Assembly (NCBI GenBank): GCA_030697855.1
Contig: JAUYOU010000053.1
Coordinates: 1 to 28,010, forward strand
Length of the DNA stretch: 28,010 bases
Source of the DNA: a bacterium
GTDB lineage: Bacteria > Patescibacteriota > Minisyncoccia > JACQLN01
Reading direction: 5' to 3'
In this document: piece by piece, positions 1-28,010 of the stretch
Numbering within the stretch: the stretch's first letter is position 1
Layout: each line of letters starts with the position of its first letter
Translations under genes and position numbers: made by a program
Notes under the pieces: generated by a model
Databases searched by the model: none
What the model saw: only the letters and a program-made list of their open reading frames with translations
What the model was told of the DNA's origin: nothing

Positions 1-107
1 TCTTCATCCTCATCTTTATCGTCCAACTCTTCTTCTTGTGCGTCTACAGTATCGGACGCATCATCGTTGGGTATGTAATCATCACCGTAAGGCTTATTTT
101 TTTTCAT
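1..107 (-). CDS. Partial small acidic hypothetical protein (runs off the window edge)
   Basis: Manual translation from ATG at 107: MKKNKPYGDDYIPNDDASDTVDAQEEELDDKDEDE..., with no stop before base 1. A sigma70-like promoter lies upstream. Confidence 0.6.
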   Translation of the reverse strand, partial: MKKNKPYGDDYIPNDDASDTVDAQEEELDDKDEDE

Positions 108-156
108 ATTTTATTTATTATTAAGTCTTAAAGTCTTATCCTTTTTATTTTTATAC

Positions 157-185
157 AGAATACACGTAGCTTACACATAGGTCAA
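157..185 (-). promoter_or_regulatory. Putative sigma70 promoter for the acidic ORF
   Basis: Minus strand reads TTGACC (185-180), a 17-nt spacer, then TATTCT (162-157). Confidence 0.5.
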
Positions 186-200
186 GACCACTTTTACACA

Positions 201-320
201 CCCCGTAGTGAAATTTCCAGTTAAGTTGATTCATCTTAAATTTAGTAAAAAACGACGACGTCTAAAACTCCCATTAAAAACAAGATCATGCACACAGATT
301 CTGGAAATTCTACTGCGGGG
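201..320. repeat. REP/MITE-like element with imperfect terminal inverted repeats
   Basis: ccccgtagtgaaatttccag (201-220) and ctggaaattctactgcgggg (301-320) are 17/20 inverted. The right arm recurs at 26363-26381 (18/19). Confidence 0.75.
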
Positions 321-326
321 GCACAG

Positions 327-800
327 TTAAAAATCTCTTGTATTTGCCGAGCAGATAGCCACAGCTAGCGCGTCGGCCGCGTCATCTGGCTGAGGATCTT
401 CTTTTAGGGACAGTAACAACCTCACCATTTTTTGAACAGCCTTTTTGTCGGCTTTTCCATATGCGGAAACAGCCTGCTTCACTTGCAAAGGCGTAAATTC
501 TCTAATTTTTAAAGTATTTTTTAAACCAGCTAAAATTATTACACCTCGAGCCTCGCTAACTTGTGTTATTGTTTTAGCATTTTTAAAGAAAAAGAGTTTT
601 TCTATGGCCAACACTTCTGGTTTCCATTTTCTAATAATTTTATCAAAAGCATTATAAATAATTAATAATCCATCATTATGATCACTTTTAGCTTTTACCT
701 CTATACAACCATAATCCAACAAAGAGATATTATCTTCGTTTTTTTTGATTACCCCATAACCCACCCTATTAGTTCCAGGATCAACTCCTAAAATAACCAT
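327..800 (-). CDS. ruvC: Holliday junction resolvase RuvC
   Basis: ILGVDPG, LAIEKLFF, TPLQVKQAV and DDAADALAVAIC motifs. ATG at 800 is preferred over 812. Confidence 0.97.
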   Translation of the reverse strand: MVILGVDPGTNRVGYGVIKKNEDNISLLDYGCIEVKAKSDHNDGLLIIYNAFDKIIRKWKPEVLAIEKLFFFKNAKTITQVSEARGVIILAGLKNTLKIREFTPLQVKQAVSAYGKADKKAVQKMVRLLLSLKEDPQPDDAADALAVAICSANTRDF

Positions 801-801
801 T

Positions 802-1518
802 TTAGTTAGCATTAGTAAAAACCTCAGAAATATCTTCGTTGTTATCTAGCTCCTCTAGCAAGAAGCTCAGTTTACCCTCACTTTCTTTGGGTATGTCTAT
901 ATTGTTTTTCGCCACCCACTCGATACCAGAATCAATATTATTAATATTTTTTTGGGAAATAATATTTTTAAAATTTTCCAAATCTGATACCGCTACCACT
1001 ATCTCTATTGAACCATCTTCGAGAGTTATGTCTTCCGCATTATTTAAAATCGAGAATTCTTCTAACTCAGGAAAACTAATTCCTTCGCAAGGCATTCTTA
1101 AAATACCTTTTTCTTCGAAAAGCCATTTTACACTCCCTATTTCCGCCAAACGACCTCCATTATTCGAAAGTATGTGTTTAATTTCGGAAACAGTCCTGTT
1201 TCTATTAGAAGTAATGGCTAAAATAAGTATCGCTGCTCCGCTTGGACCATAAGCTTCGTATAAAATTTCTTCCAAAGAATCTTCTCCGGCTATAAGGCCT
1301 GCACCTTTTTTAATAGCTTTTTCTATATTAATAACAGGCATATTAGAAGCCTTTGCTTTATCTACGATAGCTTTTAAAGAAAAATTAGTCTTGGGATCAG
1401 CGCCTTTTTTAGCAGCTATTTCTATTAACTTAGATAACTTAGAAAACAACTGACCTTTTTTAGCGTCAGTTGCCTCTTTTTTTCTTTTAATTGTAGACCA
1501 TTTACTGTGACCAGACAT
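802..1518 (-). CDS. yebC: YebC/PmpR family protein
   Basis: MSGHSKWSTIKRKK N-terminus, YEAYGPSG and SNRNRTVSEIK; usual position upstream of ruvC. Confidence 0.96.
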   Translation of the reverse strand: MSGHSKWSTIKRKKEATDAKKGQLFSKLSKLIEIAAKKGADPKTNFSLKAIVDKAKASNMPVINIEKAIKKGAGLIAGEDSLEEILYEAYGPSGAAILILAITSNRNRTVSEIKHILSNNGGRLAEIGSVKWLFEEKGILRMPCEGISFPELEEFSILNNAEDITLEDGSIEIVVAVSDLENFKNIISQKNINNIDSGIEWVAKNNIDIPKESEGKLSFLLEELDNNEDISEVFTNAN

Positions 1519-1531
1519 GCCAAATTTATCT

Positions 1532-1626
1532 AAGAGCGAAGCGATTAGTTGTAAATTTGAGCACCCAGCACCTTTTTACTTTAAAAAGGTGCTGGGTAAG
1601 GTTTGACAGCCAATCGCTCTTCTCTT
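1532..1626. repeat. Long nested hairpin filling the dnaN-yebC spacer
   Basis: Perfect 16-bp stem acccagcaccttttta (1563-1578) / taaaaaggtgctgggt (1582-1597), with outer arms agcgatt/aatcgct and aagag/ctctt. Confidence 0.85.
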
Positions 1627-1629
1627 GGG

Positions 1630-2745
1630 TCAAGCCCTTATCGGCATTACTATATATAAAAACGAAGCATCTTCTAAGGATTTAACCAAACAAGGCTTTT
1701 GTTCGTCAATAAAATTAAAAACTGCCGTATTTCCTGTAATATTGGAAACTCCATCTATTAAATATCTCCAATTAAACTTTACTTCTAGTGCTTCTCCCGA
1801 CATATCTATTTTAAATTCAGAATCGTTTTCACCTAAATCACTATCCCCTGCATAAATAACCAGTCTTGGTCCTTCTTCTTTAACAAAAGATAATTTAATA
1901 TCGTTAACTTTACTAGAAAACAACCCAACTAATTTTATTAGTTTACTAAACCTATCTTTATCTAATTTAACAACAGTATTAAATTCACTAGGAATAAGTC
2001 TTTTGTAATCAGGGTAATTTCCTTCTATTAATCTGGAAACTATTTCTGTTTTATTTAATTCAAATCCTATTTGATTTTTTTCAAAAATGATATTTAAATC
2101 CTCGGTCTTATCAGAAAACACTCGTACAACCTCTGTAATGGTCTTAGAAGGCACGATCACAGAGAAAACGACATCTATATACTCTTCTTTTAATTCTATC
2201 TTCTTTTCCCCTAACCTGAAGCTATCTGTGGCCACTGCTGTTAAAAATTTTTCTCCAGAATTTTTATACAGCAAAACACCTGTTATTTCTGGCCTTGTTT
2301 CGGAATTAGAAACAAAACCAACTAACTGAGACAATGCTTTGCATATAATATTAGAATTTAAAGATATAACTAAATCATTATTAAGCTTAGGTATTATCGG
2401 AAAATCCTTAGCACTTTCTCCTTTTAAAGAAGCTTTATAACCCTCCGAAACAATATTTAAAATATTATCTCCTTTTACTTCTAAATTAGCTTTATCCGAA
2501 ATCAAAGAAGAAATAATACTGTGAAATATTTTTGCAGGCACTGTAATTTCTCCAGCCTGAACAACTTTACAAGGAAACCAAGAATTAACACCTATTTCTA
2601 AATTAGTGGAAGAAATCCTTATTCCATTCTTGTCTGATTTAATAAGAACATTATTAAGTATAGGTAAAGTAAGATGTCTAGTTACAACTCTTTCTGTATA
2701 TCCTAAAGATTCTTTTAATTTATCTATGTTACAGACTATTTCCAT
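1630..2745 (-). CDS. dnaN: DNA polymerase III beta sliding clamp
   Basis: STNLEIG, DFPIIP, VATDSFRL, SRLIEGNYPDYKRLIP and YIVMPIR motifs; downstream of dnaA. Confidence 0.98.
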   Translation of the reverse strand: MEIVCNIDKLKESLGYTERVVTRHLTLPILNNVLIKSDKNGIRISSTNLEIGVNSWFPCKVVQAGEITVPAKIFHSIISSLISDKANLEVKGDNILNIVSEGYKASLKGESAKDFPIIPKLNNDLVISLNSNIICKALSQLVGFVSNSETRPEITGVLLYKNSGEKFLTAVATDSFRLGEKKIELKEEYIDVVFSVIVPSKTITEVVRVFSDKTEDLNIIFEKNQIGFELNKTEIVSRLIEGNYPDYKRLIPSEFNTVVKLDKDRFSKLIKLVGLFSSKVNDIKLSFVKEEGPRLVIYAGDSDLGENDSEFKIDMSGEALEVKFNWRYLIDGVSNITGNTAVFNFIDEQKPCLVKSLEDASFLYIVMPIRA

Positions 2746-2998
2746 ATAATCTTATAATTATCTTTTATATATTTAATTAAATTAATATAACTATTAGCTA
2801 TCCACAGTTTTTATTTAATTAAATTATATTCAGATTTTATCTACGTTTTTAGTAAAAATGGTTGTGGAAAATAACAGGATTATTTTTAGATTAACGGTTG
2901 TTATTTTTGTATAACTTTTTGCTAAAAGTAGCTTTTTTAAATTTTCTGGATTTTTTAACAATTGCTCAACAACTTATTCCACAACTTTTCCATATTTT
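2746..2998. promoter_or_regulatory. Candidate oriC (DnaA boxes plus AT-rich unwinding element)
   Basis: DnaA-box-like 9-mers: ctatccaca 2798-2806, tgtggaaaa 2863-2871, tttgtataa 2906-2914, tattccaca 2975-2983, ttttccata 2986-2994. There is a nearly pure A/T tract at about 2746-2795. Confidence 0.75.
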
Positions 2999-4372
2999 TT
3001 ACGATTCGTAAATTCGGTTTTTAATTATACTTAATTCTTCAACTAAGTTTTCGTTGTTTTGAATTTCTTTATTTATTTTACCGCAGGCATGCATAACCGT
3101 GGTGTGATCCCTACCGCCAAATCTGTCGCCTATAAAAGGATAAGAACTTTTTAGTTCTTCGCGCATCAAATACATACATATTTGGCGTGGCAAAACTATT
3201 TCTCTTTTACGGGACTGGTTAATTAATTCTTCTTCTCTTATATCGTAAAATTCGGATACTATTTTAATTATTGCTTTAGGCGAAGTTTTAGCGTTATTAG
3301 ATGAATTTGTTGTAGCTAAAATAGATTTAACTTTTTCTAGTGTAGGCGTTAAATTTGCAACCTTACAAGACATAACCACTCTATTTAAAGACCCCTCTAA
3401 TTCCCTTATGTTTTTAGTTACGGTGTTGGCTATAAAACCTAAAATACTGTCGTCTAAATCTCCTAGGTTTTTCTCTATTAATTTGGCTTTTAAAATAGCC
3501 ATTCTTGTTTCGTAATCGGGTGGGGTTATGTCTGCTATCATTCCGCCCTCAAACCTACTTCTTAAACGTTCCTCTAGTGTGGTGATAGCTTTTGGTGGCC
3601 TATCCGAAGACAAAACTATCTGGTTATTATTAGCGTAGAGTTCGTTAAAAATATGGAAAAATTCTTCTTGAGTTTTTTCCTTACCAGCAATAAATTGAAT
3701 ATCGTCGACTATTAAAAGATTGATTTTTTTATACTCTTCTTTAAACTTATCTATGGTTTTATTTTTTATGGAATTAATCAAATCTCCCAAAAACTTTTCC
3801 GAAGACATGTAGCGTACCTTACTCTTAGGGTTTTGCTTAATCAATTCGTTACCGATCGATTGAAGTAAATGAGTCTTACCTAAACCCACTCCTCCATAAA
3901 TAAACAAAGGATTATAAGTTGTTCCAATATTTTTACTAACAGCAATAGCAGCTGCATGGGCTAGTTGGTTCGATGACCCAACTATAAATGTATCGAATGT
4001 ATATTTGTGGTTTAAATTAGTTTCTTTATCTAAAACTGCGGATTCCGATAAATTTAACTGATGATCTAATAAGATAGGGTTTGGAATATCTTTCTTTTTT
4101 AAATTTTTCTTATCCTCCGCAGATAATTGCGGCTTAATCAAAAATTTTACCTCTTTAATATCGTTAGATATTCCTCTAAGGGTTTTTAATATTAGGAGGT
4201 TATACTTATCTTCCAACCATTCCTTTATAAAGGCACTGGGAGTTGAGACTAAAACCACCCCTTCTTTTTTAGAAGCTATGGAAGTATTTTTAAACCATGT
4301 AATAAAGTTAGGTTTAGAGAGAGAAAGTTCTAATTCGGCTAACGCCGCTTGCCAGAGTTCGTCTTTGTCCAT
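2999..4372 (-). CDS. dnaA: Chromosomal replication initiator DnaA
   Basis: YTFDTFIVG, YNPLFIYGGVGLGKTHL (Walker A), LLIVDDIQF, RLRSRFEGG and GGRDHTTVMHA. Confidence 0.99.
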   Translation of the reverse strand: MDKDELWQAALAELELSLSKPNFITWFKNTSIASKKEGVVLVSTPSAFIKEWLEDKYNLLILKTLRGISNDIKEVKFLIKPQLSAEDKKNLKKKDIPNPILLDHQLNLSESAVLDKETNLNHKYTFDTFIVGSSNQLAHAAAIAVSKNIGTTYNPLFIYGGVGLGKTHLLQSIGNELIKQNPKSKVRYMSSEKFLGDLINSIKNKTIDKFKEEYKKINLLIVDDIQFIAGKEKTQEEFFHIFNELYANNNQIVLSSDRPPKAITTLEERLRSRFEGGMIADITPPDYETRMAILKAKLIEKNLGDLDDSILGFIANTVTKNIRELEGSLNRVVMSCKVANLTPTLEKVKSILATTNSSNNAKTSPKAIIKIVSEFYDIREEELINQSRKREIVLPRQICMYLMREELKSSYPFIGDRFGGRDHTTVMHACGKINKEIQNNENLVEELSIIKNRIYES

Positions 4373-4549
4373 TTTTTTGGTGGGTTTTAATAAACTATTT
4401 TTTAAAATCTTTCTCTAACCCTTTAGCGAACGTTGTTGCCGAATCTCCGTAAATATTCTCCAGTAGATTTTATTCCAAGAACTCTTTTAACGTTGGGAAT
4501 TATATCACGCTACGCAAATAATAAAATTTGTTAAGCAATTATACCAAAC

Positions 4550-4580
4550 TGTGGATAACTTGTTGAGTAAATGTGTAATA
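4550..4580. promoter_or_regulatory. DnaA boxes upstream of dnaA
   Basis: Perfect box tgtggataa at 4550-4558 and a one-mismatch box tgtgtaata at 4572-4580. Confidence 0.7.
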
Positions 4581-4633
4581 AAACTTGCCTAGTTTGTAAA
4601 ATTATTTTACGCAAGAAAACTTAAGGGCTAATA

Positions 4634-4662
4634 TTGTCCAATTTTTATATTATTGCTAGACT
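4634..4662 (+). promoter_or_regulatory. Putative sigma70 promoter of the rpmH operon
   Basis: TTGTCC (4634-4639), a 17-nt spacer, then TAGACT (4657-4662) preceded by an extended TG at 4654-4655. Confidence 0.55.
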
Positions 4663-4678
4663 AGATTCATCCATTATT

Positions 4679-4822
4679 ATGAAAATAACTAAATATAGAC
4701 CAAAGAATAAGAAAAGAGCCAGAACACACGGTTTTTTGAATAGAATGTCTACTTATACAGGACGAAATACTGTAAAAAGACGCAGGGCAAAAGGCAGAAA
4801 GAGTCTAACTGTTTCTCGTTAG
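4679..4822 (+). CDS. rpmH: 50S ribosomal protein L34
   Basis: [25 protein letters not shown]...[11 protein letters not shown]; ATG at 4679; divergent from dnaA. Confidence 0.96.
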
Positions 4823-4834
4823 TTTTTATATAAA

Positions 4835-5098
4835 ATGAAGCGTTCTGGTAAGTTTTTCGTTGTTTATACAAGCACTCTAGAGGTTGGTAAAACACCTAGA
4901 ACCGATATTGTGGTTGGAATAAATGTGTCTAAAAAAGCTGTTTTAAGAAATAAAATTAAAAGACAGACGAGGGAGATTCTTATGGGGCTGGGCATCAAGA
5001 CTGTTATAAATTTAAAAGTAGTTGCTCTACCACTTACTTTAGAGGCTAAGTTTAGCGAACTCAAGTTAGATCTAGAGAGGACTTTAAGCGCTTTATAA
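4835..5098 (+). CDS. rnpA: RNase P protein component (N-terminally shortened)
   Basis: RNR motif KKAVLRNKIKRQTRE; located between rpmH and yidD; only 87 aa. Confidence 0.85.
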   Translation: MKRSGKFFVVYTSTLEVGKTPRTDIVVGINVSKKAVLRNKIKRQTREILMGLGIKTVINLKVVALPLTLEAKFSELKLDLERTLSAL

Positions 5099-5099
5099 A

Positions 5100-5330
5100 A
5101 TGAAAAAGATAGCAATAGCGTTAATTAAGGCTTATCAAAAAACCCTGTCCCCCAGTACGGGTTTTTTTAATTTTATTTATTCCTTGTCTATTTTTAGAAT
5201 AAGTTCCGCCTTACCCATTGGATGTAAGTATGAAAAAAGTTGTTCTCAGTATTCAATAGAGAGTATAAGTAGTTTTGGATTATTAAAAGGTTTAAGACTT
5301 TCCATTGTAAGAGTTTATAATTGCAGATAA
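5100..5330 (+). CDS. yidD: Membrane protein insertion efficiency factor YidD
   Basis: LIKAYQKTLSP, CKYEKSCSQY and GLLKGLRLSIVRVYNC; synteny with rnpA and yidC. Confidence 0.88.
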   Translation: MKKIAIALIKAYQKTLSPSTGFFNFIYSLSIFRISSALPIGCKYEKSCSQYSIESISSFGLLKGLRLSIVRVYNCR

Positions 5331-5331
5331 T

Positions 5332-6051
5332 ATGATTTCTATTTTTAACGAATTTTTGTATCGCCCACTGTTTAATCTTTTGGTGTTTTTATACAACACT
5401 ATACCGGGTACCGATATAGGTATTGCCATAATTGCTGTAACAGCAGTTGTTAAGCTTGTTTTTTGGCCACTAACGGGTAAAGCAGTTAAATCCCAAAAAG
5501 CTTTGCAAGAGATTCAGCCTAAAATCAAAGAAATTCAGGAAAAATATAAAGACAATAAGGAAGAACAGTCCAGAAAATTGATGGAGTTTTATAAAGAAAA
5601 TAAAGTTAACCCAATGTCTGGGTGCTTTCCTTTGTTGGTTCAAATACCTATTCTTATTGCTTTATACCAAGTCTTTCTTAAAGGATTTGATCCTAAAAGT
5701 TTATCGAGTTTATATTATTTTGTTAGCAACCCAGGAGTTATTAACCCAATATTTTTGGGTTTTGTTAATTTAGCGCTACCAAATAGTATTTTTGCAATAT
5801 TGGCCGGTGTAAGCCAATTTTTTCAAGCAAAAATGACTATGCCTAAAAACAGTAAACTTCCTAATGCTCCAAAAAGTTCCGATGAATATATAACTCAAGC
5901 AATCTCTAAGCAAACTTTGTATTTTTTACCTGTGTTTACCGTTTTAATTTCTTGGAAATTACCTTCCGGACTCGCCCTTTATTGGGTAGTTACAACTTTA
6001 TTTACCCTGTTTCAGCAGTATGTTATTATGCGTTCCACTAGAGTTCGCTAA
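5332..6051 (+). CDS. yidC: YidC/Oxa1 membrane protein insertase (short form)
   Basis: LQEIQPKIKEIQEKYK, NPMSGCFPLLVQIPILIALYQVF and LPSGLALYWVVTTLF. Confidence 0.97.
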   Translation: MISIFNEFLYRPLFNLLVFLYNTIPGTDIGIAIIAVTAVVKLVFWPLTGKAVKSQKALQEIQPKIKEIQEKYKDNKEEQSRKLMEFYKENKVNPMSGCFPLLVQIPILIALYQVFLKGFDPKSLSSLYYFVSNPGVINPIFLGFVNLALPNSIFAILAGVSQFFQAKMTMPKNSKLPNAPKSSDEYITQAISKQTLYFLPVFTVLISWKLPSGLALYWVVTTLFTLFQQYVIMRSTRVR

Positions 6052-6124
6052 TATGGCTAATCGGTGCTAATATAGCGAATGAATTTTTATTAGCTATATT
6101 CGCGTCAATTCGTATATTAGCGAA
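6044..6124. repeat. Palindromic intergenic element of the acgaat/attcgt family (empty)
   Basis: 11-bp perfect terminal IR ttcgctaatat (6044-6054) / atattagcgaa (6114-6124), with internal gctaat/attagc and gcgaat/attcgc units. It contains the yidC stop codon. Confidence 0.8.
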
Positions 6125-6129
6125 AACTT

Positions 6130-6588
6130 ATGGAAAAGACAGAAATAATACGGGAAACTATTTCAAAAATATTTGGTTTTTTAAATATTGAACCAAATAT
6201 AACAATAGAAAATATAAACGGGCGTACCAGAGCCAATGTTTCTACTGCTGAGGCAGGTTTTTTAATTGGCCGAGACGGAGAGAATCTAAGATCTTTTCAG
6301 CACATAGTATCTTTATTGGTGGCTAAAAAAACTGGAGATTTTTCTGTATTCTCCAGTTTTGTGTTCGATATTAATAATTATCAGAAAGAAAAAGAAGACT
6401 ATTTAATAGCTCTCGTCAAAAATAGTGCCGCTAAGGTTTTAGAAACAGGTCAAATAGTAGAGTTAGAGGCTATGTCTGCCTTTGAGAGAAAGATAGTGCA
6501 TATAACAATAGAACAAATTGACGGGGTTAAGAGCGAAAGTATTGGAGACGGAGAAGATAGAAGAGTCATCATAAGCCCAAGGGCTTAA
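6130..6588 (+). CDS. jag: Jag/EloR/KhpB-like RNA-binding protein (KH plus R3H, no Jag_N)
   Basis: KH GxxG motif LIGRDGENL and R3H motif MSAFERKIVH; follows yidC. Confidence 0.9.
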   Translation: MEKTEIIRETISKIFGFLNIEPNITIENINGRTRANVSTAEAGFLIGRDGENLRSFQHIVSLLVAKKTGDFSVFSSFVFDINNYQKEKEDYLIALVKNSAAKVLETGQIVELEAMSAFERKIVHITIEQIDGVKSESIGDGEDRRVIISPRA

Positions 6589-6738
6589 ATTACAAAATAC
6601 AAATCCCAAATTACAAATAAGCACAAAATTCAAAATCCTAAACTCCTAAACTCCTAAACTCCTAAACTCAAAGCTTTGGATATTAGAATTTAGATATTAG
6701 AATTTGTTTGTGATTTGTTATTTGGTACTTGAGATTTG
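6589..6738. repeat. Inverted array of short repeats with an internal 8-mer tandem tract
   Basis: Left arm aaatacaaatcccaaattacaaat; (TCCTAAAC)x4 at 6636-6667; centre aaagcttt 6670-6677; gatattagaattt x2; right arm tttgtttgtgatttgttatttgg. Confidence 0.85.
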
Positions 6739-6740
6739 CT

Positions 6741-7874
6741 TTAAAGCGTTAAGCGATATAAACGCCCGTCTATTTTATTTATAAAGAATAAATATGTTTC
6801 GTCGGGCATAACAAATAAGTTTGAGGCATCAAAAGACCCCTCTATTATTTTTTGTATTTGCCCTGTTTCGGTGTTTATTCTAATGATTTCTTCTCCTTCT
6901 GAACGAACTCTCCTTTTGTAGTAGTCGTCGGGCATTATAAAGTTATCGGGATCGGTAACTTTAAACACAGAACATAATATTACCCTCTCGTCCTGTGTCC
7001 ATGTACATTTTTCGGGCAAGGAAAATAAATTAATGTTACTTTCTGTTTTTTTATCTAAATTTATACTAGAAAGTTTTAAACTGCGCCCTCCAGAATCTGT
7101 TTTGGAAACAAGGATTCTTTTTCCCGAAGGCGAAAAACTAGTGGTTAAGCCATATTCTCCACCCAAGACCCTAGTTGTTTTTTTGTTTTTAATATTAAGC
7201 AGGTAAACTATTCCAGTAGCAAAACCAGAAGGCTTTGTTTCTATAGATATATTATCCGCATTAACCCACTTTATTTTAATGTCCGGAATTTTTGTTGGGA
7301 TAATATCTTTATTTTTTGAAAACTCATCGTAATTTAAGGCTATTTTTTTGCCATTTCTATCGGAATAAACAATAGCCACCTCTTTGTTGCTGTTACCCAA
7401 CGAAACATCTTCTGTTTCTTGAGACAGGGTTTTTAAGGTTTTACTATTAACGTCGTATATTATAAATCTGGTAGCACCCGAAGCTAAACTATATTTAAAA
7501 GATAAAAGTTCGCCCGAACTAGAAACATTAACTTCGCCTATTCTATCTACTGCTACTAAGCCAATTTTGTTTTTGCCACCTCCATTTAAGCTAATTTGAT
7601 TTATACTGCCATCCCAAGCGGCATAAACAATCTTGCTTACCCCAGCTTCTTTGTCGGTTGTGTTAAGCCCAGCGCCTAAAACAGCCTCATCTGTTATAGG
7701 AATTAATCTTTCTTTGGCGTTTGGGGTTAATTCTCCTCCTAATAATTCTTCGTTGGTTGTTACTGGAGAAGTTTCTACGGTTTTTTTAAAGAAAAAATAA
7801 TATATACCAAAACCTATTAAGGTTAAGCCTAAAATTACGGCTAAAATTATTAATATTTTTTTTGATCTCGTCAT
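6741..7874 (-). CDS. Single-TM anchored exported protein, probable beta-propeller/TolB-like fold
   Basis: N-terminal TM (ILIILAVILGLTLIGFGIYYFFF); repeated beta-rich segments (FSPSGKRILVS, WTQDERVILC); conserved Cys pair. Confidence 0.6.
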   Translation of the reverse strand: MTRSKKILIILAVILGLTLIGFGIYYFFFKKTVETSPVTTNEELLGGELTPNAKERLIPITDEAVLGAGLNTTDKEAGVSKIVYAAWDGSINQISLNGGGKNKIGLVAVDRIGEVNVSSSGELLSFKYSLASGATRFIIYDVNSKTLKTLSQETEDVSLGNSNKEVAIVYSDRNGKKIALNYDEFSKNKDIIPTKIPDIKIKWVNADNISIETKPSGFATGIVYLLNIKNKKTTRVLGGEYGLTTSFSPSGKRILVSKTDSGGRSLKLSSINLDKKTESNINLFSLPEKCTWTQDERVILCSVFKVTDPDNFIMPDDYYKRRVRSEGEEIIRINTETGQIQKIIEGSFDASNLFVMPDETYLFFINKIDGRLYRLTL

Positions 7875-7895
7875 TTTTTAAGTATGGTTTTTTCT

Positions 7896-9092
7896 TTATT
7901 TTCCTGGATAAAATATTTCTTTAAGTCCTAGTTTTAAGTCGTCGGTAGATAGCGCACCCTGTTTGAGTTTATTATATAACTGTTTGCCCTTATTTTTTTC
8001 TTCTTCGGTAAGGTTTTTTTGTAATAGTACTTGAAGCATATCCAACCACTCGGTTTCGGTTTTTAAACTAAGTGGACCTGTTCCAATATCAGAAAGAATA
8101 CGAGTGCCAGTAGTTAGTATTTCTATTTGTTCGGTATTTAAACCAGAACCGAGTTCTGATTCAGGAGGTGTTGGATTTTGTGAAGGATTTACTCTATTTT
8201 CTTTCTGTATGCATTTTTTAGTTGCTAAGTCACATTCTGTTCCAATACCACGGCATTCATTAGAAATATCAGTTCTGCAATTTTCGCCTAGCGCTTTATA
8301 AGAACTGCACTCGCCGGATATATTTTCAGCTAATTCGCCAGAAGATGTTTTAAAACATCTTTGTCCTTCGGGGCATTGTGCTGGAAAGCATGTTGATCCC
8401 CCGGCCGTCTTTGTTCCAGCAACACAAATATTTTTTGTATCGTCACAAGTTAAATCTCTGCCACATTCGTAATCTTTTGTGCATGCGTGACCAGCTTCAA
8501 AACCATTAAACAACTCGCCTGTATCGGTGCATATACCACTAGACGATTTACCAGTCTTTACACATGTAAGAAATCCACCACAATCAAAACTCGATCCGCA
8601 AGCTTCTCCTGCAGCGCGTTTAGTAGTAAAAAGTTTTGCCCAAAAATCGAACATACCGCTTGGTGCGTCTGTTCCAAAATTTACGCCAGGGTTTTTTATA
8701 TTAACCAATTGCGGGTTTATTGTTTGCAAAAACAAATAAGAACCTAAAAGTATAACTAAACCTATTATTGCGCTTAGCATTCTCTCTTTTGCTTCTTTAA
8801 TGTTCCCTGGGTTGTCTCCACCTGTCATCCATAAAAGCCCAGCCCTAACAAAGGCATATATTATAGCGAGGCCCACCAGAGCTTGCGCCAAAAGAAAAAT
8901 GTATTTTATCCATTCAGCCGGTCCCATAGATTCCCCAACCTTTACCCCTTGAACTTCTGGAAACTGAACCTCAAGCGCTAAAGCCGAAAAAGGAAAAACT
9001 ACAAAACTCAATAAACAAATAGCAAACAGTACCCAGAATTTTGGATTCCTGATTTTAGAATCAGCACTTGTTTGTAGTTTGGAATTTATCAT
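7896..9092 (-). CDS. T4SS-pilin (VirB2/TrbC-like) domain protein with Cys-rich extracellular repeats
   Basis: Signal peptide (SALA|LE); pilin signature AGLLWMTGGDNPGNIKEAKERMLSAIIGLVILLGSYLFLQTINP; four GxxC...C...C modules. Confidence 0.75.
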   Translation of the reverse strand: MINSKLQTSADSKIRNPKFWVLFAICLLSFVVFPFSALALEVQFPEVQGVKVGESMGPAEWIKYIFLLAQALVGLAIIYAFVRAGLLWMTGGDNPGNIKEAKERMLSAIIGLVILLGSYLFLQTINPQLVNIKNPGVNFGTDAPSGMFDFWAKLFTTKRAAGEACGSSFDCGGFLTCVKTGKSSSGICTDTGELFNGFEAGHACTKDYECGRDLTCDDTKNICVAGTKTAGGSTCFPAQCPEGQRCFKTSSGELAENISGECSSYKALGENCRTDISNECRGIGTECDLATKKCIQKENRVNPSQNPTPPESELGSGLNTEQIEILTTGTRILSDIGTGPLSLKTETEWLDMLQVLLQKNLTEEEKNKGKQLYNKLKQGALSTDDLKLGLKEIFYPGK

Positions 9093-9098
9093 TTGTAA
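9001..9098. repeat. Degenerate inverted short-repeat element overlapping the pilin gene start
   Basis: acaaaactcaataaacaaatagcaaac ... ccagaattttgg ... ttgtttgtagtttggaatttatcatttg resembles the arms of 6589-6738. Confidence 0.5.
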
Positions 9099-9099
9099 A

Positions 9100-9930
9100 T
9101 TATTTAATTATTTTTATATTAATATTTGCAGTAGCTCTATCAAAAATATTATTTTTCTGCTTACTATTTTTCAATTCCAATCTTAAGCTAGAATATGCTC
9201 CTGGCAAAGCAGAGGCTGAAATATGTAAAGGTAAAATATCTTTTCTTGTTCCAGAATTTTTATCTTCTTTGCCATCTAGTTTCCATATAAAATCTAACCC
9301 ATCTAAGTTAGATAAATTAAAATAAAAAGGACGCACCAAAATATTTGCTTCACCATTGGGTCTAAGTTTTAAAGAATCAAAAATAGAATTAGTAAAAATA
9401 TTATTATTTATTATATAAAAATAAGTTTCTGGTTTCGATGTTTTTATTGTTAAAGATGCACTACCTTTTTTACCTTTTTCATCTTGTGCAAATACTCTTA
9501 ATTCGTGTGTAAATTCTGGAGATTGAAATGTAAACCAATTAAACGTGCTTTTACCCCTACCTTGAAGCTCTGGCCCCTCTTTATTGGAAGAAATATCATC
9601 TATTAACCAAGTGTAAATTAAACTGTCTGGGTTAGGTACATCGGCTATGGCATGGAAAGCAATAGAAGATAAAGAACTTGGCAAGGCTTTGCCTTTGTAA
9701 TCGAATGGCACTAATGTATTAGCTTTCCAAACGATATCTAAATTAAAATCATTACCTTGCACTAGTTCTTCTTTAAGCGTAGTCTCTACTGTAGAATTTA
9801 TTAAATTTTCTACTTGTTCTATATCTGTGTCGCTTACTTGATCTAAATTTTCTTGAGCTAAAGAAAAATTAGGTACGGCAAACATGCCTATAGTTAATAT
9901 GAAAAATATTTTTTTATAGGTTATGTTCAT
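9100..9930 (-). CDS. Secreted hypothetical protein, probable Ig-like beta-sandwich domains
   Basis: Signal peptide (FSLA|QE); WKANTLVPFDYKGKALP and LIYTWLID; beta-strand patterning. Confidence 0.6.
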   Translation of the reverse strand: MNITYKKIFFILTIGMFAVPNFSLAQENLDQVSDTDIEQVENLINSTVETTLKEELVQGNDFNLDIVWKANTLVPFDYKGKALPSSLSSIAFHAIADVPNPDSLIYTWLIDDISSNKEGPELQGRGKSTFNWFTFQSPEFTHELRVFAQDEKGKKGSASLTIKTSKPETYFYIINNNIFTNSIFDSLKLRPNGEANILVRPFYFNLSNLDGLDFIWKLDGKEDKNSGTRKDILPLHISASALPGAYSSLRLELKNSKQKNNIFDRATANINIKIIK

Positions 9931-9933
9931 TTA

Positions 9934-10338
9934 TTAAGATGTTTTGTTCATAATGTTTAGCACTTTTTCCATTTTCTTTTTTTCTCTGTTATGGGCTCGC
10001 CATACAAATAGCGACCAAAATGAGACAGCCGATAACCACGGTACAAATTCCACTACCGCCTTACCAATGAGTCTTTTGTAAATATATTTTTGGGATAAGC
10101 TTAAATTAGTATTCACATAAGCATAAATTAACGGCACCATAAACGTGTTTGTTATTATCCCGATTATTCCGAAGGTAAAAACGCCTAGTGCTTCTATTAT
10201 ATCTAAAATATCTTTAGTTAATGCGGCGGTAAAGATCATGATTGGAAAGACGGGTTCTTTAATATCGCCGTTTTTAACACTCTCAATCTCCTCTTCTGTT
10301 AAGCCCTCGGCAGTTAATTCGGCTAGTTCATTATCCAT
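9934..10338 (-). CDS. Small membrane hypothetical protein
   Basis: Hydrophobic segments and KDILDII / VEFVPWLSAVSFWSLFVW. ATG at 10338 is preferred over TTG at 10350. Confidence 0.7.
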   Translation of the reverse strand: MDNELAELTAEGLTEEEIESVKNGDIKEPVFPIMIFTAALTKDILDIIEALGVFTFGIIGIITNTFMVPLIYAYVNTNLSLSQKYIYKRLIGKAVVEFVPWLSAVSFWSLFVWRAHNREKKKMEKVLNIMNKTS

Positions 10339-10344
10339 AATAAT

Positions 10345-10444
10345 ATGCAAATCTACGAATGCATACGAATCATACTAATGACTTCACAAATTCGTCTTCT
10401 ATTCGCATTATTCGTATCATTCGCATAGATTCGTATATTGGTAT
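10345..10444 (+). repeat. Empty palindromic element matching both ends of the GxxExxY cassette
   Basis: 10345-10381 matches revcomp 13546-13582 at 30/37, and 10410-10444 matches revcomp 13180-13214 at 32/35. Confidence 0.9.
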
Positions 10445-10447
10445 ATT

Positions 10448-12223
10448 TTATTTCTGCTGTTCTGCTAGTTCCTTCTTAGCGGCTTCTATCTCTAATAACT
10501 GTGCTGGGTCCGATGTTATTACTTGGTCTTCTGTGTACGACGCCACAACTTTTATGGCGGCACGCTTTAAACCTGCTAAAAATATTCCTTCGCCTACGTT
10601 AGATTCCAACAGTAAAAACTTTTCTTCGTCTGTTAAATTAAATGTTTGAGCAACCATGTCTATAGCCGCCGGAGACTGTTTTAACAGTATTTGAAGGGCG
10701 GAGTTAGTTACAATCGGCTTGCCATACTGCGATTTCATAAAGTCCTCTACATCTTGGGTTATAGTGGTTAATCCTAAGTAATATTTGCGACATCTTTTAG
10801 CTATACTAAACAAAAATGCTCCAGCTTCTTGGTGTTGCATCATCCACCAAGCCTCGTCCACCACCATTATCCTCTTTTTTCTTTGTGTTCTTATTAAATT
10901 CCAAACATAGTGAAGTAAAATATACATAGCTACTGGGCGAAGTTCTGGTTCAAGGTCTCTTATAGAAAAAACAACAAGGTTATTATTTAAAGTTACGTTT
11001 GTTGGTTGGTTTAAAAACCCAGAAAATGTTCCTGTAACATATTTTTCTATACGAATGGCTAATTTTTCTGCGCCCTGCATATTTTTTAATACAGTGTGTA
11101 AATCGCCCATTAATGGAACCTGCTTACCTCGCCAATCGGAATTTATGCTTATGTCGCGCGACGCATATGTTTCGGTTAAGGCCTTGTCTATAATCGAATC
11201 TTCCTCGGGTGTTAGTTGGCCCAGCATTACTTTTAGTAAGCCGGTAAGTTCTATAATATTAGATTTTAAAATTTCGGCTGGGCTTTCGTCTTCGCCTGGT
11301 GTGGTTAAATCGAATGGGTTTATATGGTTAGAAGAAGTTAAAGAAATATTTACAAAGGTTCCGCCTACTACATCGTTTAAATATTTATACTCGCTTTCGG
11401 GGTCGATAATAATTACATCGGTCCCAAGCATTAAAGAACGTAAAACTTCTAGCTTTACGGTGTAGCTTTTTCCAGAGCCAGATTTAGCAAAAACAACTGT
11501 ATTGGCGTTTTCCAAAGAAAATCTGTCAAAAAGTATAAGGCTATTGTTGTGTCTGTTTATGCCGTAAAGCACCCCTTTATTAGATGTAAGATCTGCAGAA
11601 ACAAAAGGAAAGAAAGAAGAAAGCGGACCAGTATTTAAACTGTTATGTACCTGAAGCTTATCTAGGTTTAAAGGCAGTGTAGATGTATAGCCTTCTTGTT
11701 GTTGAAATACCGCAACTTTAGAGTAAATTAATTTTGATTCTAGAATAGTATTTATCTTGTTTTCTACATCATCTAATTCCTTAACAGATGACGCATAAAA
11801 AGTTATATATAAACCAGCTCTAAAAAATCTTTCGGTGCCTTGTTGCAATTTATCGCGTAAGGATTCTAAATCTTGGTATGCGGTTTCTAACATTGGGTCG
11901 CGAATATAGCCCCCTTCTTCTTTTTCCGACATCTGCGCACCAATTTGAGCTGTTTTTTTAGTTAGTTTTTTTAGAACTGGGCCGGTTTCCGAAGGTTCAA
12001 TAAATAAAGAAACGTCGAAGGTTTTATCTAGGTTAATAATTGGCGAAAACCAGCCAACGCTTAAAAAACGTGGGTAAGCTGCTACAAACAATGTTCTAGA
12101 AAATTTATCACCTATTTGCAAATTAGAAGGGTTAACTTGCAAAGCAGGTGGAGCCAAAAGATCTTCTAGGCTACCGGCCGAGGAAATTTGTTGGTTTTTA
12201 GGTTCTGTATTTTGTTGATCCAT
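10448..12223 (-). CDS. virB4: VirB4-like T4SS ATPase
   Basis: Walker A variant FAKSGSGKS, VIIIDPESEY, INPFD, LVVFSIRDL, Walker B VVDEAWWMM, and RCRKYYLGLTTITQDVEDF. Confidence 0.9.
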   Translation of the reverse strand: MDQQNTEPKNQQISSAGSLEDLLAPPALQVNPSNLQIGDKFSRTLFVAAYPRFLSVGWFSPIINLDKTFDVSLFIEPSETGPVLKKLTKKTAQIGAQMSEKEEGGYIRDPMLETAYQDLESLRDKLQQGTERFFRAGLYITFYASSVKELDDVENKINTILESKLIYSKVAVFQQQEGYTSTLPLNLDKLQVHNSLNTGPLSSFFPFVSADLTSNKGVLYGINRHNNSLILFDRFSLENANTVVFAKSGSGKSYTVKLEVLRSLMLGTDVIIIDPESEYKYLNDVVGGTFVNISLTSSNHINPFDLTTPGEDESPAEILKSNIIELTGLLKVMLGQLTPEEDSIIDKALTETYASRDISINSDWRGKQVPLMGDLHTVLKNMQGAEKLAIRIEKYVTGTFSGFLNQPTNVTLNNNLVVFSIRDLEPELRPVAMYILLHYVWNLIRTQRKKRIMVVDEAWWMMQHQEAGAFLFSIAKRCRKYYLGLTTITQDVEDFMKSQYGKPIVTNSALQILLKQSPAAIDMVAQTFNLTDEEKFLLLESNVGEGIFLAGLKRAAIKVVASYTEDQVITSDPAQLLEIEAAKKELAEQQK

Positions 12224-12225
12224 AT

Positions 12226-12894
12226 TTATTCTGGTTTTTTAGCTTCATCTCCTGTTGCTATTAATGCCTCCAAATTTTTTTGTTTAACCTCTGCCCCAGG
12301 GTTGTAAGATGTATATAAGAGCTCTATTAAACCTTCTTTTTCTAGCGGAACTGCTTTTAAACCCATAGAACTTAGTAAGCTTGTTACCTGATCCATTCTT
12401 TGCTGAAGAGTATTTTTTTGTGTTTCAAAATTTAAATCTTTTTGGTTTTGGGCTGATGCTTTGTTTTTATAAAAAAACTTAGAGAAAAACCCTGTTTCTA
12501 GTATCTGCACGGTACTTAATGGAATTATTACATAAAAAAACTTAGACATCACATTGGTAAGCTTAATTAGTTCTTGAATAAAATTTACATATTCCGAAGT
12601 CTGTATTTTAAGAAGTTCGTTGGTTTGTATACCTATTCTCTCGTTTAAAAATTTTAAATATTCCGAAATATCTAATTTCCTTGATTGAACTAATATTTGA
12701 ACAGGAAAATCTATAGAATTTATAAAACCCTGAAACCTATCGATTATGGCTGTTTGTTCGTCGCTAGATTTTAAAGCAAAATTTATGGAAGACACCATCA
12801 AAACAGCGCGTAAACCGCCATTTTTTAAAACAATGACTCCGTCTTTGATCTCTTTAGCCTCTATTAATTGATGGGTTGATGAAGTATTTGCCAT
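12226..12894 (-). CDS. TraC-like/VirB4-associated protein
   Basis: GLRAVLMVSSINFALKS, FINSIDFPVQILVQSRKLDI and KFFYVIIP; lies between prgI and virB4. Confidence 0.65.
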   Translation of the reverse strand: MANTSSTHQLIEAKEIKDGVIVLKNGGLRAVLMVSSINFALKSSDEQTAIIDRFQGFINSIDFPVQILVQSRKLDISEYLKFLNERIGIQTNELLKIQTSEYVNFIQELIKLTNVMSKFFYVIIPLSTVQILETGFFSKFFYKNKASAQNQKDLNFETQKNTLQQRMDQVTSLLSSMGLKAVPLEKEGLIELLYTSYNPGAEVKQKNLEALIATGDEAKKPE

Positions 12895-12895
12895 T

Positions 12896-13174
12896 TTATT
12901 TTTTCTTCCACAAGTATAATTGCGGTTTTAACGAAAACTTAATAAACGACGATATATATTTTAATGCTGGTATGCCTTTAATTTTACCAAACGCTAGTAT
13001 TATGGCGGCTAAAGCCACGGGAATAGAAAGTGTTATAGCAAAAGCTGTGGTAAGTGTTTTTAAAAATATAAAACAAAGTACGCCAGCAACAGCCACAAAA
13101 CCAAACTGTTTTAAAGTTAACGGGCCTATTATTTTATCTTCTATTTCTATAAATTGTGGTACTTGGAACTGCAT
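12896..13174 (-). CDS. prgI: PrgI family (VirB3-like) membrane protein
   Basis: MQFQVPQFIEIEDKIIGPLTLKQF signature and two TM helices. Confidence 0.88.
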   Translation of the reverse strand: MQFQVPQFIEIEDKIIGPLTLKQFGFVAVAGVLCFIFLKTLTTAFAITLSIPVALAAIILAFGKIKGIPALKYISSFIKFSLKPQLYLWKKK

Positions 13175-13179
13175 AAAAT

Positions 13180-13582
13180 ATACTAATTTACGAATCTATG
13201 CGAATTATACGAATAGGTTTTAAATACTTGCTTCTAAAATTTACTAATATACCTAATTTTATTTTATGATCTTGAAGATATCTCTGTGTTTGTGTAAAAT
13301 GTTCTCTTAAAACAAACGGGGTAGCTTTAATTTCCAATATTATTTTGTTGTCTATTACAAAATCGGGTATATTTTTAAGCGATGTTTCTTTTTCTCTTAT
13401 GTAATTAATCTTAGCATCTTTCAGTAATGACTCTATTGCATCAGAATACTGTTTCTCCCTACAAAATCTTTCCAACTCGTTATGTACTTTAAAAAGAATC
13501 CCATTTATTTTATAAGAAAGTTCTTTGTATATAATTTTCGTGTCTTCATTTGTATAATTCGTACCCATTCGCATATTGGCAT
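13180..13582 (-). mobile_element. Palindrome-bounded GxxExxY gene cassette (filled form)
   Basis: Inverted acgaat/attcgt arrays at 13180-13214 and 13546-13582 overlap the gene ends. An empty counterpart sits at 10345-10444. Confidence 0.6.
13188..13574 (-). CDS. GxxExxY family PD-(D/E)XK nuclease-like protein
   Basis: LFKVHNELERFCREKQY (ExxY kept, G replaced), DFVIDNKIILEIKA, QTQRYL and LGILVNF. The start may be ATG at 13568. Confidence 0.88.
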   Translation of the reverse strand: MRMGTNYTNEDTKIIYKELSYKINGILFKVHNELERFCREKQYSDAIESLLKDAKINYIREKETSLKNIPDFVIDNKIILEIKATPFVLREHFTQTQRYLQDHKIKLGILVNFRSKYLKPIRIIRIDS

Positions 13583-13583
13583 A

Positions 13584-14300
13584 CTATGTAAAGAAGCTAT
13601 TATATTTATTAACCCTCTTCATCATTTTACCTTTTTTTGGGTTGTTTGGTCTTATATTGCGAGAAAAATAAAACGAAGCAGGCTTAGCTGGAGGTGTTTG
13701 TTGTCTTATTTTGTTTAATACCTCATCTCTTCTTTTTTGCGCGTCGTTGTAATTTGGTTGGTATGCTGGTGGTGTAAGTTTAACAGGTTGCTGTGCCGCT
13801 CCGTAGTTTCTGGACGGCGGAGTTTGAGATCTTTGCTGTGTTTGAGGTGGTGAGGCTTGATACTGTTGGTTTTGATTTACCGCGTATTGTTTGTAATTTG
13901 TATTTTGTGTATTTGTGTTTTCACTCGTTATCCCATGCACCTGCATTAAACTTACTCTTACTGGTTGGAATATTGTTTGGTTTATATCTTGAGCAATCGC
14001 TTGAGCTTTTGTAATATCTATATTTAATTTATTTTTTAATTCGGCAATAAAGTTTTTAATTGGTAATTCACCTAAAAATATTAAGCCGATTATTCTGGCC
14101 ACCTTACTTACATCTCTATCTGCTAAATCATATTTTATTTTAGCAATATCCCACACACTATTACTGGTCTGCTCGCTTTCAAAAGAATTTTGTAAATCTT
14201 GGGGTAACTGAAACAAAACGGAAAAACGGCGCCTAGCCACAGGGTCCGAAACTTGGTTTAATTGTTCTATTTGGTCTAACGTTATTTGTTGGTTGTTCAT
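13584..14300 (-). CDS. Hypothetical protein with helical N-terminal domain and Q/P/N-rich disordered tail
   Basis: ORF track; LPQDLQ...GLIFLGEL...IFQPVR domain followed by low-complexity sequence. Confidence 0.7.
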   Translation of the reverse strand: MNNQQITLDQIEQLNQVSDPVARRRFSVLFQLPQDLQNSFESEQTSNSVWDIAKIKYDLADRDVSKVARIIGLIFLGELPIKNFIAELKNKLNIDITKAQAIAQDINQTIFQPVRVSLMQVHGITSENTNTQNTNYKQYAVNQNQQYQASPPQTQQRSQTPPSRNYGAAQQPVKLTPPAYQPNYNDAQKRRDEVLNKIRQQTPPAKPASFYFSRNIRPNNPKKGKMMKRVNKYNSFFT

Positions 14301-14304
14301 ATTT

Positions 14305-16587
14305 TTATGGACCAGCCGGAGGTGCTGCTGATGGGTCAGGCATGGTATTTAATGTTTCATTGGTTATAACTTGCTTATGGATACTTTCTTTCCATTTTCC
14401 TTTCATTCCTGGGGCCATAATACTAAGGTACTTCATTAGTTCTAAATGAGCAGCTTTATTTTTAGAAGCTAAAGAATTTAAGTTGCCCGTGGTTAGTGTG
14501 CCGTCTTTTTCGGCTTGCTTGGTTAAGAAATCGAGCAACATTTTTTGACCTGTTTTACCAGATATGCTAATTTGTTCGGTCATAAGCGTCTTCATATCTC
14601 TGTTATAATTTTCCATCATATTTTTTTCAGCAGAAGCCATCCCCTCTATTAAACTTTCAAGGCGAGTGATCTCGCTTCCATTATCTTGCTTTCTAGCTTC
14701 TGTAAGTTGACTTTCTAATTTTTTTATTTCTTTATCGCTTTTTTCCGCTTCTGTTTCACGTTTTGTCTTTAATTCATCTATTCCTCCCGGTCTGCTGGCT
14801 ATATCGTTATATTGTATAAGTTCAGAATCTTTTAGTTTACCCTTCGTATCGAAAGATTCTTTTTGGATTCCAGCGATATCGGCAGCAGTTTTAAATATGT
14901 CTTCATTAAGTATTTTGTGTATTGCTAATTCTTTATCTTCGGGTGTTTTTTTTGTTGAAATTTCGTTCCATTTATCTTTTACTTGTGGCGCATTAGCATC
15001 TTTACCAATCATTTTTTGAACATTTTCATTTAAAGCTAAATCGGGGCGTTTTTTAATAAGATCAACTACGTTGCCTCCAGAGTTTTGGAATGTCTGAAGC
15101 ATACTGAGCCACTGATCCTTAAATTCGGGTTTCTGATCCAAAGAAAACTGTCCTTTATCTATTAAGTTTTTTATCATACCAGCCCGTTCAGCCATACCTT
15201 CGGGTGTAAAGGCTGTTTGTTTTAATCTTTCCTCTATATCGTTAGGGCGGAGTTTCGCAGATTTACCAGCGGCGTCACCAAGCTCTTTTTGTTGAGCAGC
15301 AAATCTTGTACCTGCTCCACCAAGCATACGCCCAATTACAGCTTTCTTCTCTAGTTTATCTAGTTGGCTAGCCTTAAATTGTGAAAAACCTGTGTCTAGC
15401 CTACCTTTAGAAAGTTTGTCTGCTCCTGTATAAATAGCACCACCAATTGTTCTTGGAGCCGCCTTCATTGCGGTTTTTGCTTTACCTTCTACCCATTTTT
15501 TTGTGCCTTCAGCCCAGCCAACAACTAATTTGCCACCCATTGTTCCAGATTTTTGAGCTTGGCCTAAGCCGTACCATAAAATACCAATCACAAGAATAAA
15601 TTGCATAATTACCGAAAACCCCGTAGAAGGAAAAAGTGTTTCCCAAAATCCACCAGCCGCTTGTATGCTTTCAAAATTGCTTCCGCTAATAGCCTGTATG
15701 CTTTCTTGCTTTAAAGAATTAAAAGTGGATCCTGCTATTAAACCCAACATTAAAAAGAAGCTTATAGAAACAGGAAAAAATACAGCTAAATCAAAAAACT
15801 TTTTCCACCACTCGCCAAAATGATTACTCAAACCAGAAACACCCTTAATTCCTGGCATTGCCGAGCTTACCCAAGCTAAGGGCGAAACAATTATTAAAAT
15901 CCAAAGCTTTATTAACCGCGAAATCATTACACCTGCATATGCCAGCAAAACAAAAGCAATTACTATGTACATTATAAGTTGGCCAATAGATGCCATTATT
16001 AAAGACGTTACCGGCGATTCCCCACTTACGTTGTTTCTTAACTGGGCAATTGTGCCTGCACGTAAAGAACTTAATATAGAAGCGCTAACGTCTAATTCTT
16101 CGGTGGTGTTGCCTCCAGAAATAAAAAATCTAGAAATAGTGTTTCCAAAATCAATAACACTAGCGCAAATTATTAAACTAAAGTTAATGGTTAAGGCGGC
16201 AATAACTAGTTTTGGTATAAGTTTTTTCCAGCCGTATGTTTCTATTCTTAATACTGTGCCAAAAGCTATAAGCAACATTATTAATATAAAGAACATATTG
16301 GCTAAATCTCGGCTTATTGTCCAACCAATTTGAACCACTGGCACAGTGGCGAACGATTGAAAACTAAAAACATAGTTTACTATAGAACCCGCCATAGTAA
16401 TTAAGAACGAACCAAAAAAATCTACAACCATAGAAACCAAACCAAGTACAATATCCCATACGGAATCTAAAGCTAAACTCACCAAACTCCATTCTGCAAA
16501 AGCTATTTTTGGAACCAACAAAAACAAGCCAACAAAAGTTAGTAGTTTATATAAATGTTTTTTAATTAAGTTTGATAGGTTAAACAT
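14305..16587 (-). CDS. VirB6/TrbL-like polytopic membrane protein with long charged C-terminal tail
   Basis: GWTISRDLANMFFILIMLLIAF, LIPKLVIAALTINFSLII, RLIKLWILIIVSPLAW and WWKKFF; about 8 hydrophobic segments. Confidence 0.75.
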   Translation of the reverse strand: MFNLSNLIKKHLYKLLTFVGLFLLVPKIAFAEWSLVSLALDSVWDIVLGLVSMVVDFFGSFLITMAGSIVNYVFSFQSFATVPVVQIGWTISRDLANMFFILIMLLIAFGTVLRIETYGWKKLIPKLVIAALTINFSLIICASVIDFGNTISRFFISGGNTTEELDVSASILSSLRAGTIAQLRNNVSGESPVTSLIMASIGQLIMYIVIAFVLLAYAGVMISRLIKLWILIIVSPLAWVSSAMPGIKGVSGLSNHFGEWWKKFFDLAVFFPVSISFFLMLGLIAGSTFNSLKQESIQAISGSNFESIQAAGGFWETLFPSTGFSVIMQFILVIGILWYGLGQAQKSGTMGGKLVVGWAEGTKKWVEGKAKTAMKAAPRTIGGAIYTGADKLSKGRLDTGFSQFKASQLDKLEKKAVIGRMLGGAGTRFAAQQKELGDAAGKSAKLRPNDIEERLKQTAFTPEGMAERAGMIKNLIDKGQFSLDQKPEFKDQWLSMLQTFQNSGGNVVDLIKKRPDLALNENVQKMIGKDANAPQVKDKWNEISTKKTPEDKELAIHKILNEDIFKTAADIAGIQKESFDTKGKLKDSELIQYNDIASRPGGIDELKTKRETEAEKSDKEIKKLESQLTEARKQDNGSEITRLESLIEGMASAEKNMMENYNRDMKTLMTEQISISGKTGQKMLLDFLTKQAEKDGTLTTGNLNSLASKNKAAHLELMKYLSIMAPGMKGKWKESIHKQVITNETLNTMPDPSAAPPAGP

Positions 16588-19229
16588 TATGGATTATTAC
16601 CATCACAAAAATCTTTTACAAAGTGATTTTTATAGAAATCATATATAAAAGCCGAGTAAATTAATTGGAAACGATTTTTATAATATTTTTCCCACTCACT
16701 ATCACCACCATCAATAGATGTTCGCTTTCTTTCTTCTGGATCAGATATCACTATGCCTAGTCTATTTAAGACATCTGTTTGTTGCTGACCTATTTTTAAT
16801 TGACGTTCTTCCATCTCGCCTTTTATAGATTCAGCATTAATATCCATAGCTTCAGCTACGGCTTGGGCTATCCCTAGCCCTAATTGAGTTGGGTCTATTT
16901 TTTCTTTGGTATATGGATCTCCTTGAATATTCTCATCTTTTTGTAGGTCGTTATCTATTTCCTCTATGGAAGCCAATACTAAACCTAGAGCCTTTTCTAT
17001 TCCCTTATTCCCGTTTTCAGGGTCTTCCAAGCCATGAATTTTTTGTTTAGCTCTTACTTGTTCTTCTGGGGTGCCACTACTTACTAAATCTTTTTGAGCT
17101 TGTAACCACGCATTTCTTGTGTTTCTTTGAGCTACTCGTAATTCGGTATAAGCATTTCTTAACGTGACATCATTATCTTTTTTGCCGTTCGATAACGCGT
17201 CATTGTAAGTTTTTATTTTTTTAACTAAATCAAATGTTCTGCCTGCGCGGTCGTAGTCCAACAACACCGATGTATAAAGGGCAATTTTAGGTTGGTTTGT
17301 TTTTACAAAACCCGAATCATTTTCTAACCCATCAATTGTTCCAGCGCTATTTTGAGACAGAGCGTCATAGGAATCTGCGATTTGTTGGTACTCTTCGCTT
17401 TTAGTATCAGCCCGGTACGCTTTATCTATAATGTTACTTTTAGTATCATCTATTGAATTTCTCGGACTAGCTTCAAATCTACTCTTTAGATTTTTTATAT
17501 AGCTATTGTCGTTCCCAAACCAACCAACAACAGCTCCGTCGGGATCATTAAATGGTAATGCATTTTTGTAGTCAGTAGTGTCGATGATTTTTGTTTCTAA
17601 TGAGTAATCAATGGCTTTGCAAGAATTTTTACCATTGTAAATATTGTTGTTTTCGGACAAATCGTCAAAAGTTACACTAATCGCTTTCCATACATCACTT
17701 AATTTTTGATTTACAGCTTTATTTGCTAGGTATATGCCAGGATTATTTTCTTCCTTATGAAAATCAACTCTATCTCCATAACTCGTATAGAAAAGAAAGT
17801 CCATTTCATCGGATAATTTTTTAAAATTTTCTCTACCTCTTAAACTTTCATTAACAATACCGTCTGAATAGTTTATTTTTTCACTATCATTAAATTTACC
17901 AGCAATAAGATCTAATCGATTTTGAAGCTTTGTTAGTTGGTTACTTCTGTTGGTTGTTAGTTTGGTGGTGTCAGATTTTAGCCTTTCTGCGGCAGTGCGC
18001 AAATCAATCATTTGGTTTTGTAAACTTATCGCCTCTGGACTTTCTAGTCCGGTAAGTTGCTGCACCGTCCCACTGTTTTTAGTTGATGGATTAAAAGATT
18101 GTGTATAAGAACCTCTCCCACTTTTCATATATGATAAACCTTCGCGCGCAGCTCTATTAATTGCTGCATCTAATACGGCATCTAGTATGGAGGCTATATC
18201 GTTGGCACCAATCAAACTATCTATCCCTAGTTTTTCTAAGCCACCCCCAACCCATTCGCCAACAATACTGCCTGGCGTAATAATTTCTTCTTTGCCGCAA
18301 GTCGCGCCAGGTCGAACATTTCCAGGTGGATCTATTGGCACAGTTGTAAATTCTCCTGTGGGTACAAGTCTAGATGTTGGTATGTTTACATCCGAAATAC
18401 TAATTCCAAGTTCGCCTGTAATTTGTGGCCAAATCGTCGCCCAGTCGTATTCAAAATTTGCTTCATTTAGTATATTTCTAGCCCCAGGAACATCCTCCAA
18501 AGTTACCTCTCTTAATGTTCCATCATTTTCATAAAATTCTAATGTATAGTGAGCATACTTTGCCACCGAACATTTCTTTTGGTCTAAAAACCCTTTGCCC
18601 GCCGATATTTTTGCTGTTGCGGTATTTCCTGCAATAGCTGTTTCTGCTCCAATAAGTTGCGAAGATGCTAAATATGTTCCAGGTAATGTGTTTCTAGTTT
18701 CGTGTAATTTTAACCATGTGGTCCATCCACCGTCCTCGAAGTTTTCTGCAAAGTTAGTTAAGTTATCTTTTATATCTCCTAAACTGCAACGTAACTGGTC
18801 TTCTTGTAGTAGTTTAGTTCTGTTTACTAAAAGTTGAACATTAGCTTTAAACGGAGAACAAATATCTGTACCATGTTGTGTAAAAAATTTATCTATACCA
18901 GACACAGCTGCATATTGAGCATTATCTTTAATAAATTTACCTGTGTCTGTTATAAATCTTGGTTCACCATTACCCTGCACCCAGTTAACCAAATCGTTTT
19001 GAATCTGGGTTAACATTCTTTTTTTTAGTTTTCTTAGTCCTGCTTCAGCCAGCTTTGTTCCTATTTGATACAGAATTCTAGGAATGTCTCCCATCGTTGT
19101 GTTAAACGTAATGTCTCCAACACCCAAAAAAGCATCAGCTGTTTTTACTGTAAAAGGCGAAACAAAATAAAACCCCATAAGGCTTACTAAAACAAAAGAG
19201 GAAACAATTTTTTTAAATCTGTTAGACAC
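16587..19229 (-). CDS. Large exported hypothetical protein of the T4SS-like cluster
   Basis: 880 aa; signal peptide (TADA|FL); DICSPF, FEDGGWTTW, GKGFLDQKKC and ITPGS motifs; coiled-coil-like C-terminal half. Confidence 0.75.
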   Translation of the reverse strand: MSNRFKKIVSSFVLVSLMGFYFVSPFTVKTADAFLGVGDITFNTTMGDIPRILYQIGTKLAEAGLRKLKKRMLTQIQNDLVNWVQGNGEPRFITDTGKFIKDNAQYAAVSGIDKFFTQHGTDICSPFKANVQLLVNRTKLLQEDQLRCSLGDIKDNLTNFAENFEDGGWTTWLKLHETRNTLPGTYLASSQLIGAETAIAGNTATAKISAGKGFLDQKKCSVAKYAHYTLEFYENDGTLREVTLEDVPGARNILNEANFEYDWATIWPQITGELGISISDVNIPTSRLVPTGEFTTVPIDPPGNVRPGATCGKEEIITPGSIVGEWVGGGLEKLGIDSLIGANDIASILDAVLDAAINRAAREGLSYMKSGRGSYTQSFNPSTKNSGTVQQLTGLESPEAISLQNQMIDLRTAAERLKSDTTKLTTNRSNQLTKLQNRLDLIAGKFNDSEKINYSDGIVNESLRGRENFKKLSDEMDFLFYTSYGDRVDFHKEENNPGIYLANKAVNQKLSDVWKAISVTFDDLSENNNIYNGKNSCKAIDYSLETKIIDTTDYKNALPFNDPDGAVVGWFGNDNSYIKNLKSRFEASPRNSIDDTKSNIIDKAYRADTKSEEYQQIADSYDALSQNSAGTIDGLENDSGFVKTNQPKIALYTSVLLDYDRAGRTFDLVKKIKTYNDALSNGKKDNDVTLRNAYTELRVAQRNTRNAWLQAQKDLVSSGTPEEQVRAKQKIHGLEDPENGNKGIEKALGLVLASIEEIDNDLQKDENIQGDPYTKEKIDPTQLGLGIAQAVAEAMDINAESIKGEMEERQLKIGQQQTDVLNRLGIVISDPEERKRTSIDGGDSEWEKYYKNRFQLIYSAFIYDFYKNHFVKDFCDGNNP

Positions 19230-20008
19230 TATTTTATTTTCGATAACTTATCGTATTCAAGTAATGTGCTTTGCCAAAATTCTCCTAGTGTTTCTGTATC
19301 ATTAAAAACAATCAACGTCTTTAGTGGATCGCTATCGCTATTTATTAACGATTCAAATATTTTTTGAAGCGAATAAGCTGTAACTATTATTTTTTTATGC
19401 GTTTCTAGTAAACCTTCCGGTGTTTTTGTTTTTGATAAATTTTCAAAGACCGTGCTTAGTTTAGAAACCTGTGATTCAAGACTGCTTACATCGGCTCCAT
19501 CTTCGGATAGTTTCTCGGGGTTTGTTTTTGAGAATTCTTTAAGTGCATTAAAAATTGTTATAGCGTCTTTGTTTGTATCTTTAAAATATTGAACCCTAGC
19601 TGTTTTAGAATCTTTAACTATTTTTAAAACAGAATTGGGTATCTCGGGAAACAAGTTTAGGTTGTTACCTCTTAAATAAGGAATAATGGTGCTCGCCAAG
19701 AAATCACTACTAGCTATTTTTTCGGCAGTGTTTTGATTTATACCACCACTTTCCGAGACTATGGTTTTTAAAAAATCATCTGTTAAATTTTTGTCTTCTG
19801 GCGCAACATAAGCATTCTGGCTTTCTTTTTCTTGCTCGTTAAGTGTTAAAAGTTCGGCCAATAGTTCGTCGCTAGATTTACCAGCAGATAACGGCGTAGA
19901 AGCTTCTTCTTCGCCATAGGTTACAGTTGTTCTTAAAACTAAATAAGCGCCGCCAATCAAACCCAGTAGGAATATTACGATGGTAATTGTTAGGAAACGT
20001 TTGGACAT
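19229..20008 (-). CDS. Single-TM anchored hypothetical protein
   Basis: N-terminal TM and helical ectodomain. Its TAG overlaps the GTG of the next gene. Confidence 0.75.
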   Translation of the reverse strand: MSKRFLTITIVIFLLGLIGGAYLVLRTTVTYGEEEASTPLSAGKSSDELLAELLTLNEQEKESQNAYVAPEDKNLTDDFLKTIVSESGGINQNTAEKIASSDFLASTIIPYLRGNNLNLFPEIPNSVLKIVKDSKTARVQYFKDTNKDAITIFNALKEFSKTNPEKLSEDGADVSSLESQVSKLSTVFENLSKTKTPEGLLETHKKIIVTAYSLQKIFESLINSDSDPLKTLIVFNDTETLGEFWQSTLLEYDKLSKIK

Positions 20009-20016
20009 TATATTAA

Positions 20017-20443
20017 AAGCTTTTTAGGTGTTAGCTTTCTAGCTTCTTAGTTTATTAACCATTGAATTTAACATTCTCATTACTTCGTCTAGCAGGGTAT
20101 CAACCTTTGAATAATTTAGAGGTGCTGTTTTCGGCAATCTCTTCGCTATTTCTATTTGAGTTTCTAATTCGCCTCCCGAAGCAAATGCAGTTAACAGGAA
20201 TTGTCTAAATTCTTTGCGGTAACCACGCATTCTACCCTCAGCGATGTTTGAGGGAACTGATACGGATGCCCGCCTCATTTGTGAAGTTAGTCCGAATATT
20301 TCTTCTCGGGGAAACTTTTCTGTTAACTCATAAATAGCCACAACTAACTCAAGCGATTTCTGCCAGACAATCAATTGTTTATATGAATGAATCAACACAG
20401 ATTTTTCTAGGAAGCTAATATCCTAGAAAGCTAATAAGCTATT
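20017..20443 (-). mobile_element. Palindrome-bounded four-helix-bundle cassette (filled form)
   Basis: Left arm ttagctttctagcttcttag (20031-20050) and right arm ctaggaagctaatatcctagaaagctaataagcta (20407-20441). An empty counterpart sits at 23297-23353. Confidence 0.6.
20039..20398 (-). CDS. Four helix bundle protein (S23/23S rRNA IVP, bAvd-like family)
   Basis: SYKQLIVWQKS, FPREEIFGLTSQMRRASVSVPSNIAEG, FLLTAFASGGELETQ. Confidence 0.95.
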   Translation of the reverse strand: MLIHSYKQLIVWQKSLELVVAIYELTEKFPREEIFGLTSQMRRASVSVPSNIAEGRMRGYRKEFRQFLLTAFASGGELETQIEIAKRLPKTAPLNYSKVDTLLDEVMRMLNSMVNKLRS

Positions 20444-20527
20444 CTAAATTTTAACACTAATAAATGCTTTTTACGCCCGCAAATTTATTAATGTTTTCCA
20501 CAGAAAAACGGCAAAAACATTAATAAA

Positions 20528-21325
20528 CTATAATAGTTTATATAATTCGATGAGTTCTTCTTTGCTTAGGTTTTGAGCGCGTATTTTTTTATCGAATTCT
20601 AGTTGTTTAAAAATATTTTCTATAGTTTCAAGTTTGGCAGAATTTGTTTTTCTAAGATTATTAAAAAGTGTTTGGCGAGGCTGTTTAAAGGCGTTGTGTA
20701 GAAAGGCTATGTATTTGCCTAGATCTATGTCTTTTGGCCAATCTTGTGGAATTATCCTTATAATTGCCGAATCTACCTCTGGCTTTGGCCAGAAGTTATC
20801 CTTACCAACCATAAACAAAACCTCTGTTTTGGCCATAAACTGCACAAAAGACGATAAAAAGTTAGCTTTTGGTGGGTTTGCTGTAATTCTTTCGGCTACC
20901 TCCTTTTGAACCATAAGGATTAATTCTAATGGTTTATTGGGCGAAAGTAGGAATTTTTGTATTAACTTACCCGTTAAATAGTAAGGAATATTGGCTATAA
21001 CCCTATAGGGCGATTTGATTGTTGTTTCGTCAAATTTTAAAATGTCTCCTTCAACAATTTTTAATTTTTCATTTTTAATTTTTAAATCTAGCAACGACGA
21101 CAGATTCTCATCTTTCTCTATCGCTACTACGTTTGCTCCAGCCTCCAATAACGCCACGGTTAAGTTTCCTGTTCCTGGTCCTACTTCTAAAATATGTTCC
21201 CCTTTTTTAATATTGGCTTCAGAAATAATACGTTCTATTATTTCTTCGGAAACTAAAAAATTTTGACCAAAGTGTTTAATAGGTTCTAAGTCTTTTTCTT
21301 TTAGTTCTTTTTTTGTTCGATTCAT
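20528..21325 (-). CDS. rsmA: 16S rRNA m6(2)A dimethyltransferase RsmA/KsgA
   Basis: KHFGQNFL, LEVGPGTGNLT, VIANIPYYLT, LMVQKEVAERI and FWPKPEVDSAII. Confidence 0.97.
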   Translation of the reverse strand: MNRTKKELKEKDLEPIKHFGQNFLVSEEIIERIISEANIKKGEHILEVGPGTGNLTVALLEAGANVVAIEKDENLSSLLDLKIKNEKLKIVEGDILKFDETTIKSPYRVIANIPYYLTGKLIQKFLLSPNKPLELILMVQKEVAERITANPPKANFLSSFVQFMAKTEVLFMVGKDNFWPKPEVDSAIIRIIPQDWPKDIDLGKYIAFLHNAFKQPRQTLFNNLRKTNSAKLETIENIFKQLEFDKKIRAQNLSKEELIELYKLL

Positions 21326-21360
21326 ACTTTAGGGTTTAGAAATTAGTGTTTTGGATTTTA

Positions 21361-23271
21361 TTATATATCCAAGACCTCGCCTTCAAATTGGTATTCTTCA
21401 AAATCAACCAGTCTTATTGGTATATCACCCAAAAAACGCGAAGGCAAGGCGGGTTCACTTTTTCCATAAATAGTTCTTCTTCGTGTAAAAACAAAATATG
21501 CTTTTTCTTTAGCTCGGGTTATACCAACATAAGCCAATCTCCTTTCTTCTTCCATTTGTGTTTGTTCGAACATGCTTCGAGAATGTGGTAATAGGCCTTC
21601 CTCGGCACCAATAATAAATACTACAGGGAATTCTAAGCCTTTAGCGGAATGTAACGTCATTAAATTTAATGTTCCGTTTTCTTCGGAAATATCGTCGGCA
21701 GAAGTTGTTAATGTTATTTCTTCTAAAAAAGAAGATAAACCTTCTTCTGTTTCTAAAATATCGAACTTAGTAGCTACAGTAATAAGTTCTAAAATATTTT
21801 CCCAGCGCGATTCGCCTTCTTCGGTGCCATCTACACAATAAGTTTTATAATCTATTTTTTCTAATAAAAATTTTATAAGTTCGGAAACTTTTTTGTTGGC
21901 CGATTCTTTTTTAATTTCACTAATTAAGGCAAGAAAGTTTTCAAACTTAGTGTGTTTAAAAGCAAGAATATATTCGGCTAAAAGAATTTGGTTGAGTGTG
22001 GTTTTGCCTATGCCACGTGGCGGAACATTAACAATTCTTTTTAAACTAATTAAATCTTTTTCGTTTTGGATAAAACGTAAGTAAGCAATAATATCTTTAA
22101 CTTCGCGCCTTTCGTAAAATTTAGTAGCCCCCACCATTCTATATGGCCAACCGGCGCGTATTACAGCTTCTTCTATGGCTCGGGATTGAGCATTGGTGCG
22201 GTAAAGAATAACAAAATCGTTTAGATCGCGCGCGATTTCTGGGTTTTTTCTTAGTACTTTCTTAATTTCTTCTGTTACAAAAAAACCTTCTTCGGTTTCA
22301 TTGTTTGTTTGAATTATTTTTATTTTTTCTCCTTCGCCGCGTTCGGTCCATAATTTTTTTTCTGTTTTAAAAACATTTTTTTCTATAACAGCGTGGGCCG
22401 CATCTAAAACATTTTGAGAGCTTCTGTAGTTTTCTTCTAAAAATATTATTTTAGTACCAGGGTAATCTTTTTCAAAATTAAGCATGTTTCTAAAATCGGA
22501 TCCTCTAAACAGATATATCGATTGCCAATCGTCACCCACCACACAAATATTTTTGTGTGTTTGGGCCAACATTTTTAACAAAGTATATTGAGCATGGTTA
22601 GTGTCTTGGTATTCGTCTACCAAAATATATTTAAATTGGTTTTGATATTTTTCTAGTACAGCTGGATTATTTTTTAATATTTTAACCAACAACAAAAGCA
22701 GGTCATCAAAATCTAAAGCATTAGCTTCTTTTAACCTACCCTCATATTTTTCGAAAACTTTGGCTATTATTTTTTCTCTAAAGTTTCCTGCTTTTTCGGC
22801 ATAAATCGTGGCATTAACAAGCTCGTTTTTTTGGCGCGATATTGCCGAATATATTCCATTTGCTTTAAATTGATCTGAATCTAAACCAAGTTCAGCAATA
22901 ATTTCTTTTAAAAGAGAAAGTACGTCGCTTACATCGTATATAACAAAATTTTTACCATAACCAATATTATCTATTTCTTTTCTTAAAATTCTTGCGGCAA
23001 AAGAATGAAACGTTCCCAAAAAAACCGACATATTTTTATTTTCGCCTAAAAGTTTTTGGACCCGGTTTTTCATTTCGCCCGCAGCTTTATTTGTAAAAGT
23101 TAAAGCCAGAATATTTTCTGGAGAAATTCCTTGTTCTATTAAATAGGCAATTCTATGAGTAAGGGCTTTGGTTTTTCCGCTGCCTGCGCCGGCAATTATT
23201 AAAACGGGACCATTTATAGTAGTTACCGCTTCGCGTTGTTCTTTGTTTAACGATTCTAGAATATTAGACAT
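21361..23271 (-). CDS. pcrA: UvrD/PcrA SF1A DNA helicase (compact form)
   Basis: AGAGSGKT, LTFTNKAA, LVDEYQDTN, VGDDWQSIY, LEENYRS, LMTLHSAKGLEF and EEERRLAYVGITRA. Confidence 0.95.
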   Translation of the reverse strand: MSNILESLNKEQREAVTTINGPVLIIAGAGSGKTKALTHRIAYLIEQGISPENILALTFTNKAAGEMKNRVQKLLGENKNMSVFLGTFHSFAARILRKEIDNIGYGKNFVIYDVSDVLSLLKEIIAELGLDSDQFKANGIYSAISRQKNELVNATIYAEKAGNFREKIIAKVFEKYEGRLKEANALDFDDLLLLLVKILKNNPAVLEKYQNQFKYILVDEYQDTNHAQYTLLKMLAQTHKNICVVGDDWQSIYLFRGSDFRNMLNFEKDYPGTKIIFLEENYRSSQNVLDAAHAVIEKNVFKTEKKLWTERGEGEKIKIIQTNNETEEGFFVTEEIKKVLRKNPEIARDLNDFVILYRTNAQSRAIEEAVIRAGWPYRMVGATKFYERREVKDIIAYLRFIQNEKDLISLKRIVNVPPRGIGKTTLNQILLAEYILAFKHTKFENFLALISEIKKESANKKVSELIKFLLEKIDYKTYCVDGTEEGESRWENILELITVATKFDILETEEGLSSFLEEITLTTSADDISEENGTLNLMTLHSAKGLEFPVVFIIGAEEGLLPHSRSMFEQTQMEEERRLAYVGITRAKEKAYFVFTRRRTIYGKSEPALPSRFLGDIPIRLVDFEEYQFEGEVLDI

Positions 23272-23277
23272 CACAAA

Positions 23278-23286
23278 ATTATAGCA
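23278..23286 (-). promoter_or_regulatory. Extended -10 promoter giving a probably leaderless pcrA mRNA
   Basis: TGCTATAAT, followed by 6 nt and ATG at 23271. Confidence 0.6.
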
Positions 23287-23296
23287 GATATAAATT

Positions 23297-23353
23297 AAGC
23301 TTCTTAGCTTTCTAGCTTCCTAGTAAGCTAATTCCTAAAAAGCTAAAAGCTAG
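23297..23353. repeat. Empty palindromic element matching both ends of the four-helix-bundle cassette
   Basis: 23304-23323 matches 20031-20050 at 19/20. 23325-23352 matches 20412-20441 with two 1-nt indels and one substitution. Confidence 0.9.
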
Positions 23354-23371
23354 TGCTTGTGGACTATTCGT

Positions 23372-23400
23372 TTGACCCAATGCCCCAAAAAAGCTAGTAT
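23372..23400 (+). promoter_or_regulatory. Putative sigma70 promoter upstream of the LysM/M23 gene
   Basis: TTGACC (23372-23377), a 17-nt spacer, then TAGTAT (23395-23400). Confidence 0.5.
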
Positions 23401-23590
23401 TTACCTATAACCCTGTCTTGCAGGGTTTTGTGCTTAAGTAAGCTTTCAAGCCAGTATTTAGCTATTTTGGGGTTAGAATTGTTATCTAAACCAAGGCTAG
23501 CCAAGTAAAGGTAAATATCCGATTAGTATTTGGTATAAAATTTTATCTTTTTTCGAAAATATTCTCGCTTCTCTAAAGAGCAAGCGAGCT

Positions 23591-24709
23591 TTGTTTTTAA
23601 GTTTTTCTTTATCTAAAAAACTGGTCTACACATCAGTTTTTTTGTTTATTTCACTTTTTACATCTATTTTATTATTTTCTGGTAATAATTCTGCCAGTCT
23701 AGATTCGGATAATAAAAATATTGTAGAAGAAATAGATACGGAAGACGAAAGTTTTATTAAAAAAATAATACCTCAAGAATCTCCAGTTACTTCGGCTATT
23801 CTTTTTGCTGGTAATTTAGAAAGTAAACTTAGCGGAATTTTTCGAGGAACAAATACAATTAATGCCTTAGGTGGTCCAGATGAAAGTTCTGTTGGTTTAG
23901 AAACTGTAGGCAATGCTTTAGTAGCTCAAGGTTCGGTGCTAGCCATAATTCCGGCGAGTGCAGAAAGTTCTGTTTCAGATGGAAATATACTTACTTACGA
24001 AGTTGAAGCTGGGGATAGCTTAGAATCTATAGCTGATGATTTTGGAATTTCTGTGGATACTTTGCTTAGTGCAAATAATTTACCTAAAGGGACTAAATTA
24101 AAGATTGGCGATAAAATTTCTATTTTGCCGGTTGACGGTGTGCGTCACACAGTAAAACTTGGAGATACCATTAAATCTATAGCTATAAAATACAATGCCG
24201 ATGAAGCTAGAATACTAGCTTTTAACGGTTTACCTGATGATGGCAGAATTGTTACGGGCCAAACTTTAACAATTCCTGGTGGAGAGTTTCATGTGCCAAT
24301 CAGCACAAAATATGCTCCAGCTCAAAGCCCTTCTCCTGATAGTTTGCCAAATATTGCTGGTTATTATGGACGCCCATCTAATGGGCGTGTAACTTTCGGT
24401 TTACATAGATTTAATGCTGTAGATATTGGTGGTCACGAATGGTGCAATACACCGCTTTATGCTTCGGCCGCAGGTACGGTTATTACAGCTGATGCTCAGG
24501 GCTGGAATGGAGGTTATGGCAGGTATATAAAAATTTCGCACGATAATGGCACCATTACTTTGTATGCTCACGCTTCGCAATTATTAATTGGTGAAGGCGT
24601 TAAAGTTAAAAAAGGCCAAACAATTGCCTTGATGGGTTCTACTGGCAATGCTACTGGTTGCCATGTTCACTTTGAAATTAGAGGCGCCAAAAATCCTTTT
24701 ACGAATTAA
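23591..24709 (+). CDS. LysM-LysM-M23 peptidoglycan endopeptidase
   Basis: N-terminal TM; two LysM repeats (YEVEAGDSLESIA, HTVKLGDTIKSIA); M23 motifs GLHRFNAVDIG, TLYAH and GSTGNATGCHVHFEIR. The start codon is uncertain. Confidence 0.92.
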   Translation: MFLSFSLSKKLVYTSVFLFISLFTSILLFSGNNSASLDSDNKNIVEEIDTEDESFIKKIIPQESPVTSAILFAGNLESKLSGIFRGTNTINALGGPDESSVGLETVGNALVAQGSVLAIIPASAESSVSDGNILTYEVEAGDSLESIADDFGISVDTLLSANNLPKGTKLKIGDKISILPVDGVRHTVKLGDTIKSIAIKYNADEARILAFNGLPDDGRIVTGQTLTIPGGEFHVPISTKYAPAQSPSPDSLPNIAGYYGRPSNGRVTFGLHRFNAVDIGGHEWCNTPLYASAAGTVITADAQGWNGGYGRYIKISHDNGTITLYAHASQLLIGEGVKVKKGQTIALMGSTGNATGCHVHFEIRGAKNPFTN

Positions 24710-24731
24710 ATAAAATTTTAATATAAAGTAA

Positions 24732-24756
24732 AAATCCCCGACATCGTCGGGGATTT
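24732..24756. terminator. Probable bidirectional terminator between convergent genes
   Basis: 11-bp stem aaatccccgac / gtcggggattt with a 3-nt loop and A/T flanks. Confidence 0.8.
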
Positions 24757-26272
24757 AATTTTGCGGCCTGTATTGCAATGCTTCGTTAATATGGGCAGGT
24801 AAGATTGTTTCCGATTCGGATAAATCGGCGATGGTGCGGGCGAGTTTTAAGACTCGGTGGTAGGCGCGGGCTGAAAGATTATATTTATAAACCGCAGTTT
24901 TTATAAGTTCTTGGCACTCTTCATTTATTTTGCAAAATAGTTTTATATCTTTTAAACGCATTTCGCTATTAGTGGCAAAGCCAAAATTTTTAAATCTTTC
25001 GCGTTGAATTTTTCTGGCTATTTCTACTCGTTCTCTAATTTTACTCGAGGCTTCAGCTACGCTTTCCGAAGCCAACTTTTCGTATTTTACACGCGGTACT
25101 TCCACATGAAGATCGATTCTATCTAATAACGGCCCAGAAATTTTACGTTTATATTTTTGAACTTGAAAGGGAGTGCAAACACATTCTTTTTGTTGATCGT
25201 TTAAAAAACCACATGGGCATGGGTTCATTGTGGCAGCTAAAATAAATTTAGCAGGAAAAGTTAAACTGCCTTTCACGCGCGAAACCGTAACAGTGCCGTC
25301 TTCTAATGGTTGGCGTAAACTTTCTAAAACATCGCGATTAAATTCTGGAAATTCATCTAAAAATAAAACACCTCGGTGCGATAGTGTTATTTCGCCCGGG
25401 CGAGGCACACTGCCACCACCTACTAACGCTGCCGCCGAAGAAGTATGGTGAGGCGATCTAAATGGCCTAATTCTTATTAGTGGTTCTTTATGGCTAATTA
25501 AGCCAGCTACCGAAAAAATTCTAGTGCTTTCTAAAATTTCTTCTTTTTCCATGGCAGGTAATATAGAAACTAAGGCTCTTGCTAGCAATGTTTTGCCAGA
25601 TCCCGGAGGTCCAGACATTAGTATGTTGTGGTTTCCGGCTGCTGTAACTTCTAGAGCACGTTTAGCAAAATCTTGGTCTTTAATATAGGCAAAATCATGT
25701 TCATATTCTTGTTTAATAGGAGGAAGAACAACTGGATCTATTGGGCGCAGTATTTTTCTTTTAGAAAAGTGTTCATAAGCTTCAACAAGGTTTTTTAATG
25801 GAAAAACATCTATACCATCAACTAACCCTGCTTCTTGGGCGTTTTCTTCTGGAACATATAGTTCTTTTATGCCAAGTGTTCTTGCCATAAGCGCGATTGG
25901 CATAACGCCAAAGACAGGTCGAATGGACCCGTCCAAAGCTAGCTCACCTATAAATATTTTACCCTCGGGGTCAAAATTAATTTGCCTAGAAACTAAAAGA
26001 TAAGCCAAGGCTATGGGCAGGTCGTATTTCGGTCCTTCTTTTTTTAAATCGGCCGGAGCTAAGTTAACAATAACTCTACGGTTAGATTGGTTTGGCGGAA
26101 TTAATTTTGTATTTTTTATGGCAGCCGAAATTCTATCTTTTGCTTCTTCTATAGCTTTATCTGGTAAGCCAACAATATTAAAAACATGCAAACCTCGGGC
26201 GAGGTCCACTTCAACCTCTACAGGTTGTGCATCTAAACCAACAAGAGCCGCCGAGTAAATTTTGCTAGGCAT
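24755..26272 (-). CDS. comM: YifB/ComM family Mg-chelatase-like AAA+ ATPase
   Basis: Lon-like N-terminus (IVGLPDKAIEEAKDR, VNLAPADLKKEG), GPPGSGKT, LFLDEFPEF, MNPCPCG and ISGPLLDRID. Confidence 0.95.
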   Translation of the reverse strand: MPSKIYSAALVGLDAQPVEVEVDLARGLHVFNIVGLPDKAIEEAKDRISAAIKNTKLIPPNQSNRRVIVNLAPADLKKEGPKYDLPIALAYLLVSRQINFDPEGKIFIGELALDGSIRPVFGVMPIALMARTLGIKELYVPEENAQEAGLVDGIDVFPLKNLVEAYEHFSKRKILRPIDPVVLPPIKQEYEHDFAYIKDQDFAKRALEVTAAGNHNILMSGPPGSGKTLLARALVSILPAMEKEEILESTRIFSVAGLISHKEPLIRIRPFRSPHHTSSAAALVGGGSVPRPGEITLSHRGVLFLDEFPEFNRDVLESLRQPLEDGTVTVSRVKGSLTFPAKFILAATMNPCPCGFLNDQQKECVCTPFQVQKYKRKISGPLLDRIDLHVEVPRVKYEKLASESVAEASSKIRERVEIARKIQRERFKNFGFATNSEMRLKDIKLFCKINEECQELIKTAVYKYNLSARAYHRVLKLARTIADLSESETILPAHINEALQYRPQN

Positions 26273-26310
26273 AATTTGTCTGTGAGTTTAACGAACATCT
26301 ACAAATTATA

Positions 26311-26382
26311 GCCCCGCTAATGAATTTCCAATTTTTTTTCGCCTTTCCTTCGGAAAGGATTTTGGAAATTCTACTACGGGGC
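26311..26382. repeat. REP/MITE-like element with internal hairpin
   Basis: gccccgctaatgaatttccaa / ttggaaattctactacggggc (16/21 inverted), with an internal stem cctttcc-ttc-ggaaagg (26342-26358). Confidence 0.75.
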
Positions 26383-26399
26383 ATAGTTATAATTTTGAG

Positions 26400-26750
26400 T
26401 TATGAGTGATTCGCGCAGTTTCTGGCAGACGGATTAACACGCAAACGTTCTTCGTTTATAACTTCTCCACATTTTTCGCAAATTCCAAAAGAGTTGTTTT
26501 TTATTTTTTCTAGCGCGTCGTTAATATCTTGAAGTCTTGTTTCTAAACTATGCTCCATAGGTAGGCGTGTTGCGTATTCAGTTACTTCTTGTGAATTCTC
26601 GTCCCAGCCTTCACCTAAATTTTCGTAATTAGAATCCCACTCTCCTTTTACATTCTTATCTGGATGAGCAAAGGAAGTTAACTCTTCGGTTAAAGCCTTT
26701 TTTTCTTTTTCTAGTAGAGAACCTAATTCTCTTATTAGTTCCTGATTCAT
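26400..26750 (-). CDS. TraR/DksA C4-type zinc finger protein
   Basis: Coiled coil, LETRLQDINDALEKI, and FGICEKCGEVINEERLRVNPSARNCANH. Confidence 0.9.
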   Translation of the reverse strand: MNQELIRELGSLLEKEKKALTEELTSFAHPDKNVKGEWDSNYENLGEGWDENSQEVTEYATRLPMEHSLETRLQDINDALEKIKNNSFGICEKCGEVINEERLRVNPSARNCANHS

Positions 26751-26756
26751 TTATAC

Positions 26757-26762
26757 ATTATA
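26757..26762 (-). promoter_or_regulatory. -10 element giving a probably leaderless dksA-like mRNA
   Basis: TATAAT, followed by 6 nt and ATG at 26750. Confidence 0.5.
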
Positions 26763-26878
26763 TTTTATTAACCTAAATATGAAAAGCTGACTTGCCATCT
26801 TTAAAACATTGTGCTTATATACACGAATACTGGATATGGATTGAACCTTATAAATTAACCCTAACAAGGAGCTTCTAC

Positions 26879-27784
26879 ATGAAGCGTCTCATTTTTATAG
26901 CTTTTCTAGTGATTTTCACAGTTTTACCTAAGGAATCTTCTGCGTTTGTTGCTAGAGGTGATTCCGTCTATTTCGACGGATATATGAGCTGGGATTATAA
27001 ATATCAGTGGGAAAACACTGTTACCAGCAATCACCTAGCTTTCGAAAGACTCTGGATTAATGCTGCTAAGAATATCAGCGATTCTAGTCGTTCGTATTTG
27101 TATGTTTCTACGTCCTTACTCCGTGGGAATATAGAAGTTCAGGAAGGAAGTCTCAATCTGATTCAGCCATTTAAGCGGATTGATAAAATTACTGCTGGAC
27201 GTTTTGTTCCGCCTTTTGCTAGAGAATGGTCCGAAAAAAGTTTAGACCAACTGAACTTACCCGGTGGATATTCCGTTATTTACGATCAGTTGGTTTATGC
27301 TGATGACGGCATTCAGATGGATTTTCATAAGAAAAGATTATATGTATCGCTAGGATCTTTTCTGGGTGAACGCAGTGGTGGTCATGTTCGCGAACAAAAA
27401 GATGGCAAACTTCATTCATACGCCAAAGTTATTTTGACTTTACCATCTTCGGTTGATCTTGGCGGAAGTTACAGATACAGCCGTACCAGAAATAATCTCT
27501 GGGCAGCATGGGCTAAGTGGGGATATTCCGGAAAGAATATTTCTGCCGAATTAGTCGGGTTTGGAAAAGACGTTCAGTGGTTCGTAAACTACGGCCAAAA
27601 AATCGCACCTCATTTTTTAATTACTGTGAGGTACGAGGATCTGAAATATCAACCTAATCGATATACTTCCGGTGTCAGGTTTTATACTAGGCACGTTGAT
27701 GTTAAAGCTGCTTTCTTTTCTTCGGGGGAACTTGCAAGTAGTCCTCTAAGATGGGGGCAAGCAGAAGTGTTGTTTAGATTCTGA
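26879..27784 (+). CDS. Putative outer-membrane-type beta-barrel porin (OprO/OprP-like)
   Basis: AAGGAG RBS at 26866-26871; signal peptide (ESSA|F); ITAGRFVPPFAREWSEKSLDQL and DDGIQMDF motifs; alternating aromatic strands; C-terminal QAEVLFRF. Confidence 0.65.
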   Translation: MKRLIFIAFLVIFTVLPKESSAFVARGDSVYFDGYMSWDYKYQWENTVTSNHLAFERLWINAAKNISDSSRSYLYVSTSLLRGNIEVQEGSLNLIQPFKRIDKITAGRFVPPFAREWSEKSLDQLNLPGGYSVIYDQLVYADDGIQMDFHKKRLYVSLGSFLGERSGGHVREQKDGKLHSYAKVILTLPSSVDLGGSYRYSRTRNNLWAAWAKWGYSGKNISAELVGFGKDVQWFVNYGQKIAPHFLITVRYEDLKYQPNRYTSGVRFYTRHVDVKAAFFSSGELASSPLRWGQAEVLFRF

Positions 27785-27801
27785 AATTGTTCCAAAAAAA
27801 T

Positions 27802-27834
27802 AATCCGCGTTCTGCAAAGAGCGCGGATTTTTAT
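27802..27834 (+). terminator. Intrinsic terminator after the porin-like gene
   Basis: aatccgcgttct-GCAA-agagcgcggatt (one G-U pair) followed by a T-rich tract. Confidence 0.85.
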
Positions 27835-27887
27835 TTGCCAAATTTATTTAATATTTTTTTAAGTCTATAAATTTTAAATTTGTCATA

Positions 27888-27997
27888 CCCCGTACTAAAT
27901 CCCGATCATTTATTTTCACTCATAATTTTAATTAGCGAATGCGCCTTCGGCTTATAATATTTTACTCAGTTGTTTTAGTGGTTGGATTAGGGCGGGG
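27888..27997. repeat. Third, more degenerate cccc-gta REP-like element
   Basis: ccccgtactaaatcc (27888-27902) and ggattagggcgggg (27984-27997) form an imperfect inverted pair. Confidence 0.5.
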
Positions 27998-28010
27998 TTA
28001 TTGTTTACAT

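Follow-up and report, generated by a model that had tools for sequence, protein, structure and literature searches.

The window, i.e., the whole 28,010-nucleotide stretch of DNA analysed here, belongs to the 685-kb genome of a groundwater CPR bacterium (labelled G000 below). Within it, the genes for a GxxExxY protein and for a four-helix-bundle (4HB) protein each lie between inverted arrays of short units, and similar arrays are found elsewhere in the window with no gene between them:

6034-6137, plus strand: gene-less palindrome of the GCTAATAT family (GxxExxY type), which fills the yidC-jag junction
6588-6740, no strand assigned: third array, composite and weakly palindromic, with CAAAT/ATTTG and CCTAAACT/TAGAATTT units; jag and gene 6741-7874 are convergent around it
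10335-10458, minus strand: gene-less palindrome of the ACGAAT family, which fills the junction of genes 10448-12223 and 9934-10350
13540-13583, minus strand: 5' arm of the GxxExxY cassette, with ACGAAT/GCGAAT units; holds the listed ATG of the ORF
13188-13574, minus strand: cargo gene for the GxxExxY / PDDEXK_3 nuclease (128 aa), co-directional with the surrounding T4SS-like operon
13175-13220, minus strand: 3' arm of the GxxExxY cassette, with ACGAAT units; encodes the tail and stop of the ORF
20398-20441, minus strand: 5' arm of the 4HB cassette, with TTAGCTT-type units (TAG on the sense strand)
20039-20398, minus strand: cargo gene for the four-helix-bundle / 23S_rRNA_IVP protein (119 aa), with the motif G..Q.RRA..S...NIAEG
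20017-20053, minus strand: 3' arm of the 4HB cassette, with TTAGCTT-type units; overlaps the ORF stop
23290-23353, no strand assigned: gene-less palindrome of the TTAGCTT family, located in a divergent spacer, approximately 20 nt before the start of pcrA

The first-pass annotation had reported imperfect inverted arrays lying tightly between genes and running over stop codons. All of them were found in place, and the operon junctions are filled from stop to start. For example, the yidC stop codon TAA (6049-6051) lies inside the first unit of the palindrome at 6034-6137 (RNA z = -8.3), and the jag ATG (6130) is at the base of the stem. This palindrome had been assigned to the same family as the ACGAAT arms; instead, it matches the arms of the other GxxExxY gene of the genome, on contig C25. 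The 3' arm of the GxxExxY cassette stops approximately 1 nt short of the ATG (13174) of a PrgI-like gene, and that of the 4HB cassette approximately 10 nt short of the ATG of gene 19229-20008. The palindrome at 10335-10458 still contains the initial codons and the end of the GxxExxY ORF, shares 92.7% identity with the arm at 13175-13220 over 41 nt, and has near-identical copies on contigs C29 and C62. The element at 23290-23353 consists of the two arms of the 4HB cassette joined directly (RNA z = -5.3). The third array folds weakly (z = -2.2) and corresponds to family 11 in the clustering described below; its right arm (6683-6705) matches the 3' arm of a 4HB cassette in the sister species G007 at 22 of 23 positions. 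Thus, the view that two of the three families carry cargo is right for those two, but the third does so as well. Similarly, an operon-junction setting applies to most arrays but not to the third array, between convergent genes, or to 23290-23353, in its divergent spacer.

In a profile search, the GxxExxY protein matches TIGR04256 (67 bits against a cut-off of 35, 1.8e-18), and it also matches PF13366 (PDDEXK_3; 3.3e-18). Its catalytic D..ExK residues, D54, E64, and K66, show no variation across 11 copies, and its predicted structure has a PD-(D/E)XK fold (pLDDT 91). This fold is generic (best structural match, Z 7.6) and therefore gives no hint of the substrate. The 4HB protein matches TIGR02436 (119 bits against a cut-off of 24, 9.2e-35), PF05635 (1.8e-35), and PDB entry 2gsc (6e-23). 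The kinship with Avd that had been noted is a distant one (bAvd, 7e-07), and the score falls below the cut-off of the Avd model (24 against 80 bits). An assignment as the DGR accessory protein Avd was rejected; the only reverse transcriptase gene of the genome lies on another contig (C33).

Palindrome families and cassette architecture

The genome-wide inverted-repeat search and motif clustering that the first-pass annotation had recommended revealed 274 inverted repeats, compared with 71-91 in Markov shuffles; 50 of them have 20 or more matched bases, whereas the shuffles contain 3-4 such repeats. This confirms that the palindromes are real and occur above chance. Clustering yielded more than 10 dispersed palindrome families, which comprise 205 regions and 2.5% of the genome. 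The TTAGCTT family has 21 clustered regions, a count that leaves out 23290-23353 and both arms of the window's 4HB cassette. The GCTAATAT family has 17, among them both arms of the GxxExxY cassette on contig C25, and the ACGAAT family has nine, including both of those that flank the GxxExxY gene of the window. These three families are nearly confined to spacers between co-directional genes, and the median gap that separates them from their neighbours ranges from -12.5 to +2.5 nt; the background occupancy of junctions by such elements is 23%. The predicted RNA folding of solo, i.e., gene-less, hairpins reaches z = -4 to -8.

All four families represented in the window are built alike: two inverted unit arrays extend from the upstream stop to the downstream start. 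The arm pairs are either bare or enclose one gene, which encodes a four-helix-bundle protein (PF05635) or a GxxExxY PD-(D/E)XK nuclease. A full cassette spans approximately 400-500 bp, and each of its arms is a tandem array of approximately 3-5 short units; the ends of the 4HB cassette are predicted to form 18 base pairs, a stem around one PF05635 ORF. Cassettes lie between co-directional host genes with the cargo oriented as these genes and are therefore presumably transcribed with the operon. The cargo is co-directional with both neighbours in 41 of 50 4HB cassettes and 24 of 33 GxxExxY cassettes, and the arms adjoin the neighbouring genes (median gaps of -1 to +3.5 nt). The flanking inverted-repeat score exceeds the 95th percentile of controls in 71% of 4HB and 82% of GxxExxY cassettes (Mann-Whitney P = 1.6e-19), and 68% of 79 GxxExxY genes, from many phyla and from Methanothrix, have arms scoring 28 or more. 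The gene-less hairpin of 70-130 bp is the product of internal gene deletion, and such hairpins outnumber full cassettes by approximately 6-20 to 1. As the earlier annotation had proposed for palindrome-bounded elements of one class, both gene-carrying and gene-less forms are found, and it is probable that the arrays are gene-less and gene-bearing copies of one class of small insertable cassettes.

The type of arm follows the class of cargo. The 4HB arms consist of TAG-core units spaced by 7-8 nt (mode 7), and the GxxExxY arms of CNRAT-core units spaced by 8-12 nt (mode 10); both cores are polar relative to the enclosed gene. The density of CNRAT per 10 nt is 0.71 in GxxExxY arms versus 0.05 in 4HB arms, and that of TAG is 0.64 in 4HB arms versus 0.04 in GxxExxY arms (P = 8e-10 for the difference between arm classes; 53 + 39 cassettes). 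However, 4HB genes are associated with at least nine arm unit types within this bacterial family alone, and GxxExxY arms in other phyla shift to CACAGAG-type units. The unit sequence is particular to each lineage, and there is therefore not one motif per cargo. The notion that each cargo type has its own arm motif, for which a comparison across CPR and other phyla had been suggested, thus survives at the level of core class and spacing but not at that of unit sequence. It should be noted that co-descent of gene and arms would by itself also yield an association between arms and cargo.

Junctions in sister species

Cassettes come and go between sister species: a given junction may hold the element in one species, a remnant decayed in place or a member of another family in the next, and nothing in a third. 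For example, the whole GxxExxY cassette is precisely absent in G004 and G003, where TAA-n-ATG is left, and survives in G006 and G009 as an in-place remnant with an internal deletion, whereas G007 and G005 have a 4HB cassette at this junction. The window's 4HB cassette is present in four relatives and absent in five, and the yidC-jag junction is occupied by three different families or is empty across relatives; further junctions behave likewise. Re-use of a junction by another family was found in 9 of 27 comparisons, which is not clearly above the 23% background occupancy. In the comparisons of filled with empty junctions, no clear target-site duplication and no transposition intermediate were seen. 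At yidC-jag, approximately 35 nt of host sequence is replaced, affecting approximately the last eight YidC codons and the SD-bearing spacer; the claim that operons are not disrupted thus goes too far. The genome of G004 (100% complete) has neither a GxxExxY gene nor a Y1 transposase gene and has at least eight GCTAATAT hairpins as well as CACGAAT-type hairpins. Hairpins therefore persist, and may have spread, without a resident GxxExxY protein.

Judging from sequence divergence, gene and arms are both under purifying selection. The dN/dS of cargo genes is 0.04-0.14, and cassette arms are 83-97% identical at dS values of 0.6 to >2.5, at which synonymous sites are saturated. In one cassette pair, the proteins are 61% identical and the arms 91% identical, and the window's 4HB arm at 20398-20441 is identical to its G006 counterpart at 26 of 26 positions despite a gene dS of 1.41. 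Conservation is lower in gene-less copies (30-93% at orthologous sites) than in cassette arms.

Because gene-less copies vastly outnumber gene-bearing ones and hairpins are present in a genome without the cargo gene (G004), the hairpins might be REP/BIME-like and owe their movement to Y1 (RAYT-like) transposases or to replication and repair by the host, with the genes as secondary passengers in their loops. Indeed, the search for trans-acting enzymes that had been advised revealed, in addition to the reverse transcriptase gene, three Y1_Tnp genes in G000, each of which lies between REP-like hairpins and one of which is itself an insertion polymorphism. The cassettes also resemble REP/RAYT systems (REPtrons) in having a gene between inverted repeats and many gene-less copies located just after stops between co-directional genes. 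However, the RAYT genes have a simple hairpin of another kind (TCTATTGAAGT...) and not unit arrays on either side, the cassette arms differ from single GTAG-headed palindromes, PF05635 or PF13366 takes the place of a Y1 HUH transposase as cargo, and G004 keeps its hairpins with no Y1_Tnp gene at all. Moreover, gene and arms travel together across phyla. Gene-less copies keep the first codons and tail of GxxExxY and decay in place in G006 and G009; this suggests that they derive from full cassettes by deletion and not from an invasion of hairpins by genes. That the genes are only passengers is thus quite unlikely. It is also rather unlikely that the hairpins are host-beneficial RNA elements (RNase III sites, mRNA stabilisers, or means of translational coupling) to which the cassette genes are incidental. 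This would fit the stop-to-start placement, the stable predicted RNA hairpins with the start codon at their base, the retention of one TTAGCTT solo hairpin in four species, the presence of an RNase III gene (rnc), and the polarity relative to transcription (4/4 for ACGAAT, approximately 2:1 for GCTAATAT, and 12/18 for TTAGCTT); RNase III is also the enzyme that cuts rRNA intervening sequences built in this way (PMC4990558). Nonetheless, this polarity is not absolute, the junctions are freely empty in sister species, mismatches and arm asymmetry are conserved, and G:T mismatches on the sense strand are not more frequent than A:C mismatches (55 vs. 65). With no wobble signature and with conserved arm asymmetries, the RNA-hairpin mechanism envisaged in the first pass is also not supported.

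Movement via RNA by means of the Avd-like 4HB protein and a reverse transcriptase, as in diversity-generating retroelements, appears very improbable. The distant similarity to bAvd and the reverse transcriptase gene on contig C33 would be its components, but the Avd model score is below its cut-off, no 4HB match occurs on C33, poly-A and template/variable-repeat features are lacking, and GxxExxY cassettes have the same build without an Avd-like protein. Ordinary intrinsic terminators or attenuators conserved in place, which the first-pass annotation had named as one of two findings that would overturn its proposal, can practically be dismissed. Hairpins do occur near gene ends, and the third array lies between convergent genes; however, most arrays are inside operons between co-directional genes, are AT-rich with a start codon directly after them, lack a GC-rich stem with a T-run, belong to multicopy families, and vary among sister species at a given junction, where they may be present, missing, or exchanged for another element.

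Relation to known systems and a possible role of the arms

No description of this cassette design in protein-coding operons was found in the literature. The class had been presumed undescribed, which holds in this respect, but its neighbours have been published (PMC4990558, PMC11893778, PMC4692102). In the 23S rRNA of Coxiella burnetii (helix 45) and Leptospira, ORF-bearing intervening sequences (IVS; S23p ORF) are units of approximately 430 nt with one PF05635 ORF inside a stem of terminal inverted repeats; they are sporadic and are viewed as selfish and horizontally acquired (PMC4990558). The 4HB cassette likewise has a terminal inverted-repeat stem around one PF05635 ORF. However, the cassettes are located in mRNA operon junctions and not in rRNA helices, their arms are tandem arrays of 7-8-nt units, and they include a second cargo class, the GxxExxY nuclease, as well as abundant gene-less derivatives. 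Their classification as 23S insertions was rejected, as all lie between protein genes. The 23S gene of G004 is uninterrupted, and no 4HB match occurs within the 23S of G003 or G006 (23S is not assembled in G000).

MITEs such as Correia/NEMIS of Neisseria are 100-150 bp long, have terminal inverted repeats, are co-transcribed with their neighbours, and originate as internal-deletion derivatives; their transcripts form hairpins. The cassettes differ in that neither a DDE transposase partner nor a target-site duplication was seen and in that their arms are composed of tandem units. With free-standing homing endonuclease genes they share a small nuclease gene wedged between conserved genes and a presence/absence polymorphism in close relatives, but only the cassettes have palindromic unit-array arms and gene-less hairpin derivatives. 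Cyanobacterial STRRs belong to the same group as bacterial heptamer repeats. The heptamer repeats GGGAATC and GGGGAYT of Xanthomonas and Nostoc form runs of approximately four 7-nt units, are enriched between aligned ORFs near stop/start codons, and are transcribed; they are described as tandem and G4-forming, without a protein partner or a gene-bearing form (PMC4692102). In contrast, the heptamer arrays found here occur in inverted pairs and frame a 4HB gene. A nuclease gene located between copies of its own dispersed hairpin target has a published precedent in the Ssn/SRM system (Chenal et al. 2025), in which the gene lies between hairpin-forming NTS/SRM repeats that are also dispersed without a gene, and each Ssn homologue has its own repeat variant (PMC11893778). 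The cassettes are similar in having a small gene between hairpin repeats and many gene-less copies elsewhere. However, Ssn is a GIY-YIG nuclease with a single short hairpin, whereas the cassettes have unit-array arms and encode either a PD-(D/E)XK nuclease or a helical bundle that is not a nuclease.

For the insertable cassettes favoured here, analogy with Ssn/SRM and RAYT/REP raises the possibility that the arms are specific nucleic-acid targets of the enclosed proteins, which would add two new protein-repeat partnerships to these two; we advance this tentatively, with slightly more doubt than conviction. The arm units would then be recognition sites of the cassette's own protein. GxxExxY would act as a site-specific nuclease at CNRAT or CACAGAG arrays phased by approximately 10 nt, and its action there would start repair-mediated copying, while a pentameric, Avd-like 4HB protein would bind heptamer arrays. 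On the mRNA, the folded arms might draw stop and start codons together, and this proximity would keep translational coupling and explain the tolerance of inserts; the stop-to-start placement suggests an effect on translation coupling.

If the arms are indeed targets of their own proteins, this would explain rRNA IVS, heptamer repeats, and much of the intergenic hairpins in bacteria and some archaea. The rRNA IVS would become a special case of a general insertable unit, and ignored intergenic hairpins and heptamer repeats would be relics of such cassettes. For PF05635 and PF13366, which are very common 'hypothetical' families, it would provide a role in the genome and a nucleic-acid partner that can be tested. 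In CPR bacteria and other organisms with reduced genomes, the elements occupy approximately a quarter of operon junctions and rewrite gene ends. Finally, GxxExxY nucleases, if sequence specific and each provided with its own array, would represent a natural library of new specificities, and the Ssn family is a precedent that such a library is possible (PMC11893778).

As a separate observation, G000 also has a GIY-YIG gene (C29:9352-9606), which lies inside a ACCCAGCACC palindrome of the Ssn/SRM-like kind.

Repeat families and their place between genes

The genome that holds the window as its contig C6 (G000; 685 kb in 92 contigs, 34% GC, 98.8% complete, from a groundwater metagenome) is rich in inverted repeats. 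A whole-genome scan returned 274 ungapped inverted repeats, compared with 71-91 in Markov shuffles, and 50 with at least 20 matched bases, compared with 3-4. When compared with itself, the genome yielded more than 10 families of dispersed short repeats, with 205 regions that add up to 17.3 kb (2.5% of its length). The arrays named in the first-pass annotation, which proposed several families of palindrome-bounded elements, were all found in the window. Its "acgaat" family comprises two families, F3 and F4, both linked to GxxExxY (PD-(D/E)XK nuclease) genes. Neither Rfam nor a tRNA scan gave a match in the window.

Genes of the window in the range of the arrays
5332-6051, + strand, yidC
6130-6588, + strand, jag/KhpB
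12896-13174, - strand, PrgI-like gene, member of a T4SS-like minus-strand operon
13188-13574, - strand, GxxExxY/PDDEXK_3 gene
20039-20398, - strand, four-helix-bundle (4HB)/23S_rRNA_IVP gene
20528-21325, - strand, ksgA
21361-23274, - strand, pcrA

Dispersed repeat families
F2, TTAGCTT-type units, 21 regions, a count that leaves out two unclustered matches in the window, the solo (23290-23353) and the 4HB gene arms
F3, GCTAATAT-type units, 17 regions, including 6034-6137 and the arms of the second GxxExxY gene of the genome (contig C25)
F4, ACGAAT units, 9 regions, including 10335-10458 and the arms of the window GxxExxY gene
F11, ATTTGTAATTTG units, akin to the third array (6588-6740)

Families F2, F3 and F4 are nearly confined to spacers between co-directional genes, which they fill (median gaps to the neighbouring genes, -12.5 to +2.5 nt). 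In the yidC-jag element, the first unit contains the yidC stop codon, and the predicted hairpin has the jag ATG at its base. The families favour one polarity with respect to transcription without keeping to it strictly (4/4 for F4, about 2:1 for F3 and 12/18 for F2). Among 92 cassettes gathered in this bacterial family and in sampled members of its phylum, in which two inverted arms enclose one 4HB or GxxExxY gene, the cargo points the same way as the genes on either side in 41 of 50 4HB and 24 of 33 GxxExxY cases, and the arms adjoin the neighbouring genes (median gaps, -1 to +3.5 nt). Comparison of groundwater metagenome contigs with the window found the arms in many contexts across the community.

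Two further properties of the junctions were considered. Shine-Dalgarno (SD) motifs follow 1 of 29 hairpins compared with 109 of 621 (P = 0.04), a weak signal based on crude start-codon calls, and loss of the motif downstream of hairpins was set aside. Stop codons in all three frames are enriched in 4HB arms (0.55 vs. 0.27 in shuffles) and depleted in GxxExxY arms (0.07 vs. 0.20), which rules them out as a general rule of arm design.

Arm class and cargo class

The association between arms and cargo was measured as the best inverted repeat across each gene. Among 35 cassettes of this bacterial family, 71% of those with a 4HB gene and 82% of those with a GxxExxY gene score above the 95th percentile of 576 control genes (Mann-Whitney P = 1.6e-19, with relatives that are not independent). 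A second, independent set of 79 GxxExxY genes was drawn from many phyla and Methanothrix; the arms score at least 28 in 68% of them, and 80% exceed the best of 20 shuffles.

Arm properties by cargo class (cassettes with an arm score of at least 28; 4HB from 40 genomes, GxxExxY from 24)
Dominant period, 4HB arms: 7 in 17/18 periodic 5' arms and 20/22 periodic 3' arms
Dominant period, GxxExxY arms: less regular
4HB core, sense strand of 5' arm: TAG, 0.64 per 10 nt (reverse orientation 0.12)
GxxExxY core, sense strand of 5' arm: CNRAT (CGAAT, CTAAT, CGGAT and others), 0.71 per 10 nt (reverse orientation 0.10)
Core of the other class: CNRAT 0.05 per 10 nt in 4HB arms; TAG 0.04 per 10 nt in GxxExxY arms
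Core spacing: 4HB mode 7; GxxExxY mode 10, range 8-12

The arm class goes with the cargo class, and the classes differ in the density of both cores (P = 8e-10 for CNRAT and P = 8e-8 for TAG). Within each class, the unit sequence varies by lineage; the 4HB arms of this bacterial family alone comprise nine or more unit types, and in other phyla GxxExxY arms consist of CACAGAG, CGCAGAG or CACGGAG units with TTCACC..GGTGAA termini. The earlier suggestion that each cargo type has an arm motif of its own is borne out for classes of arms, but not for any single motif. As these GxxExxY unit types are common to hosts of different phyla, the gene and its arms move as one unit.

Where dS is measurable, the cargo genes have dN/dS values of 0.04-0.14, and the arms are 83-97% identical in pairs with synonymous dS of 0.6 to more than 2.5; in one pair, the proteins are 61% and the arms 91% identical. 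Gene-less copies at orthologous sites are looser (30-93%). The catalytic D..ExK residues of GxxExxY are invariant, and its AF2 model, at pLDDT 91, shows the PD-(D/E)XK fold in a generic form. A PDB sequence search with the protein gave no match, and because fold searches recovered only this generic fold (SwaI, Z 7.6; archaeal Hjc, 7.1; best Foldseek E-value 0.014), a specific role as a cruciform or Holliday-junction resolvase was dropped.

In some relatives (loci L068, G008:C4:1875-2219; L064, G007:C10:7223-7567; L128, G127:C32:2280-2624), the GC-richer arm (ACGCGGAT units) lacks a stop, which leaves the GxxExxY frame open for 736-787 codons, so that the upstream protein could carry the nuclease as a C-terminal extension. 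Elsewhere in G000, a conserved protein of 200-270 aa (C84:897-1100), with orthologues in 9 of 10 relatives searched, matches only the first 70 positions of the 4HB profile. It does not form a cassette and has the look of a fusion, either domesticated or ancestral.

In the literature, heptamer repeats have been located between aligned ORFs (PMC4692102), 4HB genes have been found wedged among cas genes (PMC3936711), and PDDEXK_3 proteins are described as having unknown function and many transfers (PMC3424549). Our literature search found no account of repeat-armed 4HB or GxxExxY cassettes at operon junctions, nor of gene-less relics.

Filled, decayed and empty junctions

At the junction between PrgI and its upstream gene, G000 carries the GxxExxY cassette, and G006 and G009 carry the same cassette with the gene internally deleted in place. 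This junction holds a 4HB cassette with CTAAATCC-type arms in G007 and G005, the gene-less form of that 4HB cassette in G002, and nothing in G004 and G003 (..TTTAGC TAA n ATG..). The window 4HB junction is filled in G000, G006, G005 and G008 and empty in G004, G003, G007, G009 and G001. At the yidC-jag junction, G000 and G007 carry F3, G004 and G001 carry an ACGAAT-type element, G008 carries another family, and five genomes have no insert. Of three junctions on contig C42, one has a single F2 solo common to four species, another is occupied by F2 in two species and by a CACGAAT-type solo in two more, and the third has F3 in two species, another family in one and no element in one.

The cassettes and hairpins are thus inserts. 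The opposing explanation, that the palindromes are ordinary terminators conserved in place, is contradicted by the filled, decayed, differently filled or empty state of the same junctions among relatives, and the core of the first-pass interpretation, a class of inserted cassettes with class-specific arms, is supported. Its view that junctions are left undisturbed does not hold at yidC-jag, where the insert replaces approximately eight YidC codons and the SD-bearing spacer. No target-site duplication was seen when filled and empty alleles were compared among relatives. Re-use of a junction by another family occurs in 9 of 27 comparisons, which is not clearly above the background occupancy of 23% (108/466 co-directional junctions); therefore, no site targeting is claimed, and "hot-spots" were rejected as unproven.

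Several local features accompany these junctions. In four genomes with an empty yidC-jag junction (G006, G010, G009 and G003; loci L008, L007, L009 and L004), a short hairpin still spans the yidC stop (for example TTCCGCACC..GGTGCGGAA), with the same outer bases as the filled junction in G000; it could be a native coupling hairpin or what an older element left behind. The first approximately 20 codons of the gene at 19229-20008 (window 19950-20008) exist in two forms, MSKRFLTIT.. and MINHPRKYFWLG.. (compared with loci L024, L026 and L027), which follow the presence or absence of the 4HB cassette and not overall relatedness; this suggests allelic exchange of the cassette and its flank. Between ksgA and this cassette, a non-coding stretch of approximately 90 nt (20445-20535) is 77-90% identical in matching relatives, above the flanking genes. 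It has a perfect 14-nt inverted repeat (20484-20497/20514-20527), a TAAAAT box and no Rfam match, and looks like a terminator together with the promoter of the T4SS-like operon.

Proposed recognition of the arms and candidate enzymes

The first-pass annotation considered an RNA-hairpin mechanism conceivable. Gene-less copies have stable predicted RNA folds (z = -4 to -8). However, 34 oriented hairpins have no excess of sense-strand G:T mismatches (55) over A:C mismatches (65), and the F3 consensus has conserved non-complementary positions, with CTAAT on one arm opposite ATTCG on the other, kept across species. It is therefore the sequence of each individual arm that is conserved, and the RNA mechanism finds no support here. 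Such conservation fits protein recognition better than an RNA-stem requirement, and the approximately 10-nt phasing of GxxExxY cores would set them on one face of duplex DNA. We infer a mechanism in which the arms would be cognate sites of the enclosed protein, and the gene-less hairpins would be deletion relics of cassettes, whose presence would be tolerated since the stop and start codons remain together.

The 4HB ORFs are also known from rRNA intervening sequences, which have a 28-bp inverted-repeat stem at their ends and are cut by RNase III (PMC4990558), and from CPR rRNA insertions (PMC11270868). In the relatives, no 4HB gene lies inside the 23S gene (23S is not assembled in G000), and an rRNA link of the window cassette was dropped.

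The first-pass annotation had suggested looking for a trans-acting reverse transcriptase (RT), HUH/RAYT enzyme or tyrosine recombinase. G000 encodes one RT, one Xer-type recombinase, RNase III and three Y1_Tnp (RAYT-like) genes, each of the last bracketed by its own simple hairpin (e.g., TCTATTGAAGTTCCACTTCAATAGA).

Y1_Tnp genes of G000
C42:4794-5468, missing at the orthologous site in G004 and G003
C47:1274-1966
C52:8784-9473

G004 (100% complete) has neither Y1_Tnp nor a GxxExxY gene and yet keeps at least eight F3 hairpins as well as CACGAAT-type hairpins. Hairpins therefore persist without either gene, which is the main caution against a simple model in which a nuclease mobilises its own relics.

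Other palindromes occur in the same genome. An 84-aa GIY-YIG nuclease gene (C29:9352-9606) lies in the loop of a ACCCAGCACC...GGTGCTGGGT palindrome, an arrangement that resembles the published Ssn/SRM system (PMC11893778); this family has gene-less copies, one at window 1516-1640 with a perfect 16-bp stem (1563-1597). A dispersed family of approximately 20 copies (CCCCGTAG..GAAATTCC/GGAATTTC..CTACGGGG; window 201-320 and 26311-26382) has GTAG/CTAC heads, as in classical REPs, and a variable interior. Two PaaX/Cas2-like regulator genes (C42:20554-21237 and C77:2482-3063) are flanked by TGTTAACA..CGATCG..TGTTAACA palindromes, likelier to be operator sites than mobile arms.

Follow-up and report, generated by a model that had tools for sequence, protein, structure and literature searches.

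The locus studied here raises the question of how a small nuclease gene is related to the palindromic arms that enclose it and to a short gene-less element nearby with similar arms, and of what moves them. Both lie in a 28,010-nt stretch of DNA (the window) from a tiny groundwater bacterium with a 685-kb genome, labelled G000 in our genome comparisons. The first is a 409-nt cassette (13175-13583, minus strand), inserted on the operon's strand exactly between the stop codon of a gene for a 238-aa protein (13584-13586) and the ATG of a PrgI-like gene (13174). The second, ~3 kb from the first and 104 nt long (10343-10446), occupies the intergenic space that follows a VirB4-like ATPase gene (stop codon 10448-10450) and precedes the next gene (ATG 10336-10338). 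An earlier note on this DNA had read the two as an autonomous/non-autonomous pair; the matches on which it relied were confirmed, and the extents it gave were corrected to the bounds above.

Each cassette arm is an array of four NCNAAT words with spacings of 8, 10 and 9 nt. The 5' arm (13548-13583, minus strand; GCCAAT, GCGAAT, ACGAAT and ACAAAT) holds the start codon, and the 3' arm (13179-13214, minus strand), a mirror array of four words, encodes the C-terminal residues IRIIRIDS and the stop codon, so that the ends of the nuclease are indeed encoded by the repeat arms, as had been proposed. The repeat finder paired the two arms over 36 nt at 75% identity (13179-13214 with 13548-13583). In the small element, the left arm (10347-10379, plus strand) consists of GCAAAT, ACGAAT, ACGAAT and ACTAAT and the right arm (10410-10442, minus strand) of four words as well, both with the same spacings of 8, 10 and 9 nt. 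We reproduced the reported match of 10345-10381 to the reverse complement of 13546-13582, within the cassette 5' end (30/37), and that of 10410-10444 to the reverse complement of 13180-13214 (32/35); the repeat finder lengthened the latter to 43 nt at 93% identity (40/43; 10409-10451 with 13173-13215). The genome is AT-rich, and intergenic DNA of such composition might look alike by chance, but the probability of this is negligible. The 43-nt match has a BLAST E = 1.7e-11 in the 685-kb genome, the shuffle controls speak against chance, and a 25-nt three-word arm pattern with 10 matches in G000 gave, when reversed, 0 matches in all 61 genomes searched. In the window, a 14-nt arm pattern had 6 matches, compared with 0.17 expected.

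The gene between the cassette arms (13188-13574, minus strand) is intact and encodes a 128-aa protein. It scored 67 bits against TIGR04256 (cut-off 35; residues 18-122) and 66.6 bits against PF13366 (PDDEXK_3; cut-off 22), its sole Pfam match. The catalytic residues E40, D71, E81 and K83 are all present, and the G of the GxxExxY name motif is replaced. All of the 48 homologues compared have E40, D71 and K83, and at least 90% of them have E81; the C-terminal KPIRIIRIDS is likewise conserved across the protein subfamily, and the sequence of the 3' arm is partly constrained by coding for it. An AlphaFold2 model (pLDDT 90.5) matched Cas4 SSO0001, lambda exonuclease and Hjc in Foldseek with TM values of 0.45-0.53; a search of solved structures by sequence gave no match. 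The assignment of this protein to the PD-(D/E)XK superfamily is therefore upheld by the profiles, the catalytic residues and the fold matches. The closest homologues (85% and 82% aa identity) occupy the same junction in metagenome contigs. The cassette protein is 85% identical to its homologue on contig L085, where the flanking p238, PrgI and VirB4N proteins are 55-65% identical and VirB4C is ~85% identical, and the fraction of identical codons at conserved residues was 0.59 for the cassette gene versus 0.38-0.57 for the flanks. The synonymous sites of the cassette gene have diverged no less than those of its neighbours, so the cassette is old and a recent horizontal transfer was rejected. These sequence comparisons show the protein to be under purifying selection with its catalytic residues intact.

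The small element has the form of a MITE, with two 33-nt inverted arms within 104 nt and no credible ORF. It folds as a single hairpin of -30.8 kcal/mol (z = -3.5; 0/200 shuffles as good). The plus-strand translations that had been quoted for both elements are correct; the small element's ORF at 10359-10649 (MHTNHTN...), however, is not a gene: it lies antisense to the VirB4-like gene and results simply from the sequence of the arm. When gene-less copies were aligned with the cassette ends, the loop (10380-10409) was found to hold ~20 nt resembling the first codons past the cassette 5' arm plus two extra inner words, and the small gene-less copies retain these ~20 nt of coding sequence. The common four-word arms, this coding leftover and the cassette remnants in two relatives bear out the view that both elements are of one family and that the small one is a deletion derivative. 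A full-length parent exists and deletion remnants link it to the small form, but the parent encodes no known transposase. The number of gene-less copies has also grown: those on contigs C29 and C62 are identical at 103/104 positions, the nearest relative, G004, has no element at either junction (flanks 86-95% identical), and G003 and G007 have unrelated elements there. At the junction downstream of the VirB4-like gene, G006 has 4 nt, the two genes overlap in G009, and unrelated hairpins are present in G003, G007, G005, G002 and G008.

A similar turnover was seen at the cassette junction. In G004 and G003 this junction is empty, with stop and start codons 1 nt apart; G006 and G009 keep cassette remnants of 140 and 205 nt, respectively, with N- and C-terminal codons preserved; and in G007, G005, G008 and G002 we found three four-helix-bundle cassettes and one arm remnant of such a cassette. 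These empty, filled, decayed and refilled states of orthologous junctions are scattered over the host tree. Because both sites are empty, decayed or occupied by other cassettes in sister genomes, the cassette and the gene-less elements are turning-over DNA, whose insertion, decay and copying can be read directly from the comparison. No target-site duplication of 3 nt or more was present in three filled/empty comparisons with G004, where the AT-rich ends leave 1-2 nt unreadable. Genes next to the junctions are only 62% and 42% identical (aa) between G000 and G004, against 93-99% for the rest of the operon. In the assembled contigs, arm bins reached 20-40x the local depth with many different flanks and no clean excision joint; one contig from another run of the study joins 13175 to 13702, which is too weak as evidence of excision.

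Presence and absence at one junction, with decayed copies among relatives, is what is seen with free-standing homing genes, and the states above could be the life cycle of such a gene, with the nuclease cutting unoccupied junctions or gene-less palindromes and the gene being copied in by repair. The occupation of the same junction in distant relatives would fit this, as would the gene splitting a palindrome and the existence of relatives in frame at conserved LepA and RecG sites, the equivalents of which are empty in G000. (These in-frame relatives are not inteins, as there is no Cys/Ser/Thr or His-Asn at their junctions.) We nevertheless consider homing improbable: the empty junction is merely a stop codon, 1 nt and a start codon, with no palindrome to cut, gene-less copies multiply without the gene, and the synonymous divergence argues for long vertical residence rather than a recent invasion.

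The arm design proved to be a property of the family. The earlier note had suggested a search for inverted word arrays around GxxExxY genes in Patescibacteria; we found them at 74 of 79 homologues, mostly with CGAAT/ATTCG or CTAAT/ATTAG words, a locus being scored as positive when its inverted arms exceeded the 95th percentile of a within-gene control. The cassette 5' arm agrees with the 37-nt consensus of these 74 loci. Four words were present in 106 of 148 arms, with spacings almost only of 8, 9 or 10 nt, and the usage of CGAAT versus CTAAT was correlated between the two arms of a locus (r = 0.62). Spacing near one helical turn would suit a regulatory or architectural role, the arrays being platforms to which a DNA-binding factor of the host attaches and the gene merely sitting in one of them; the single arms found upstream of genes in G004 are of the kind that such platforms would give. 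Nearly all arrays are inverted pairs, however, they come and go between close relatives at junctions inside operons, and they are tied to one protein subfamily, so that we regard this reading as remote.

Orientation was strongly biased as well: both neighbours run in the same direction as the cassette at 52 loci and in the opposite direction at 0, and 63 of 67 loci share the direction of the upstream gene. This strict same-strand bias and the location of start and stop codons within pairing arms could point to an element acting as RNA, comparable to an rRNA intervening sequence. Its arms would pair in the operon transcript, RNase III, for which the genome has a gene, would cut the stem and so release or insulate the cassette message, and the gene-less hairpins would be intercistronic processing or stabilising sites; in line with this, the protein of 23S rRNA intervening sequences forms the sister cargo family. 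Against it, there was no sense-strand bias in 18 operon junction hairpins (the sense strand more stable in 8, the antisense in 10; G-U pairs 46 versus 71), and the whole-cassette fold was no better than shuffles (z = -0.9). No Rfam family matched any of the hairpins, and neither the window nor the four-helix-bundle loci contained rRNA. RNA processing would moreover leave the copying to new junctions unexplained, and we give it very little credence.

We considered whether arm copy number follows the gene, as the earlier note had expected for an autonomous/non-autonomous pair. Arms were counted per genome with the 25-nt three-word pattern, and in G009 also with a looser pattern. The outcome was negative in both directions: G009 has 20 matches (29 with the looser pattern) and the gene only as a remnant, G007 combines 13 matches with the absence of any cassette of this subfamily, and G004, G003 and G010 have 4-5 and no GxxExxY gene, whereas G011 and G016 have the gene and zero matches. 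The shared family and deletion origin of the pair stand; the dependence of empty copies on the gene is not supported in the form in which the earlier note put it. Genomes with 13-20 arm matches and no intact gene weaken the case for the nuclease as the mover. In addition, four-helix-bundle cassettes encode no nuclease and share the layout and the junction, so that the layout does not need the GxxExxY enzyme.

These data speak for a possible, if doubtful, alternative in which host processes or other enzymes (recombination after uptake of DNA, replication slippage at palindromes, RAYT-type transposases) move, exchange and delete hairpin elements, which carry the GxxExxY and four-helix-bundle genes as cargo, each with a job in the cell. 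As part of the same alternative, that job might be that of an Ssn-like nuclease cutting incoming single-stranded arm DNA and so tuning recombination around the arms. Two unrelated cargo families with the same layout at the same junction, the abundance of arms in genomes without the gene and the strong purifying selection on the nuclease would all be expected of cargo, and the hypervariability of the junction-adjacent genes recalls that of genes next to dRS3/NTS repeats in Neisseria (PMC11893778). G000 furthermore has, in its 685 kb, three RAYT-like (PF01797) genes as candidate movers; these are located elsewhere, each with its own short GC-rich hairpin unlike the present arms, and RAYT was rejected as the cognate enzyme of the arms on account of these different flanking repeats. 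What further opposes the cargo alternative is that, even between distant lineages, arm design goes with protein subfamily and that lineage-specific word variants are common to cassette and gene-less copies. The second GxxExxY gene of G000 (contig C25) has different arms, with GCTAAT/GCGAAT words, and gene-less arms of this type have ~14 matches in G000, one of them in the window (6044-6126). The unrelated genome G025 has an intact gene (203 bits) and 28 arm matches, and there both cassette and gene-less copies have ACTAAT as the middle word.

The best explanation as a whole, which we put forward tentatively and with a confidence somewhat short of even, is that Patescibacteria have a conserved family of GxxExxY nuclease cassettes with palindromic arms, to which the 409-nt insert belongs, that internal deletion in this family gave rise to the gene-less 104-nt element, which was itself copied to other gene junctions, and that the nuclease acts on its own arms. 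The nuclease itself would then do the moving. The cassette would be expressed by read-through from the host operon, and its product would recognise its own arms by their phased words, in hairpin, cruciform or single-stranded form, and cut them there. Repair of the break against other arm-bearing copies would subsequently spread, convert or precisely remove full and gene-less copies, in the manner proposed for RAYT with REP repeats. Counted against this explanation are the arm copy number that does not follow the gene, the four-helix-bundle cassettes of the same layout, the lack of a target-site duplication and the coding constraint on part of the 3' arm; ordinary homologous recombination with DNA taken up by the cell could also swap filled, empty and replaced states, and the RAYT-like genes could act on hairpins. 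We think it unlikely that, more widely, a large and hitherto undescribed class of palindromic elements is mobilised by GxxExxY proteins. On that reading, a nuclease of ~125 aa would read the four phased words of each arm, cut the hairpin or cruciform and drive copying, conversion and precise loss, and the elements would insert without duplicating their target, either in frame within genes or between a stop codon and a start codon.

GxxExxY/PF13366 is a very large family without an assigned function, and its fixed partnership with the arms provides a concrete candidate substrate. If the nuclease does act on the arms, it would be the third enzyme fold flanked by its own dispersed hairpin repeats, after HUH RAYT and GIY-YIG Ssn, and would offer many natural enzyme-site pairs as possible tools. 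For ultra-small CPR genomes, the data mark operon junctions as hot spots where elements are gained, decay and are replaced, with adjoining genes that are more diverged.

A search of the literature on GxxExxY, PF13366 and palindromic repeats in Patescibacteria yielded no description of this layout. Like bacterial MITEs, the elements form short palindromic non-coding copies at gene junctions and lie, in relatives, in frame inside LepA and RecG; unlike them, they come without a visible target duplication and with a full-length partner that encodes a nuclease rather than a known transposase. The same likenesses and differences apply to Rickettsia palindromic elements. Free-standing homing endonuclease genes, such as the phage seg/mob genes, and the PD-(D/E)XK homing enzyme I-Ssp6803I offer another comparison. 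Homing genes share the small nuclease gene between conserved genes and the empty, filled and decayed states among relatives, but not the palindromic word-array arms, the spreading gene-less copies or the long vertical residence. With the 23S rRNA intervening sequence (S23p/four-helix bundle, PF05635) the cassette has in common a small ORF enclosed by a long-range stem, and the same cargo family occurs at the cassette junction in relatives and in the window at 20039-20398. The cassettes differ in lying between or in frame inside protein genes, not in an rRNA helix, and in having no sense-strand RNA signature.

The nearest published systems are REP/RAYT and NTS/Ssn. The latter are GIY-YIG single-strand nucleases (PMC11893778) and resemble the cassette in the small single-domain nuclease gene with hairpin repeats on both sides, the genome-wide dispersal of these repeats, the many enzyme-repeat pairs and the unusual divergence of neighbouring genes. 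Fold and repeats are different, as PF13366 alone matches the cassette protein, whose nuclease activity is putative; moreover, the two cassette arms pair around the gene, and the gene-less copies derive from the cassette by deletion. The mechanism proposed above is paralleled by NTS/Ssn in layout and repeat cutting, but not in a shown role in spreading copies. REP/RAYT has a single-copy gene for a DNA-cutting enzyme (cutting by the cassette protein being predicted from its sequence) flanked by inverted, hairpin-forming copies of a genome-dispersed repeat, as is found here, and the repeat likewise occurs as many gene-less intergenic copies without target duplication, each gene with its own repeat family. 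It is set apart by its enzyme, an HUH Y1 transposase (PF01797) and not a PD-(D/E)XK protein, and by its repeats, GC-rich palindromes of 20-40 nt tagged with GTAG or CGTC (PMC3733652), whereas the cassette arms, of 36-45 nt, are AT-rich, consist of arrays of four 6-nt words and contain the start and stop codons; the true RAYT-like genes of G000 have other repeats. Compared with these systems, what is new here are the sister-genome states at the cassette junction, the nearly identical pair of gene-less copies and the family-wide arm design.

The host is a CPR/Patescibacteria bacterium with a 685-kb genome in 92 contigs, one of which is the window, and the minus strand of the window carries a type IV secretion-like operon in the order 760-aa gene, p238 (a 238-aa gene), GxxExxY nuclease gene, PrgI-like gene, N- and C-terminal ORFs of a VirB4-like ATPase, and p138 (134-aa). 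The ATPase (10448-12894) is split into an N-terminal ORF (12226-12894) and a C-terminal ORF (10448-12223) in 9/9 genomes compared, and hairpin elements of 104-141 nt lie exactly at the split point in four genomes (G005, G002, G009 and G008). The GxxExxY gene (13188-13574) lies within a 409-nt cassette (13175-13583, minus strand), and a gene-less small element of 104 nt (10343-10446) lies downstream of the VirB4-like gene. The matches between this element and the two cassette ends described in the earlier note (30/37 and 32/35) were reproduced exactly. With a repeat finder, the 3' match was lengthened to 43 nt at 93% and the two cassette ends were found to be inverted copies of one another. Chance similarity was ruled out by the arm match within the genome (BLAST E = 1.7e-11), by six matches to the arm pattern versus 0.17 expected, and by a three-word arm pattern with 10 matches in the host genome, the reversed control giving 0 in 61/61 genomes searched. 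All four arms consist of four 6-nt words (NCNAAT) spaced by 8, 10 and 9 nt, and the small element folds into a single hairpin (-30.8 kcal/mol, z = -3.5). Because the cassette start codon sits among the 5' arm words, and the final eight codons (IRIIRIDS) and the stop codon fall inside the 3' arm, the TN.TN... and ...IRIIRI protein termini that the earlier note had attributed to the repeat arms are accounted for. A 96-codon open frame that begins in the small element, antisense to the ATPase gene (10359-10649, plus strand), is most likely an artefact of stop-free arm words.

We retrieved 80 loci of the nuclease subfamily from genomes labelled Kaiser-, Falkow-, Zambryski-, Nomura-, Vogel- and Harrisonbacteria, Paceibacterota and others. 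Inverted-repeat flanks exceeded the 95th percentile of a within-gene control at 74/79 scorable loci, exactly four words were present in 106/148 arms, and word spacings were almost exclusively 8, 9 or 10 nt, with cgATaCnAATATACgAATGnATaCgAATgATACgAAT as the 5' arm consensus. Lineages using CTAAT in place of CGAAT have it in both arms (r = 0.62). The palindromic arm design is a trait of the nuclease subfamily; no description of a palindrome-armed GxxExxY layout was found in the literature searched. The gene was co-oriented with its upstream gene at 63/67 loci, and 52 loci were co-oriented with both neighbours and 0 opposed to both, which fits expression through operon read-through. At three loci (L046 on G007 C10, L049 on G008 C4 and L054 on G008 C5) GxxExxY cassettes lie in frame and free of stop codons inside LepA, in the interval between the GITIK switch region and DTPGH, and inside RecG, between helicase motifs II and III. 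No intein-like junction residues were found at these in-frame cassettes. LepA of G008 and G007 has an additional gene-less in-frame arm insert, and the LepA and RecG genes of the host lack inserts, with empty sites on C30 and C47.

The cassette protein is a bona fide GxxExxY/PF13366 member by profile matches, with E40, D71, E81 and K83 conserved among 48 homologues and a confidently predicted structure (pLDDT 90.5). Since the nearest solved folds are Cas4, lambda exonuclease, Hjc resolvases and tRNA-splicing endonucleases (TM 0.45-0.53), the predicted fold is a minimal PD-(D/E)XK core that indicates no specific substrate.

The junction between p238 and PrgI was compared in eight relatives of the same GTDB family. 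The p238 stop and PrgI start were kept in 8/8, and the intervening content varied. In G004 and G003 a single nucleotide (1 nt) separates the two codons, and in the host the 409-nt cassette does so. G006 has 140 nt, with arms and the first ~30 codons of the same nuclease gene, and G009 has 205 nt, with arms and its first ~30 and last ~20 codons. In G007 and G005 the space is taken by a four-helix-bundle gene (119 aa) whose arms differ, and in G002 by an arms-only remnant of that cassette type; G008 contains yet another four-helix-bundle gene, flanked by arms of a third kind. These states are scattered on the tree of the flanking proteins, and G004, the nearest relative (VirB4-C 99% identical), has the empty junction. 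The PF05635 four-helix-bundle family that fills the junction in G007, G005 and G008 also occurs in the window, where it lies between CTAG-rich inverted arms at 20039-20398, is arranged like the GxxExxY cassette and has a gene-less copy at 23304-23352. The closest nuclease homologues (85% and 82% aa) occupy the same junction on aquifer metagenome contigs, in which p238, PrgI and VirB4N are only 46-65% identical (tblastn). In the codon alignment, protein identity is 85% for the nuclease versus 55-65% for its neighbours, and identical-codon fractions at conserved residues are 0.59 versus 0.38-0.57 in the flanks. The cassette has therefore long resided at this junction, purifying selection acts on its protein, and recent transfer is rejected.

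The host carries five full gene-less copies of the cassette family and two partial ones, and gene-less copies retain ~20 nt resembling the first codons past the 5' arm. Two of them, on contigs C29 and C62, are 103/104 identical, and each separates a stop codon from the next start codon. Both junctions lack the element in G004, where the flanks are 86-95% identical, and carry unrelated hairpin elements in G003 and G007. The small element's own junction is 4 nt in G006 and overlapping in G009, and five relatives have other hairpin families there. No target duplication of at least 3 nt was visible in any filled/empty pair. The arm family is plentiful in the groundwater community, since arm bins (10341-10487 and 13134-13280) had 3 to 40 times the neighbouring depth, with many differing flanks, in contigs from three groundwater metagenome runs. 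Together, the series of junction states and the pair of 103/104 identical copies provide comparative-genomic evidence of element turnover and copying. The elements are inserted DNA that undergoes internal-deletion decay, is copied and is missing precisely from close relatives; they follow the operon strand, and selection keeps the nuclease intact. Strand asymmetry gave no support to an RNA-level reading.

The earlier note had paired cassette and empty copy as autonomous and non-autonomous elements, yet arm copy number tracks the gene only loosely: at least one arm match was found in 5/7 genomes with an intact subfamily gene versus 11/54 without (61 genomes), statistics that are soft owing to kinship among the genomes. 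In G025, which belongs to another family, 28 arm matches accompany an intact gene, and a lineage-specific middle word is common to its cassette and its gene-less copies. A second GxxExxY gene of the host (C25:6716-7200) has different arms, with GCTAAT/GCGAAT words, to which a separate set of ~14 gene-less arm matches corresponds. Among them is a hairpin at 6044-6126, directly upstream of a Jag/EloR-like gene, which forms a third filled/empty pair with the C25 cassette. Arm-rich genomes without the gene count against a nuclease-driven reading: G009 has 20 arm matches and only a gene remnant, and G007 13 and no cassette of the subfamily. G004, G003 and G010 have 4-5 matches and no GxxExxY gene whatever. 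Four-helix-bundle cassettes, which share the layout and the junction but carry no nuclease, also count against the nuclease-driven reading. Alleles might instead be exchanged simply by homologous recombination; between the host and G004, amino-acid identity is 62% (13584-14300) and 42% (9934-10338) for the two genes flanking the junctions, versus 93-99% for the rest of the operon, including the genes between the two, a pattern suggestive of recombination tracts with the elements as their end points.

The nuclease may bind the phased words and cut the arms around its own gene; elements would then be spread or removed when the breaks are repaired from other copies, as has been proposed for RAYT and REP. 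The host has three RAYT-like Y1 transposase genes of its own (PF01797; C42:4983-5219, C47:1520-1768 and C52:8988-9218), each enclosed by a short GC-rich hairpin repeat of its own that differs from the cassette arms. The NTS/Ssn system (PMC11893778) has the same layout as the cassette, and Ssn cuts its own repeat; the role that its authors describe is in natural transformation, not in the spreading of copies.

Follow-up and report, generated by a model that had tools for sequence, protein, structure and literature searches.

The analysed window, the whole of a 28,010-nucleotide stretch from contig JAUYOU010000053.1 (assembly GCA_030697855.1, a member of the Patescibacteriota; genome G000 here), holds a small reverse-strand gene between rsmA and p259, a gene of 259 amino acids (Table 1). 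Its product is a four-helix-bundle (4HB) protein that matches PF05635 at 106/106 profile positions (family HMM search, E=1.8e-35; 121.8 bits against a curated cut-off of 33.8). Sequence comparison also matched the Protein Data Bank entries 2GSC (Xanthomonas XCC0516; E=6e-23) and 2RLD (E=2e-4), and the protein appears to be related to these solved pentameric four-helix-bundle structures. Homology points to TTG (20395) as the likely start of translation, with GTG (20398) as an alternative. The stop codon (TAG, 20039-20041) lies inside the left of two flanking arms, the 3′ arm on the transcribed strand, as the preliminary description of this DNA had reported.

Table 1. Features of the cassette locus and of the gene-less hairpin near pcrA.
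Feature	Position	Strand	Remarks
First ~12 codons of p259, MSKRFLTITIVI	19973..20008	-	Common to filled alleles only
3′ arm of transcript	~20015..20050	-	Reads CTAA-GAAGCTAG-AAAGCTAA-CACCTAA-AAAGCTTTT
Four-helix-bundle gene, PF05635 / 23S_rRNA_IVP	20039..20398	-	Profile match
5′ arm of transcript	20407..20441	-	Inverted TAGCTTn array, one odd TAGGA-type unit
Promoter-like block, conserved	20446..20483	-	Read by eye
Perfect 14-bp hairpin	20484..20527	-	Directly after rsmA stop, family-conserved
Gene-less hairpin, same arms joined via one CTAG	23298..23352	.	~25 nt upstream of pcrA start

The 4HB protein is 89% identical to its counterpart in the related genome G006, with a dN of 0.055 and a dS of ~0.9-1.4, so that the gene is nearly saturated at synonymous sites. 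These values indicate strong purifying selection on the protein, which is therefore presumably made and used. We considered whether it might be the DGR accessory Avd and rejected this assignment: the only RVT_1 gene of the genome is on another contig (C33), where it adjoins a different, weak PF05635 match, and the bAvd profile score of the 4HB protein (30.1) falls under the cut-off of 40.

The coordinates previously given for gene and arms were all correct, although the arms are longer than described, the 3′ arm having one further outer unit and stopping a few bases short of the p259 ATG (20008). Read on the reverse strand, the 5′ arm is TAGCTTA-TTAGCTTT-CTAGGAT-ATTAGCTTC-CTAG. An inverted repeat search pairs 20031-20053 with 20412-20434 (23 nt, 83% complementary, 358 nt between). 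Unit sense is mirrored, with TAGCTT-sense units only on the left side and AAGCTA-sense units only on the right. In the predicted RNA fold, the 3′ arm closes the cassette in both the minimum free energy and the centroid structures (long-range stem, z=-3.5), and the predicted stem is short and bulged, with three helices of 5-8 bp each. Between G000 and G006, the 5′ arm is identical at 34/35 positions and the 3′ arm at 33/38. Set against the dS of the gene, the arms appear to be conserved far above neutral expectation.

Upstream of the 5′ arm lies a block with an extended -10, TGTTAAAAT (20448-20456, reverse strand, 6 nt ahead of the arm), recognized by eye and not called by a simple promoter scan. 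The block is conserved in 9/9 genomes compared (TGGTATAAT in G006, G005, and G002), and we take it as a candidate promoter. In alleles that lack the cassette, it stands directly ahead of a near-leaderless p259. The perfect hairpin that follows rsmA is likely its terminator and lies outside the cassette. An Rfam search found no rRNA within 19000-24000; its only match there was a sub-threshold sRNA inside pcrA.

Flanking inverted repeats are a general property of these genes. We compared 28 PF05635 genes from 28 related genomes with neighboring-gene controls, using local complement alignment because RNAduplex energies of long flanks were too noisy as a statistic. Flanks of 24/28 genes exceeded the 95th percentile of controls, and those of 19 exceeded the control maximum. 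We therefore regard as very improbable a chance placement, in which a small gene happens to have beside it two heptamer arrays with no relation to each other, or ordinary hairpins of a terminator and a promoter. The genome is certainly very palindrome-rich, with heptamer arrays abutting many genes, but chance placement fits poorly with unit senses that segregate by side in mirrored order, with arms at 24/28 of the relatives’ genes, and with arms that have stayed nearly identical while synonymous sites diverged.

The same arms also occur without the gene, in agreement with the preliminary description. In G000, a gene-less hairpin ~2.9 kb from the cassette joins them through a single CTAG (Table 1). 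In G007, the gene-less form lies in the p259-rsmA spacer with 3 extra bases between the arms, and in contigs of runs X3 and X4 the arms surround a 19-nt loop. The match at 23.3 kb is close: the left arm (20031-20050) agrees with 23304-23323 at 19/20 positions, as first described, and the right arm (20407-20441) aligns to 23320-23352 with the two 1-nt indels described earlier, but with two substitutions rather than one. Of the 22 family members, none matches the joined arms as well as this copy (local score 67; runner-up 52). The array in the right arm of the cassette is broken by an odd (A)TCCTA(G/A) unit, which this copy shares.

These hairpins belong to a resident family. About 20 gene-less TAGCTT hairpins (17-22) are present in G000, where they occupy intergenic gaps to within 1-7 nt of stop and start codons. 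Strict pairs, defined as at least two AGCTT followed within 80 nt by at least two AAGCT, number 17 in the genome, whereas each of 20 Markov shuffles gave 0-1. For generic inverted-repeat loci, the genome has 229 and the shuffles have 17-27. A parallel palindrome family filled with GIY-YIG is also present.

We find that the gene and its arms are present or absent as a unit in relatives, which bears out the earlier view of a cassette-like element. The orthologous p259/rsmA site is filled in G000, G006, G005, and G002, and empty in G004, G007, G003, G001, and G009. In the source sample, an assembled contig (Logan) carries the filled form with 0 differences, and contigs of a co-occurring diverged strain carry an empty allele with the joint 19956->20468. 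The first ~12-16 codons of p259 differ between filled and empty alleles, the latter beginning MINHPRKYFW; this difference therefore points to segment replacement rather than a clean insertion or deletion. Moreover, a search for target-site duplications in filled and empty pairs found none, the whole spacer having been replaced. As for traits of an IS element or MITE, the element contains no transposase, PF05635 being its only gene. Three outcomes had been named beforehand as counting against a cassette (no empty site, arms at shuffle frequency, and no other filled and empty pairs), and none of them was observed.

The preliminary description had also proposed that the gene entered or left the palindrome axis with a 4-nt (C/T)TAG core. 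Put as a model, a gene without arms would move into or out of a pre-existing palindrome by site-specific recombination at that core. Several observations fit this proposal: the arms joined through their shared CTAG reproduce the 23.3-kb hairpin, the arms of the versions with 3- and 19-nt loops stop at the same inner points, the resident hairpin family matches the cassette arms, and a TAGCTT hairpin of G004 has another palindrome at its center, so that hairpin centers do get altered. However, we found no arms at any orthologous empty site examined. These were p259/rsmA in the five genomes listed above, two further sites (A and B), and a site on contig C30; both flanks were read at three of the sites and one at C30, because the G000 contig ends there. 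At p259/rsmA, the altered p259 N-terminus likewise speaks against a simple event at the axis. The 23.3-kb hairpin, previously read as an empty form of the palindrome, is a paralogous copy present only in G000 among 9 genomes, and not a product of excision; at the pcrA-upstream site, it was not found in G004, G007, G003, G006, G005, G002, G001, or G009, all of which have other hairpin types or none there.

CTAG is the constant, self-complementary part of every heptamer (TTAG/CTAG + CTTn) and therefore cannot be distinguished from the base pairs at the inner end of the stem; it thus argues neither for a crossover core nor for a duplicated target. The window contains no integrase or transposase, as first noted; the single Xer-like integrase of the genome (PF00589) is on C92, and its three Y1_Tnp genes are on C42, C47, and C52, among other palindromes. 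Furthermore, a same-strain 20050/20407 junction was absent from the assembled contigs of the source sample, which rare variants may escape. Insertion or excision at the axis is thus improbable in our judgment.

Cassettes appear to turn over fast and to be swapped at fixed sites. All four strong cassettes (4/4) differ between G000 and its closest relative, G004, although their flanks are 85-96% identical, and G000 lacks the second cassette of G004, whose hairpin lies entirely upstream of its gene. The filled allele of G000 most likely arrived through homologous recombination in the flanking genes, as judged from sequence comparison. Over its body, p259 shares 89% identity with that of G004, which has the empty allele. 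Third-position identity between G000 and G006 is 0.60 in the 4HB gene versus 0.43 in the adjacent p259, a contrast that suggests a shallower history of the cassette. A recent transfer from G006 to G000 was rejected, since the region is only 71% nucleotide-identical overall. The orthologous cassette of G005 encodes a protein 71% identical to that of G000, but its arms are made of different units. The gene is therefore not tied to one arm sequence, and a process of replacement or homogenization is required.

The abundance of the arm heptamer raises another explanation, similar to that of RAYTs and REPINs: the 4HB protein might bind heptamer arrays and maintain or spread them, the cassette being autonomous and the ~20 hairpins, among them the near-identical one 2.9 kb away, nonautonomous. 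The heptamer of the cassette arms also forms abundant arrays in its own genome, with TAGCTT counts (forward plus reverse, controls in parentheses) of 40 (1) in G000, 46 (0) in G004, and 34 (0) in G003. G008 pairs a TAGGGT-armed cassette with 38 (2) TAGGGT arrays, a unit near zero elsewhere, and a CTTGGA-armed cassette with many AGCTTGGAGCTT arrays. Three hairpins of G000 (C29, C52, and C79) are near-identical by eye, including their loops, which suggests recent spread, and both gene-less copies with the peculiar unit order of the cassette lie close to the cassette locus.

Yet other observations do not fit. TAGCTT arrays number ~50 in G007, where a 4HB gene with TAGCTT arms was not found, and no hairpin family accompanies the other G000 cassette, on C30, which has GAATTA units. 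Arm type does not track protein similarity: the G000 protein is 71% identical to that of G005, which has different arms, and 67% identical to that at site A of G004, which has the same arm type. A specificity of protein for heptamer is thus unsupported by simple identity comparison. The 4HB fold has no known catalytic motif, and the genome owns three Y1 transposases. We consider such a partnership unlikely. Equally tentative is a two-part selfish system in which 4HB genes and heptamer hairpins fill intergenic gaps (elsewhere, rRNA helices). The cassette would be the source from which local copying, with the arms joined at the axis, yields gene-less hairpins of identical unit order, and the protein would bind the arrays, protect them, or assist in their copying. 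Such a system would explain why the abundant heptamer type matches the cassette arms.

The arrangement has its closest parallels in four known systems. Intervening sequences (IVSs) of 23S rRNA that carry an ORF, found in helix 45 of Coxiella burnetii and in Leptospira (PMC4990558), share with it an S23p (PF05635) gene in the loop, terminal inverted repeats that close a stem, tandem heptamers beside the ORF, and a sporadic distribution among relatives, some forms having the ORF and others not. In Coxiella, the terminal stem of the IVS measures 28 bp, tandem heptamers precede the S23p ORF, and RNase III cleaves the element (PMC4990558). Unlike these IVSs, the cassette described here is not in helix 25 or 45 but between the candidate promoter and a protein-coding gene, and its arms are of the type that builds intergenic hairpins across the genome. 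In addition, the Coxiella ORF is reported as decaying (PMC4990558), whereas the protein studied here is clearly under purifying selection.

Heptamer arrays of Xanthomonas (GGGAATC; 70-75 convergent pairs per genome) likewise lie preferentially between co-oriented ORFs near stop and start codons, often as convergent pairs able to form stem-loops (PMC4692102). That study interprets the G-rich units as quadruplex formers, names no gene between arrays, and has 0 occurrences of S23p (PMC4692102). In REP/REPIN-RAYT systems, inverted palindromic repeats also flank one gene and are dispersed gene-less, as are the 17-22 TAGCTT hairpins here, but that gene is a Y1 (HUH) transposase rather than a four-helix bundle. 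Integron cassettes resemble the present element in being small promoter-less genes with an imperfect palindrome, and in that one occupant can replace another at a fixed site. In contrast, we see no IntI, attI, or cassette array in the window, and the palindrome here brackets the gene, whereas attC follows it.

On balance, we consider the element to be probably an IVS-type hairpin cassette that sits in an mRNA leader rather than in 23S rRNA and is a candidate for processing. The PF05635 gene would occupy the loop of a long imperfect hairpin whose arms are inverted TAGCTTn arrays, and the gene-bearing and gene-less hairpins would be two forms of one element family, like IVSs with and without the S23p ORF. 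The whole unit, arms and gene together, would be gained, lost, or swapped at orthologous sites, with the filled allele brought into G000 by homologous recombination via the flanking genes. Transcription may proceed from the promoter-like block 6 nt upstream, and the arms could then pair in the RNA, as the predicted fold suggests. The resulting stem might serve as an RNase III substrate or as a 5′ stabilizer, keeping the cassette separate from the host message. The genome has an RNase III gene (C15:2102-2494).

To our knowledge, the origin and purpose of rRNA IVSs and of their S23p or four-helix-bundle ORFs have been open questions since about 1990, and the meaning of over-represented intergenic heptamer repeats is likewise open. 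This locus joins the two questions within one small genome. Its added value lies less in the architecture than in the census of filled and empty sites and the data on turnover, which add a resident gene-less hairpin family, fast turnover, swapping at fixed sites, and parallel GIY-YIG-filled palindromes. Between genomes of ~90% identity, cassette turnover is complete, and orthologous empty sites without arms constrain any model of their mobility. Comprising a single protein, a single heptamer, and a single RNase III, the system is compact and testable.

The source genome (G000; 685 kb, 36% GC, 92 contigs) carries a conserved hairpin, built from the same units as a resident family of hairpins, with a selected protein gene within its loop. 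We show that gain, loss, and swapping involve the entire cassette, a four-helix-bundle gene between inverted arms of TAGCTTn heptamers. Of the relatives with solved structures, XCC0516 of Xanthomonas, a pentamer, is closest to the encoded protein (2GSC; E=6e-23). Between G000 and the related genome G006, the gene has a dN of 0.055 and a dS of about 0.9-1.4. Identity with the Avd protein of a DGR was ruled out, since the sole reverse transcriptase of G000 lies on another contig, adjoining a different, weak PF05635 match. A PF05635-like N-terminal half also occurs within a longer open frame (about 208 aa; C84:900-1124), an arrangement that recurs in seven relatives (202-253 aa).

Features of the cassette locus and its surroundings
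Feature	Position	Strand	Details
Second-family palindrome, gene-less	1563-1597		ACCCAGCACCTTTT...AAAAGGTGCTGGGT
p259	19229-20008	-	259 aa, membrane-anchored, unannotated
Left arm	20031-20050		
PF05635 / 23S_rRNA_IVP four-helix-bundle gene	20039-20398	-	119 aa; E=1.8e-35, 121.8 bits vs cut-off 33.8
Right arm	20407-20441		
Family-wide conserved block	20446-20527		Extended -10 TGTTAAAAT (- strand); perfect 14-bp hairpin directly after rsmA
rsmA	20528-21325	-	
pcrA/uvrD	21361-23274	-	
Rfam RF03531 (sRNA located in helicase gene), sub-threshold	21479-21577	-	37.6 bits vs gathering score 65.2
Gene-less TAGCTT hairpin	23298-23352		
M23/LysM peptidase gene	from 23591		Divergent from the four minus-strand genes

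The RF03531 match within pcrA probably reflects conserved coding sequence. Both arms lie where the preliminary description had placed them, and the TAG stop of the four-helix-bundle gene does fall within the left arm. On the transcribed strand, the 5' arm reads TAGCTTA-TTAGCTTT-CTAGGAT-ATTAGCTTC-CTAG and is followed by the gene; the 3' arm, CTAA-GAAGCTAG-AAAGCTAA-CACCTAA-AAAGCTTTT, is followed by the p259 ATG. A repeat search recovered arms of 23 nt, 83% complementary and 358 nt apart. In the predicted RNA fold of 20005-20450, the arms close the whole cassette in both the MFE and centroid structures (z=-3.5).

The genome contains about 20 intergenic hairpins of this type, in which a short loop joins an array of TAGCTTn units to one of nAAGCTA units, with two to four units per array. 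Strictly counted, there are 17 such pairs, versus 0-1 in 20 shuffles. Most span the stop-to-start gap of adjacent genes to within 1-7 nt, and only the window cassette is filled. Once joined, the cassette arms match the hairpin upstream of pcrA better than any other family member (score 67; next best, 52). The hairpin's 23304-23323 segment matches the left arm at 19/20 positions, while 23320-23352 differs from the right arm by two 1-nt indels, as previously counted, and by two substitutions rather than one. The odd TCCTA unit that breaks up the right arm is present in this hairpin too, so the two share descent as well as unit type. A hairpin of this type is absent upstream of pcrA in all eight other genomes, which have other hairpin types or none there. 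A further gene-less copy lies in the p259-rsmA spacer of G007, across the promoter/terminator block from the cassette position. Over its full length it can be aligned with the G000 arms once these are joined, and it has three additional bases at the junction and a duplication of part of the right arm. In two sister samples, contigs show left arm, 19-nt loop, and right arm. Given these gene-less copies, one palindrome in filled and empty form is a fair description, although not in the sense of interconversion at one site.

The gene order p259-rsmA-pcrA is kept in the genus and family. We compared the orthologous p259/rsmA site in G000 and eight relatives (G001-G007 and G009), finding it filled in four and empty in five. 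G006 has the same arms as G000 (34/35 and 33/38) and an 89% identical protein; G005 has a 71% identical protein between arms of TTAGGA-type units; and G002 has a different PF05635 subfamily (36% over 61 aligning residues) with TAGTT-type arms. Five genomes have an empty site: the closest relative, G004 (pcrA 96%), and G007, G003, G001, and G009. The outgroup genus is likewise of the empty type. None of the five empty genomes has arms at this site. Their p259 start codon adjoins the conserved extended -10 block, a putative promoter that would drive a near-leaderless p259 in empty alleles. The first ~16 codons of p259 also differ (MINHPRKYFW... in empty, MSKRFLTI... in filled genomes). The filled and empty states are therefore alternative alleles of a ~60- or ~475-nt segment, not a clean insertion. 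Third-position identity between G000 and G006 is 0.60 in the four-helix-bundle gene versus 0.43 in the adjacent p259; in the body of p259, G000 and G004 share 89% identity. On the simplest reading, the filled allele would have reached the G000 lineage through homologous recombination. The pcrA of G006 (C3; L067/L016) contains about 750 extra nt in the region that corresponds to residues 252-278 of its G000 counterpart, an insertion that could be an intein or homing element.

Comparison of the whole G004 genome (592 kb) with G000, at sites with flanks 85-96% identical, showed that all four strong PF05635 cassettes differ (G000 C6, the window contig, and C30; G004 C1:29384 and C2:43055). No arms were found in the genome lacking the gene at the C6, C1:29384, and C30 sites; at C30 the G000 contig stops within the arm, which leaves one flank readable. 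At C2:43055 the gene is not enclosed; the hairpin lies entirely upstream and a terminator follows. The preliminary description had proposed crossover at a 4-nt (C/T)TAG core on the palindrome axis. Two points weaken this model: the empty sites lack arms, and CTAG is the part of the heptamer unit that is constant and self-complementary. We regard the model as very unlikely. The preliminary observation is confirmed and its interpretation partly supported.

Of 20 gene-less G000 hairpins placeable in G004, ~10 are conserved, ~5 replaced by another unit type, and ~4 absent. At G004 C4:9674-9733 (ortholog of G000 C52:1939-2007), the central units of a TAGCTT hairpin are replaced by the palindrome CCAGTAACG...CGTTACTGG, a hairpin nested within a hairpin. 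In the G004 ortholog of G000 C87:1557-1624 (G004 C6:25758-26172), a TAGCTT hairpin keeps its right arm, but in place of its left arm are a promoter, an 80-aa zinc-ribbon-like ORF, and a terminator.

Another orthologous intergenic site, site A, has alternative occupants: four-helix-bundle cassettes armed with TAGCTT in G003, G004, and G001 and with CTTGGA in G008; a GIY-YIG gene flanked by ACCCAGCACC inverted repeats in G000 (C29:9340-9620); and, in four other genomes, a short palindrome alone. The GIY-YIG element is the tenth copy of the ACCCAGCACCTTTT...AAAAGGTGCTGGGT family, its 263-nt loop being the small nuclease gene; nine gene-less copies have loops of 15-81 nt. In G009, a 17-nt hairpin occupies the corresponding point of this spacer. 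G000 has 229 inverted-repeat loci versus about 21 in shuffles, and three Y1_Tnp (RAYT-like) genes (C42:4983-5219, C47:1520-1768, and C52:8988-9218), each among its own short palindromes.

PF05635 genes were also compared across 28 related genomes. Of the 28 genes, 24 are flanked by inverted repeats that surpass the 95th percentile of neighboring-gene controls, and 19 surpass even the highest control. Inverted intergenic heptamer arrays have been described in a paper that does not mention the S23p/PF05635 family (PMC4692102). That the four-helix-bundle protein acts on the TAGCTTn-type arrays would agree with the match between array type and cassette-arm type within genomes, but G007, with about 50 TAGCTT arrays, has no cassette to match them, and arm type does not predict how similar the proteins are, making this unlikely. 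In Coxiella, the rRNA intervening sequence (IVS) holds S23p in a 28-bp stem with tandem heptamers and undergoes RNase III excision (PMC4990558). We propose a similar relation of stem and ribonuclease here, although the cassette lies outside rRNA: transcription would start at the conserved -10, which precedes the 5' arm by 6 nt; the arms would pair in the RNA; and the stem may be cut by, or protected from, ribonucleases. G000 encodes RNase III. This model does not account for the initial entry of a cassette into an intergenic gap, nor for the change of unit type in both arms between G000/G006 and G005 while the gene stays. The element is of the IVS type, outside rRNA, and the value of the locus lies in its census of filled and empty sites and its turnover data.

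What the first reader, a model, noticed from the sequence alone, without database searches (positions are those of the whole stretch)
26879..27834. Outer-membrane-type beta-barrel porin gene in an apparently monoderm CPR genome
Seen: the 301-aa protein has a cleavable signal peptide, amphipathic aromatic-rich strands, a GRFVPPFAREW motif like the GQFKxPFxxE motif of OprO/OprP porins, and a terminal Phe (QAEVLFRF) typical of BamA substrates. The gene has its own canonical AAGGAG RBS and GCAA-loop terminator, and REP-like elements lie on both sides (26311, 27888). A spot count suggests higher GC (25/60 on one line versus 18/60 in dnaN). Established: Patescibacteria are generally considered to lack an outer membrane and BAM. 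Inference: it may be a horizontally acquired porin, or a barrel delivered to a host membrane, which is provocative next to a T4SS-like cluster.
Basis: partly seen in the sequence, partly recalled or inferred. Interest (0 to 1): 0.7.

Follow-up and report, generated by a model that had tools for sequence, protein, structure and literature searches.

The report
Porin-fold barrel in single-membrane bacterium
A tiny groundwater bacterium from a group described as having one membrane, whose near-complete genome shows no outer-membrane assembly genes, keeps a gene for an exported protein confidently predicted to fold like a Gram-negative outer-membrane porin, so which membrane it sits in is an open, testable question.

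Summary
Window 26879-27784 (+) encodes a 301-aa protein with a Sec-type signal peptide, the GRFVPPFAREW motif, a C-terminal ...EVLFRF, an AAGGAG ribosome-binding site and a 12-bp GCAA-loop terminator.

With a 30-sequence alignment AlphaFold2 gives a 16-stranded barrel (pLDDT 88.4, pTM 0.80). Its best structural match is OprP (Z 24.5, 272 residues), followed by general porins (Z 20-22). A trimer is predicted (0.79; best control 0.01). No Pfam, NCBIfam or PDB sequence match exists.

The family has 27 clusters among 1.8 billion representatives. Every member I could place lies in Patescibacteria. The gene is not an assembly artefact:
- An independent contig spans the junction.
- Six of seven genus-mates carry it, with the same neighbours in every locus inspected.

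The genome (98.8% complete) and seven genus-mates show no Omp85/BamA. The genome also lacks LptD, LpxC, secretin, TolC-type, OmpA and Porin_4 matches.

The barrel diverges 5-10 times faster than its neighbours at protein level. The gene's GC is only about one SD above the genome mean, so recent transfer is not supported. There is no conserved link to the T4SS-like cluster.

Where the barrel sits is unresolved. This scan's earlier, unchecked notes report similar porin-like families in other Patescibacteria genomes. I found no published description.

The parts
26866..26871 (+). Ribosome-binding site AAGGAG, 7 nt upstream of the ATG
   Evidence: Read directly from the sequence
26879..27784 (+). 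Coding sequence of the 301-aa porin-fold barrel protein (P0001), stop codon included
   Evidence: ORF and translation. AF2 model with 16 strands, pLDDT 88.4. Best structural match OprP, Z 24.5.
26879..26944 (+). Signal peptide (residues 1-22, MKRLIFIAFLVIFTVLPKESSA), with predicted SPase I cleavage before F23
   Evidence: Sequence pattern and its conservation in homologues. Helix at residues 2-15 and low pLDDT at 16-26 in the model. Cleavage itself is inferred.
27197..27292 (+). End of strand 5 (GRF) and the 29-residue loop between strands 5 and 6 (GRFVPPFAREW...IYDQL, residues 107-138). This is the counterpart of porin loop L3 and one of the three most conserved segments in the family.
   Evidence: G107 is invariant and P111, E116, D123 are nearly invariant in 30 sequences. 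Short helices in the model. Mean pairwise identity within the genus is 0.75 against 0.60 overall. It is the only segment that hhalign aligns to a canonical Porin_O_P protein.
27362..27496 (+). Loop L4 (LGERSGGHVREQKDGKL), strands 8-9 and loop L5 (RTRNN), residues 162-206. This is a conserved charged cluster that includes R165, R171, K177, R199, R202 and R204.
   Evidence: Invariant and near-invariant columns. L4 conservation is 0.79 and L5 is 0.86. The charged positions lie on the polar face of the strands.
27752..27781 (+). Last strand, with a beta-signal-like C-terminus (WGQAEVLFRF)
   Evidence: 26 of 30 family members end in F, W or Y, mostly as Q-h-h-h-R-[FW]
27802..27839 (+). Intrinsic terminator: 12-bp stem, GCAA loop, T-run
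   Evidence: Terminator scan. Conserved in three orthologous loci.
26311..26382 (.). REP-like palindrome between the comM-like and dksA-like genes. It is context only and not adjacent to the barrel gene.
   Evidence: Inverted repeat I1. Logan contigs break here.
27884..28002 (.). REP/MITE-like element downstream of the terminator, where the contig ends
   Evidence: A 79%-identical copy lies in the opposite orientation at the same position in L001. It is a weak hairpin.

Best explanation
The gene is real, inherited vertically within its genus, and under purifying selection. It encodes a Sec-exported, signal-peptidase-cleaved protein that folds into a minimal 16-stranded porin-type barrel.

Predicted anatomy:
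- External loops are short, apart from an L3-like helical loop and a charged L4/L5 cluster.
- The conserved charged residues lie on the strand faces assigned to the lumen by hydrophobicity.
- The protein probably assembles as a trimer.

Inferred function: a passive, water-filled solute channel whose selectivity is set by the conserved L3/L4/L5 charge cluster.

The protein belongs to an unnamed family seen so far only in a few Patescibacteria lineages. Structurally it is closest to the OprP/Porin_O_P and general-porin group, but it is not detectably a sequence member of those families.

Neither this genome nor its genus-mates show Omp85/BamA, so the barrel would have to fold and insert without the cell's own BAM machinery. 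It would insert into a lipid or protein layer outside the cytoplasmic membrane.

Which layer that is remains unknown. I lean slightly towards the cell's own surface, meaning an unrecognised outer layer or lattice. A partner cell's membrane is nearly as likely.

Basis of each step: the fold and the trimer are predictions. Export, pore function, BAM-independent insertion and location are inferences.
For: Fold:
- AF2 with 30 sequences gives pLDDT 88.4 and pTM 0.80, with 16 strands.
- VIA-align against 48,161 PDB chains puts OprP (2o4v) first at Z 24.5, rmsd 3.1 A over 272 residues. Twelve further porins score Z 18-22, and Omp85-type barrels only 13-15.
- Foldseek against PDB finds OmpM1, OmpU and the Rhodobacter porin at about E 1e-11.
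- ESM Atlas porin clusters match at TM 0.78-0.83, and language-model features score 0.97, with all ten best family-bearing hits in one family or clan.

Membrane character:
- Every strand has one hydrophobic and one polar face, averaged over the family.
- The faces assigned to lipid hold 41 aliphatic and 20 aromatic residues of 87. The conserved charges lie on the polar faces.
- Connections on the loop side are longer than those on the turn side, as in porins.

Other points:
- Signal peptide and aromatic C-terminus are found across the family.
- Trimer prediction: ipSAE 0.79 against a best control of 0.01, partner pLDDT at least 78, and runs agreeing in at least 70% of contacts. In calibration this mark was reached by 20 of 30 solved homo-pairs and 1 of 23 single chains. 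The job differs from the calibration (three copies, my own alignment) and may reflect memory of solved porin trimers.
- Real gene: the order comM-dksA-barrel-Pol-beta NTase-PNPase recurs on contigs up to 384 kb. Six of seven genus-mates carry it. A contig built independently from the source run spans 26364-28010 with no differences.
- Selection: barrel dN is 0.31-0.36 against a neighbour dS of 0.65-1.0.
- No BAM or other outer-membrane marker searched. Reviews describe Patescibacteria as monoderm (PMC12857230; bioRxiv 10.1101/2021.05.31.446380).
Against: - Everything structural is prediction. No coordinates were available to me, so I could not verify that the L3-like loop sits inside the lumen or that the hydrophobic face points outward.
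- There is no expression or proteomic evidence.
- No lipid layer outside the cytoplasmic membrane is known in Patescibacteria. BAM-independent assembly of a 16-stranded barrel in a native membrane has no precedent known to me.
- The gene is rare. It was found in 1 of about 319 genera in a sample of 401 Patescibacteria genomes. That fits poorly with a core envelope component.
- The genome is a 92-contig MAG, so absence of BamA is strong but not absolute.
Confidence: 0.6

Rival explanations
1. Host-directed pore. The exported barrel is inserted into the membrane of the partner or host cell at the contact site, opening a diffusion path for nutrients. This could be a diderm host's outer membrane, perhaps assembled by the host's own BAM through the conserved C-terminal signal.
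For: - The barrel has a BAM-type C-terminal motif, conserved in 26 of 30 members, in genomes with no BamA of their own.
- Its distribution is sporadic and lineage-specific.
- It diverges 5-10 times faster than neighbouring genes, as expected for a protein at a host interface.
- Patescibacteria are described as epibionts that depend on hosts (PMC12857230).
Against: - There is no known route for an unfolded barrel to reach a host periplasm.
- The Sec signal peptide only takes the protein across the cell's own membrane.
- There is no conserved linkage to the T4SS-like cluster.
- The most conserved parts are the loops L3, L4 and L5, and the most variable parts are strands 2-4. This is not the variable-surface-loop pattern typical of exposed antigens.
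- The host of this genus is unknown.
Confidence: 0.25
2. Assembly artefact, or contamination from a diderm organism binned into the MAG.
For: The gene lies 226 bp from a contig end, between repeat elements. Its GC is slightly above the genome mean. The bin's estimated contamination is 2.3%.
Against: - An independent contig covers 26364-28010 with no differences, across the dksA-barrel junction.
- The same gene order occurs in at least six other assemblies from different studies, on contigs of 74-384 kb.
- Six of seven genus-mates carry the gene.
- No homologue from a diderm was found among 1.8 billion cluster representatives.
Confidence: 0.02
3. Not a membrane channel. The protein is a secreted or wall-associated soluble beta-rich protein, such as a binding protein or adhesin, that the predictors force into a porin shape.
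For: - There is no sequence match to any porin family.
- Monoderm organisms are not expected to make such barrels.
Against: - Two predictors and a feature-based search agree: AF2 at pLDDT 88.4, the Atlas's own ESM model at pTM 0.73, and language-model features at 0.97.
- All 16 strands alternate, with one face strongly hydrophobic and aromatic-rich. A 16-stranded barrel is too wide to bury that face inside.
- The match to OprP stands well above non-porin barrels.
Confidence: 0.08
4. A recently transferred porin gene with no function in this cell.
For: GC and GC3 are slightly raised. Repeat elements are nearby. Earlier scan notes on other Patescibacteria call similar genes GC-rich inserts (unchecked).
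Against: - The reading frames are intact at one syntenic site across genus-mates whose neighbouring genes have diverged to dS 0.65-1.0.
- Barrel dN stays well below that (0.31-0.36), and the L3, L4 and L5 loops are strongly conserved.
- A second lineage keeps the gene next to infB in both a 34%-GC and a 50%-GC organism.
- No donor-like homologue was found.
Confidence: 0.05

Closest known systems
OprP / OprO phosphate-selective porins of Pseudomonas (Pfam PF07396 Porin_O_P; PDB 2o4v)
   Same: - Best structural match: Z 24.5, rmsd 3.1 A, 272 aligned residues, 17% identity.
- Nearest Atlas clusters carry Porin_O_P.
- Both are 16-stranded barrels with a signal peptide and an aromatic C-terminus, and this protein is predicted to form a trimer.
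- The strand-5/L3 motif G-[RH]-F-x-P-P-[FL] aligns with a canonical Porin_O_P protein.
   Different: - There is no HMM match to PF07396 at E up to 10. hhalign gives only 4% probability.
- It is about 110 residues shorter, with much shorter external loops.
- Charges on the polar faces are balanced, 12 K/R against 12 D/E, rather than an obvious arginine ladder.
- It is encoded in genomes without BamA or LPS genes.
General diffusion porins of diderm bacteria (OmpF/OmpC/OmpU, Omp-Pst1, Omp32, PorB, Rhodobacter porin)
   Same: - They match at Z 18-22 over about 250 residues and at Foldseek E 1e-9 to 1e-11.
- Shared features are 16 strands, a long third loop with short helices, conserved acidic residues in that loop (E116, D123), conserved basic residues on the wall (R199, R251, K276) and a predicted trimer.
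   Different: - Sequence identity is only 9-14%, and there is no Porin_1 or Porin_4 match.
- Loops are minimal.
- Within the genus the most conserved parts are loops L3-L5 and the most variable are strands 2-4.
- There is no outer membrane or BAM in the producer as far as the genomes show.
OmpM1 of Veillonella parvula (porin of diderm Terrabacteria, PDB 8bym/8bys)
   Same: It is the top Foldseek hit by E-value (1.3e-11, TM 0.65) and scores Z 21.1. It comes from the Terrabacteria side of the bacterial tree, where Patescibacteria are also placed (bioRxiv 10.1101/2021.05.31.446380).
   Different: OmpM has an N-terminal SLH domain that tethers the outer membrane to the wall, and this protein has none. 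The cited study states that porins and SLH domains were lost in the monoderm clade that includes CPR. The distribution seen here (one genus in the sample) does not look like an ancestral relic.
Beta-barrel arrays of the Thermotogae toga
   Same: The toga is described as two-dimensional arrays of beta-barrel proteins in an envelope layer (abstract of bioRxiv 10.1101/2022.09.22.508938, seen). It is a possible model for how a porin-like trimer might form a surface layer.
   Different: Thermotoga maritima has Omp85/BamA (control list). No lattice is shown here. This is an analogy only.
Other porin-like barrel families noted by this scan in Patescibacteria (12-stranded KdgM/NanC-like and 16-stranded OprP-like)
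   Same: The same paradox is reported: exported, confidently predicted outer-membrane-type barrels from unnamed CPR-restricted families in genomes without BamA. These are AI notes and are unchecked.
   Different: No look-alike of this protein was found among the earlier findings by sequence. Whether any of those 16-stranded families is the same family as this one was not tested.

Membership tests
Porin_O_P (Pfam PF07396; OprP/OprO) | Sequence match to the family HMM above its gathering score | tested here: not met
   hmmscan of P0001 and of all 30 family members finds no PF07396 hit at E up to 1-10. A whole-genome search of 401 Patescibacteria genomes, G000 included, with PF07396 finds nothing in G000.
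Porin_O_P (Pfam PF07396; OprP/OprO) | Remote homology by profile comparison | tested here: inconclusive
   hhalign of the 30-sequence profile against one canonical Porin_O_P protein (L026) aligns only the strand-5/L3 motif. Probability is 4.3% and E is 0.0096 for this single comparison. No Porin_O_P profile was available to compare profile against profile.
Porin_O_P (Pfam PF07396; OprP/OprO) | 16-stranded barrel fold superimposable on OprP | tested here: met
   Z 24.5, rmsd 3.1 A and 272 residues against 2o4v, the top match among 48,161 chains. Atlas Porin_O_P clusters match at TM 0.80-0.81. One side is a predicted model.
Porin_O_P (Pfam PF07396; OprP/OprO) | Arginine ladder and lysine cluster that give anion (phosphate) selectivity | tested here: inconclusive
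   Conserved basic residues exist (R108, R165, K183, R199, R251, K276, plus R202 and R204 in the genus). However, the polar faces carry 12 K/R and 12 D/E. There were no coordinates to map a ladder.
Classical trimeric general porins (Porin_1/Porin_4 type) | Sequence match to PF00267 or PF13609 | tested here: not met
   There is no hit for P0001. One distant family member reaches E 0.019 to Porin_4 and one reaches 0.037 to BBP2. A whole-genome search with PF13609 finds nothing.
Classical trimeric general porins (Porin_1/Porin_4 type) | Homotrimer formed through the wall of strands 1-5 and 16 | tested here: met
   Three-copy prediction gives ipSAE 0.79 against a best control of 0.01, partner pLDDT at least 78 and runs agreeing in at least 70% of contacts. 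In calibration the mark was reached by 20 of 30 solved homo-pairs and 1 of 23 single chains. The interface residues fall mainly in 30-108 and 271-301, with a few at 143-176. This is a prediction only and may reflect memory of solved porin trimers.
Classical trimeric general porins (Porin_1/Porin_4 type) | Third loop folded into the lumen as a constriction, acidic loop facing a basic wall cluster | tested here: inconclusive
   A 29-residue loop between strands 5 and 6 has short helices and conserved E116 and D123, and conserved R/K residues lie on the polar faces of strands 9, 13 and 15. The position of the loop inside the barrel could not be inspected.
Outer-membrane proteins assembled by BAM | Cleavable signal peptide and a C-terminal beta-signal ending in an aromatic residue | tested here: met
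   The signal is MKR...SSA|F, and the C-terminus ...EVLFRF has hydrophobic residues at positions -1, -3 and -5. Of 30 members, 26 end in F, W or Y.
Outer-membrane proteins assembled by BAM | The producer encodes Omp85/BamA and has an outer membrane | tested here: not met
   - PF01103 was not found in G000 (98.8% complete) or in seven genus-mates, four of which are listed at 100% completeness.
- It is above cut-off in 0 of 401 sampled Patescibacteria genomes.
- LptD, LpxC, secretin, OEP/TolC and OmpA were not found in G000.
- The envelope itself was not observed.

The most novel reading that the evidence does not exclude
Some Patescibacteria are not plain monoderms. This genus would build a BamA-independent outer layer from self-assembling porin-type trimers, a toga-like or S-layer-like barrel lattice with or without lipid. 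That layer would act as the molecular sieve of the cell surface. The many unnamed barrel families scattered over CPR would then be variants of one overlooked envelope design.
Probability: 0.15. Interest if true: 0.92.

Novelty: new variant of a known kind. Interest (0 to 1): 0.72.

Why it matters
Porin-type barrels are regarded as a hallmark of two-membrane cells, and every classical outer membrane uses BamA to assemble them. Here a conserved, selected, confidently predicted porin occurs in genomes that show no BamA and no other outer-membrane marker searched. One of three things should then be true:
- The envelope of some CPR bacteria is not what it is assumed to be.
- A 16-stranded barrel can be assembled without BAM.
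- The pore is meant for another cell's membrane.

Each outcome bears on open questions: how ultra-small symbionts obtain nutrients, how outer membranes were lost or gained in Terrabacteria, and how barrels insert into membranes.

The protein is small (279 mature residues). It can be tested directly by expression, bilayer recording, metaproteomics and cryo-ET.

Tried and rejected
Searches that gave nothing useful:
- Sequence searches of P0001 against Pfam, NCBIfam and PDB found nothing.
- The family profile against PDB gave only chance-level RPA32 hits at E 0.4-1.
- The profile search of the 5.8-billion-protein set did not reach beyond the family.
- The search for related loci with the 30-sequence alignment failed because no stretch was conserved enough. 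The 9-sequence alignment found two named MAGs.
- For expression, no RNA holder was listed in either run search. Read laying used contigs only, so it says nothing about transcription.
- Rfam found no family at gathering threshold in the window or in three orthologous loci. Only chance-level hits appeared in the conserved downstream block. No tRNA or tmRNA was found in four orthologous loci, L001, L004, L006 and L016.
- Four full-text literature searches on CPR, Patescibacteria or Saccharibacteria with porin or beta-barrel found no description of such proteins. The CPR 'porin' mentions I read are an unrelated porin-cytochrome call and statements that porins were lost.

Weaker results and limits:
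- The first AF2 model, from nine sequences, reached only pLDDT 66.7. It was superseded by the 30-sequence model.
- Genus-mate G001 lacks the gene but is only 77% complete, so I do not count it as a loss.

Ideas rejected:
- GC as evidence of transfer: the gene is within about one SD of the genome's ORFs.
- Chimeric assembly: rejected.
- A functional link to the T4SS-like cluster: rejected for lack of conserved neighbourhood.
Full report
**What is in the sequence.**
The ORF at 26879-27784 (+) encodes 301 residues. It has the following features.
- An AAGGAG ribosome-binding site at 26866-26871, 7 nt before the ATG.
- A Sec-type signal peptide, MKR / LIFIAFLVIFTVL / PKESSA, followed by FVARGD.
- The motif GRFVPPFAREW at residues 107-117.
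- The C-terminus QAEVLFRF.
- A strong intrinsic terminator at 27802-27829, with a 12-bp stem, a GCAA loop and a T-run.

The palindrome at 26311-26382 is real, but it lies beyond the neighbouring dksA-like gene. The element at 27884-28002 is a poor hairpin. It recurs at the same site in a genus-mate in the opposite orientation at 79% identity.

The gene's GC is 40.6% against a genome value of 36.4%. That places it at the 91st percentile of crude ORFs, and its GC3 at the 85th. It is raised but not an outlier.

**What the protein is.**
Pfam, NCBIfam and PDB sequence searches return nothing. Homologues are few.
- Nine proteins, the query included, were found in the 5.8-billion-protein set, the relatives at 46-70% identity.
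- Twenty-seven clusters were found among 1.84 billion representatives.
- None of them carries a Pfam domain or an informative name.

With nine sequences AlphaFold2 gave a 16-stranded barrel at pLDDT 66.7. With 30 family members it gave pLDDT 88.4 and pTM 0.80, with all five models at 85.8 or above.

The model has 16 strands. A 29-residue helical loop lies between strands 5 and 6, and a 17-residue loop between strands 7 and 8. The other connections are very short, and those on the 'loop' side are longer than those on the 'turn' side, as in porins.

Structural comparisons agree on a porin fold.
- An exhaustive comparison with 48,161 PDB chains puts OprP first: Z 24.5, rmsd 3.1 A, 272 residues, 17% identity.
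- Twelve other porins score Z 18-22 (Omp-Pst1, OmpU, OmpT, OmpM1, DcaP, PorB, Omp32, BpsOmp38, the Rhodobacter porins, OprB and chitoporin).
- Omp85/TamA-type and 18-stranded barrels follow at 13-15.
- Foldseek, the ESM Atlas shape search (TM about 0.8 to Porin_O_P and BBP2 clusters) and a language-model feature search (0.97, ten of ten family-bearing hits in one family or clan) all agree.

Averaged over the family, every strand has one hydrophobic and one polar face. The face assigned to lipid is rich in aliphatic and aromatic residues. Almost all conserved charges lie on the polar face or in loops L3-L5.

A three-copy prediction passes its controls, with ipSAE 0.79 against a best control of 0.01, partner pLDDT at least 78 and at least 70% contact agreement. 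In calibration the mark was reached by 20 of 30 solved homo-pairs and 1 of 23 single chains. The predicted interface lies mainly on strands 1-5 and 15-16, as I recall for classical porin trimers. That job differs from its calibration and may reflect memory of solved porin trimers.

At sequence level the link to known porins stays unproven. hhalign against a canonical Porin_O_P protein aligns only the strand-5/L3 motif (ITvGRFiPPFg against LRAGHFAPPLG) at 4% probability.

**Is it really part of this genome?**
Yes. A contig built independently from the source run covers 26364-28010 without a difference, across the dksA-barrel junction. Near-identical fragments occur in a drinking-water metagenome from another study.

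The order UvrD, LysM-M23 peptidase, ComM-like ATPase, DksA/TraR zinc finger, barrel, Pol-beta-type nucleotidyltransferase, PNPase, S15 recurs on contigs of 74-384 kb from other assemblies. Two of those assemblies are named Patescibacteria group bacterium and Candidatus Yanofskybacteria.

Six of seven genus-mates have the gene, and the seventh is only 77% complete. Two of them carry more divergent forms, about 33% identical where measured, that keep the nucleotidyltransferase neighbour.

Outside the genus the gene was not found in 53 other genera of the same family, order and class. It was also not found in about 398 further genomes sampled across the phylum.

Distant family members lie in other small-genome housekeeping contexts. 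One lineage keeps the barrel beside infB in both a 34%-GC and a 50%-GC organism. Its IF-2 is 79% identical to a Patescibacteria protein and 64% identical to a Candidatus Komeilibacteria protein. Another member sits next to a TrmB-type regulator.

Nearly all members have signal peptides, and 26 of 30 end in F, W or Y.

**Does the organism lack an outer membrane?**
As far as genomes can show, yes.
- G000 (685 kb, 98.8% complete) has no match to Omp85, LptD, LpxC, secretin, OEP/TolC, OmpA or Porin_4. The positive controls ring correctly.
- None of eight genomes of the genus has Omp85.
- None of 401 sampled Patescibacteria genomes has Omp85 above cut-off.
- The literature treats Patescibacteria as monoderm and says porins were lost in the Chloroflexi/CPR clade (PMC12857230; bioRxiv 10.1101/2021.05.31.446380).

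No microscopy exists for this genus.

**How it evolves.**
Between this genome and three genus-mates the neighbouring proteins are 82-95% identical, but the barrel is only 56-61% identical.
- Neighbour genes have dS 0.65-1.0 and dN 0.03-0.10, except the dksA-like gene, which has a higher or saturated dS in several pairs.
- The barrel has dN 0.31-0.36 and near-saturated synonymous differences.

The gene is therefore constrained, since its dN is well below the neighbours' dS. It nevertheless evolves 5-10 times faster than its surroundings at protein level.

The variation is not where classical porins vary. Loops L3, L4 and L5 are the most conserved parts (0.75-0.86 mean pairwise identity), and strands 2-4 the least (0.37-0.44). 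This points to a conserved functional site formed by the L3/L4/L5 charge cluster. That cluster includes R165, R171, K177, R199, R202, R204, E116 and D123.

**Most likely mechanism.**
Shown or predicted: an exported, 16-stranded, probably trimeric porin-fold protein from a Patescibacteria-restricted family.

Inferred: it forms a passive solute channel, and it must fold without a BamA of its own.

The location is open. I slightly favour the cell's own surface. The gene stands alone with a strong ribosome-binding site and terminator in a housekeeping neighbourhood. The conserved loops also suggest a fixed function rather than an antigenic arms race.

The host-membrane reading is almost as likely, given the fast divergence, the patchy distribution and a BAM-type C-terminal signal with no BAM at home.

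Contamination, a soluble non-channel protein and a functionless recent import are each poorly supported.

**Comparison and novelty.**
The protein works like, and is shaped like, OprP and the general porins. It fails the sequence test for those families, and it fails the 'BAM-assembled outer-membrane protein' criterion of having BamA in the producer. I therefore file it as a new variant of a known kind and not as a member.

I found no paper describing such proteins in CPR. This scan's earlier notes report similar 12- and 16-stranded barrel families in other Patescibacteria genomes. Those notes are unchecked leads, and by sequence none matches this protein. They suggest the phenomenon is wider than this genus.

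Noticed in passing
G000:C74:21709-22677 (-) = L018:1210-2178 (-): A second candidate outer-membrane-type protein in the same genome. It is 322 aa with a signal-peptide-like N-terminus, no Pfam hit, and a strongly beta-amphipathic C-terminal part of about 140 residues ending ...LSFQIQRFFN. Atlas features point to OmpA-family and DUF3575 clusters (0.93-0.95), but only 4 of the ten best hits agree, so this is a lead only. Homologues occur in two genus-mates and in another family of the same order. It was not folded.
   Followed up: partly
L001:~7230-7626, L004:~7260-7690, and the matching part of L006 (downstream of the barrel gene; not in the window, whose contig ends at 28010): A non-coding block of about 430 nt is 82-87% identical among three genus-mates whose neighbouring genes differ at about half of their synonymous sites. 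It has no Rfam family, tRNA or tmRNA match. It may be an undescribed structured RNA. The block is not assembled in G000: only a 37-nt match was found.
   Followed up: partly
window 27884-28002 and L001:6960-7110: The REP/MITE-like element after the barrel's terminator lies at the same position in a genus-mate but in the opposite orientation (79% identity to the reverse complement). It is either invertible or was inserted independently.
   Followed up: partly
L026 = G366:C20:10341-14426 (ORF 1498-2724, -): One of 401 sampled Patescibacteria-labelled genomes, an unusually large one (2.0 Mb, 250 contigs), carries a canonical Porin_O_P gene (189 bits). It showed no Omp85 match in the same sample. 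This could be contamination or another porin without BamA.
   Followed up: no
L001:2534-3780, L006:3342-3877, and window 24709-24755: Between the LysM-M23 peptidase and comM-like genes, genus-mates carry toxin-antitoxin-type pairs (Gp49 + HTH_3, and YafQ/ParE + a 92-aa partner). L004 has an unannotated 162-aa ORF at that spot, and the window has only a 45-bp spacer there. This looks like a strain-variable insertion site.
   Followed up: no
window 26400-26750 (-) and its orthologues: The dksA/traR-type zinc-finger gene next to the barrel shows higher synonymous divergence in several pairs (pS 0.65-0.87) than comM or the M23 peptidase gene (0.43-0.56). This hints that dksA and the barrel share a recombination history distinct from that of the flanks.
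   Followed up: no
Locus of P0015 (JGI 3300072015, 190-kb contig; no DNA held): A distant family member sits just downstream of a divergently oriented TrmB-type regulator and a 91-aa ORF. An earlier scan note describes the same arrangement for a porin-like barrel in another Patescibacteria genome.
   Followed up: no
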